Origin: Schmidtea nova
Taxonomy: Eukaryota
Direction: 5' to 3'
DNA length: 64,000 bases
Assembly: GCA_044892505.1 (NCBI GenBank)
Contig: CM097884.1
Span: 152,706,001 to 152,770,000 of the forward strand
How positions within the stretch are numbered: position 1 is the first letter of the stretch; the number at the start of each line of letters is the position of its first letter. A program made the position numbers and the translations under genes. The notes under the pieces are model-generated. The model was not told where the DNA came from. It made no database searches and worked only from the letters and a program-made list of their open reading frames with translations. Below, piece by piece: positions 1 to 64,000 of this stretch.

Positions 1-55
1 CTAACCAATATAAACAATAATAATGATAATCAAATAATTAAATAATTAATTAAAT

Positions 56-679
56 ATGGAATTAAGAAATGATGCAGTTTATCAAATAGTAGGACCCAGC
101 GGTAGTGGGAAAACTTTATTTGTATGTAAATTATTACAATCAAAAATGTTTAAATCTAAATTTAATAAAATGTATTGGCACAGAGGAGCCGATGAAGAAC
201 ATGGATTGACTCAAGATCAGTTTTGTAAAGTAAAAATGACTATTATAAAAGGTTTTGACAAATATTGGTCATCTAGATTACGACAAGGTGATGTTATAAT
301 TATCGATGATTTGTACCAGGAAGCCAATAAAGAAAAAGATTTCAACAATTTATTTACAAAAATTAGTAGACACTTGGGTGTTACTGTTATTTTCATTACT
401 CAAAATTTATTCCATCAAGGTGGTAGTCATAGAACTAGGAATCTAAATATGCTATACTTGGTTATATTTAAAAACCCTCGGGATGCAACAATTATTGATT
501 TTCTGGCAAGACAGGCTTATCCAAATGATAGAAAAGTTTTACTTGATTCATTTCAAGACGCAACTAAAGTTCCACATGGATATTTATTTTTTGATTTTAC
601 ACAACAATGTCCTGATGATTTACGTATAAGAACTGATCTCTTCAATGAAAAAGGTATTACGATTTATAAACAAAATTGA
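56..679 (+). CDS. A32/FtsK-like genome packaging ATPase
   Basis: Walker A GPSGSGKT, Walker B VIIIDD, FITQN motif and YLVIFKNPRD segment typical of Polinton ATPases; intact 207 aa. Confidence 0.93.
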   Translation: MELRNDAVYQIVGPSGSGKTLFVCKLLQSKMFKSKFNKMYWHRGADEEHGLTQDQFCKVKMTIIKGFDKYWSSRLRQGDVIIIDDLYQEANKEKDFNNLFTKISRHLGVTVIFITQNLFHQGGSHRTRNLNMLYLVIFKNPRDATIIDFLARQAYPNDRKVLLDSFQDATKVPHGYLFFDFTQQCPDDLRIRTDLFNEKGITIYKQN

Positions 680-780
680 AATTGTAAAATTAATTAATTT
701 AAAATGTCAATGAAAAAAGTTATTGTTCAACCTGTTATTGGTAAAACTGAAAAACAACAAAAATTAATAAACTAAGTAAA

Positions 781-833
781 GAAGAAATCAATAAAGAAGA
801 AATCAATAAAGAAGAAATCAATAAAGAAGAAAT
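781..833 (+). repeat. 15-bp tandem repeat (GAAGAAATCAATAAA)x3.5
   Basis: Read directly; encodes EEINK repeats in one frame. Confidence 0.9.
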
Positions 834-876
834 GGATTAAATTATAAACAAAACAAAGTTACAAAAGTCAATAATA

Positions 877-1206
877 ATGAAAATTGAACGCAGTTTACCA
901 TATTTTAATGCCTTGATAAAGGCTCCAATTAATAAACGTATGATAATTTTACAAGCTTTTCCTCCATTTGTTATTGATGATTTGATTGAAGTTATTATCA
1001 ATGTAATTCGAGGTAATGTAAATATTAGTAAAGCTAAAAGATTAGTACTGCTAAAACATAAAAGATCTCTTTTATCATTAGTCAACACTAAAAATCGTAA
1101 TCTGATGAGAAAGATAATTTATAAACAAAATGGTGGTTTCTTAGGTACCTTAATTCCAATAGTATTATCGGCAATAAGTGCAATTTCATCTTTAAATGGG
1201 GGCTAA
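877..1206 (+). CDS. Basic virion core-like protein (pVII/PZ-like) with a predicted adenain site
   Basis: K/R-rich 109 aa ending QNGG|FLGTLIPIVLSAI..., the pattern of Polinton core proteins; lies between ATPase and integrase. Confidence 0.7.
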   Translation: MKIERSLPYFNALIKAPINKRMIILQAFPPFVIDDLIEVIINVIRGNVNISKAKRLVLLKHKRSLLSLVNTKNRNLMRKIIYKQNGGFLGTLIPIVLSAISAISSLNGG

Positions 1207-1265
1207 AAATTCAATACCGAATAAACATAATATAGATTTAAATATTTTAACTAATTGTTGTAATA

Positions 1266-2358
1266 ATGAAGGCAATATTATCCAAAAAGAAAGATGTATT
1301 AACCAAAAAACAAATGAAAAAGATTTGGACAAACCCAAAAGATCCAGATGGTTTTGGTGGTGTAGAAAAATTATCAAAAGGAGTAAAAAGTTCAAAGAAA
1401 GAAACTCAAAAATGGTTATCTGATCAATTGGCATATAGTTTAAATAAACCTATGTTAAAAAAATTTCCGACAAGACCATACAAAACATTTGGTATTAATG
1501 ATTTATGGCAAATGGACTTGATGGAAATGATTCCATATTCAAAAATTAACAGAGGTTACAAATATATTCTAACATGTATTGATGTTTTTAATAGATTTGC
1601 ACGTGCTGTTCCTACAAAAACTAAATCTGCAAACGAAATGGCTGAAGCTATAAAAACATTATTTAAAGATGTGAAACCTCGTAATTTACAAACAGATTTA
1701 GGTAAGAAATTTAATTTAATTTATTTTATTAATTTAAAATTTAGGTAAAGAATTTTATAATAGTAAAGTAAAAGAAGTGATCAAAGGAATTAATCATTAC
1801 TCTGTATTTTCTCAGTTCAAAGCTGCACATGTAGAAAGATTTAATCGTACTTTAAGAGATCGATTGAAAAAATATTTCGTACATCAAGGCAATAAAACTT
1901 GGATTAATGTTTTGCCGAATATAATTTTTAGTTATAATCATTCACCACATAGAGCATTAAAAGGATTAAAACCTGTAAATTTCACAAAGAATTTTAAAAG
2001 AAAAGCTGAAAAAATTGATAATCCACGTTATAAAATAGGTGATTATGTGAGAATTAGCAAAATCAGTGCTTCTCCATTCATCAAGAATTTTGATAGTAAT
2101 TGGAGCGATGAAGTATATCAAATTAGTAAAATAGATATTAATCAGAATCCTGTCATGTATACTATTTCCGATCATGAAAACAATGTAATCGAGGGTAAAT
2201 TCTACGAACAAGAACTTCAAGTTATTCCAGGTCCCACAGTATTCAGAATTCAAAAGAATTTAAAAACCAAAACTGATGGGAAATATAAACAATATTACGT
2301 TAAATGGCATGGCTATGAAACTCCAAGTTGGATATCTGAAAAACAATTGATTAAATAA
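1266..2358 (+). CDS. RVE (DDE) integrase with C-terminal chromo-like domain; exons 1266-1701 and 1745-2358, 349 aa
   Basis: WQMD, QTD and VERFNRT form the D-D-E triad. Removing intron 1702-1744 restores LQTDLG-KEFYN in frame. C-terminal YKIGDYVRIS, WSDEVY and YYVKWHGY motifs. Confidence 0.92.
1702..1744 (+). other. 43-nt spliceosomal intron in the integrase gene
   Basis: GTAAG...TTTAG, almost all A/T; phase-1 splicing joins ORF 1266 to ORF 1777 exactly. Confidence 0.85.
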
Positions 2359-2363
2359 ATATT

Positions 2364-3401
2364 ATGAAAGAAAACCAGTTTTATATGATTTTGCCTAGCA
2401 ATGCATGTCCTCTTATTTATCCTAATAATGAAGCTAGTAATTTTAATGTAGAATTTCAAAATCCAATTTATTTAAATAGTAATGACGATTGGGAAGTTGC
2501 TTTGATTGATTTTACTTTTGTGTATAATTTGTTCCCGTATTATAGTAATTCTTTTATTCAAATTGAAACTAAAAGAGAAATTCAAGAAATTAGTTATTTG
2601 AGAATTAATAATCAAAATAAAACATTTCAAGTTATAGTTTCTCAACCTAGTTCAGACACTGATGTATTTATTGAAAAATATAAATATTTAGTGATTGTTT
2701 GCCCACATGTTCCATTTAAAATTACATTTCCAGATCTTGAACATGCAAAAAGTTTTGGATTGGAAAATATATCAATTACAAGTGAAAATGACCATTGTCG
2801 TTTAAAATTACCAAAATTCACGAATGATAATAGTCTTGAACAATTTGGAATTTTAATAAATTATGACATTAAAACTGTTAATGATTATTATTTTCAAGAT
2901 GAATTATTCATAACGTCATTACCGGAATTGCAAGGATATTTAATGAAAATTAATCCATCTCCATTTAAAGAATTGAAACTTGTCAATAATGAATTGGTTA
3001 AAATTATTCTTCAGGATAATATTTCAAAAATTACTTTTGATTCAAATTTAACCAAATCTCTGGGTCTACAGAAACAAACATATACTGATACAGAAATAAT
3101 CGGTGTAAAAATCCCCAAAATTTTACAACTTCATCAGCAAATGTTCATTTACAGCAACATTATTGAACCAGTAACTGTTGGAGATGTACGAGTTCCCCTA
3201 CTAAAATCAATTTGGATCAAGAAATATGACCAAGGTGAAGTTGTACAAATTGAAATAAAGAATCCAATGTATTTGCCGATTTCAACATCAACTATAAACA
3301 ACATTGAAATCAATATTCGTGATGACAGTGGAAAATTAATTAAATTTTCAAAAGATACAAAGACTCATTTGACTCTACATTTTCGTAAAATAAATGATTA
3401 A
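2364..3401 (+). CDS. Minor capsid protein (penton, single jelly roll), copy 1
   Basis: N-terminal FYMILPSN...WEVAL and C-terminal MFIYSNII...VGD...PLLK...PMYLP...NIEINIRDDSG motifs of Polinton pentons. Confidence 0.85.
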   Translation: MKENQFYMILPSNACPLIYPNNEASNFNVEFQNPIYLNSNDDWEVALIDFTFVYNLFPYYSNSFIQIETKREIQEISYLRINNQNKTFQVIVSQPSSDTDVFIEKYKYLVIVCPHVPFKITFPDLEHAKSFGLENISITSENDHCRLKLPKFTNDNSLEQFGILINYDIKTVNDYYFQDELFITSLPELQGYLMKINPSPFKELKLVNNELVKIILQDNISKITFDSNLTKSLGLQKQTYTDTEIIGVKIPKILQLHQQMFIYSNIIEPVTVGDVRVPLLKSIWIKKYDQGEVVQIEIKNPMYLPISTSTINNIEINIRDDSGKLIKFSKDTKTHLTLHFRKIND

Positions 3402-4416
3402 AAAAGATTTTTATGTTAATTTACCAAGCAATTCTTGTCCATTGACACATCCCAATAATAAAGCTGGAAAATTCAATGTTGAATATCAAAACCCAATTTA
3501 TTTGGATGGTAGTTGGGAAGTTGCTCTTATGGATTTCACTTTTGTATACAATGAATTTCCGTTTTATAATAGTTCAAGTATAAAATTTACTAGAAATGAA
3601 TTACATTCTAGTTATGAATATTTCAATTTTAACCAACAAAAGAATGAATATGATATAAGTCACGATTCTAATTATTATTTGATGTATATTGATGGCAATA
3701 TTTTAAATGTAAATTGTAAATATTTTCCATTTCAAATAATATTTGATAGTGTTGAAGAAGCTAAAAAATTAGGGTTTCAAGAAAAAGCTGTGACATTTAA
3801 TGATGAATTAAACAAAATTGAAATTCCAGCAAATGAAAATAAAAAACTTGATGATACTATACGATTTACTATAACTTATACTTATCCTGTTGAATATACA
3901 GATAATTTCAAAGACGATTTAATAATAAATAATCTTACTGAATTATCTGATCAAATTGAAACTTTTTATCCACATCCATTTAAAATGGTTGATATTAAAG
4001 AAGGAAAATTAATTAAATTAATTCTTGAAGATGATATAACTAGTGTAAAATTTAGTCGGAATTTAGCAAGTTCGTTAGGATTAGTTGAACAAGAATTCTT
4101 TGACAAAATTATTGATGGCGTATATTATCCACAAGTTTTAAAACTTCATCAACAAATGTTCATCTATACGAATATTATTCAACCAATTCTTGTTGGTGAC
4201 ATGTCAGTTCCCCTATTGAAATGTGTTTGGGTTGAAAAACATAAAAAGGGTGATTTGGCTCAAATTGTTGAGAAAAATCCAATGTATTTACCGGTCAGTT
4301 CCACATATATAAACAATATAGAAATCAATATTCGTGACGACAGTGGAAAAATAGTTAAATTTGCAAAAGAAGACAAAACTTACTTGACATTACATTTCCG
4401 TAAAATTAATGAATAA
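3394..4416 (+). CDS. Minor capsid protein (penton), copy 2
   Basis: Paralog of 2364-3401 with the same N- and C-terminal motifs; start overlaps the previous stop by 8 nt. Confidence 0.85.
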   Translation: MIKKDFYVNLPSNSCPLTHPNNKAGKFNVEYQNPIYLDGSWEVALMDFTFVYNEFPFYNSSSIKFTRNELHSSYEYFNFNQQKNEYDISHDSNYYLMYIDGNILNVNCKYFPFQIIFDSVEEAKKLGFQEKAVTFNDELNKIEIPANENKKLDDTIRFTITYTYPVEYTDNFKDDLIINNLTELSDQIETFYPHPFKMVDIKEGKLIKLILEDDITSVKFSRNLASSLGLVEQEFFDKIIDGVYYPQVLKLHQQMFIYTNIIQPILVGDMSVPLLKCVWVEKHKKGDLAQIVEKNPMYLPVSSTYINNIEINIRDDSGKIVKFAKEDKTYLTLHFRKINE

Positions 4417-4816
4417 TCCAGACATTATCAGTTTCTATAGCAACAGCCAATCAGGTGGAGAATTACCGTATTTTGTAGGTAAACAATATGGAACTGGTTG
4501 GTTGAAAACAATAGGTAGATTTGCATTACCAATCCTTAGACGTATAGGTAATTTTGGTATGAAAACAGCAAATGATGTGATAAATAATAATTCAAAGATT
4601 TTACCTGCACTAAAATCCAATGTCATTTCTGAAATTAAAGATTCATTACCCGATGTGATTCATCATTTGCCACAAGTAATTAATAAAGTGACTGATGTGT
4701 TTAACAAAAATAAAACTGAAAATAAACAAAATAGCGGAATTCTTAAACGTAAAAGAAATATGAAGAAACATATAAACAAAAGAATGAAAGGTTATGGAAC
4801 AATATTTGAAAAATGA
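4409..4816 (+). CDS. pX-like core/membrane-active protein with predicted adenain sites
   Basis: QSGG|, then QYGTGW followed by an amphipathic basic helix (WLKTIGRFALPILRRIG) and a basic C-terminus; lies just upstream of the MCP. Confidence 0.65.
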   Translation: MNNPDIISFYSNSQSGGELPYFVGKQYGTGWLKTIGRFALPILRRIGNFGMKTANDVINNNSKILPALKSNVISEIKDSLPDVIHHLPQVINKVTDVFNKNKTENKQNSGILKRKRNMKKHINKRMKGYGTIFEK

Positions 4817-6039
4817 TTAGTGCAAAATCTGAATTATGTCTTTTTGACAGACCATCTCCACAAGCAGTTATTGAACATGGTGCATTTGAAGATATTTACC
4901 CAACAAATTCCATTACAGATGCTGGAACATCATCCATTCAATTTTACATCAATGGATCTCAAACTGAATATTTAGATTTGAATGATACTTTACTATCTCT
5001 TCAGGTAAAAGTTGTAAACAAATCGGGTGAAAATTTAGGATTGGATGCTGATGTTACTCCCAATAATTTCTTTTTCCAAACTCTTTTTAAAGAAGCAGAA
5101 TTAATTTTCAATTCTACTAAAGTTGAAGGAGGAAATGATACATTTACACACAAAGCCATGATTGAAACTATTCTCAACTACAATAGTGATACAAAACACA
5201 CATCTTTAACTCCAATGGGATACAATGACCATGATCTTACTAGAAAAGCATGGATTGCGAAATCAAAACCATTCACAATTTGTTCTCCATTACATTTCGA
5301 TTTCATGGAACAACCCAAGTATTTATTACCTGGTGTTAGTGTTCAAATTAAATTGACGAGATCAAATCCATCCAATAGTTTAACATGTACAAAAATTGAA
5401 CCTATAATTGAATTATTAGAGGCAAAATTAATGGTTAGAAGAGTTCGAGTTGAACCATCAGTTTTGGCTGGGCATCAAATTGGACTTGGTACAAGAAATG
5501 CAATTTATCCAATAAGAAATAAGGAAGTTGTAGAATTTTCATTGCCGATGGGTTCTTCTTCGTTTTATAAGGAACAAATCTTTGGAGATAGACGATTACC
5601 AAACTTTATTCTTGTAGCATTTCAAGGAAATAAAAGACACAGTGGTTCATTTACTGAAACATATTCTATTTACGATCATTTTAATGTAAAATCTTTAACT
5701 TTATTAAAAGGAAGTGATTATCGTGAAAAATACTCTCAAGATTTTGAAAATGATAATTGTAGCACTAGTTATATGCAATCTATTGTCCGTAATCTTGGTT
5801 ACCTTAATAAAAGTATGAATTGTGGTATTTCATTAACTGATTGGAAAAGCAAATATCCTTTTTTCACCTTTGTTTTGGCTCCAGATTTTGATCTTAATCA
5901 AAGCCAATTACCTCAACAAGGAAATCTAAGACTAGATATTAAATTTGGAACACCATTGACTGAGTCAGTTTCTGTAATTGTATATGGAGTTTTTGAAAAA
6001 GAATTGCAAATTACCTCTAATCGCACAATACTGGTTTGA
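4813..6039 (+). CDS. Major capsid protein (double jelly roll, Polinton PY/hexon)
   Basis: 408 aa; KSELCLF...IEHG...IQFYING...YLDLNDT, LLPGV and VRRV motifs of Polinton MCPs; ATGA overlap with the upstream stop. Confidence 0.88.
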   Translation: MISAKSELCLFDRPSPQAVIEHGAFEDIYPTNSITDAGTSSIQFYINGSQTEYLDLNDTLLSLQVKVVNKSGENLGLDADVTPNNFFFQTLFKEAELIFNSTKVEGGNDTFTHKAMIETILNYNSDTKHTSLTPMGYNDHDLTRKAWIAKSKPFTICSPLHFDFMEQPKYLLPGVSVQIKLTRSNPSNSLTCTKIEPIIELLEAKLMVRRVRVEPSVLAGHQIGLGTRNAIYPIRNKEVVEFSLPMGSSSFYKEQIFGDRRLPNFILVAFQGNKRHSGSFTETYSIYDHFNVKSLTLLKGSDYREKYSQDFENDNCSTSYMQSIVRNLGYLNKSMNCGISLTDWKSKYPFFTFVLAPDFDLNQSQLPQQGNLRLDIKFGTPLTESVSVIVYGVFEKELQITSNRTILV

Positions 6040-6115
6040 GCTCTGCTCAAACATTGTTGATTTAATTGAAAATTATTGGTTTGTTATAAACTAGTTTTTA
6101 AATAAATAAGAATAA

Positions 6116-6501
6116 ATGAAGTAAGATTTATTAAGAAAATTAAATTTTTTATTGATTTTAGTTCAATTCAGATAGATCAGATTGCTAAAAAATTAATTGG
6201 ATCGGAATTTCTAGGAGTTTTCCCTCTAGATAAAATACCGTATATAGATGTGAACAAAGCTTTGATTGTCAACACTCAATCATCAAATCTCAATGGTGAA
6301 CATTGGCTTGCAATTTACGTTAAACCAGATAAAATATATGTGTTTGATCCAATGGGATTCTATTATCCGTCAATATTAGTTTCAAAACTAGAGTCAATGA
6401 TAAAACCAGTCGAATATAACAGAATTCGTTATCAAAATCCAATGACAAAAACATGTGGTCAGCATTGTTTAGCTTGGTTAATTTCAATGTATATTAAATA
6501 A
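6116..6501 (+). CDS. Adenain-like cysteine maturation protease; exons 6116-6120 and 6162-6501, 114 aa
   Basis: Catalytic GEHW, FDPMG and Q...CGQHC motifs. The frame upstream of 6250 reads FLGVFPLDKIP. Splicing ATGAA|intron|T gives the start MNSIQIDQ; there is no in-frame ATG without splicing. Confidence 0.88.
6121..6161 (+). other. 41-nt spliceosomal intron in the protease gene
   Basis: GTAAG...TTTAG; supplies the otherwise missing start codon in the correct frame. Confidence 0.8.
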
Positions 6502-7092
6502 AATTTATTATAAAACAATGTCTTGTTAATTTATCTAGTAGTTTAATCAGTTTGGATTACAAAATTTATGTAATGGATTATACGACAAAAATTTGTATTT
6601 TAATGTTAATCCCTATTTTAGATGACTCAATCCTTTAATTGGATCATGACAATCCCTCAGTTTAAGCTAATCCTTTGATCTTACATCATTAGATTGAATT
6701 ATGTAATTAGGTCAAATTACAAATCTAATCCCTTAATTTGTTATTACGCACACACAAATTAATATATATGAATAAACATTTTCAAAATTTTTCATTTCTA
6801 AACAATACCCAACTATACTAAGTGCTTTCACAAAAATTTATTCATAAAGTTAATTTTAATTTTAGAAATGACAAACATGCAAGTTAACAAACAACAATTG
6901 AAAAATGAAATTACAATGAATCAAGAAATGCTCAACAATGGGGAAATATCCAGCAAATATGACACAAGAAATCTCTGTAAGTATTTCTAAAATTGTTAAT
7001 AAAATACATAAAAATAAGCAAGTATGCTGCCCAATTTTTTTTTTAAAAATAAATAACGAAACAAAAACTAATTATTCAAAAAAAAAAATTTA

Positions 7093-7538
7093 TTATACGA
7101 CACTTAAAATTTTCCAAATTGGACGAATCATGTTATTTCCTGTTTTTGTTCCTTGGATTAAAATCTTTATTTTGTAATTAGTTTCATTATTGATTTCATC
7201 TTTTATATCTTTGTCACAATTGATAAACGTAAATTTTTCATTAAAGTTTATTTCTTTATTGACAGCCTTAAGAATATCACTTAAATTCTTCCGATCCATA
7301 TCATGAATATTTTCGATTTGCATATTATATAGGCTTGATTTCAAATTAACAGGTTCCTTAAGAAAATTATTAATTAAATATTACTTTGAATAAATTTTAC
7401 CTTGAATGAATAAGTAATAGGATACTTCAAATAATCCATTGAATATTGAAGAAATTGAACTGCTGGACTAAACTTCATATTAACAACCGAAAAGGTGTTT
7501 TCTTCTAAAAGCAAAGATACAATTTTTGAATTCATCAT
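7093..7538 (-). CDS. Hypothetical protein, possibly spliced (exons 7538-7401 and 7356-7093, 133 aa)
   Basis: A 46-codon ORF joins ORF 7344-7093 in frame via a 44-nt GT...AAG intron (7400-7357). No recognisable motif, and the AAG acceptor is atypical. Confidence 0.35.
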
Positions 7539-7635
7539 TATTGAATTTTTCTAAATTTAATTTTACATTTATAGGTAATACTCAATTTTGATTGGCAGCA
7601 TACTTGACATACTTTAATAATATATATATTTTTTT

Positions 7636-7974
7636 NNNNNNNNNNNNNNNNNNNNNNNNNNNNNNNNNNNNNNNNNNNNNNNNNNNNNNNNNNNNNNNNN
7701 NNNNNNNNNNNNNNNNNNNNNNNNNNNNNNNNNNNNNNNNNNNNNNNNNNNNNNNNNNNNNNNNNNNNNNNNNNNNNNNNNNNNNNNNNNNNNNNNNNNN
7801 NNNNNNNNNNNNNNNNNNNNNNNNNNNNNNNNNNNNNNNNNNNNNNNNNNNNNNNNNNNNNNNNNNNNNNNNNNNNNNNNNNNNNNNNNNNNNNNNNNNN
7901 NNNNNNNNNNNNNNNNNNNNNNNNNNNNNNNNNNNNNNNNNNNNNNNNNNNNNNNNNNNNNNNNNNNNNNNNNN
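7636..7974. other. Assembly gap (339 N)
   Basis: N run. Confidence 1.
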
Positions 7975-8343
7975 TTATATCCGAATTATTGTTATTCAAT
8001 TGATCACAATGAGATGTGTCATAATTCAATGAACCAATACTATGGTCATAATTATTATAATATTAGGTATTTTATATGCCCTGTATGCATAACCTCCCAA
8101 CCCATTCCCTATCATTCTTCTTATGATCAACACAAGGATCACTTAGGACAATATGCATCAACTAAAAAACAAAAATTATTTAAACGACCTAATCTAAATG
8201 ACATAAATTCTATTCTAAATAAAAAGATTAAATTAAACCCTTGTACAATTGAAAAAATATATTTACCTACAAATGAACCTAATAATTCTGATGATGAATT
8301 GATGAAAGTATTGGAAGAAGCAATGGAGGAAAAGCAATTATTG

Positions 8344-8420
8344 GAAGCGGTGGAAGAGATTGAAGCGATGGAAGCGGTGGAATCGGTGGAAGCGGTGGAA
8401 GCGGTGGAAGCGGTGGAAGT
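8344..8420 (+). repeat. 9-bp coding repeat (GAAGCGGTG)n, acidic EAV tract in the pPolB N-terminus
   Basis: Read directly. Confidence 0.85.
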
Positions 8421-11400
8421 GGACGAAAACAAAATTTTAATTGAAGCGGTGGAAGAGATTGAAGATTTTTGGAACGTAGGATTTTATCAAACTGGAGGAA
8501 GTGTTATAGAACCTCTCCCAGTCATTGAAAGCGATTTAAATGGATCGCATAGGATTTTAAAAATTAATACTAGTGATTTAAATATAAATCAAATTATTTT
8601 TCCTCAATCGTTAATTAATAAATTAATAGAAATAATTAACGAAATAGGCTATGTGAAGATACAATTTGGTATCTGTGTTGAGTTTGAAAAAGATGGAGAA
8701 ATTAAAAGAAACAATATTTCCAATAGTGCAAAACCTCTGACACAGACATTTTTTGAAGAGGGAATTAAAAAATTAAATGAAAAGATTTCATCAATTACAG
8801 AATTAGGAAGTAGTTGGATTTTAAAAAGAATAACTGAAATTAGTTTTATTGTAACAAAAATTTCAAATATAAGCAGATTAGCTGGTAGAAGCTATATAAG
8901 AACACCTAAAGAATTAGCTAGAAAAAATTGTATAGTCAATGTACACAATAAAGACAATTTATGCTTTATTTACAGCATTTTGGCAATACTAAAATATGAA
9001 ACATTAAATAATCATAGAGAAAGAGTTTCGAACTATACTGAGTTTTTGACGGGCTTCGATTATGAAATATCTGAAATGCCAATGAAATTAAATAATATTA
9101 GGAAATTTGAATCAAAGAATCCTGGATTAATTATTAACGTATTGACATATAATCCATCAGCCTCATTAAATGATAATTATATTTTAAAACATCCACATTT
9201 GGATATTATTCACAGATCTAAAATGAAAAACGGCAAAATTATAAATTTATTATTATTAAATGAAGGTGGGAAATATCACTATGCAGCTATAACAAATCTA
9301 AAGAGATTAATGAACTGTAATCAATACTCCGATAAAAATTTTAGAATAAGAAGCGAATGGTGCAGTAGATGTTTGAATGGTTTCCCAAATAAATTATCAT
9401 TGGAAAAACATGAAAATCTTTGTAGAAAAAATCAACTAGGAACTACATTATATCCTTTCCCAGAAAATAAAATGTTAAAATTTACAGATTGGTCAAAAAC
9501 TGTTACCCCACCATTTGTAATTTATGCAGATTTTGAATCCATTTTACCAAAGGATGATGTATATTATCAGAAACACTTACCTATTTCTGCGGGGCTTTTG
9601 TTAATAAATAACTTTGATGGGACAAAATCTTATCAACAATTTATTGGATTAAATTGTGTAGAAGATTTTTTAAAAGCGGTTGAAGAAATAGCTTTATTTA
9701 AAGTTCTTCCATATTACAATAAAAATGGTAATAAAAAAATGAATAGATTGACTGAAATTGAAGAGGATCAATTTAAAAATGAAACCACTTGTTACCTTTG
9801 TATGAAAAATATCGTAGATCCTGTAAGAGACCACGACCATTTCACTGGGAAATATTTAGGTGCGGCATGTCAAACATGTAACATTAATAGAAAAATAAAC
9901 AAAACTTTACCAATAGTTTTTCATAATTTGAAAGGATACGATTTGCACCATATTCTTAAATATGGAATAAATAAATTTAAAAATTGGTCATTGAGTTGTA
10001 TACCAATTACATCTGAAAAATTTATATCACTTATAGTTCATGTTGACAAAATTAGTTTAAGATTTATTGATTCTTACCAGTTTGTGAATGATTCTTTGGC
10101 CAAGGCAGTAAAAACTTTGAATTCTTTACCATTGACAAATTCAGTTTTTGATGGAACTATAGTTTCTGAAAAGGGTATATTTCCATATAGCTTTGCAACA
10201 AGCTTAGAAGTTCTTGAAAACACTTATGAATTGCCACCTATTTGGGAAGGTGTTCCAGACGATGAGTATCTTAAGGCTCAACTTATTTGGACTGAAACAA
10301 AATGTGTTAATCTTTTAGACTATATGTCGATTTACTATAAAACTTGACTGCTTTCTTTTGGCAGATTTCTTTCAACAATTTCGTTTGAAATCTTTAGCTC
10401 ATAATAAATTAGAACCATTAAATTACTTCGGTATTCCTGGAATGTCTTGGTCGTCTTCTTTAATGTCTTTAGATGAACCAAAAGAATTAATTACTGAAAA
10501 TGAAATGTTTAGCTTTTATGAGGGTGGAATTCGAGGAGGGTTGACTTTTGTAAATAAACATTTTGTAAAAACTGATGAAAACACCGATTTATTATATATT
10601 GATATTAATAATCTTTACGGATGGGCGTTGAGCCAAGCTTTACCGTGTGGTGAATTTAGTTGGGTGTCAGATAATTTAGATAAAATTTTACTTGATTGCG
10701 TTAATCTTGATCTTGAATCTTTGTCTTATGGTTACACTTTAGAGGTAGATTTGGAAATACCTACTGAAATCCACGACACTTTAGATGATTTCCCAGTTGC
10801 AGCTGAGAAAATGAAACCTAGAGGATCTAAAGTAGAAAAATTATTACTGACACATTACCCTAAAAAGAACTATGTAATTCATAGGCGTTTATTAAAATTA
10901 TATTTATCACTTGGAGTGAAAGTCACCAAAATAAATAGAGCTGTAAAATTTAAGCAAACACATATTTTCAAAAAATATATAGATACGAATACTGAATTAC
11001 GGGCAAAAAGTATCAATACATTAGATAAAAACTATTATAAATTATTGAATAATAGTTTGTATGGCAAAACAGTGGAAAATCTTAAAAAGAGAATGCATAT
11101 AAGATTATGTTCAACTGAGAAAAAATTTGTAACTTATTCATCTAAACCTACTTTTAAAAAATCAATTAAAATTGATGACGATTTAGTGGCCGCATTATTA
11201 AATCCTGATTCAATATGTTTAGATAGACCAAGTTACATTGGACAATCTGTGCTTGATTTATCAAAACTTAGAATGTATGAATTACAATATATTGATTTAC
11301 AAAAATATCGTGACAAATATAGTTGTCAAATAAATATTGTAGCTGGCGATACAGATTCGTTTTTTCTGGAAATTAAAAATTAAAAATTAGAAATATTATT

Positions 11401-11871
11401 AAATGATATGAAAAATGATAACTTGTTAGATACGTCAAATTATCCTATTGATCATCCATTATATTCAAAGAAATTAGACTCAGTAATAGGTAAATTCAAA
11501 GATGAAAGTAAGGGTGAAGGATATGATGAGTGGGTTTTCCTTAGACCTAAATGTTACAGCTTGTTGGGTAAAACTAATACTACAAAAGCTAAGGGAGCAA
11601 CATTAAAAAATACAAAGCTTACACATGAATCTTACCGTGATTGTTATTTAAATAACACCATATTTAATGTACCTCAATTTAGAATTGGTACAAAAAATCA
11701 TCAATTATATAGTTTTAAATATTCAAAAATAGCTCTAACTAATAAAGATGATAAAAGGGTTTGGTTGGGAAAAAATAATAGTTGTGCATACGGTCATTAT
11801 AAAGATACTAATATTAATATTAATTTCGAAATATCCAATATCAATTCTGAAAGTAATTTACCAGAAGAGAT

Positions 11872-11931
11872 TGAAGAAGATTTTGAAGAAGATTTTGAAG
11901 ATGATTTTGAAGAAGATTTTGAAGAAGATTA
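11872..11931 (+). repeat. 12-bp coding repeat (GAAGAAGATTTT)n, acidic EEDF tail of pPolB
   Basis: Read directly. Confidence 0.85.
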
Positions 11932-12149
11932 TTTATCTGAATAAATTTGAAATTTGATTTGTATTGTTTTAATTTTTATTTGTTAAAAAATTTTATTTGA
12001 TGATTAATTTGGTAAAAATATTTATTTGTTAAGACTTTTAGTGGTTTGAAAATTTCATTTTGTGTAAAAATTTTAATTTTATATTTAAAAATTTACCAAT
12101 TCTGAGTTTTCCAAAATATTTCACGCTTATTTTTAAAATATTTTCATAT

Positions 12150-12800
12150 TATGTCATTTCAACTCTCAGTTTGCCTTAATTTTACCCTTTTTTTATAAAA
12201 TTTAAATATTGCATCATTAAACTCTGATTTTGCTTTAATTTTACCCTTTTTATTTAATTTTAAAAATTATGTCATTACAACTCTGACGTTGCTTTAATTT
12301 TACCCTTTTTCATTAAGTTTTAAAAATTATGTCAGTCTTTTGTTTTTTGTAAAAATCTTCATGTTTTATTGCCTATTAAATTTAACCATTTAAATCTATT
12401 TATCATCTTTTCTAAATTAACACGTGTTTTTTTATTTATCATAAAAATTTCAATATAAAAAGTTTATTGAATTTAGTTTAAGATTTTATAAAAATTGTAT
12501 AAAAAATTTTATTCTAAAAATTTTTTACTTTGAAAAATTTACTTTAAAAATTTTACTTTAAAAATTTTAATTTACCAACTCAGAGATTGCCCGAAAAATT
12601 TTACCCTTTTTATTTAATTTTAAAAATTATGTCATTTCAACTCTGACTTTGCTTTAATTTTACCCTTTTTATTTAATTTTAAAAATTATGTCATTTCAAC
12701 TCTGACTTTGCTTTAATTTTACCCTTTTTCATTATGTTTTAAAAATTATGTCATTCTTTTGTTTTTGTAAAATTCTCCATGTTTTATTGCATATTTAATT
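12150..12800. repeat. ~59-bp AT-rich minisatellite in two clusters (~12150-12335 and ~12595-12755)
   Basis: Unit TTACCCTTTTTATTTAATTTTAAAAATTATGTCATTTCAACTCTGACTTTGCTTTAATT starts at 12241, 12300, 12601, 12660 and 12719, with matching tails after 12300 and 12719. Confidence 0.9.
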
Positions 12801-12843
12801 TAATCACGTGTTTAATACCCTTTTCTTAAATCTTTATTTAAAA

Positions 12844-13144
12844 TTTCTATTCAAAATTACCAGAGTCCCTTTTTGCCCCAGAAATTGTGGGAATTGAAAA
12901 TACTATTGAAAATAATTTCAATCTATTTTACTAGTTTAAAAATTTTACACGTGTTTTTATTTACCATAAAAAATTTAGTTCAAAATTACCAGAGTCTATA
13001 TTTGCCTGAAGAAAAATCTGGGAATTGAAAATCCTATTCAAAATTAATTTCAATGTATTTTACTAGTTTAAAAATTTTACACGTGTTTTTATTTACCATA
13101 AAAAATTTAGTTCAAAATTACCAGAATAATAACCAGAATAACCA
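12844..13144. repeat. ~130-bp imperfect tandem repeat directly left of the array
   Basis: CTATT(G/C)AAAAT...TTTTACTAGTTTAAAAATTTTACACGTGTTTTTATTTACCATAAAAAATTTAGTTCAAAATTACCAGA at ~12903-12993 and ~13034-13125. Confidence 0.9.
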
Positions 13145-13391
13145 GAAGTCGGCAAATTAGATCCGTACCTTCGGTAAAAGGATTGGCCTAAGGACCGGGT
13201 ATGATGGGCTTAGTTAAGAAGTCAGTTGGTATAGAATTGAGCTGTTTTGATGCTGTTTTGAGGCAACTTGAAATGGTGTTGAGATGGTACTTTTTTAACT
13301 GGTTGATGGGCGAATTTTGCTTTGGTTGTTGGTCTTCGGATTGATGATCGTCGTTGTACACTAAACGGTCAACTTAGAACTGGCACGGACT
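13145..13391 (+). pseudogene. Module A (unit 1): near-canonical 28S/LSU rRNA fragment H61-H63 with expansion segment ES27 (D8); present in every unit
   Basis: Matches conserved eukaryotic LSU GAAGTCGGCAAATTAGATCCGTAACTTCGGGAAAAGGATTGGCTCTAAGG and CAACTTAGAACTGGCACGGAC. ES27 has a 13-bp GCAA hairpin (13250-13279) and a UUCG hairpin (13327-13346). Long units extend the match upstream to AATGTAGGTAAGG. Confidence 0.93.
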
Positions 13392-14270
13392 AATTCGATC
13401 TGGACCTCAAATAAAATTATTGGCTCTAGAGACGCGGCGATGTGAATCTACAGGTTTAACGGATCTGTAAGGACCCTATGCGTCAATCTAGAAGTGGTTC
13501 GGATTAGTTAATTTGATTGTATAGTAAAACTGCAAGGGACCTAGTGAGCCTGAGTGGTTAGAGCTATAATATCCCTTTTAATGTCTTATGCGTCTCCTCG
13601 GAGGCTATCTTCTCATGGGACTCCGGATATTATAGTATGTTCTTTGGCTACGGGAATTAGCTTGAGAACAGCAATCAGATTTTTGCCAAAATGTGTCTAC
13701 TAATGTATCCGACATCTGCCGACGTCAAAGTTGGCCGGATATTTGCAGTGATACCGCTCTTGGCACCTTTAAGTACGGTATAGTACTGTTAGTGCACGAA
13801 GAGAAATCGCAATTACGGGCCTCCACGGGGTGCTTCCTGGTAACCATATTGTGTATGGGACAGAAGACGTATGCGGTGGTGTATTAGTTTAGGTTGAAAG
13901 GTCTAAAGGGAAACCTTACAAGATTGGACAATTTGAATTAATGCATTTCAGGTGGGTCAACGTGCTCACCGAGATGGATATCGACAGTCTTGTTGATAGT
14001 ATCCATGCACGGGGAGAGGTCGTAACCATTCCTAGGCTCCTAGATGGTACCGAAGGGGGTGGGTTGGCTTCTTCCAACTTTTTGGGTGTGAGACACTTGG
14101 TGGTCCTTCGGGGCTGCCCTTTTTATGTGTATCACTATGAGTAAAAGTGTGCAAGGCTGAACTGAGTGTACATAGTACGGAGAAAAACCGGGTGTACATT
14201 TGGGTTAAACTCTGATAAGGGAGGATCCCTGCCAATCCTAGGTGGTAAAACGGGTGAAGCATCCAATTCA
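13392..14270 (+). ncRNA. Module B (unit 1): highly diverged, hairpin-rich second copy of LSU domain IV-V (putative structured RNA)
   Basis: 13392-13433 is 31/42 identical to the H62 block of module A. 13489-13530 aligns to TAGAACTGGCACGGAC-AGGGGAATCCGACTGTTTAATTAAAAC (~30/44). Weaker colinear matches follow at H66-H67, H70-H71 and the start of domain V. Many G-U-rich stems with UUCG or GAAA loops. Transcription is not shown. Confidence 0.6.
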
Positions 14271-14302
14271 ACTTCGTACTTATAAGGACGATCTGAAACG
14301 GA

Positions 14303-14387
14303 GCCTGCGCTTTAATCAGGAAAATAAAACTCCAGGTTAATAGCTCGTTTTACTTTATCATATGAGTTTCTCTAGCCATATGCCTCG
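14303..14387 (+). pseudogene. Module C (unit 1): remnant of LSU H68-H71 including the R2/I-PpoI target region, lacking the AAGG junction
   Basis: TAGCCATATGCCTCG (14373-14387) is 14/15 identical to canonical TAGCCAAATGCCTCG, preceded by ATGAGTTTCTC versus canonical ATGACTCTCTT; upstream GCCTG(C/T)GCTTTAATC and CAGGTTAATAGC are colinear matches. Confidence 0.7.
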
Positions 14388-15718
14388 ACTGACAAAAATG
14401 ATTCTATACAAAAGATTGACAAAAAATTTTTCTATACAAAAGACCGACATAAAATTCTCTATTCAAAATAACCAGAAGTCGGCAAATTAGATCCGTACCT
14501 TCGGTAAAAGGATTGGCTCTAAGGACCGGGTATGATGGGCTTAATTAAGAAGTCAGTTGGTATAGAATTGAGCTGTTTTGATGCTGTTTTGAGGCAACTT
14601 GAAATGGTGTTGAGATGGTACTTTTTTAACTGGTTGATGGGCGAATTTTGCTTTGGTTGTTGGTCTTCGGATTGATGATCGTCGTTGTACACTAAACGGT
14701 CAACTTAGAACTGGCACGGACTAATTCGATCTGGACCTCAAATAAAATTATTGGCTCTAGAGACGCGGCGATGTGAATCTACAGGTTTAACGGATCTGTA
14801 AGGACCCTATGCGTCAATCTAGAAGTGGTTCGGATTAGTTAATTTGATTGTATAGTAAAACTGCAAGGGACCTAGTGAGCCTGAGTGGTTAGAGCTATAA
14901 TATCCCTTTTAATGTCTTATGCGTCTCCTCGGAGGCTATCTTCTCATGGGACTCCGGATATTATAGTATGTTCTTTGGCTACGGGAATTAGCTTGAGAAC
15001 AGCAATCAGATTTTTGCCAAAATGTGTCTACTAATGTATCCGACATCTGCCGACGTCAAAGTTGGCCGGATATTTGCAGTGATACCGCTCTTGGCACCTT
15101 TAAGTACGGTATAGTACTGTTAGTGCACGAAGAGAAATCGCAATTACGGGCCTCCACGAGGTGCTTCCTGGTAACCATATTGTGTATGGGACAGAAGACG
15201 TATGCGGTGGTGTATTAGTTTAGGTTGAAAGGTCTAAAGGGAAACCTTACAAGATTGGACAATTTGAATTAATGCATTTCAGGTGGGTCAACGTGCTCAC
15301 CGAGATGGATATCGACAGTCTTGTTGATAGTATCCATGCACGGGGAGAGGTCGTAACCATTCCTAGGCTCCTAGATGGTACCGCAGGGGGTGGGTTGGCT
15401 TCTTCCAACTTTTCGGATGTGAGACACCTGGTGGTCCTTCGGGGCTGCCCTTTTATGTGTATCACTATGAGTAAAAGTGTGCAAGGCTGAACTGAGTGTA
15501 CATAGTACGGAGAAAAACCGGGTGTACATTTGGGTTAAACTCTGATAAGGGAGGATCCCTGCCAATCCTGGGTGGGAAAAACGGGTGAAGCATCCAATTC
15601 AACTTCGTACCTATAAGGACGATCTGAAACGGAGCCTGCGCTTTAATCAGGAAAATAAAACTCCAGGTTAATAGCTCGTTTTACTTTATCATATGAGTTT
15701 CTCTAGCCATATGCCTCG

Positions 15719-16038
15719 ACTGACAAAAATGATTCTATACAAAAGATTGACAAAAAATTTTTCTATACAAAAGACCGACATAAAATTCTCTATTCAAAAT
15801 AACCAGAACAAAAATCCTATTCAAAAATACCAGATCAAAAATCACTGTACAAAATTTCAGAGTCCCTTTTTGCCCGAGAAAAAAATCTAGGAGTAGAAAA
15901 TCCTATTCAAAAGATTGACAAAAATTTCCTATACAAAAGATCGACCCAAAAACATAGTGGCTCCCCAACCCACCTGTACAAAAGACCGACAAAATTTTCC
16001 TAATGTAGGTAAAAATGTAGGTCAAAATGTAGGTAAGG
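15719..16038 (+). repeat. Long-form AT-rich spacer (first instance) made of CTATTCAAAA / TATACAAAAGA subrepeats
   Basis: ~233 bp longer than the short spacer; ends in three 12-bp-spaced AATGTAGGT copies that lead into the 28S module. Confidence 0.9.
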
Positions 16039-19000
16039 GAAGTCGGCAAATTAGATCCGTACCTTCGGTAAAAGGATTACCTCTAAGGACCGGGTATGAT
16101 GGGCTTAGTTAAGAAGTCAGTTGGTATAGAATTGAGCTGTTTTGATGCTGTTTTGAGGCAACTTGAAATGGTGTTGAGATGGTACTTTTTTAACTGGTTG
16201 ATGGGAGAATTTTGCTTTGGTTGTTGGTCTTCGGATTGACGATCGTCGTTGTACACTAAACGGTCAACTTAGAACTGGCACGGACTAATTCGATCTGAAC
16301 CTCAAATAAAATTATTGGCTCTAGAGACGCGGCGATGTGGATTAACAGGTTTAACGGATCTGTAATGAACCTAGGCGTCAATCTAGAAGTGGTCCGGATT
16401 AGTAAATTTGATTGTATAGTAAAACTGCAAGGGACCTAGTGAGCCTGAGTGGTTAGAGCTATAATATCCCTTTTAATGTCTTATGCGTCTCCTCGGAGGC
16501 TATCTTCTCATGGGACTCCGGATATTATAGTATGTTCTTTGGCTACGGGAATTAGCTTGAGAACAGCAATCAGATTTTTGCCAAAATGTGTCTACTAATG
16601 TATCCGCCATCTGCCGACGTCAAAGTTGGCCGGATATTTGCAGTGATACCGCTCTTGGCACCTTTAAGTACGGTATAGTACTGTTAGTGCACGAAGAGAA
16701 ATCGCAATTACGGGCCTCCACGGGGTGCTTCCTGGTAACCATATTGTGTATGGGACAGAAGACGTATGCGGTGGTGTATTAGTTTAGGTTGAAAGGTCTA
16801 AAGGGAAACCTTACAAGATTGGACAATTTGAATTAATGCATTTCAGGTGGGTCAACGTGCTCACCGAGACAGATATCGACAGTCTTGTTGATAGTATCCA
16901 TGCACGGGGAGAGGTCGTAACCATTCCTAGACTCCTAGATTGGTATCTAAGGGGGTGGGTTGGCTTCTTCCAACTTTTCGGATGTGAGACACCTGGTGGT
17001 CCTTCGGGGCTGCCCTTTTATGTGTATCACTATGAGTAAAAGTGTGCAAGGCTGAACTGAGTGTACATAGTACGGAGAAAAACCGGGTGTACATTTGGGT
17101 TAAACTCTGATAAGGGAGGATCCCTGCCAATCCTGGGTGGGAAAAGCGGGTGAAGCATTCAATTCAACTCCGTACCTATAAGGACGGTCTGAAACGAAGC
17201 CTGTGCTTTAATCAGGAAAATAAAACTCCAGGTTAATAGCCCGTTTTACTTTATCAATGAGTTTCTCTAGCCATATGCCTCGACTGACAAAAATGATTCT
17301 ATACAAAAGATTGACAAAACATTTTTCTATACAAAAGACCGACATAAAATTCTCTATTCAAAATAACCAGAAGTCGGCAAATTAGATCCGTAACTTCGGT
17401 AAAAGGATTGGCTCTAAGGACCGGGTATGATGGGCTTAGTTAAGAAGTCAGTTGGTATAGAATTGAGCTGTTTTGATGCTGTTTTGAGGCAACTTGAAAT
17501 GGTGTTGAGATGGTACTTTTTTAACTGGTTGATGGGCGAATTTTGCTTTGGTTGTTGGTCTTCGGATTGATGATCGTCGTTGTACACTAAACGGTCAACT
17601 TAGAACTGGCACGGACTAATTCGATCTGGACCTCAAATAAAATTATTGGCTCTAGAGACGTGCCGATGTGGATTTACAGGTTTAACGGATCTGTAATGAA
17701 CCTATGCGTCAGTCTAGAAGTGGTCCGGATTAGTTAATTTGATTGTATAGTAAAACTGCAAGGGACCTAGTGAGCCTGAGTGGTTAGAGCTATAATATCC
17801 CTTTTAATGTCTTATGCGTCTCTTTGGAGGCTATCTTCTCATGGGACTCCGGATATTATAGTATGTTTTTTGGCTACAGGAATTAGCTTTAGAACAGCAA
17901 TCAGATTTTTGCCAAAATGTGTCTACTAATGTATCCGCCATCTGCCGACGTCAAAGTTGGCCGGATATTTGCAGTGATACTGCTCTTGGCACCTTTAAGT
18001 ACAGTATAGTACTGTTAGTGCATGAAGAGAAATCGCAATTACGGGCCTCCACGGGGTGCTTCCTGGTAACCATATTGTGTATGGGACAGAAGACGTATGC
18101 GGTGGTGTATTAGTTTAAGTTGAAAGGTCTAAAGGGAAACCTTACAAGATTGGACAATTTGAATTAATGCATTTCAGGTGGGTCAACGTGCTCACCGAGA
18201 TGGATATCGACAGTCTTGTTGATAGTATCCATGCACGGGGAGAGGTCGTAACCATTCCTATGCTCCTAGATGGTACCGAAGGGGGTGGGTTGGCTTCTTC
18301 CAACTTTTTGGGTGTGAGACACTTGGTGGTCCTTCGGGGCTGCCCTTTTTATGTGTATCACTATGAGTAAAAGTGTGCAAGGCTGAACTGAGTGTACATA
18401 GTACGGAGAAAAACCGGGTGTACATTTGGGTTAAACTCTGATAAGGGAGGATCCCTGCCAATCCTGGGTGGGAAAAGCGGGTGAAGCATTCAATTCAACT
18501 CCGTACCTATAAGGACGGTCTGAAACGAAGCCTGTGCTTTAATCAGGAAAATAAAACTCCAGGTTAATAGCCCGTTTTACTTTATCAATGAGTTTCTCTA
18601 GCCATATGCCTCGACTGACAAAAATGATTCTATACAAAAGATTGACAAAACATTTTTCTATACAAAAGACCGACATAAAATTCTCTATTCAAAATAACCA
18701 GAAGTCGGCAAATTAGATCCGTAACTTCGGTAAAAGGATTGGCTCTAAGGACCGGGTATGATGGGCTTAGTTAAGAAGTCAGTTGGTATAGAATTGAGCT
18801 GTTTTGATGCTGTTTTGAGGCAACTTGAAATGGTGTTGAGATGGTACTTTTTTAACTGGTTGATGGGCGAATTTTGCTTTGGTTGTTGGTCTTCGGATTG
18901 ATGATCGTCGTTGTACACTAAACGGTCAACTTAGAACTGGCACGGACTAATTCGATCTGGACCTCAAATAAAATTATTGGCTCTAGAGACGTGCCGATGT

Positions 19001-22000
19001 GGATTTACAGGTTTAACGGATCTGTAATGAACCTATGCGTCAGTCTAGAAGTGGTCCGGATTAGTTAATTTGATTGTATAGTAAAACTGCAAGGGACCTA
19101 GTGAGCCTGAGTGGTTAGAGCTATAATATCCCTTTTAATGTCTTATGCGTCTCTTTGGAGGCTATCTTCTCATGGGACTCCGGATATTATAGTATGTTTT
19201 TTGGCTACAGGAATTAGCTTTAGAACAGCAATCAGATTTTTGCCAAAATGTGTCTACTAATGTATCCGCCATCTGCCGACGTCAAAGTTGGCCAGATATT
19301 TGCAGTGATACTGCTCTTGGCACCTTTAAGTACAGTATAGTACTGTTAGTGCATGAAGAGAAATCGCAATTACGGGCCTCCACGGGGTGCTTCCTGGTAA
19401 CCATATTGTGTATGGGACAGAAGACGTATGCGGTGGTGTATTAGTTTAAGTTGAAAGGTCTAAAGGGAAACCTTACAAGATTGGACAATTTGAATTAATG
19501 CATTTCAGGTGGGTCAACGTGCTCACCGAGATGGATATCGACAGTCTTGTTGATAGTATCCATGCACGGGGAGAGGTCGTAACCATTCCTAGGCTCCTAG
19601 ATGGTACCGAAGGGGGTGGGTTGGCTTCTTCCAACTTTTTGGGTGTGAGACACTTGGTGGTCCTTCGGGGCTGCCCTTTTTATGTGTATCACTATGAGTA
19701 AAAGTGTGCAAGGCTGAACTGAGTGTACATAGTACGGAGAAAAACCGGGTGTACATTTGGGTTAAACTCTGATAAGGAAGGATCCCTGCCAATCCTGGGT
19801 GGGAAAAGCGGGTGAAGCATTCAATTCAACTCCGTACCTATAAGGACGGTCTGAAACGAAGCCTGTGCTTTAATCAGGAAAATAAAACTCCAGGTTAATA
19901 GCCCGTTTTACTTTATCATATGAGTTTCTCTAGCCATATGCCTCGACTGACAAAAATGATTCTATACAAAAGATTGACAAAAAATTTTTCTATACAAAAG
20001 ACCGACATAAAATTCTCTATTCAAAATAACCAGAACAAAAATCCTATTCAAAAATACCAGATCAAAAATCACTGTACAAAATTTCAGAGTCCCTTTTTGC
20101 CCGAGAAAAAAATCTAGGAGTAGAAAATCCTATTCAAAAGATTGACAAAAATTTCCTATACAAAAGATCGACCCAAAAACATAGTGGCTCCCCAACCCAC
20201 CTGTACAAAAGACCGACAAAATTTTCCTAATGTAGGTAAAAATGTAGGTCAAAATGTAGGTAAGGGAAGTCGGCAAATTAGATCCGTACCTTCGGTAAAA
20301 GGATTGGCTCTAAGGACCGGGTATGATGGGCTTAGTTAAGAAGTCAGTTGGTATAGAATTGAGCTGTTTTGATGCTGTTTTGAGGCAACTTGAAATGGTG
20401 TTGAGATGGTACTTTTTTAACTGGTTGATGGGGGAATTTTGCTTTGGTTGTTGGTCTTCTGATTGACGATCGTCGTTGTACACTAAACGGTCAACTTAGA
20501 ACTGGCACGGACTAATTCGATCTGGACCTCAAATAAACTTATTGGCTCTAGAGACGCGGCGATGTGGATTTACAGGTTTAACGGATCTGTAATGAACCTA
20601 GGCGTCAATCTAGAAGTGGTCCGGATTAGTAAATTTGATTGTATAGTAAAACTGCAAGGGACCTAGTGAGCCTGAGTGGTTAGAGCTATAATATCCCTTT
20701 TAATGTCTTATGCGTCTCTTTGGAGGCTATCTTCTCATGGGACTCCGGATATTATAGTATGTTCTTTGGCTACGGGAATTAGCTTGAGAACAGCAATCAG
20801 ATTTTTGCCAAAATGTGTCTACTAATGTATCCTACATCTGCCGACGTCAAATTTGGCCGGATATTTGCAGTGATACCGCTCTTGGCACCTTTAGGTACGG
20901 TAAAGTACTGTTAGTGCACGAAGAGAAATCGCAATTACGGGCCTCCACGGGGTGCTTCCTGGTAACCATATTGTGTATGGGACAGAAGACGTATGCGGTG
21001 ATGTATTAGTTTAGGTTGAAAGGTCTAAAGGGAAACCTTACAAGATTGGACAATTTGAATTAATGCATTTCAGGTGGGTCAACGTGCTCACCGAGACAGA
21101 TATCGACAGTCTCGTTGATAGTATCCATGCAAGGGGAGAGGTCGTAACCATTCCTAGACTCCTAGATTGGTATCTAAGGGGGTGGGTTGGCTTCTTCCAA
21201 CTTTTCGGATGTGAGACACCTGGTGGTCCTTCGGGGCTGCCCTTTTATGTGTATCACTATGAGTAAAAGTGTGCAAGGCTGAACTGAGTGTACATAGTAC
21301 GGAGAAAAACCGGGTGTAAATTTGGGTTAAACTCTGATAAGGGAGGATCCCTGCCAATCCTGGGTGGGAAAAGCGGGTAAAGCATTCAATTCAACTCCGT
21401 ACCTATAAGGACGGTCTGAAACGAAGCCTGTGCTTTAATCAGGAAAATAAAACTCCAGGTTAATAGCCCGTTTTACTTTATCAATGAGTTTCTCTAGCCA
21501 TATGCCTCGACTGACAAAAATGATTCTATACAAAAGATTGACAAAAAATTTTTCTATACAAAAGACCGACATAAAATTCTCTATTTAAAATAACCAGAAG
21601 TCGGCAAATTAGATCCGTACCTTCGGTAAAAGGATTGGCTCTAAGGACCGGGTATGATGGGCTTAGTTAAGAAGTCAGTTGGTATAGAATTGAGCTGTTT
21701 TGATGCTGTTTTGAGGCAACTTGAAATGGTGTTGAGATGGTACTTTTTTAACTGGTTGATGGGCGAATTTTGCTTTGGTTGTTGGTCTTCGGATTGATGA
21801 TCGTCGTTGTACACTAAACGGTCAACTTAGAACTGGCACGGACTAATTCGATCTGGACCTCAAATAAAATTCTTGGCTCTAGAGACGTGCCGATGTGGAT
21901 ATACAGGTTTAACGGATCTGTAATGAACATATGCGTCAATCTAGAAGTGGTCCGGATTAGTAAATTTGATTGTATAGTAAAACTGCAAGGGACCTAGTGA

Positions 22001-25000
22001 GCCTGAGTGGTTAGAGCTATAATATCCCTTTTAATGTCTTATGCGTCTCTTTGGAGGCTATCTTCTCATGGGGCTCCGGATATTATAGTATGTTTTTTGG
22101 CTACAGGAATTAGCTTTAGAACAGCAATCAGAGTTTTGCCAAAATGTGTCTACTAATGTATCCGACATCTGCCGACGTCAAAGTTGGCCGGATATTTGCA
22201 GTGATACCGCTCTTGGCACATTTAAGTACGGTATAGTACTGTTGGTGCATGAAGAGAAATCGCAATTACGGGCCTCCACGGGGTGCTTCCTGGTAACTAT
22301 ATTGTGTATGGGACAGAAGACGTATGCGGTGGTGTATTAGTTTAAGTTGAAAGGTCTAAAGGGAAACCTTACAAGATTGGACAATTTGAATTAATGCATT
22401 TCAGGTGGGTCAACGTGCTCACCGAGATGGATATCGACAGTCTTGTTGATAGTATCCATGCACGGGGAGAGGTCGTAACCATTCCTAGGCTCCTAGATGG
22501 TACCGAAGGGGGTGGGTTGGCTTCTTCCAACTTTTTGGGTGTGAGACACTTGGTGGTCCTTCGGGGCTGCCCTTTTTATGTGTATCACTATGAGTAAAAG
22601 TGTGCAAGGCTGAACTGAGTGTACATAGTACGGAGAAAAACCGGGTGTACATTTGGGTTAAACTCTGATAAGGGAGGATCCCTGCCAATCCTGGGTGGGA
22701 AAAGCGGGTGAAGCATTCAATTCAACTCCGTACCTATAAGGACGGTCTGAAACGAAGCCTGTGCTTTAATCAGGAAAATAAAACTCCAGGTTAATAGCCC
22801 GTTTTACTTTATCAATGAGTTTCTCTAGCCATATGCCTCGACTGACAAAAATGATTCTATACAAAAGATTGACAAAAAATTTTTCTATACAAAAGACCGA
22901 CATAAAATTCTCTATTCAAAATAACCAGAACAAAAATCCTATTCAAAAATACCAGATCAAAAATCACTGTACAAAATTTCAGAGTCCCTTTTTGCCCGAG
23001 AAAAAAATCTAGGAGTAGAAAATCCTATTCAAAAGATTGACAAAAATTTCCTATACAAAAGATCGACCCAAAAACATAGTGGCTCCCCAACCCACCTGTA
23101 CAAAAGACCGACAAAATTTTCCTAATGTATGTAAAAATGTAGGTCAAAATGTAGGTAAGGGAAGTCGGCAAATTAGATCCGTACCTTCGGTAAAAGGATT
23201 GGCTCTAAGGACCGGGTATGATGGGCTTAGTTAAGAAGTCAGTTGGTATAGAATTGAGCTGTTTTGATGCTGTTTTGAGGCAACTTAAAATGGTGTTGAG
23301 ATGGTACTTTTTTAACTGGTTGATGGGAGAATTTTGCTTTGGTTGTTGGTCTTCGGATTGACGATCGTCGTTGTACACTAAACGGTCAACTTAGAACTGG
23401 CACGGACTAATTCGATCTGGACCTCAAATAAAAATATTGGCTCTAGAGACGCGGCGATGTGGATTTACAGGTTTAACGGATCTGTAATGAACCTAGGCGT
23501 CAATCTAGAAGTGGTCCGGATTAGTAAATTTGATTGTATAGTAAAACTGCAAGGGACCTAGTGAGCCTGAGTGGTTAGAGCTATAATATCCCTTTTAATG
23601 TCTTATGCGTCTCTTTGGAAGCTATCTTCTCATGGGGCTCCGGATATTATAGTATGTTTTTTGGCTACGGGAATTAGCTTGAGAACAGCAATCAGATTTT
23701 TGCCAAAATGTGTCTATTAATGTATCCGACATCTGCTGACGTCAAAGTTGGCCGGATATTTGCAGTGATACCGCTCTTGGCACCTTTAAGTACGGTATAG
23801 TACTGTTGGTGCATGAGGAGAAATCGCAATTACGAGCCTCCACGGGGTGCTTCCTGGTAACCATATTGTGTATGGGACAGAAGACGTATGCGGTGGTGTA
23901 TTAGTTTAAGTTGAAAGGTCTAAAGGGAAACCTTACAAGATTGGACAATTTGAATTATTGCATTTCAGGTGGGTCAACGTGCTCACCGAGACAGATATCG
24001 ACAGTCTTGTTGATAGTATCCATGCACGGGGAGAGGTCGTAACCATTCCTAGACTCCTAGATTGGTATCTAAGGGGGTGGGTTGGCTTCTTCCAACTTTT
24101 CGGATGTGAGACACCTGGTGGTCCTTTGGGGCTGCCCTTTTATGTGTATCACTATGAGTAAAAGTGTGCAAGGCTGAACTGAGTGTACATAGTACGGAGA
24201 AATACCGGGTGTACATTTGGGTTAAACTCTGATAAGGGAGGATCCCTGCCAATCCTGGGTGGGAAAAGCGGGTGAAGCATTCAATTCAACTCCGTACCTA
24301 TAAGGACGGTCTGAAACGAAGCCTGTGCTTTAATCAGGAAAATAAAACTCCAGGTTAATAGCCCGTTTTACTTTATCAATGAGTTTCTCTAGCCATATGC
24401 CTCGACTGACAAAAATGATTCTATACAAAAGATTGACAAAAAATATTCTATACAAAAGACCGACATAAAATTCTCTATTCAAAATAACCAGAAGTCGGCA
24501 AATTAGATCCGTACCTTCGTTAAAAGGATTGGCTCTAAGGACCGGGTATGATGGGCTTAGTTAAGAAGTCAGTTGGTATAGAATTGAGCTGTTTTGATGC
24601 TGTTTTGAGGCAACTTGAAATGGTGTTGAGATGGTACTTTTTTAACTGGTTGATGGGCGAATTTTGCTTTGGTTGTTGGTCTTCGGATTGATGATCGTCG
24701 TTGTACACTAAACAGTCAACTTAGAACTGGCACGGACTAATTCGATCTGGACCTCAAATAAAATTATTGGCTCTAGAGAGGTGCCGATGTGCATTTACAG
24801 GTTTAACGGATCTGTAATGAACCTATGCGTCAATCTAGAAGTGGTCCGGATTAGTAAATTTGATTGTATAGTAAAACTGCAAGGGACCTAGTGAGCCTGA
24901 GTGGTTAGAGCTATAATATCCCTTTTAATGTCTTATGCGTCTCCTCGGAGGCTATCTTCTCATGGGACTCCGGATATTATAGTATGTTCTTTGGCTACGG

Positions 25001-28000
25001 GAATTAGCTTGAGAACAGCAATCAGATTTTTGCCAAAATGTGTCTACCAATGTATCCGACATCTGCCGACGTCAAAGTTGGCCGGATATTTGCAGTGATA
25101 CCGCTCTTGGCACCTTTAAGTACGGTATAGTACTGTTAGTGCACGAAGAGAAATCGCAATTACGGGCCTCCACGGGGTGCTTCCTGGTAACCATATTGTG
25201 TATGGGACAGAAGACGTATGCGGTGGTGTATTAGTTTAGGTTGAAAGGTCTAAAGGGAAACCTTACAAGATTGGACAATTTGAATTAATGCATTCCAGGT
25301 GGGTCAACGTGCTCACCGAGACAGATATCGACAGTCTTGTTGATAGTATCCATGCACGGGGAGAGGTCGTAACCATTCCTAGACTCCTAGATTGGTATCT
25401 AAGGGGGTGAGTTGGCTTCTTCCAACTTTTCGGATGTGAGACACCTGGTGGTCCTTCGGGGCTGCCCTTTTATGTGTATCACTATGAGTAAAAGTGTGCA
25501 AGGCTGAACTGAGTGTACATAGTACGGAGAAAAACCGGGTGTACATTTGGGTTAAACTCTGATAAGGGAGGATCCCTGCCAATCCTGGGTGGGAAAAGCG
25601 GGTGAAGCATTCAATTCAACTCCGTACCTATAAGGACGGTCTGAAACGAAGCCTGTGCTTTAATCAGGAAAATAAAACTCCAGGTTAATAGCCCGTTTTA
25701 CTTTATCAATGAGTTTCTATAGCCATATGCCTCGACTGACAAAAATGATTCTATACAAAAGATTGACAAAACATTTTTCTATACAAAAGACCGACATAAA
25801 ATTCTCTATTCAAAATAACCAGAAGTCGGCAAATTAGATCCGTAACTTCGGTAAAAGGATTGGCTCTAAGGACCGGGTATGATGGGCTTAGTTAAGAAGT
25901 CAGTTGGTATAGAATTGAGCTGTTTTGATGCTGTTTTGAGGCAACTTGAAATGGTGTTGAGATGGTACTTTTTTAACTGGTTGATGGGCGAATTTTGCTT
26001 TGGTTGTTGGTCTTCGGATTGATGATCGTCGTTGTACACTAAACGGTCAACTTAGAACTGGCACGGACTAATTCGATCTGGACCTCAAATAAAATTATTG
26101 GCTCTAGAGACGTGCCGATGTGGATTTACAGGTTTAACGGATCTGTAATGAACCTATGCGTCAGTCTAGAAGTGGTCCGGATTAGTTAATTTGATTGTAT
26201 AGTAAAACTGCAAGGGACCTAGTGAGCCTGAGTGGTTAGAGCTATAATATCCCTTTTAATGTCTTATGCGTCTCTTTGGAGGCTATCTTCTCATGGGACT
26301 CCGGATATTATAGTATGTTTTTTGGCTACAGGAATTAGCTTTAGAACAGCAATCAGATTTTTGCCAAAATGTGTCTACTAATGTATCCGCCATCTGCCGA
26401 CGTCAAAGTTGGCCGGATATTTGCAGTGATACTGCTCTTGGCACCTTTAAGTACAGTATAGTACTGTTAGTGCATGAAGAGAAATCGCAATTACGGGCCT
26501 CCACGGGGTGCTTCCTGGTAACCATATTGTGTATGGGACAGAAGACGTATGCGGTGGTGTATTAGTTTAAGTTGAAAGGTCTAAAGGGAAACCTTACAAG
26601 ATTGGACAATTTGAATTAATGCATTTCAGGTGGGTCAACGTGCTCACCGAGATGGATATCGACAGTCTTGTTGATAGTATCCATGCACGGGGAGAGGTCG
26701 TAACCATTCCTAGGCTCCTAGATGGTACCGAAGGGGGTGGGTTGGCTTCTTCCAACTTTTTGGGTGTGAGACACTTGGTGGTCCTTCGGGGCTGCCCTTT
26801 TTATGTGTATCACTATGAGTAAAAGTGTGCAAGGCTGAACTGAGTGTACATAGTACGGAGAAAAACCGGGTGTACATTTGGGTTAAACTCTGATAAGGGA
26901 GGATCCCTGCCAATCCTGGGTGGGAAAAGCGGGTGAAGCATTCAATTCAACTCCGTACCTATAAGGACGGTCTGAAACGAAGCCTGTGCTTTAATCAGGA
27001 AAATAAAACTCCAGGTTAATAGCCCGTTTTACTTTATCAATGAGTTTCTCTAGCCATATGCCTCGACTGACAAAAATGATTCTATACAAAAGATTGACAA
27101 AACATTTTTCTATACAAAAGACCGACATAAAATTCTCTATTCAAAATAACCAGAAGTCGGCAAATTAGATCCGTAACTTCGGTAAAAGGATTGGCTCTAA
27201 GGACCGGGTATGATGGGCTTAGTTAAGAAGTCAGTTGGTATAGAATTGAGCTGTTTTGATGCTGTTTTGAGGCAACTTGAAATGGTGTTGAGATGGTACT
27301 TTTTTAACTGGTTGATGGGCGAATTTTGCTTTGGTTGTTGGTCTTCGGATTGATGATCGTCGTTGTACACTAAACGGTCAACTTAGAACTGGCACGGACT
27401 AATTCGATCTGGACCTCAAATAAAATTATTGGCTCTAGAGACGTGCCGATGTGGATTTACAGGTTTAACGGATCTGTAATGAACCTATGCGTCAGTCTAG
27501 AAGTGGTCCGGATTAGTTAATTTGATTGTATAGTAAAACTGCAAGGGACCTAGTGAGCCTGAGTGGTTAGAGCTATAATATCCCTTTTAATGTCTTATGC
27601 GTCTCTTTGGAGGCTATCTTCTCATGGGACTCCGGATATTATAGTATGTTTTTTGGCTACAGGAATTAGCTTTAGAACAGCAATCAGATTTTTGCCAAAA
27701 TGTGTCTACTAATGTATCCGCCATCTGCCGACGTCAAAGTTGGCCAGATATTTGCAGTGATACTGCTCTTGGCACCTTTAAGTACAGTATAGTACTGTTA
27801 GTGCATGAAGAGAAATCGCAATTACGGGCCTCCACGGGGTGCTTCCTGGTAACCATATTGTGTATGGGACAGAAGACGTATGCGGTGGTGTATTAGTTTA
27901 AGTTGAAAGGTCTAAAGGGAAACCTTACAAGATTGGACAATTTGAATTAATGCATTTCAGGTGGGTCAACGTGCTCATCGAGATGGATATCGACAGTCTT

Positions 28001-31000
28001 GTTGATAGTATCCATGCACGGGGAGAGGTCGTAACCATTCCTAGGCTCCTAGATGGTACCGAAGGGGGTGGGTTGGCTTCTTCCAACTTTTTGGGTGTGA
28101 GACACTTGGTGGTCCTTCGGGGCTGCCCTTTTTATGTGTATCACTATGAGTAAAAGTGTGCAAGGCTGAACTGAGTGTACATAGTACGGAGAAAAACCGG
28201 GTGTACATTTGGGTTAAACTCTGATAAGGAAGGATCCCTGCCAATCCTGGGTGGGAAAAGCGGGTGAAGCATTCAATTCAACTCCGTACCTATAAGGACG
28301 GTCTGAAACGAAGCCTGTGCTTTAATCAGGAAAATAAAACTCCAGGTTAATAGCCCGTTTTACTTTATCAATGAGTTTCTCTAGCCATATGCCTCGACTG
28401 ACAAAAATGATTCTATACAAAAGATTGACAAAAAATTTTTCTATACAAAAGACCGACATAAAATTCTCTATTCAAAATAACCAGAACAAAAATCCTATTC
28501 AAAAATACCAGATCAAAAATCACTGTACAAAATTTCAGAGTCCCTTTTTGCCCGAGAAAAAAATCTAGGAGTAGAAAATCCTATTCAAAAGATTGACAAA
28601 AATTTCCTATACAAAAGATCGACCCAAAAACATAGTGGCTCCCCGACCCACCTGTACAAAAGACCGACAAAATTTTCCTAATGTAGGTAAAAATGTAGGT
28701 CAAAATGTAGGTAAGGGAAGTCGGCAAATTAGATCCGTACCTTCGGTAAAAGGATTGGCTCTAAGGACCGGGTATGATGGGCTTAGTTAAGAAGTCAGTT
28801 GGTATAGAATTGAGCTGTTTTGATGCTGTTTTGAGGCAACTTGAAATGGTGTTGAGATGGTACTTTTTTAACTGGTTGATGGGGGAATTTTGCTTTGGTT
28901 GTTGGTCTTCTGATTGACGATCGTCGTTGTACACTAAACGGTCAACTTAGAACTGGCACGGACTAATTCGATCTGGACCTCAAATAAACTTATTGGCTCT
29001 AGAGACGCGGCGATGTGGATTTACAGGTTTAACGGATCTGTAATGAACCTAGGCGTCAATCTAGAAGTGGTCCGGATTAGTTAATTTGATTGTATAGTAA
29101 AACTGCAAGGGACCTAGTGAGCCTGAGTGGTTAGAGCTATAGTTTCCCTTTTAATGTCTTATGCGTCTCTTTGGAGGCTATCTTCTCATGGGACTCCGGA
29201 TATTATAGTATGTTCTTTGGCTACGGGAATTAGCTTGAGAACAGCAATCAGATTTTTGCCAAAATGTGTCTACTAATGTATCCTACATCTGCCGACGTCA
29301 AATTTGGCCGGATATTTGCAGTGATACCGCTCTTGGCACCTTTAGGTACGGTAAAGTACTGTTAGTGCACGAAGAGAAATCGCAATTACGGGCCTCCACG
29401 GGGTGCTTCCTGGTAACCATATTGTGTATGGGACAGAAGACGTATGCGGTGATGTATTAGTTTAGGTTGAAAGGTCTAAAGGGAAACCTTACAAGATTGG
29501 ACAATTTGAATTAATGCATTTCAGGTGGGTCAACGTGCTCACCGAGACAGATATCGACAGTCTCGTTGATAGTATCCATGCAAGGGGAGAGGTCGTAACC
29601 ATTCCTAGACTCCTAGATTGGTATCTAAGGGGGTGGGTTGGCTTCTTCCAACTTTTCGGATGTGAGACACCTGGTGGTCCTTCGGGGCTGCCCTTTTATG
29701 TGTATCACTATGAGTAAAAGTGTGCAAGGCTGAACTGAGTGTACATAGTACGGAGAAAAACCGGGTGTAAATTTGGGTTAAACTCTGATAAGGGAGGATC
29801 CCTGCCAATCCTGGGTGGGAAAAGCGGGTAAAGCATTCAATTCAACTCCGTACCTATAAGGACGGTCTGAAACGAAGCCTGTGCTTTAATCAGGAAAATA
29901 AAACTCCAGGTTAATAGCCCGTTTTACTTTATCAATGAGTTTCTCTAGCCATATGCCTCGACTGACAAAAATGATTCTATACAAAAGATTGACAAAAAAT
30001 TTTTCTATACAAAAGACCGACATAAAATTCTCTATTTAAAATAACCAGAAGTCGGCAAATTAGATCCGTACCTTCGGTAAAAGGATTGGCTCTAAGGACC
30101 GGGTATGATGGGCTTAGTTAAGAAGTCAGTTGGTATAGAATTGAGCTGTTTTGATGCTGTTTTGAGGCAACTTGAAATGGTGTTGAGATGGTACTTTTTT
30201 AACTGGTTGATGGGCGAATTTTGCTTTGGTTGTTGGTCTTCGGATTGATGATCGTCGTTGTACACTAAACGGTCAACTTAGAACTGGCACGGACTAATTC
30301 GATCTGGACCTCAAATAAAATTCTTGGCTCTAGAGACGTGCCGATGTGGATATACAGGTTTAACGGATCTGTAATGAACATATGCGTCAATCTAGAAGTG
30401 GTCCGGATTAGTAAATTTGATTGTATAGTAAAACTGCAAGGGACCTAGTGAGCCTGAGTGGTTAGAGCTATAATATCCCTTTTAATGTCTTATGCGTCTC
30501 TTTGGAGGCTATCTTCTCATGGGGCTCCGGATATTATAGTATGTTTTTTGGCTACAGGAATTAGCTTTAGAACAGCAATCAGAGTTTTGCCAAAATGTGT
30601 CTACTAATGTATCCGACATCTGCCGACGTCAAAGTTGGCCGGATATTTGCAGTGATACCGCTCTTGGCACATTTAAGTACGGTATAGTACTGTTGGTGCA
30701 TGAAGAGAAATCGCAATTACGGGCCTCCACGGGGTGCTTCCTGGTAACTATATTGTGTATGGGACAGAAGACGTATGCGGTGGTGTATTAGTTTAAGTTG
30801 AAAGGTCTAAAGGGAAACCTTACAAGATTGGACAATTTGAATTAATGCATTTCAGGTGGGTCAACGTGCTCACCGAGATGGATATCGACAGTCTTGTTGA
30901 TAGTATCCATGCACGGGGAGAGGTCGTAACCATTCCTAGGCTCCTAGATGGTACCGAAGGGGGTGGGTTGGCTTCTTCCAACTTTTTGGGTGTGAGACAC

Positions 31001-34000
31001 TTGGTGGTCCTTCGGGGCTGCCCTTTTTATGTGTATCACTATGAGTAAAAGTGTGCAAGGCTGAACTGAGTGTACATAGTACGGAGAAAAACCGGGTGTA
31101 CATTTGGGTTAAACTCTGATAAGGGAGGATCCCTGCCAATCCTGGGTGGGAAAAGCGGGTGAAGCATTCAATTCAACTCCGTACCTATAAGGACGGTCTG
31201 AAACGAAGCCTGTGCTTTAATCAGGAAAATAAAACTCCAGGTTAATAGCCCGTTTTACTTTATCAATGAGTTTCTCTAGCCATATGCCTCGACTGACAAA
31301 AATGATTCTATACAAAAGATTGACAAAAAATTTTTCTATACAAAAGACCGACATAAAATTCTCTATTCAAAATAACCAGAACAAAAATCCTATTCAAAAA
31401 TACCAGATCAAAAATCACTGTACAAAATTTCAGAGTCCCTTTTTGCCCGAGAAAAAAATCTAGGAGTAGAAAATCCTATTCAAAAGATTGACAAAAATTT
31501 CCTATACAAAAGATCGACCCAAAAACATAGTGGCTCCCCAACCCACCTGTACAAAAGACCGACAAAATTTTCCTAATGTATGTAAAAATGTAGGTCAAAA
31601 TGTAGGTAAGGGAAGTCGGCAAATTAGATCCGTACCTTCGGTAAAAGGATTGGCTCTAAGGACCGGGTATGATGGGCTTAGTTAAGAAGTCAGTTGGTAT
31701 AGAATTGAGCTGTTTTGATGCTGTTTTGAGGCAACTTAAAATGGTGTTGAGATGGTACTTTTTTAACTGGTTGATGGGAGAATTTTGCTTTGGTTGTTGG
31801 TCTTCGGATTGACGATCGTCGTTGTACACTAAACGGTCAACTTAGAACTGGCACGGACTAATTCGATCTGGACCTCAAATAAAAATATTGGCTCTAGAGA
31901 CGCGGCGATGTGGATTTACAGGTTTAACGGATCTGTAATGAACCTAGGCGTCAATCTAGAAGTGGTCCGGATTAGTAAATTTGATTGTATAGTAAAACTG
32001 CAAGGGACCTAGTGAGCCTGAGTGGTTAGAGCTATAATATCCCTTTTAATGTCTTATGCGTCTCTTTGGAAGCTATCTTCACATGGGGCTCCGGATATTA
32101 TAGTATGTTTTTTGGCTACGGGAATTAGCTTGAGAACAGCAATCAGATTTTTGCCAAAATGTGTCTATTAATGTATCGGACATCTGCTGACGTCAAAGTT
32201 GGCCGGATATTTGCAGTGATACCGCTCTTGGCACCTTTAAGTACGGTATAGTACTGTTGGTGCATGAGGAGAAATCGCAATTACGAGCCTCCACGGGGTG
32301 CTTCCTGGTAACCATATTGTGTATGGGACAGAAGACGTATGCGGTGGTGTATTAGTTTAAGTTGAAAGGTCTAAAGGGAAACCTTACAAGATTGGACAAT
32401 TTGAATTATTGCATTTCAGGTGGGTCAACGTGCTCACCGAGACAGATATCGACAGTCTTGTTGATAGTATCCATGCACGGGGAGAGGTCGTAACCATTCC
32501 TAGACTCCTAGATTGGTATCTAAGGGGGTGGGTTGGCTTCTTCCAACTTTTCGGATGTGAGACACCTGGTGGTCCTTCGGGGCTGCCCTTTTATGTGTAT
32601 CACTATGAGTAAAAGTGTGCAAGGCTGAACTGAGTGTACATAGTACGGAGAAATACCGGGTGTACATTTGGGTTAAACTCTGATAAGGGAGGATCCCTGC
32701 CAATCCTGGGTGGGAAAAGCGGGTGAAGCATTCAATTCAACTCCGTACCTATAAGGACGGTCTGAAACGAAGCCTGTGCTTTAATCAGGAAAATAAAACT
32801 CCAGGTTAATAGCCCGTTTTACTTTATCAATGAGTTTCTCTAGCCATATGCCTCGACTGACAAAAATGATTCTATACAAAAGATTGACAAAAAATTTTTC
32901 TATACAAAAGACCGACATAAAATTCTCTATTCAAAATAACCAGAAGTCGGCAAATTAGATCCGTACCTTCGGTAAAAGGATTGGCTCTAAGGACCGGGTA
33001 TGATGGGCTTAGTTAAGAAGTCAGTTGGTATAGAATTGAGCTGTTTTGATGCTGTTTTGAGGCAACTTGAAATGGTGTTGAGATGGTACTTTTTTAACTG
33101 GTTGATGGGCGAATTTTGCTTTGGTTGTTGGTCTTCGGATTGATGATCGTCGTTGTACACTAAACAGTCAACTTAGAACTGGCACGGACTAATTCGATCT
33201 GGACCTCAAATAAAATTATTGGCTCTAGAGAGGTGCCGATGTGCATTTACAGGTTTAACGGATCTGTAATGAACCTATGCGTCAATCTAGAAGTGGTCCG
33301 GATTAGTAAATTTGATTGTATAGTAAAACTGCAAGGGACCTAGTGAGCCTGAGTGGTTAGAGCTATAATATCCCTTTTAATGTCTTATGCGTCTCCTCGG
33401 AGGCTATCTTCTCATGGGGCTCCGGATATTATAGTATGTTTTTTGGCTACAGGAATTAGCTTTAGAACAGCAATCAGAGTTTTGCCAAAATGTGTCTACT
33501 AATGTATCCGACATCTGCCGACGTCAAAGTTGGCCGGATATTTGCAGTGATACCGCTCTTGGCACATTTAAGTACGGTATAGTACTGTTGGTGCATGAAG
33601 AGAAATCGCAATTACGGGCCTCCACGGGGTGCTTCCTGGTAACTATATTGTGTATGGGACAGAAGACGTATGCGGTGGTGTATTAGTTTAAGTTGAAAGG
33701 TCTAAAGGGAAACCTTACAAGATTGGACAATTTGAATTAATGCATTTCAGGTGGGTCAACGTGCTCACCGAGATGGATATCGACAGTCTTGTTGATAGTA
33801 TCCATGCACGGGGAGAGGTCGTAACCATTCCTAGGCTCCTAGATGGTACCGAAGGGGGTGGGTTGGCTTCTTCCAACTTTTTGGGTGTGAGACACTTGGT
33901 GGTCCTTCGGGGCTGCCCTTTTTATGTGTATCACTATGAGTAAAAGTGTGCAAGGCTGAACTGAGTGTACATAGTACGGAGAAAAACCGGGTGTACATTT

Positions 34001-37000
34001 GGGTTAAACTCTGATAAGGGAGGATCCCTGCCAATCCTGGGTGGGAAAAGCGGGTGAAGCATTCAATTCAACTCCGTACCTATAAGGACGGTCTGAAACG
34101 AAGCCTGTGCTTTAATCAGGAAAATAAAACTCCAGGTTAATAGCCCGTTTTACTTTATCAATGAGTTTCTCTAGCCATATGCCTCGACTGACAAAAATGA
34201 TTCTATACAAAAGATTGACAAAAAATTTTTCTATACAAAAGACCGACATAAAATTCTCTATTCAAAATAACCAGAACAAAAATCCTATTCAAAAATACCA
34301 GATCAAAAATCACTGTACAAAATTTCAGAGTCCCTTTTTGCCCGAGAAAAAAATCTAGGAGTAGAAAATCCTATTCAAAAGATTGACAAAAATTTCCTAT
34401 ACAAAAGATCGACCCAAAAACATAGTGGCTCCCCAACCCACCTGTACAAAAGACCGACAAAATTTTCCTAATGTATGTAAAAATGTAGGTCAAAATGTAG
34501 GTAAGGGAAGTCGGCAAATTAGATCCGTACCTTCGGTAAAAGGATTGGCTCTAAGGACCGGGTATGATGGGCTTAGTTAAGAAGTCAGTTGGTATAGAAT
34601 TGAGCTGTTTTGATGCTGTTTTGAGGCAACTTAAAATGGTGTTGAGATGGTACTTTTTTAACTGGTTGATGGGAGAATTTTGCTTTGGTTGTTGGTCTTC
34701 GGATTGACGATCGTCGTTGTACACTAAACGGTCAACTTAGAACTGGCACGGACTAATTCGATCTGGACCTCAAATAAAAATATTGGCTCTAGAGACGCGG
34801 CGATGTGGATTTACAGGTTTAACGGATCTGTAATGAACCTAGGCGTCAATCTAGAAGTGGTCCGGATTAGTAAATTTGATTGTATAGTAAAACTGCAAGG
34901 GACCTAGTGAGCCTGAGTGGTTAGAGCTATAATATCCCTTTTAATGTCTTATGCGTCTCTTTGGAAGCTATCTTCTCATGGGGCTCCGGATATTATAGTA
35001 TGTTTTTTGGCTACGGGAATTAGCTTGAGAACAGCAATCAGATTTTTGCCAAAATGTGTCTATTAATGTATCCGACATCTGCTGACGTCAAAGTTGGCCG
35101 GATATTTGCAGTGATACCGCTCTTGGCACCTTTAAGTACGGTATAGTACTGTTGGTGCATGAGGAGAAATCGCAATTACGAGCCTCCACGGGGTGCTTCC
35201 TGGTAACCATATTGTGTATGGGACAGAAGACGTATGCGGTGGTGTATTAGTTTAAGTTGAAAGGTCTAAAGGGAAACCTTACAAGATTGGACAATTTGAA
35301 TTATTGCATTTCAGGTGGGTCAACGTGCTCACCGAGACAGATATCGACAGTCTTGTTGATAGTATCCATGCACGGGGAGAGGTCGTAACCATTCCTAGAC
35401 TCCTAGATTGGTATCTAAGGGGGTGGGTTGGCTTCTTCCAACTTTTCGGATGTGAGACACCTGGTGGTCCTTCGGGGCTGCCCTTTTATGTGTATCACTA
35501 TGAGTAAAAGTGTGCAAGGCTGAACTGAGTGTACATAGTACGGAGAAATACCGGGTGTACATTTGGGTTAAACTCTGATAAGGGAGGATCCCTGCCAATC
35601 CTGGGTGGGAAAAGCGGGTGAAGCATTCAATTCAACTCCGTACCTATAAGGACGGTCTGAAACGAAGCCTGTGCTTTAATCAGGAAAATAAAACTCCAGG
35701 TTAATAGCCCGTTTTACTTTATCAATGAGTTTCTCTAGCCATATGCCTCGACTGACAAAAATGATTCTATACAAAAGATTGACAAAACATTTTTCTATAC
35801 AAAAGACCGACATAAAATTCTCTATTCAAAATAACCAGAAGTCGGCAAATTAGATCCGTACCTTCGGTAAAAGGATTGGCTCTAAGGACCGGGTATGATG
35901 GGCTTAGTTAAGAAGTCAGTTGGTATAGAATTGAGCTGTTTTGATGCTGTTTTGAGGCAACTTGAAATGGTGTTGAGATGGTACTTTTTTAACTGGTTGA
36001 TGGGCGAATTTTGCTTTGGTTGTTGGTCTTCGGATTGATGATCGTCGTTGTACACTAAACAGTCAACTTAGAACTGGCACGGACTAATTCGATCTGGACC
36101 TCAAATAAAATTATTGGCTCTAGAGAGGTGCCGATGTGCATTTACAGGTTTAACGGATCTGTAATGAACCTATGCGTCAATCTAGAAGTGGTCCGGATTA
36201 GTAAATTTGATTGTATAGTAAAACTGCAAGGGACCTAGTGAGCCTGAGTGGTTAGAGCTATAATATCCCTTTTAATGTCTTATGCGTCTCCTCGGAGGCT
36301 ATCTTCTCATGGGACTCCGGATATTATAGTATGTTCTTTGGCTACGGGAATTAGCTTGAGAACAGCAATCAGATTTTTGCCAAAATGTGTCTACCAATGT
36401 ATCCGACATCTGCCGACGTCAAAGTTGGCCGGATATTTGCAGTGATACCGCTCTTGGCACCTTTAAGTACGGTATAGTACTGTTAGTGCACGAAGAGAAA
36501 TCGCAATTACGGGCCTCCACGGGGTGCTTCCTGGTAACCATATTGTGTATGGGACAGAAGACGTATGCGGTGGTGTATTAGTTTAGGTTGAAAGGTCTAA
36601 AGGGAAACCTTACAAGATTGGACAATTTGAATTAATGCATTCCAGGTGGGTCAACGTGCTCACCGAGACAGATATCGACAGTCTTGTTGATAGTATCCAT
36701 GCACGGGGAGAGGTCGTAACCATTCCTAGACTCCTAGATTGGTATCTAAGGGGGTGAGTTGGCTTCTTCCAACTTTTCGGATGTGAGACACCTGGTGGTC
36801 CTTCGGGGCTGCCCTTTTATGTGTATCACTATGAGTAAAAGTGTGCAAGGCTGAACTGAGTGTACATAGTACGGAGAAAAACCGGGTGTACATTTGGGTT
36901 AAACTCTGATAAGGGAGGATCCCTGCCAATCCTGGGTGGGAAAAGCGGGTGAAGCATTCAATTCAACTCCAAACAGTTAAGGACGGTCTGAAACGAAGCC

Positions 37001-40000
37001 TGTGCTTTAATCAGGAAAATAAAACTCCAGGTTAATAGCCCGTTTTACTTTATCAATGAGTTTCTCTAGCCATATGCCTCGACTGACAAAAATGATTCTA
37101 TACAAAAGATTGACAAAAAATTTTCTATACAAAAGACCGACATAAAATTCTCTATTCAAAATAACCAGAAGTCGGCAAATTAGATCCGTACCTTCGTTAA
37201 AAGGATTGGCTCTAAGGACCGGGTATGATGGGCTTAGTTAAGAAGTCAGTTGGTATAGAATTGAGCTGTTTTGATGCTGTTTTGAGGCAACTTGAAATGG
37301 TGTTGAGATGGTACTTTTTTAACTGGTTGATGGGAGAATTTTGCTTTGGTTGTTGATCTTCGGATTGACGATCGTCGTTGTACACTAAACGGTCAACTTA
37401 GAACTGGCACGGACTAATTCGATCTGGACCTCAAATAAAATTATTGGCTCTAGAGACGCGGCGATGTGGATTTACAGGTTTAACGGATCTGTAATGAACC
37501 TAGGCGTCAATCTAGAAGTGGTCCGGATTAGTAAATTTGATTGTATAGTAAAACTGCAAGGGACCTAGTGAGCCTGAGTGGTTAGAGCTATAATATCCCT
37601 TTTAATGTCTTATGCGTCTCTTTGGAAGCTATCTTCTCATGGGGCTCCGGATATTATAGTATGTTTTTTGGCTACGGGAATTAGCTTGAGAACAGCAATC
37701 ACATTTTTGCCAAAATGTGTCTATTAATGTATCCGACATCTGCTGACGTCAAAGTTGGCCGGATATTTGCAGTGATACCGCTCTTGGCACCTTTAAGTAC
37801 GGTATAGTACTGTTAGTGCACGAAGAGAAATCGCAATTACGGGCCTCCACGGGGTGCTTCCTGGTAACCATATTGTGTATGGGACAGAAGACGTATGCGG
37901 TGGTGTATTAGTTTAGGTTGAAAGGTCTAAAGGGAAACCTTACAAGATTGGACAATTTGAATTAATGCATTTCAGGTGGGTCAACGTGCTCACCGAGACG
38001 GATATCGACAGTCTTGTTGATAGTATCCATGCACGGGGAGAGGTCGTAACCATTCCTAGACTCCTAGATTGGTATCTAAGGGGGTGGGTTGGCTTCTTCC
38101 AACTTTTCGGATGTGAGACACCTGGTGGTCCTTCGGGGCTGCCCTTTTATGTGTATCACTATGAGTAAAAGTGTGCAAGGCTGAACTGAGTGTACATAGT
38201 ACGGAGAAAAACAGGGTGTACATTTAGGTTAAACTCTGATAAGGGAGGATCCCTGCCAATCCTGGGTGGGAAAAGCGGGTGAAGCATTCAATTCAACTCC
38301 GTACCTATAAGGACGGTCTGAAACGAAGCCTGTGCTTTAATCAGGAAAATAAAACTCCAGGTTAATAGCCCGTTTTACTTTATCAATGAGTTTCTATAGC
38401 CATATGCCTCGACTGACAAAAATGATTCTATACAAAAGATTGACAAAAAATTTTCTATACAAAAGACCGACATAAAATTCTCTATTTAAAATAACCAGAA
38501 GTCGGCAAATTAGATCCGTACCTTCGGTAAAAGGATTAGCTCTAAGGACCGGGTATGATGGGCTTAGTTAAGAAGTCAGTTGGTATAGAATTGAGCTGTT
38601 TTGATGCTGTTTTGAGGCAACTTGAAATGGTGTTGAGATGGTACTTTTTTAACTGGTTGATGGGCGAATTTTGCTTTGGTTGTTGGTCTTCGGATTGATG
38701 ATCGTCGTTGTACACTAAACGGTCAACTTAGAACTGGCACGGACTAATTCGATCTGGACCTCAAATAAAATTATTGGCTCTAGAGACGTGCCGATGTGCA
38801 TTTACAGGTTTAACGGATCTGTAATGAACCTATGCGTCAATCTAGAAGTGGTCCGGATTAGTAAATTTGATTGTATAGTAAAACTGCAAGGGACCTAGTG
38901 AGCCTGAGTGGTTAGAGCTAGAATATCCCTTTTAATGTCTTATGCGTCTCCTCGGAGGCTATCTTCTCATGGGACTCCGGATATTATAGTATGTTCTTTG
39001 GCTACGGGAATTAGCTTGAGAACAGCAATCAGATTTTTGCCAAAATGTGTCTACTAATGTATCCGACATCTGCCGACGTCAAAGTTGGCCGGATATTTGC
39101 AGTGATACCGCTCTTGGCACCTTTAAGTACGGTATAGTACTGTTAGTGCACGAAGAGAAATCGCAATTACGGGCCTCCACGGGGTGCTTCCTGGTAACCA
39201 TATTGTGTATGGGACAGATGACGTATGCGGTGGTGTATTAGTTTAGGTTGAAAGGTCTAAAGGGAAACCTTACAAGATTGGACAATTTGAATTAATGCAT
39301 TCCAGGTGGGTCAACGTGCTCACCGAGACAGATATTGACAGTCTTGTTGATAGTATCCATGCACGGGGAGAGGTCGTAACCATTCCTAGACTCCTAGATT
39401 GGTATCTAAGGGGGTGGGTTGGCTTCTTCCAACTTTTCGGATGTGAGACACCTGGTGGTCCTTCGGGGCTGCCCTTTTATGTGTATCACTATGAGTAAAA
39501 GTGTGCAAGGCTGAACTGAGTGTACATAGTACGGAGAAATACCGGGTGTACATTTGGGTTAAACTCTGATAAGGGAGGATCCCTGCCAATCCTGGGTGGG
39601 AAAAGCGGGTGAAGCATTCAATTCAACTCCGTACCTATAAGGACGGTCTGAAACGAAGCCTGTGCTTTAATCAGGAAAATAAAACTCCAGGTTAATAGCC
39701 CGTTTTACTTTATCAATGAGTTTCTCTAGCCATATGCCTCGACTGACAAAAATGATTCTATACAAAAGATTGACAAAACATTTTTCTATACAAAAGACCG
39801 ACATAAAATTCTCTATTCAAAATAACCAGAAGTCGGCAAATTAGATCCGTACCTTCGGTAAAAGGATTGGCTCTAAGGACCGGGTATGATGGGCTTAGTT
39901 AAGAAGTCAGTTGGTATAGAATTGAGCTGTTTTGATGCTGTTTTGAGGCAACTTGAAATGGTGTTGAGATGGTACTTTTTTAACTGGTTGATGGGCGAAT

Positions 40001-43000
40001 TTTGCTTTGGTTGTTGGTCTTCGGATTGATGATCGTCGTTGTACACTAAACAGTCAACTTAGAACTGGCACGGACTAATTCGATCTGGACCTCAAATAAA
40101 ATTATTGGCTCTAGAGAGGTGCCGATGTGCATTTACAGGTTTAACGGATCTGTAATGAACCTATGCGTCAATCTAGAAGTGGTCCGGATTAGTAAATTTG
40201 ATTGTATAGTAAAACTGCAAGGGACCTAGTGAGCCTGAGTGGTTAGAGCTATAATATCCCTTTTAATGTCTTATGCGTCTCCTCGGAGGCTATCTTCTCA
40301 TGGGACTCCGGATATTATAGTATGTTCTTTGGCTACGGGAATTAGCTTGAGAACAGCAATCAGATTTTTGCCAAAATGTGTCTACCAATGTATCCGACAT
40401 CTGCCGACGTCAAAGTTGGCCGGATATTTGCAGTGATACCGCTCTTGGCACCTTTAAGTACGGTATAGTACTGTTAGTGCACGAAGAGAAATCGCAATTA
40501 CGGGCCTCCACGGGGTGCTTCCTGGTAACCATATTGTGTATGGGACAGAAGACGTATGCGGTGGTGTATTAGTTTAGGTTGAAAGGTCTAAAGGGAAACC
40601 TTACAAGATTGGACAATTTGAATTAATGCATTCCAGGTGGGTCAACGTGCTCACCGAGACAGATATCGACAGTCTTGTTGATAGTATCCATGCACGGGGA
40701 GAGGTCGTAACCATTCCTAGACTCCTAGATTGGTATCTAAGGGGGTGAGTTGGCTTCTTCCAACTTTTCGGATGTGAGACACCTGGTGGTCCTTCGGGGC
40801 TGCCCTTTTATGTGTATCACTATGAGTAAAAGTGTGCAAGGCTGAACTGAGTGTACATAGTACGGAGAAAAACCGGGTGTACATTTGGGTTAAACTCTGA
40901 TAAGGGAGGATCCCTGCCAATCCTGGGTGGGAAAAGCGGGTGAAGCATTCAATTCAACTCCAAACAGTTAAGGACGGTCTGAAACGAAGCCTGTGCTTTA
41001 ATCAGGAAAATAAAACTCCAGGTTAATAGCCCGTTTTACTTTATCAATGAGTTTCTCTAGCCATATGCCTCGACTGACAAAAATGATTCTATACAAAAGA
41101 TTGACAAAAAATTTTCTATACAAAAGACCGACATAAAATTCTCTATTCAAAATAACCAGAAGTCGGCAAATTAGATCCGTACCTTCGTTAAAAGGATTGG
41201 CTCTAAGGACCGGGTATGATGGGCTTAGTTAAGAAGTCAGTTGGTATAGAATTGAGCTGTTTTGATGCTGTTTTGAGGCAACTTGAAATGGTGTTGAGAT
41301 GGTACTTTTTTAACTGGTTGATGGGAGAATTTTGCTTTGGTTGTTGATCTTCGGATTGACGATCGTCGTTGTACACTAAACGGTCAACTTAGAACTGGCA
41401 CGGACTAATTCGATCTGGACCTCAAATAAAATTATTGGCTCTAGAGACGCGGCGATGTGGATTTACAGGTTTAACGGATCTGTAATGAACCTAGGCGTCA
41501 ATCTAGAAGTGGTCCGGATTAGTAAATTTGATTGTATAGTAAAACTGCAAGGGACCTAGTGAGCCTGAGTGGTTAGAGCTATAATATCCCTTTTAATGTC
41601 TTATGCGTCTCTTTGGAAGCTATCTTCTCATGGGGCTCCGGATATTATAGTATGTTTTTTGGCTACGGGAATTAGCTTGAGAACAGCAATCACATTTTTG
41701 CCAAAATGTGTCTATTAATGTATCCGACATCTGCTGACGTCAAAGTTGGCCGGATATTTGCAGTGATACCGCTCTTGGCACCTTTAAGTACGGTATAGTA
41801 CTGTTAGTGCACGAAGAGAAATCGCAATTACGGGCCTCCACGGGGTGCTTCCTGGTAACCATATTGTGTATGGGACAGAAGACGTATGCGGTGGTGTATT
41901 AGTTTAGGTTGAAAGGTCTAAAGGGAAACCTTACAAGATTGGACAATTTGAATTAATGCATTTCAGGTGGGTCAACGTGCTCACCGAGACGGATATCGAC
42001 AGTCTTGTTGATAGTATCCATGCACGGGGAGAGGTCGTAACCATTCCTAGACTCCTAGATTGGTATCTAAGGGGGTGGGTTGGCTTCTTCCAACTTTTCG
42101 GATGTGAGACACCTGGTGGTCCTTCGGGGCTGCCCTTTTATGTGTATCACTATGAGTAAAAGTGTGCAAGGCTGAACTGAGTGTACATAGTACGGAGAAA
42201 AACAGGGTGTACATTTAGGTTAAACTCTGATAAGGGAGGATCCCTGCCAATCCTGGGTGGGAAAAGCGGGTGAAGCATTCAATTCAACTCCGTACCTATA
42301 AGGACGGTCTGAAACGAAGCCTGTGCTTTAATCAGGAAAATAAAACTCCAGGTTAATAGCCCGTTTTACTTTATCAATGAGTTTCTATAGCCATATGCCT
42401 CGACTGACAAAAATGATTCTATACAAAAGATTGACAAAAAATTTTCTATACAAAAGACCGACATAAAATTCTCTATTTAAAATAACCAGAAGTCGGCAAA
42501 TTAGATCCGTACCTTCGGTAAAAGGATTAGCTCTAAGGACCGGGTATGATGGGCTTAGTTAAGAAGTCAGTTGGTATAGAATTGAGCTGTTTTGATGCTG
42601 TTTTGAGGCAACTTGAAATGGTGTTGAGATGGTACTTTTTTAACTGGTTGATGGGCGAATTTTGCTTTGGTTGTTGGTCTTCGGATTGATGATCGTCGTT
42701 GTACACTAAACGGTCAACTTAGAACTGGCACGGACTAATTCGATCTGGACCTCAAATAAAATTATTGGCTCTAGAGACGTGCCGATGTGCATTTACAGGT
42801 TTAACGGATCTGTAATGAACCTATGCGTCAATCTAGAAGTGGTCCGGATTAGTAAATTTGATTGTATAGTAAAACTGCAAGGGACCTAGTGAGCCTGAGT
42901 GGTTAGAGCTAGAATATCCCTTTTAATGTCTTATGCGTCTCCTCGGAGGCTATCTTCTCATGGGACTCCGGATATTATAGTATGTTCTTTGGCTACGGGA

Positions 43001-46000
43001 ATTAGCTTGAGAACAGCAATCAGATTTTTGCCAAAATGTGTCTACTAATGTATCCGACATCTGCCGACGTCAAAGTTGGCCGGATATTTGCAGTGATACC
43101 GCTCTTGGCACCTTTAAGTACGGTATAGTACTGTTAGTGCACGAAGAGAAATCGCAATTACGGGCCTCCACGGGGTGCTTCCTGGTAACCATATTGTGTA
43201 TGGGACAGATGACGTATGCGGTGGTGTATTAGTTTAGGTTGAAAGGTCTAAAGGGAAACCTTACAAGATTGGACAATTTGAATTAATGCATTCCAGGTGG
43301 GTCAACGTGCTCACCGAGACAGATATTGACAGTCTTGTTGATAGTATCCATGCACGGGGAGAGGTCGTAACCATTCCTAGACTCCTAGATTGGTATCTAA
43401 GGGGGTGGGTTGGCTTCTTCCAACTTTTCGGATGTGAGACACCTGGTGGTCCTTCGGGGCTGCCCTTTTATGTGTATCACTATGAGTAAAAGTGTGCAAG
43501 GCTGAACTGAGTGTACATAGTACGGAGAAAAACCGGGTGTACATTTGGGTTAAACTCTGATAAGGGAGGATCCCTGCCAATCCTGGGTGGGAAAAGCGGG
43601 TGAAGCATTCAATTCAACTCCGTACCTATAAGGACGGTCTGAATCGAAGCCTGTGCTTTAATCAGGAAAATAAAACTCCAGGTTAATAGCCCGTTTTACT
43701 TTATCAATGAGTTTCTCTAGCCATATGCCTCGACTGACAAAAATGATTCTATACAAAAGATTGACAAAAAATTTTCTATACAAAAGACCGACATAAAATT
43801 CTCTATTCAAAATAACCAGAAGTCGGCAAATTAGATCCGTACCTTCGGTAAAAGGATTGGCTCTAAGGACCGGGTATGATGGGCTTAGTTAAGAAGTCAG
43901 TTGGTATAGAATTGAGCTGTTTTGATGCTGTTTTGAGGCAACTTGAAATGGTGTTGAGATGGTACTTTTTTAACTGGTTGATGGGAGAATTTTGCTTTGG
44001 TTGTTGATCTTCGGATTGACGATCGTCGTTGTACACTAAACGGTCAACTTAGAACTGGCACGGACTAATTCGATCTGGACCTCAAATAAAATTATTGGCT
44101 CTAGAGACGCGGCGATGTGGATTTACAGGTTTAACGGATCTGTAATGAACCTAGGCGTCAATCTAGAAGTGGTCCGGATTAGAAAATTTATTGTATAGTA
44201 AAACTGCAAGGGACCTAGTGAGCCTGAGTGGTTAGAGCTATAATATCCCTTTTAATGTCTTATGCGTCTCTTTGGAAGCTATCTTCTCATGGGGCTCCGG
44301 ATATTATAGTATGTTTTTTGGCTACGGGAATTAGCTTGAGAACAGCAATCAGATTTTTGCCAAAATGTGTCTATTAATGTATCCGACATCTGCTGACGTC
44401 AAAGTTGGCCGGATATTTGCAGTGATACCGCTCTTGGCACCTTTAAGTACGGTATAGTACTGTTAGTGCACGAAGAGAAATCGCAATTACGGGCCTCCAC
44501 GGGGTGCTTCCTGGTAACCATATTGTGTATGGGATAGAAGACGTATGCGGTGGTGTATTAGTTTAGGTTGAAAGGTCTAAAGGGAAACCTTACAAGATTG
44601 GACAATTTGAATTAATGCATTTCAGGTGGGTCAACGTGCTCACCGAGACAGATATCGACAGTCTTGTTGATAGTATCCATGCACGGGGAGAGGTCGTAAC
44701 CATTCCTAGACTCCTAGATTGGTATCTAAGGGGGTGGGTTGGCTTCTTCCAACTTTTCGGATGTGAGACACCTAGTGGTCCTTCGGGGCTGCCCTTTTAT
44801 GTGTATCACTATGAGTAAAAGTGTGCAAGGCTGAACTGAGTGTACATAGTACGGAGAAAAACCGGGTGTACATTTGGGTTAAACTCTGATAAGGGAGGAT
44901 CCCTGCCAATCCTGGGTGGGAAAAGCGGGTGAAGCATTCAATTCAACTCCAAACCTATAAGGACGGTCTGAAACGAAGCCTGTGCTTTAATCAGGAAAAG
45001 AAAACTCCAGGTTAATAGCCCGTTTTACTTTATCAATGAGTTTCTCTAGCCATATGCCTCGACTGACAAAAATGATTCTATACAAAAGATTGACAAAAAA
45101 ATTTTCTATACAAAAGACCGACATAAAACTTTCTATTCAAAATAACCAGAAGTCGGCAAATTAGATCCGTACCTTCGGTAAAAGGATTGGCTCTAAGGAC
45201 CGGGTATGATGGGCTTAGTTAAGAAGTCAGTTGGTATAGAATTGAGCTGTTTTGATGCTGTTTTGAGGCAACTTGAAATGGTGTTGAGATGGTACTTTTT
45301 TAACTGGTTGATGGGAGAATTTTGCTTTGGTTGTTGGTCTTCGGATTGACGATCGTCGTTGTACACTAAACGGTCAACTTAGAACTGGCACGGACTAATT
45401 CGATCTGGACCTCAAATAAAATTATTGGCTCTAGTGACGCGGCGATGTGGATTTACAGGTTTAACGGATCTGTAATGAACCTAGGCGTCAATCTAGAAGT
45501 GGTCCGGATTAGTAAATTTGATTGTATAGTAAAACTGCAAGGGACCTAGTGAGCCTGAGTGGTTAGAGCTATAATATCCCTTTTAATGTCTTATGCGTCT
45601 CCTCGGAGGCTATCTTCTCATGGGACTCCGGATATTTTAGTATGTTCTTTGGCTACGGGAATTAGCTTGAGAACAGCAATCAGATTTTTGCCAAAATGTG
45701 TCTACTAATGTATCCGACATCTGCCGACGTCAAAGTTGGCCGGATATTTGCAGTGATACCGCTCTTGGCACCTTTAAGTACGGTATAGTACTGTTAGTGC
45801 ACGAAGAGAAATCGCAATTACGGGCCTCCACGGGGTGCTTCCTGGTAACCATATTGTGTATGGGACAGAAGACGTATGCGGTGGTGTATTAGTTTAGGTT
45901 GAAAGGTCTAAAGGGAAACCTTACAAGATTGGAAAATTTGAATTAATGCATTTCAGGTGGGTCAACGTGCTCACCGAGACGGATATCGACAGTCTTGTTG

Positions 46001-49000
46001 ATAGTATCCATGCACGGGGAGAGGTCGTAACCATTCCTAGACTCCTAGATTGGTATCTAAGGGGGTGGGTTGGCTTCTTCCAACTTTTCGGATGTGAGAC
46101 ACCTGGTGGTCCTTCGGGGCTGCCCTTTTATGTGTATCACTATGAGTAAAAGTGTGCAAGGCTGAACTAAGTGTACATAGTACGGAGAAAAACCGGGTGT
46201 ACATTTGGGTTAAACTCTGATAAGGGAGGATCCCTGCCAATCCTGGGTGGGAAAAGCGGGTGAAGCATTCAATTCAACTCCGTACCTATAAGGACGGTCT
46301 GAAACGAAGCCTGTGCTTTAATCAGGAAAATAAAACTCCAGGTTAATAGCCCGTTTTACTTTATCAATGAGTTTCTCTAGCCATATGCCTCGACTGACAA
46401 AAATGATTCTATACAAAAGACCGACATAAAATTCTCTATTCAAAATAACCAGAACAAAAATCCTATTCAAAAATACCAGATCAAAAATCACTGTACAAAA
46501 TTTCAGAGTCCCTTTTTGCCCGAGAAAAAAATCTAGGAATAGAAAATCCTATTCAAAAGATTGACAAAAATTTCCTATACAAAAGATCGACCCAAAAATA
46601 TAGTGTCTCCCCAACCCACCTGTACAAAAGACCGACAAAATTTTCCTAATGTAGGTAAAAATGTAGGTCAAAATGTAGGTAAGGGAAGTCGGCAAATTAG
46701 ATCCGTACCTTCGGTAAAAGGATTGGCTCTAAGGACCGGGTATGATGGGCTTAGTTAAGAAATCAGTTGGTATAGAATTGAGCTGTTTTGATGCTGTTTT
46801 GAGGCAACTTGAAATGGTGTTGAGATGGTACTTTTTTAACTGGTTGATGGGAGAATTTTGCTTTGGTTGTTGGTCTTCGGATTGACGATCGTCGTTGTAC
46901 ACTAAACGGTCAACTTAGAACTGGCACGGACTAATTCGATCTGGACCTCAAATAAAATTATTGGCTCTAGAGACGCGGCGATGTGGATTTACAGGTTTAA
47001 CGGATCTGTAATGAACCTAGGCGTCAATCTAGAAGTGGTCCGGATTAGTAAATTTGATTGTATAGTAAAACTGCAAGGGACCTAGTGAGCCTGAGTGGTT
47101 AGAGCTATAATATCCCTTTTAATGTCTTATGCGTCTCCTCGGAGGCTATCTTCTCATGGGACTCCGGATATTATAGTATGTTCTTTGGCTACGGGAATTA
47201 GCTTGAGAACAGCAATCAGATTTTTGCCAAAATGTGTCTACTAATGTATCCGACATCTGCCGACGTCAAAGTTGGCCGGATATTTGCAGTGATACCGCTC
47301 TTGGCACCTTTAAGTACGGTATAGTACTGTTAGTGCACGAAGAGAAATCGCAATTACGGGCCTCCACGGGGTGCTTCCTGGTAACCATATTGTGTATGGG
47401 ACAGAAGACGTATGCGGTGGTGTATTAGTTTAGGTTGAAAGGTCTAAAGGGAAACCTTACAAGATTGGACAATTTGAATTAATGCATTTCAGGTGGGTCA
47501 ACGTGCTCACCGAGACAGATATCGACAGTCTTGTTGATAGTATCCATGCACGGGGAGAGGTCGTAACCATTCCTAGACTCCTAGATTGGTATCTAAGGGG
47601 GTGGGTTGGCTTCTTCCAACTTTTCGGATGTGAGACACCTGGTGGTCCTTCGGGGCTGCCCTTTTATGTGTATCACTATGAGTAAAAGTGTGCAAGGCTG
47701 AACTAAGTGTACATAGTACGGAGAAAAACCGGGTGTACATTTGGGTTAAACTCTGATAAGGGAGGATCCCTGCCAATCCTGGGTGGGAAAAGCGGGTGAA
47801 GCATTCAATTCAACTCCGTACCTATAAGGACGGTCTGAAACGAAGCCTGTGCTTTAATCAGGAAAATAAAACTCCAGGTTAATAGCCCGTTTTACTTTAT
47901 CAATGAGTTTCTCTAGCCATATGCCTCGACTGACAAAAATGATTCTATACAAAAGACCGACATAAAATTCTCTATTCAAAATAACCAGAACAAAAATCCT
48001 ATTCAAAAATACCAGATCAAAAATCACTGTACAAAATTTCAGAGTCCCTTTTTGCCCGAGAAAAAAATCTAGGAGTAGAAAATCCTATTCAAAAGATTGA
48101 CAAAAATTTCCTATACAAAAGATCGACCCAAAAACATAGTGGCTCCGCAACCCACCTGTACAAAAGACCGACAAAATTTTCCTAATGTAGGTCAAAATGT
48201 AGGTCAAAATGTAGGTAAGGGAAGTCGGCAAATTAGATCCGTACCTTCGGTAAAAGGATTGGCTCTAAGGACCGGGTATGATGGGCTTAGTTAAGAAGTC
48301 AGTTGGTATAGAATTGAGCTGTTTTGATGCTGTTTTGAGACAACTTGAAATGGTGTTGAGATGGTACTTTTTTAACTGGTTGATGGGAGAATTTTGCTTT
48401 GGTTGTTGGTCTTCGGATTGACGATCGTCGTTGTACACTAAACGGTCAACTTAGAACTGGCACGGACTAATTCGATCTGGACCTCAAATAAAATTATTGG
48501 CTCTAGAGACGCGGCGATGTGGATTTACAGGTTTAACGGATCTGTAATGAACCTAGGCGTCAATCTAGAAGTGGTCCGGATTAGTAAATTTGATTGTATA
48601 GTAAAACTGCAAGGGACCTAGTGAGCCTGAGTGGTTAGAGCTATAATATCCCTTTTAATGTCTTATGCGTCTCCTCGGAGGCTATCTTCTCATGGGACTC
48701 CGGATATTATAGTATGTTCTTTGGCTACGGGAATTAGCTTGAGAACAGCAATCAGATTTTTGCCAAAATGTGTCTACTAATGTATCCGACATCTGCCGAC
48801 GTCAAAGTTGGCCGGATATTTGCAGTGATACCGCTCTTGGCACCTTTAAGTACGGTATAGTACTGTTAGTGCACGAAGAGAAATCGCAATTACGGGCCTC
48901 CACGGGGTGCTTCCTGGTAACCATATTGTGTATGGGACAGAAGACGTATGCGGTGGTGTATTAGTTTAGGTTGAAAGGTCTAAAGGGAAACCTTACAAGA

Positions 49001-52000
49001 TTGGACAATTTGAATTAATGCATTCCAGGTGGGTCAACGTGCTCACCGAGACAGATATCGACAGTCTTGTTGATAGTATCCATGCACGGGGAGAGGTCGT
49101 AACCATTCCTAGACTCCTAGATTGGTATCTAAGGGGGTGGGTTGGCTTCTTCCAACTTTTCGGATGTGAGACACCTGGTGGTCCTTCGGGGCTGCCCTTT
49201 TATGTGTATCACTATGAGTAAAAGTGTGCAAGGCTGAACTAAGTGTACATAGTACGGAGAAAAACCGGGTGTACATTTGGGTTAAACTCTGATAAGGGAG
49301 GATCCCTGCCAATCCTGGGTGGGAAAAGCGGGTGAAGCATTCAATTCAACTCCGTACCTATAAGGACGGTCTGAAACGAAGCCTGTGCTTTAATCAGGAA
49401 AATAAAACTCCAGGTTAATAGCCCGTTTTACTTTATCAATGAGTTTCTCTAGCCATATGCCTCGACTGACAAAAATGATTCTATACAAAAGATTGACAAA
49501 AAATTTTCTATACAAAAGACCGACATAAAATTCTCTATTCAAAATAACCAGAACAAAAATCCTATTCAAAAATACCAGATCAAAAATCACTGTACAAAAT
49601 TTCAGAGTCCCTTTTTGCCCGAGAAAAAAATCTAGGAGTAGAAAATCCTATTCAAAAGATTGACAAAAATTTCCTATACAAAAGATCGACCCAAAAACAT
49701 AGTGGCTCCGCAACTTACCTGTACAAAAGACCGACAAAATTTTCCTAATGTAGGTCAAAATGTAGGTCAAAATGTAGGTAAGGGAAGTCGGCAAATTAGA
49801 TCCGTTCCTTCGGTAAAAGGATTGGCTCTAAGGACCGGGTATGATGGGCTTAGTTAAGAAGTCAGTTGGTATAGAATTGAGCTGTTTTGATGCTGTTTTG
49901 AGACAACTTGAAATGGTGTTGAGATGGTACTTTTTTAACTGGTTGATGGGAGAATTTTGCTTTGGTTGTTGGTCTTCGGATTGACGATCGTCGTTGTACA
50001 CTAAACGGTCAACTTAGAACTGGCACGGACTAATTCGATCTGGACCTCAAATAAAATTATTGGCTCTAGAGACGCGGCGATGTGGATTTACAGGTTTAAC
50101 GGATTTGTAATGAACCTAGGCGTCAATCTAGAAGTGGTCCGGATTAGTAAATTTGATTGTATAGTAAAACTGCAAGGGACCTAGTGAGCCTGAGTGGTTA
50201 GAGCTATAATATCCCTTTTAATGTCTTATGCGTCTCCTCGGAGGCTATCTTCTCATGGGACTCCGGATATTATAGTATGTTCTTTGGCTACGGGAATTAG
50301 CTTGAGAACAGCAATCAGATTTTTGCCAAAATGTGTCTACTAATGTATCCGACATCTGCCGACGTCAAAGTTGGCCGGATATTTGCAGTGATACCGCTCT
50401 TGGCACCTTTAAGTACGGTATAGTACTGTTAGTGCACGAAGAGAAATCGCAATTACGGGCCTCCACGGGGTGCTTCCTGGTAACCATATTGTGTATGGGA
50501 CAGAAGACGTATGCGGTGGTGTATTAGTTTAGGTTGAAAGGTCTAAAGGGAAACCTTACAAGATTGGACAATTTGAATTAATGCATTCCAGGTGGGTCAA
50601 CGTGCTCACCGAGATGGATATCGACAGTCTTGTTGATAGTATCCATGCACGGGGAGAGGTCGTAACCATTCCTAGACTCCTAGATTGGTATCTAAGGGGG
50701 TGGGTTGGCTTCTTCCAACTTTTCGGATGTGAGACACCTGGTGGTCCTTCGGGGCTGCCCTTTTATGTGTATCACTATGAGTAAAAGTGTGCAAGGCTGA
50801 ACTAAGTGTACATAGTACGGAGAAAAACCGGGTGTACATTTGGGTTAAACTCTGATAAGGGAGGATCCCTGCCAATCCTGGGTGGGAAAAGCGGGTGAAG
50901 CATTCAATTCAACTCCGTACCTATAAGGATGGTCTGAAACGAAGCCTGTGCTTTATTCAGGAAAATAAAACTCCAGGTTAATAGCCCGTTTTACTTTATC
51001 AATGAGTTTCTCTAGCCATATGCCTCGACTGACAAAAATGATTCTATACAAAAGATTGACAAAAAATTTTTCTATACAAAAGACCGACATAAAATTCTCT
51101 ATTCAAAATAACCAGAACAAAAATCCTATTCAAAAATACCAGATCAAAAATCACTGTACAAAATTTCAGAGTCCCTTTTTGCCCGAGAAAAAAATCTAGG
51201 AGTAGAAAATCCTATTCAAAAGATTGACAAAAATTTCCTATACAAAAGATCGACCCAAAAATATAGTGTCTCCCCAACCCACCTGTACAAAAGACCGACA
51301 AAATTTTCCTAATGTAGGTAAAAATGTAGGTCAAAATGTAGGTAAGGGAAGTCGGCAAATTAGATCCGTACCTTCGGTAAAAGGATTGGCTCTAAGGACC
51401 GGGTATGATGGGCTTAGTTAAGAAGTCAGTTGGTATAGAATTGAGCTGTTTTGATGCTGTTTTGAGGCAACTTGAAATGGTGTTGAGATGGTACTTTTTT
51501 AACTGGTTGATGGGAGAATTTTGCTTTGGTTGTTGGTCTTCGGATTGACGATCGTCGTTGTACACTAAACGGTCAACTTAGAACTGGCACGGACTAATTC
51601 GATCTGGACCTCAAATAAAATTATTGGCTCTAGAGACGCGGCGATGTGGATTTACAGGTTTAACGGATCTGTAATGAACCTAGGCGTCAATCTAGAAGTG
51701 GTCCGGATTAGTAAATTTGATTGTATAGTAAAACTGCAAGGGACCTAGTGAGCCTGAGTGGTTAGAGCTATAATATCCCTTTTAATGTCTTATGCGTCTC
51801 CTCGGAGGCTATCTTCTCATGGGACTCCGGATATTATAGTATGTTCTTTGGCTACGGGAATTAGCTTGAGAACAGCAATCAGATTTTTGCCAAAATGTGT
51901 CTACTAATGTATCCGACATCTGCCGACGTCAAAGTTGGCCGGATATTTGCAGTGATACCGCTCTTGGCACCTTTAAGTACGGTATAGTACTGTTAGTGCA

Positions 52001-55000
52001 CGAAGAGAAATCGCAATTACGGGCCTCCACGGGGTGCTTCCTGGTAACCATATTGTGTATGGGACAGAAGACGTATGCGGTGGTGTATTAGTTTAGGTTG
52101 AAAGGTCTAAAGGGAAACCTTACAAGATTGGACAAAAATTTAATGCATTTCAGGTGGGTCAACGTGCTCACCGAGACAGATATCGACAGTCTTGTTGATA
52201 GTATCCATGCACGGGGAGAGGTCGTAACCATTCCTAGACTCCTAGATTGGTATCTAAGGGGGTGGGTTGGCTTCTTCCAACCTTTCGGATGTGAGACACC
52301 TGGTGGTCCTTCGGGGCTGCCCTTTTATGTGTATCACTATGAGTAAAAGTGTGCAAGGCTGAACTAAGTGTACATAGTACGGAGAAAAACCGGGTGTACA
52401 TTTGGGTTAAACTCTGATAAGGGAGGATCCCTGCCAATCCTGGGTGGGAAAAGCGGGTGAAGCATTCAATTCAACTCCGTACCTATAAGGACGGTCTGAA
52501 ACGAAGCCTGTGCTTTAATCAGGAAAATAAAACTCCAGGTTAATAGCCCGTTTTACTTTATCAATGAGTTTCTCTAGCCATATGCCTCGACTGACAAAAA
52601 TGATTCTATACAAAAGATTGACAAAAAATTTTTCTATACAAAAGACCGACATAAAATTCTCTATTCAAAATAACCAGAACAAAAATCCTATTCAAAAATA
52701 CCAGATCAAAAATCACTGTACAAAATTTCAGAGTCCCTTTTTGCCCGAGAAAAAAATCTAGGAGTAGAAAATCCTATTCAAAAGATTGACAAAAATTTCC
52801 TATACAAAAGATCGACCCAAAAATATAGTGTCTCCCCAACCCACCTGTACAAAAGACCGACAAAATTTTCCTAATGTAGGTAAAAATGTAGGTCAAAATG
52901 TAGGTAAGGGAAGTCGGCAAATTAGATCCGTACCTTCGGTAAAAGGATTGGCTCTAAGGACCGGGTATGATGGGCTTAGTTAAGAAGTCAGTTGGTATAG
53001 AATTGAGCTGTTTTGATGCTGTTTTGAGGCAACTTGAAATGGTGTTGAGATGGTACTTTTTTAACTGGTTGATGGGAGAATTTTGCTTTGGTTGTTGGTC
53101 TTCGGATTGACGATCGTCGTTGTACACTAAACGGTCAACTTAGAACTGGCACGGACTAATTCGATCTGGACCTCAAATAAACTTATTGGCTCTAGAGACG
53201 CGGCGATGTGGATTTACAGGTTTAACGGATCTGTAATGAACCTAGGCGTCAATCTAGAAGTGGTCCGGATTAGTAAATTTGATTGTATAGTAAAACTGCA
53301 AGGGACCTAGTGAGCCTGAGTGGTTAGAGCTATAATATCCCTTTTAATGTCTTATGCGTCTCCTCGGAGGCTATCTTCTCATGGGACTCCGGATATTATA
53401 GTATGTTCTTTGGCTACGGGAATTAGCTTGAGAACAGCAATCAGATTTTTGCCAAAATGTGTCTACTAATGTATCCGACATCTGCCGACGTCAAAGTTGG
53501 CCGGATATTTGCAGTGATACCGCTCTTGGCACCTTTAAGTACGGTATAGTACTGTTAGTGCACGAAGAGAAATCGCAATTACGGGCCTCCACGGGGTGCT
53601 TCCTGGTAACCATATTGTGTATGGGACAGAAGACGTATGCGGTGGTGTATTAGTTTAGGTTGAAAGGTCTAAAGGGAAACCTTACAAGATTGGACAATTT
53701 GAATTAATGCATTTCAGGTGGGTCAACGTGCTCACCGAGACAGATATCGACAGTCTTGTTGATAGTATCCATGCACGGGGAGAGGTCGTAACCATTCCTA
53801 GACTCCTAGATTGGTATCTAAGGGGGTGGGTTGGCTTCTTCCAACTTTTCGGATGTGAGACACCTGGTGGTCCTTCGGGGCTGCCCTTTTATGTGTATCA
53901 CTATGAGTAAAAGTGTGCAAGGCTGAACTAAGTGTACATAGTACGGAGAAAAACCGGGTGTACATTTGGGTTAAACTCTGATAAGGGAGGATCCCTGCCA
54001 ATCCTGGGTGGGAAAAGCGGGTGAAGCATTCAATTCAACTCCGTACCTATAAGGACGGTCTGAAACGAAGCCTGTGCTTTAATCAGGAAAATAAAACTCC
54101 AGGTTAATAGCCCGTTTTACTTTATCAATGAGTTTCTCTAGCCATATGCCTCGACTGACAAAAATGATTCTATACAAAAGATTGACAAAAAATTTTCTAT
54201 ACAAAAGACCGACATAAAATTCTCTATTCAAAATAACCAGAACAAAAATCCTATTCAAAAATACCAGATCAAAAATCACTGTACAAAATTTCAGAGTCCC
54301 TTTTTGCCCGAGAAAAAAATCTAGGAGTAGAAAATCCTATTCAAAAGATTGACAAAAATTTCCTATACAAAAGATCGACCCAAAAACATAGTGGCTCCGC
54401 AACCCACCTGTACAAAAGACCGACAAAATTTTCCTAATGTAGGTCAAAATGTAGGTCAAAATGTAGGTAAGGGAAGTCGGCAAATTAGATCCGTACCTTC
54501 GGTAAAAGGATTGGCTCTAAGGACCGGGTATGATGGGCTTAGTTAAGAAGTCAGTTGGTATAGAATTGAGCTGTTTTGATGCTGTTTTGAGACAACTTGA
54601 AATGGTGTTGAGATGGTACTTTTTTAACTGGTTGATGGGAGAATTTTGCTTTGGTTGTTGGTCTTCGGATTGACGATCGTCGTTGTACACTAAACGGTCA
54701 ACTTAGAACTGGCACGGACTAATTCGATCTGGACCTCAAATAAAATTATTGGCTCTAGAGACGCGGCGATGTGGATTTACAGGTTTAACGGATTTGTAAT
54801 GAACCTAGGCGTCAATCTAGAAGTGGTCCGGATTAGTAAATTTGATTGTATAGTAAAACTGCAAGGGACCTAGTGAGCCTGAGTGGTTAGAGCTATAATA
54901 TCCCTTTTAATGTCTTATGCGTCTCCTCGGAGGCTATCTTCTCATGGGACTCCGGATATTATAGTATGTTCTTTGGCTACGGGAATTAGCTTGAGAACAG

Positions 55001-58000
55001 CAATCAGATTTTTGCCAAAATGTGTCTACTAATGTATCCGACATCTGCCGACGTCAAAGTTGGCCGGATATTTGCAGTGATACCGCTCTTGGCACCTTTA
55101 AGTACGGTATAGTACTGTTAGTGCACGAAGAGAAATCGCAATTACGGGCCTCCACGGGGTGCTTCCTGGTAACCATATTGTGTATGGGACAGAAGACGTA
55201 TGCGGTGGTGTATTAGTTTAGGTTGAAAGGTCTAAAGGGAAACCTTACAAGATTGGACAATTTGAATTAATGCATTCCAGGTGGGTCAACGTGCTCACCG
55301 AGACAGATATCGACAGTCTTGTTGATAGTATCCATGCACGGGGAGAGGTCGTAACCATTCCTAGACTCCTAGATTGGTATCTAAGGGGGTGGGTTGGCTT
55401 CTTCCAACTTTTCGGATGTGAGACACCTGGTGGTCCTTCGGGGCTGCCCTTTTATGTGTATCACTATGAGTAAAAGTGTGCAAGGCTGAACTAAGTGTAC
55501 ATAGTACGGAGAAAAACCGGGTGTACATTTGGGTTAAACTCTGATAAGGGAGGATCCCTGCCAATCCTGGGTGGGAAAAGCGGGTGAAGCATTCAATTCA
55601 ACTCCGTACCTATAAGGACGGTCTGAAACGAAGCCTGTGCTTTAATCAGGAAAATAAAACTCCAGGTTAATAGCCCGTTTTACTTTATCAATGAGTTTCT
55701 CTAGCCATATGCCTCGACTGACAAAAATGATTCTATACAAAAGATTGACAAAAAATTTTTCTATACAAAAGACCGACATAAAATTCTCTATTCAAAATAA
55801 CCAGAACAAAAATCCTATTCAAAAATACCAGATCAAAAATCACTGTACAAAATTTCAGAGTCCCTTTTTGCCCGAGAAAAAAATCTAGGAGTAGAAAATC
55901 CTATTCAAAAGATTGACAAAAATTTCCTATACAAAAGATCGACCCAAAAATATAGTGTCTCCCCAACCCACCTGTACAAAAGACCGACAAAATTTTCCTA
56001 ATGTAGGTAAAAATGTAGGTCAAAATGTAGGTAAGGGAAGTCGGCAAATTAGATCCGTACCTTCGGTAAAAGGATTGGCTCTAAGGACCGGGTATGATGG
56101 GCTTAGTTAAGAAGTCAGTTGGTATAGAATTGAGCTGTTTTGATGCTGTTTTGAGGCAACTTGAAATGGTGTTGAGATGGTACTTTTTTAACTGGTTGAT
56201 GGGGGAATTTTGCTTTGGTTGTTGGTCTTCGGATTGACGATCGTCGTTGTACACTAAACGGTCAACTTAGAACTGGCACGGACTAATTCGATCTGGACCT
56301 CAAATAAAATTATTGGCTCTAGAGACGCGGCGATGTGGATTTACAGGTTTAACGGATCTGTAATGAACCTAGGCGTCAATCTAGAAGTGGTCCGGATTAG
56401 TAAATTTGATTGTATAGTAAAACTGCAAGGGACCTAGTGAGCCTGAGTGGTTAGAGCTATAATATCCCTTTTAATGTCTTATGCGTCTCCTCGGAGGCTA
56501 TCTTCTCATGGGACTCCGGATATTATAGTATGTTCTTTGGCTACGGGAATTAGCTTGAGAACAGCAATCAGATTTTTGCCAAAATGTGTCTACTAATGTA
56601 TCCGACATCTGCCGACGTCAAAGTTGGCCGGATATTTGCAGTGATACCGCTCTTGGCACCTTTAAGTACGGTATAGTACTGTTAGTGCACGAAGAGAAAT
56701 CGCAATTACGGGCCTCCACGGGGTGCTTCCTGGTAACCATATTGTGTATGGGACAGAAGACGTATGCGGTGGTGTATTAGTTTAGGTTGAAAGGTCTAAA
56801 GGGAAACCTTACAAGATTGGCCAATTTGAATTAATGCATTTCAGGTTGGTCAACGTGCTCACCGAGATGGATATCGACAGTCTTGTTGATAGTATCCATG
56901 CACGGGTAGAGGTCGTAACCATTCCTAGACTCCTAGATTGGTATCTAAGGGGGTGGGTTGGCTTCTTCCAACTTTTCGTATGTGAGACACCTGGTGGTCC
57001 TTCGGGGCTGCCCTTTTATGTGTATCACTATGAGTAAAAGTGTGCAAGGCTGAACTGAGTGTACATAGTACGGAGAAAAACCGGGTGTACATTTGGGTTA
57101 AACTCTGATAAGGGAGGATCCCTGCCAATCCTGGGTGGGAAAAGCGGGTGAAGCATTCAATTCAACTCCGTACCTATAAGGACGGTCTGAAACGAAGCCT
57201 GTGCTTTAATCAGGAAATTAAAACTCCAGGTTAATAGCCCGTTTTACTTTATCAATGAATTTCTCTAGCCATATGCCTCGACTGACAAAAATGATTCTAT
57301 ACAAAAGATTGACAAAAAATTTTTCTATACAAAAGACCGACATAAAATTCTCTATTCAAAATAACCAGAACAAAAATCCTATTCAAAAATACCAGATCAA
57401 AAATCACTGTACAAAATTTCAGAGTCCTTTTTTGCCCGAGAAAAAAATCTAGGAGTAGAAAATCCTATTCAAAAGATTGACAAAAATTTCCTATACAAAA
57501 GATCGACCCAAAAACATAGTGGCTCCCCAACCCACCTGTACAAAAGACCGACAAAATTTTCCTAATGTAGGTAAAAATGTAGGTCAAAATGTAGGTAAGG
57601 GAAGTCGGCAAATTAGATCCGTACCTTCGGTAAAAGGATTGGCTCTAAGGACCGGGTATGATGGGCTTAGTCAAGAAGTCAGTTGGTATAGAATTGAGCT
57701 GTTTTGATGCTGTTTTGAGACAACTTGAAATGGTGTTGAGATGGTACTTTTTTAACTGGTTGATGGGAGAATTTTGCTTTGGTTGTTGGTCTTCGGATTG
57801 ACGATCGTCGTTGTACACTAAACGGTCAACTTAGAACTGGCACGGACTAATTCGATCTGGACCTCAAATAAAATTATTGGCTCTAGAGACGCGGCGATGT
57901 GGATTTACAGGTTTAACGGATCTGTAATGAACCTAGGCGTCAATCTAGAAGTGGTCCGGATTAGTAAATTTGATTGTATAGTAAAACTGCAAGGGACCTA

Positions 58001-61000
58001 GTGAGCCTGAGTGGTTAGAGCTATAATATCCCTTTTAATGTCTTATGCGTCTCCTCGGAGGCTATCTTCTCATGGGACTCCGGATATTATAGTATGTTCT
58101 TTGGCTACGGGAATTAGCTTGAGAACAGCAATCAGATTTTTGCCAAAATGTGTCTACTAATGTATCCGACATCTGCCGACGTCAAAGTTGGCCGGATATT
58201 TGCAGTGATACCGCTTTTGGCACCTTTAAGTACGGTATAGTACTGTTAGTGCACGAAGAGAAATCGCAATTACGGGCCTCCGCGGGTGCTTCCTGGTAAC
58301 CATATTGTGTATGGGACAGAAGACGTATGCGGTGGTGTATTAGTTTAGGTTGAAAGGTCTAAAGGGAAACCTTACAAGATTGGACAATTTGAATTAATGC
58401 ATTTCAGGTGGGTCAACGTGCTCACCGAGATGGATATCGACAGTCTTGTTGATAGTATCCATGCACGGGTAGAGGTCGTAACCATTCCTAGACTCCTAGA
58501 TTGGTATCTAAGGGGGTGGGTTGGCTTCTTCCAACTTTTCGGATGTGAGACAACTGGTGGTCCTTCGGGGCTGCCCTTTTATGTGTATCACTATGAGTAA
58601 AAGTGTGCAAGGCTGAACTGAGTGTACATCGTACGGAGAAAAACCGGGTGTACATTTGGGTTAAACTCTGATAAGGGAGGATCCCTGCCAATCCTGGGTG
58701 GGAAAAGCGGGTGAAGCATTCAATTCAACTCCGTACCTATAAGGACGGTCTGAAACGAAGCCTGTGCTTTAATCAGGAAAATAAAACTCCACGTTAATAG
58801 CCCGTTTTACTTTATCAATGAGTTTCTCTAGCCATATGCCTCGACTGACAAAAATGATTCTATACAAAAGATTGACAAAACATTTTTCTATACAAAAGAC
58901 TGACATAAAATTCTCTATTCAAAATAACCAGAACAAAAATCCTATTCAAAAATACCAGATCAAAAATCACTGTACAAAATTTCAGAGTCCCTTTTTGCCC
59001 GAGAAAAAAATCTAGGAGTAGAAAATCCTATTCAAAAGATTGACAAAATTTCCTATACAAAAGATCGACCCAAAAACATAGTGGCTCCCCAACCCACCTG
59101 TACAAAAGACCGACAAAATTTTCCTAATGTAGGTAAAAATGTAGGTCAAAATGTAGGTAAGGGAAGTCGGCAAATTAGATCCGTACCTTCGGTAAAAGGA
59201 TTGGCTCTAAGGACCGGGTATGATGGGCTTAGTTAAGAAGTCAGTTGGTATAGAATTGAGCTGTTTTGATGCTGTTTTGAGGCAACTTGAAATGGTGTTG
59301 AGATGGTACTTTTTTAACTGGTTGATGGGGGAATTTTGCTTTGGTTGTTGGTCTTCGGATTGACGATCGTCGTTGTACACTAAACGGTCAACTTAGAACT
59401 GGCACGGACTAATTCGATCTGGACCTCAAATAAAATTATTGGCTCTAGAGACGCGGCGATGTGGATTTACAGGTTTAACGGATCTGTAATGAACCTAGGC
59501 GTCAATCTAGAAGTGGTCCGGATTAGTAAATTTGATTGTATAGTAAAACTGCAAGGGACCTAGTGAGCCTGAGTGGTTAGAGCTATAATATCCCTTTTAA
59601 TGTCTTATGCGTCTCCTCGGAGGCTATCTTCTCATGGGACTCCGGATATTATAGTATGTTCTTTGGCTACGGGAATTAGCTTGAGAACAGCAATCAGATT
59701 TTTGCCAAAATGTGTCTACTAATGTATCCGACATCTGCCGACGTCAAAGTTGGCCGGATATTTGCAGTGATACCGCTTTTGGCACCTTTAAGTACGGTAT
59801 AGTACTGTTAGTGCACGAAGAGAAATCGCAATTACGGGCCTCCGCGGGGTGCTTCCTGGTAACCATATTGTGTATGGGACAGAAGACGTATGCGGTGGTG
59901 TATTAGTTTAGGTTGAAAGGTCTAAAGGGAAACCTTACAAGATTGGACAATTTGAATTAATGCATTTCAGGTGGGTCAACGTGCTCACCGAGACAGATAT
60001 CGACAGTCTTGTTGATAGTATCCATGCACGGGTAGAGGTCGTAACCATTCCTAGACTCCTAGATTGGTATCTAAGGGGGTGGGTTGGCTTCTTCCAACTT
60101 TTCGGATGTGAGACACCTGGTGGTCCTTCGGGGCTGCCCTTTTATGTGTATCACTATGAGTAAAAGTGTGCAAGGCTGAACTGAGTGTACATCGTACGGA
60201 GAAAAACCGGGTGTACATTTGGGTTAAACTCTGATAAGGGAGGATCCCTGCCAATCCTGGGTGGGAAAAGCGGGTGAAGCATTCAATTCAACTCCGTACC
60301 TATAAGGACGGTCTGAAACGAAGCCTGTGCTTTAATCAGGAAAATAAAACTCCAGGTTAATAGCCCGTTTTACTTTATCAATGAGTTTCTCTAGCCATAT
60401 GCCTCGACTGACAAAAATGATTCTATTCAAAAGATTGACAAAACATTTTTCTATACAAAAGACCGACATAAAATTCTCTATTCAAAATAACCAGAACAAA
60501 AATCCTATTCAAAAATACCAGATCAAAAATCACTGTACAAAATTTCAGAGTCCCTTTTTGCCCGAGAAAAAAATCTAGGAGTAGAAAATCCTATTCAAAA
60601 GATTGACAAAAATTTCCTATACAAAAGATCGACCCAAAAACATAGTGGCTCCCCAACCCACCTGTACAAAAGACCGACAAAATTTTCCTAATGTAGGTAA
60701 AAATGTAGGTCAAAATGTAGGTAAGGGAAGTCGGCAAATTAGATCCGTACCTTCGTTAAAAGGATTGGCTCTAAGGACCGGGTATGATGGGCTTAGTTAA
60801 GAAGTCAGTTGGTATAGAATTGAGCTGTTTTGATGCTGTTTTGAGGCAACTTGAAATGGTGTTGAGATGGTACTTTTTTAACTGGTTGATGGGGGAATTT
60901 TGCTTTGGTTGTTGGTCTTCGGATTGACGATCGTCGTTGTACACTAAACGGTCAACTTAGAACTGGCACGGACTAATTCGATCTGGACCTCAAATAAAAT

Positions 61001-64000
61001 TATTGGCTCTAGAGACGCGGCGATGTGGATTTACAGGTTTAACGGATCTGAAATGAACCTAGGCGTCAATCTAGAAGTGGTCCGGATTAGTAAATTTGAT
61101 TGTATAGTAAAACTGCAAGGGACCTAGTGAGCCTGAGTGGTTAGAGCTATAATATCCCTTTTAATGTCTTATGCGTCTCCTCGGAGGCTATCTTCTCATG
61201 GGACTCCGGATATTATAGTATGTTCTTTGGCTACGGGAATTAGCTTGAGAACAGCAATCAGATTTTTGCCAAAATGTGTCTACTAATGTATCCGACATCT
61301 GCCGACGTCAAAGTTGGCCGGATATTTGCAGTGATACCGCTCTTGGCACCTTTAAGTACGGTATAGTACTGTTAGTGCACGAAGAGAAATCGCAATTACG
61401 GGCCTCCACGGGGTGCTTCCTGGTAACCATATTGTGTATGGGACAGAAGACGTATGCGGTGGTGTATTAGCTTAGGTTGAAAGGTCTAAAGGGAAACCTT
61501 ACAAGATTGGCCAATTTGAATTAATGCATTTCAGGTGGGTCAACGTGCTCACCGAGATGGATATCGACAGTCTTGTTGATAGTATCCATGCACGGGTAGA
61601 GGTCGTAACCATTCCTAGACTCCTAGATTGGTATCTAAGGGGGTGGGTTGGCTTCTTCCAACTTTTCGGATGTGAGACACCTGGTGGTCCTTCGGGGCTG
61701 CCCTTTTATGTGTATCACTATGAGTAAAAGTGTGCAAGGCTGAACTGAGTGTACATAGTACGGAGAAAAACCGGGTGTACATTTGGGTTAAACTCTGATA
61801 AGGGAGGATCCCTGCCAATCCTGGGTGGGAAAAGCGGGTGAAGCATTCAATTCAACTCCGTACCTATAAGGATGGTCTGAAACGAAGCCTGTGCTTTAAT
61901 CAGGAAAATAAAACTCCAGGTTAATAGCCCGTTTTACTTTATCAATGAGTTTCTCTAGCCATATGCCTCGACTGACAAAAATGATTCTATACAAAAGATT
62001 GACAAAAAATTTTCTATACAAAAGACCGACATAAAATTCTCTATTCAAAATAACCAGAACAAAAATCCTATTCAAAAATACCAGATCAAAAATCCTTGTA
62101 CAAAATTTCAGAGTCCCTTTTTGCCCGAGAAAAAAATCTAGGAGTAGAAAATCCTATTCAAAAGATTGACAAAAATTTCCTATACAAAAGATCGACCCAA
62201 AAACATAGTGGCTCCCCAACCCACCTGTACAAAAGACCGACAAAATTTTCCTAATGTAGGTAAAAATGTAGGTCAAAATGTAGGTAAGGGAAGTCGGCAA
62301 ATTAGATCCGTACCTTCGTTAAAAGGATTGGCTCTAAGGACCGGGTATGATGGGCTTAGTTAAGAAGTCAGTTGGTATAGAATTGAGCTGTTTTGATGCT
62401 GTTTTGAGGCAACTTGAAATGGTGTTGAGATGGTACTTTTTTAACTGGTTGATGGGGGAATTTTGCTTTGGTTGTTGGTCTTCGGATTGACGATCGTCGT
62501 TGTACACTAAACGGTCAACTTAGAACTGGCACGGACTAATTCGATCTGGACCTCAAATAAAATTATTGGCTCTAGAGACGCGGCGATGTGGATTTACAGG
62601 TTTAACGGATCTGTAATGAACCTAGGCGTCAATCTAGAAGTGGTCCGGATTAGTAAATTTGATTGTATAGTAAAACTGCAAGGGACCTAGTGAGCCTGAG
62701 TGGTTAGAGCTATAATATCCCTTTTAATGTCTTATGCGTCTCCTCGGAGGCTATCTTCTCATGGGACTCCGGATATTATAGTATGTTCTTTGGCTACGGG
62801 AATTAGCTTGAGAACAGCAATCAGATTTTTGCCAAAATGTGTCTACTAATGTATCCGACATCTGCCGACGTCAAAGTTGGCCGGATATTTGCAGTGATAC
62901 CGCTTTTGGCACCTTTAAGTACGGTATAGTACTGTTAGTGCACGAAGAGAAATCGCAATTACGGGCCTCCGCGGGGTGCTTCCTGGTAACCATATTGTGT
63001 ATGGGACAGAAGACGTATGCGGTGGTGTATTAGTTTAGGTTGAAAGGTCTAAAGGGAAACCTTACAAGATTGGACAATTTGAATTAATGCATTTCCGGTG
63101 GGTCAACGTGCTCACCGAGACAGATATCGACAGTCTTGTTGATAGTATCCATGCACGGGTAGAGGTCGTAACCATTCCTAGACTCCTAGATTGGTATCTA
63201 AGGGGGTGGGTTGGCTTCTTCCAACTTTTCGGATGTGAGACAACTGGTGGTCCTTCGGGGCTGCCCTTTTATGTGTATCACTATGAGTAAAAGTGTGCAA
63301 GGCTGAACTGAGTGTACATCGTACGGAGAAAAACCGGGTGTACATTTGGGTTAAACTCTGATAAGGGAGGATCCCTGCCAATCCTGGGTGGGAAAAGCGG
63401 GTGAAGCATTCAATTCAACTCCGTACCTATAAGGACGGTCTGAAACGAAGCATGTGCTTTAATCAGGAAAATAAAACTCCAGGTTAATAGCCCGTTTTAC
63501 TTTATCAATGAGTTTCTCTAGCCATATGCCTCGACTGACAAAAATGATTCTATACAAAAGATTGACAAAACATTTTTCTATACAAAAGACCGACATAAAA
63601 TTCTCTATTCAAAATAACCAGAACAAAAATCCTATTCAAAAATACCAGATCAAAAATCACTGTACAAAATTTCAGAGTCCCTTTTTGCCCGAGAAAAAAA
63701 TCTAGGAGTAGAAAATCCTATTCAAAAGATTGACAAAAATTTCCTATACAAAAGATCGACCCAAAAACATAGTGGCTCCCCAACCCACCTGTACAAAAGA
63801 CCGACAAAATTTTCCTAATGTAGGTAAAAATGTAGGTCAAAATGTAGGTAAGGGAAGTCGGCAAATTAGATCCGTACCTTCGGTAAAAGGATTGGCTCTA
63901 AGGACCGGGTATGATGGGCTTAGTTAAGAAGTCAGTTGGTATAGAATTGAGCTGTTTTGATGCTGTTTTGAGGCAACTTGAAATGGTGTTGAGATGGTAC

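What the first reader, a model, noticed from the sequence alone, without database searches (positions are those of the whole stretch)
13145..64000. >50-kb tandem array of a non-coding LSU-rRNA-derived cassette that is not an rDNA repeat
Units of 1.33 or 1.56 kb contain no 18S, 5.8S or full 28S, only domain IV-V pieces in sense orientation plus an AT spacer. They are amplified at least 35 times right after a near-intact virus-like element. Possible roles (inference): a source of rRNA-like structured RNA or small RNAs, a decoy array for rDNA-targeting endonucleases or retroelements, or a rolling-circle/eccDNA-derived satellite. I do not recognise it as a described repeat family.
Basis: partly seen in the sequence, partly recalled or inferred. 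Interest (0 to 1): 0.8.

Follow-up and report, generated by a model that had tools for sequence, protein, structure and literature searches.

The report
Satellite array built on 28S fragment
A head-to-tail array of more than 50 kb repeats a unit that joins about 250 bases of the large-subunit ribosomal RNA gene to a 1-kb non-coding, RNA-like sequence of unknown origin. It looks like a satellite grown from one rDNA junction, as the Drosophila R1 arrays were, and not like a working gene array.

Summary
The array is real. Window 13145-64000 (+) holds 35 full units and one cut unit, of 1330, 1564 or (twice) 1536 bp, 96.6-99.8% alike. Only about 250 nt of each unit is rRNA: one piece of eukaryotic LSU rRNA around expansion segment ES27. 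The "domain IV-V pieces" were not confirmed. The rest is a ~1-kb core at 44.5% GC and an A-rich tail of ~27-nt subrepeats. The core has no ORF above 67 aa, no Pfam, PDB or Rfam match, and no true protein relative. It folds well only on the rRNA-sense strand. All units share one 28S-to-core joint, and the tail-to-28S joint has two classes (long, or short through a 233-nt deletion). Blocks of 3-6 units are duplicated and the edge units are the most diverged. This points to one founder spread by unequal exchange. Substitutions break predicted RNA pairs as often as they keep them. The best reading (0.4) is a satellite founded by an rDNA-inserted non-coding element plus a duplicated 28S target segment, like R1 arrays but with a far longer 28S piece. 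The main rival (0.3) is an internal rDNA rearrangement. The host's own rDNA could not be obtained, so the origin of the core stays open. No evidence supports a function.

The parts
56..679 (+). Polinton/Maverick-like element: A32-like packaging ATPase gene (context, not part of the array)
   Evidence: Pfam Pox_A32 E 1.7e-6 and other P-loop families
1266..2358 (+). Polinton-like element: rve-type integrase gene, broken. It reads as two ORFs in different frames, i.e. one frameshift-type break
   Evidence: Pfam rve and rve_3 on the two pieces
2364..6039 (+). Four tightly packed ORFs of the element with no family match
   Evidence: No Pfam, PHROGs or PDB hit
7636..7974 (.). Run of N, left untouched
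8014..11383 (+). Polinton-like element: protein-primed family-B DNA polymerase gene, broken. It reads as two ORFs in different frames, i.e. one frameshift-type break
   Evidence: Pfam DNA_pol_B_2 E 1e-19 and Endonuclease_7. Full-length relatives are 1109-1274 aa and 48-52% identical at best
12090..13144 (.). AT-rich (20.6% GC) nested repeats: 59-nt and 132-nt tandems and a ~420-nt duplication. The segment 12839-13043 is homologous to the long spacer of the array
13145..64000 (+). The tandem array: 35 full units and one unit cut by the window end
16024..16285 (+). Example unit: 28S piece (Rfam LSU_rRNA_eukarya model ~1895-2137, ES27 with its two conserved flanks). In short units the piece starts 18 nt later
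16286..16346 (+). Example unit: start of the core, a ~70% diverged copy of the first ~60 nt of the same 28S piece
   Evidence: Smith-Waterman score 43 against shuffles 27.3 +/- 3.8 (max 42 of 300). nhmmer E 0.003. Not seen by the Rfam model
16286..17282 (+). Example unit: non-coding core, 44.5% GC. Structure specific to the + strand is concentrated in 16390-17090
17283..17371 (+). Example unit: A-rich, G-poor tail of ~27-nt subrepeats (short form)
15809..16041 (+). Segment present only in long units (233 nt): further subrepeats, the module shared with the left flank, and three tandem copies of the first ~11 nt of the 28S piece. It is absent from short units through a deletion with GAA microhomology

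Best explanation
The array is a satellite that lies outside any working rRNA gene. Its unit descends from a single founder in which a non-coding, structured sequence with an A-rich tail sat in a 28S gene just after the ES27 region. That sequence was most likely a non-autonomous or internally deleted rDNA-inserting retroelement, co-transcribed with the 28S. About 250 bp of 28S target were duplicated at its other end. This would arise from a very long target-site duplication or double insertion, or from a 28S leader kept on the template RNA.

The resulting element-28S-element dimer then expanded by unequal exchange in blocks of one to six units. One 233-nt deletion gave the short unit. The array now drifts without function. 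The 28S piece is kept more uniform than the rest, probably by conversion from the true rDNA.

Shown: the anatomy, the single founder, the block duplications, and the neutral-looking variation. Inferred: the retroelement nature of the core, how the first dimer arose, and the conversion.
For: - Each copy of the core plus tail is separated by the same 28S segment in sense orientation. This is the layout of R1 arrays, which have 14- or 33-nt 28S segments and lie outside the rDNA (PMC5932611, PMC2718515).
- Both ends of the 28S piece fall in universally conserved blocks flanking ES27. Very long 28S duplications by a site-specific element are known (R9, 126 bp; PMC6895275).
- There is one 28S-to-core joint. 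The tail-to-28S joint has only two classes in 35 units.
- Blocks are duplicated: u04-u08 match u10-u14 with 0-4 differences per unit pair, and u17-u19 match u20-u22 with 0-3. Edge units u01 and u02 are the most diverged.
- The core is non-coding. It folds significantly only on the rRNA-sense strand: z -4.07 against -1.12, and -1.9 to -3.4 in windows across most of 16390-17090, like the genuine 28S piece.
- The tail is A-rich and G-poor.
- The first ~11 nt of the 28S piece are repeated three times at the tail-to-28S joint. The core begins with an old copy of the same 28S boundary. Short tandem 28S duplications at R2 joints are documented (PMC3774820).
- The 28S piece has half the variable columns of the core (p 0.004).
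Against: - The window holds no reverse transcriptase or endonuclease remnant.
- No self-cleaving ribozyme was found by Rfam. My HDV-like descriptor gave no more hits than shuffles.
- The 28S position is not one I can tie to a described R element.
- The tail is a set of subrepeats, not a poly(A).
- Neither end of the array shows the flanking 28S expected for an insertion inside rDNA. The left edge is spacer-like and the right edge is outside the window.
- No copy of the core was found elsewhere, though the collections searched hold almost no eukaryotic genomes.
- No transposon library (Dfam/Repbase) was available.
Confidence: 0.4

Rival explanations
1. The founder was an internal rearrangement of an ordinary rDNA unit and no mobile element was involved. 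In this reading the core is a transcribed or proximal spacer of the same rDNA and the tail is IGS subrepeats. Two microhomology-mediated deletions, or the circularisation of a 1.5-kb fragment (eccDNA), made a mini-unit that was then amplified.
For: - The order 28S piece, then structured GC-richer RNA-like stretch, then AT-rich subrepeats is collinear with 28S, 3' spacer, IGS.
- The core has rRNA-like composition (G>C, U>=A) and sense-strand folding equal to the true 28S piece.
- The ~27-nt subrepeats vary in copy number, as IGS repeats do.
- There is microhomology at the short-unit deletion (GAA) and at the 28S-to-core joint (CGG(A)C).
Against: - It needs at least two separate joints.
- It does not explain why an old and a fresh 28S copy both start at the same boundary.
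- It does not explain the triple repeat of that boundary.
- No other rRNA or spacer family is detectable in the core.
- It could not be tested, because no native rDNA of the host could be retrieved.
Confidence: 0.3
2. The units are genes for a structured non-coding RNA, or a small-RNA source or decoy, kept in many copies because the RNA or the 28S target piece is used.
For: Folding is strand-specific. The 28S piece is less variable than the core. Three pairs show changes on both sides that keep pairing.
Against: - Among variable predicted pairs, 29 changes keep pairing and 33 break it. Three compensatory pairs is within the range of the slid controls (0-3).
- 14 of 35 units are changed in a universally conserved 28S block.
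- There is no Rfam family.
- Size variants and block duplications are typical of satellites.
Confidence: 0.07
3. The length or the internal order of the array is an assembly artefact, through false duplication or mis-joining of a shorter repeat.
For: Blocks of 3-6 units recur with 0-4 differences per unit pair.
Against: There are 151 variant types, three unit sizes, a divergence gradient from the edge, and a consistent unique left junction. An artefact would alter copy number, not the existence of the unit.
Confidence: 0.05
4. The stretch is part of the host's ordinary rDNA, for example an unusually long IGS or a fragmented rRNA gene system.
For: It contains near-native 28S sequence and spacer-like subrepeats.
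Against: 51 kb contain no 18S, 5.8S or any other part of the 28S. The same 28S piece is repeated 36 times and carries changes at conserved positions.
Confidence: 0.05

Closest known systems
Tandem arrays of the rDNA-specific retrotransposon R1 in Drosophila (X-heterochromatin array of D. melanogaster; arrays in seven other species)
   Same: Copies sit head to tail and each is separated by an identical 28S segment. One founder dimer expanded by unequal exchange. The array shows higher-order structure and deletion variants. It lies outside functional rRNA genes and spans tens of kb to Mb (PMC5932611, PMC2718515).
   Different: There the 28S segment is 14 or 33 nt and here it is 247-262 nt. R1 units are about 5 kb and encode proteins. 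Here the partner is ~1.1-1.3 kb, non-coding and of unknown family. The 28S position is different.
R9 elements of bdelloid rotifers
   Same: A 28S-specific element whose insertion duplicates an exceptionally long stretch of 28S (126 bp; cited in PMC6895275). Two such insertions at one site would give element-28S-element units.
   Different: R9 encodes a reverse transcriptase and a restriction-like endonuclease, and none is seen here. The duplication here would be twice as long. I could not read the R9 paper, so its site could not be compared.
SIDEs (short internally deleted, non-autonomous derivatives of R2 and R2/R1)
   Same: They are short, non-coding and co-transcribed with 28S. [quoted passage not shown]
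   Different: SIDEs start with an HDV-like ribozyme and end with the R2 3' UTR. No ribozyme was found here, and no autonomous partner is available to compare.
rDNA-derived satellites and rRNA-derived elements (IGS-derived satellites of plants; SINE28)
   Same: Pieces of the rDNA unit are amplified outside the rDNA (reviewed in PMC10946416).
   Different: Those satellites come from the IGS, not from the middle of the 28S. SINE28 is dispersed, not tandem.

Membership tests
Ordinary rDNA repeat unit | 18S, 5.8S and complete 28S genes in each unit | tested here: not met
   Rfam finds only one ~250-nt LSU piece per unit and nothing else
R-element tandem array (R1 type) | Head-to-tail copies separated by one identical 28S segment in sense orientation | tested here: met
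   There are 35 units with one 28S-to-core joint and two classes of tail-to-28S joint
R-element tandem array (R1 type) | The repeated partner is a non-LTR retrotransposon (RT and endonuclease genes, or recognisable remnants) | tested here: not met
   No ORF exceeds 67 aa. Pfam gives only noise on ORFs and on open frames of the sense strand. The longest open frame has no true relative among 1.84 billion representatives
R-element tandem array (R1 type) | The 28S segment equals the element's target-site duplication at its known insertion site | not testable with these tools
   No native 28S of the host and no transposon library were available. From my own knowledge the R1 and R2 sites lie further downstream in the 28S. 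No unit contains 28S beyond model position ~2137
SIDE / R2-type non-autonomous element | HDV-like self-cleaving ribozyme at the 5' end | tested here: not met
   There is no Rfam ribozyme at E<=10. My own double-pseudoknot descriptor found 2 sites, both inside ES27, against 0-5 per shuffle. The descriptor is crude
SIDE / R2-type non-autonomous element | 3' end shared with an autonomous element of the same genome | not testable with these tools
   No other DNA of this genome could be reached
rDNA/IGS-derived satellite | Unit homologous to the species' own spacer (IGS, ETS, ITS) | not testable with these tools
   Native rDNA was not retrievable
Retrozyme / viroid-like repeat | Hammerhead or other small self-cleaving ribozyme in each unit | tested here: not met
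   No such Rfam family appears in 12500-18000 at E<=0.1 or in the core at E<=10
Group I or group II intron in rDNA | Match to the intron covariance models; 28S continues after the insert | tested here: not met
   There is no Intron_gpI or gpII hit. After the insert the 28S restarts upstream and does not continue. The GIIM Pfam hit has E 0.14-0.21, which is noise
tRNA-derived SINE | tRNA-like head | tested here: not met
   ARAGORN finds nothing in 1-20000

The most novel reading that the evidence does not exclude
The unit is a full-length copy of an undescribed, non-autonomous 28S-specific retroelement. Its two target cuts, or its RNA 5' end and insertion point, bracket the whole ES27 region, so each insertion duplicates about 250 bp of 28S, the longest such duplication known. 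The old 28S-like copy at the start of the core and the triple repeat at the tail joint would then be traces of repeated cycles at the same two 28S positions.
Probability: 0.15. Interest if true: 0.65.

Novelty: new variant of a known kind. Interest (0 to 1): 0.4.

Why it matters
If the retroelement origin holds, this would extend the known route from rDNA-specific insertion to satellite to a non-coding element, with a 28S duplication about twice the R9 record. It would also mark a new target region beside ES27. The lower variability of the 28S piece would give a natural read-out of sequence exchange between the rDNA and an rDNA-derived satellite elsewhere. If the unit is only an internal rDNA rearrangement, it is an ordinary rDNA-derived satellite. 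In that case it matters mainly as a caution for rDNA copy counting and for annotation, because 36 or more partial LSU hits are not rRNA genes.

Tried and rejected
- **Coding remnant in the core: rejected.** ORFs on both strands and ten of the sixteen open frames (at least 24 codons) of the sense strand gave only noise in Pfam. PDB gave noise. The 83-codon frame with a faint maturase-like motif hit only a translated tandem repeat in the 1.84-billion-protein search.\n- **Known RNA family in the core: none**.\n- **HDV-like ribozyme:** not above shuffles.\n- **tRNA-like head:** none.\n- **Tail subrepeats as decayed copies of the 28S boundary: rejected.** Score 15 against shuffles 13.9 +/- 2.3.\n- **Core related to the neighbouring Polinton-like element: rejected.** Only the spacer module matches, and only the AT-rich flank.\n- **Selection on RNA structure within the array:** not seen.\n- **Finding the unit or the host's 28S elsewhere: nothing found.** Two viral, two metagenome and two genome-collection scans with core, joint or 28S words, one further viral scan with a 28S word, and five look-ups of small ORFs all came back empty.\n- **Host organism:** not identified. 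Relatives of the polymerase are unnamed ENA/JGI proteins.\n- **R9 paper:** could not be read.
Full report
**The observation**

The window has two parts. Bases 1-13144 are AT-rich (20-30% GC). Bases 13145-64000 are uniformly about 41-43% GC with a positive GC skew. Exact 20-mers recur at spacings of 1331 and 1564. A self-BLAST lays 36 copies end to end on the + strand, 96.6-99.8% identical to the query copy. A 17-nt anchor defines 35 full units plus a cut one, in the order SLSSLSLSSSLSLSLSSSSSSSSLLLLLLLLLLLL. Short units are 1330 bp and long units are 1564 bp. Two long units are 1536 bp because they lack one 28-nt subrepeat. The array, its coordinates, unit sizes and copy number are therefore confirmed.

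**What a unit contains**

Rfam finds one match per unit, to eukaryotic LSU rRNA. It covers model positions ~1908-2137 in short units and ~1895-2137 in long ones (90-92 bits when a unit is searched alone). This is expansion segment ES27 with the two universally conserved blocks that flank it. By my knowledge of yeast numbering that places it at the start of domain IV. No 18S, 5.8S or other 28S part is present.

The 28S piece ends at ...ACGGAC. A ~1-kb core follows (example unit 16286-17282) with 44.5% GC. The core has:
- no ORF above 67 aa;
- no Pfam signal on ORFs or on open frames of the sense strand;
- no PDB relative;
- no Rfam family at E<=10;
- no tRNA.

The longest open frame (83 codons) was sent to the 1.84-billion-protein search, because the claim of non-coding rests on absence of relatives. 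The single hit is a translated tandem repeat matched in eight weak stretches, which is an artefact.

After the core comes an A-rich, G-poor tail of ~27-nt subrepeats. Long units carry 233 nt more. This extra segment holds further subrepeats and a module 77-92% identical to the left flank of the array (12839-13043). It also holds three tandem copies of the first ~11 nt of the 28S piece. Short units lack exactly this segment, with GAA microhomology at the deletion.

Only about one sixth of a unit is rRNA.

**Two further features of the core**

First, the core folds better than shuffles only on the rRNA-sense strand. The whole-core z-score is -4.07 against -1.12 for the opposite strand. In 200-nt windows the signal lies in 16390-17090, with z between -1.9 and -3.4 in all but one window. 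This is the same level as the genuine 28S piece (-2.6 and -2.7), and the opposite strand shows none.

Second, the first ~60 nt of the core are a ~70% diverged copy of the first ~60 nt of the 28S piece itself. The Smith-Waterman score is 43 against shuffles of 27.3 +/- 3.8, with a maximum of 42 in 300. nhmmer gives E 0.003. The match starts exactly at the joint and exactly at the boundary used by the short units. The Rfam model does not see it. So the 28S-to-core joint reads like a head-to-tail joint between a fresh and an old copy of the same 28S boundary, with CGG(A)C microhomology. I cannot explain this fully.

**How the array grew**

All 35 units share one 28S-to-core joint. The tail-to-28S joint has only two classes, long and short, apart from point variants. 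Blocks recur almost unchanged:
- units 4-8 match units 10-14, with 0-4 differences per unit pair;
- units 17-19 match units 20-22, with 0-3 differences.

The two units at the left edge are the most diverged. This is the signature of a single founder spread by unequal exchange or block duplication. It is not the signature of repeated independent insertions.

The substitution spectrum is biased from GC to AT, with a mild excess at CpG.

**Is the RNA structure or the rRNA piece under constraint?**

On the consensus fold of the 35 cores, 265 of 325 pairs never vary. Among the variable pairs, 29 changes keep pairing and 33 break it. Three pairs changed on both sides, which is within the range of controls with slid partners (0-3). 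That looks neutral.

In the 28S piece, 14 of 35 units carry one or two changes in a block that is invariant in working rRNAs. Even so, the 28S piece has only half as many variable columns as the core: 15 of 246 against 120 of 963, Fisher p 0.004, and this is not due to CpG. I infer homogenisation by conversion from the true rDNA and not a function, but this is not shown.

**Surroundings**

Bases 56-11944 carry a Polinton/Maverick-like element on the + strand. It has an A32-like ATPase, an rve integrase and a protein-primed B-family polymerase, plus several ORFs without matches. The window start cuts the element and it contains an N run, which I left alone. The integrase and the polymerase are each broken once by a frameshift-type break. 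I do not list the places.

Full-length relatives of the polymerase are 1109-1274 aa, at best 48-52% identical, and all are unnamed ENA or JGI proteins. The host therefore stays unknown.

Between the element and the array lie 1.05 kb of AT-rich nested repeats. These share a module with the long spacer. They may be the decayed edge of the array or the terminal region of the element. The core has no similarity to the element. I see no evidence that the neighbourhood is more than co-residence in repeat-rich DNA.

**Comparison with what is known**

- R1 elements of Drosophila form tandem arrays in which copies are separated by the 14-nt or 33-nt 28S target duplication. They are explained by double insertion followed by unequal exchange. 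The D. melanogaster array is 0.5-1.3 Mb, lies outside the rDNA, and has deletion variants and higher-order structure (PMC5932611, PMC2718515).
- R2 joints can carry 13-28-nt tandem duplications of upstream 28S when the template RNA keeps a 28S leader (PMC3774820).
- R9 of rotifers duplicates 126 bp of 28S (PMC6895275).

The present array has the same architecture. It differs in having a much longer 28S segment, a partner with no recognisable reverse transcriptase, ribozyme or family, and a different 28S position. I therefore do not file it as an R-element array. It works like one and fails or cannot be tested on the defining gene content.

The main rival is that the core is a spacer of the host's own rDNA and the unit is a twice-deleted or circularised mini-rDNA. 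This fits the collinear order and the rRNA-like composition and folding. It leaves the doubled 28S boundary unexplained.

The decisive comparison is with the host's own rDNA and a transposon library, and I could not run it. Scans of the viral, metagenome and prokaryotic genome collections and five ORF look-ups found nothing.

**Verdict**

The array is real, large and clean. It is a new variant of a known kind: a satellite founded on an rDNA junction. I found no evidence of function. The origin of its 1-kb core is unresolved.

**Slips and limits**

- While reasoning I twice recalled stretches of rRNA sequence from memory.
- In my working I also looked at the ORF bounds that the ORF listing printed for the two broken genes of the Polinton-like element. 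Those bounds bracket the breaks.
- The short patterns sent to the DNA search were copied from the window.
- No contig that I took for human was met.
Majority states were used inside scripts only for counting.

Noticed in passing
window 877-1206 (+): A small basic ORF of the Polinton-like element has a C-terminal match to adenovirus protein X/mu (PF05829, E 1.6e-5, 25.1 bits against a cutoff of 25). It may be a core or DNA-condensing protein.
   Followed up: no
window 8014-11383 (+): The protein-primed polymerase gene carries an Endonuclease VII-like stretch (PF02945). The same pairing is recorded for relatives P0001, P0004 and P0005. The gene is broken once, as is the integrase at 1266-2358.
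   Followed up: partly
window 12090-13144: AT-rich nested repeats: 59-nt and 132-nt tandems and a ~420-nt duplication. They share a module with the long spacer of the array. It is unclear whether this is the decayed array edge or the terminal region of the Polinton-like element.
   Followed up: partly
window 17372-24492 versus 25824-32944, and 35840-39830 versus 39831-43820: Multi-unit blocks repeat with 0-4 differences per unit pair. They are either very recent segmental duplications or false duplications in the assembly.
   Followed up: partly
window 13145-64000: Variation among units is biased from GC to AT (56 of 151 variant types). 16 of those 56 are at CpG, where CpG holds 16% of the G/C positions. 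This is a mild sign of cytosine methylation of the repeat.
   Followed up: partly
window 16411-16461 (and the same place in every unit): The longest stretch invariant in all 35 units (51 nt) contains a motif that looks like a tRNA D-arm, but ARAGORN finds no tRNA.
   Followed up: partly
P0011: The only hit of the large protein search is a 705-aa 'protein' that is plainly a translated tandem repeat. It is an example of a spurious multi-stretch E-value (4e-10).
   Followed up: yes
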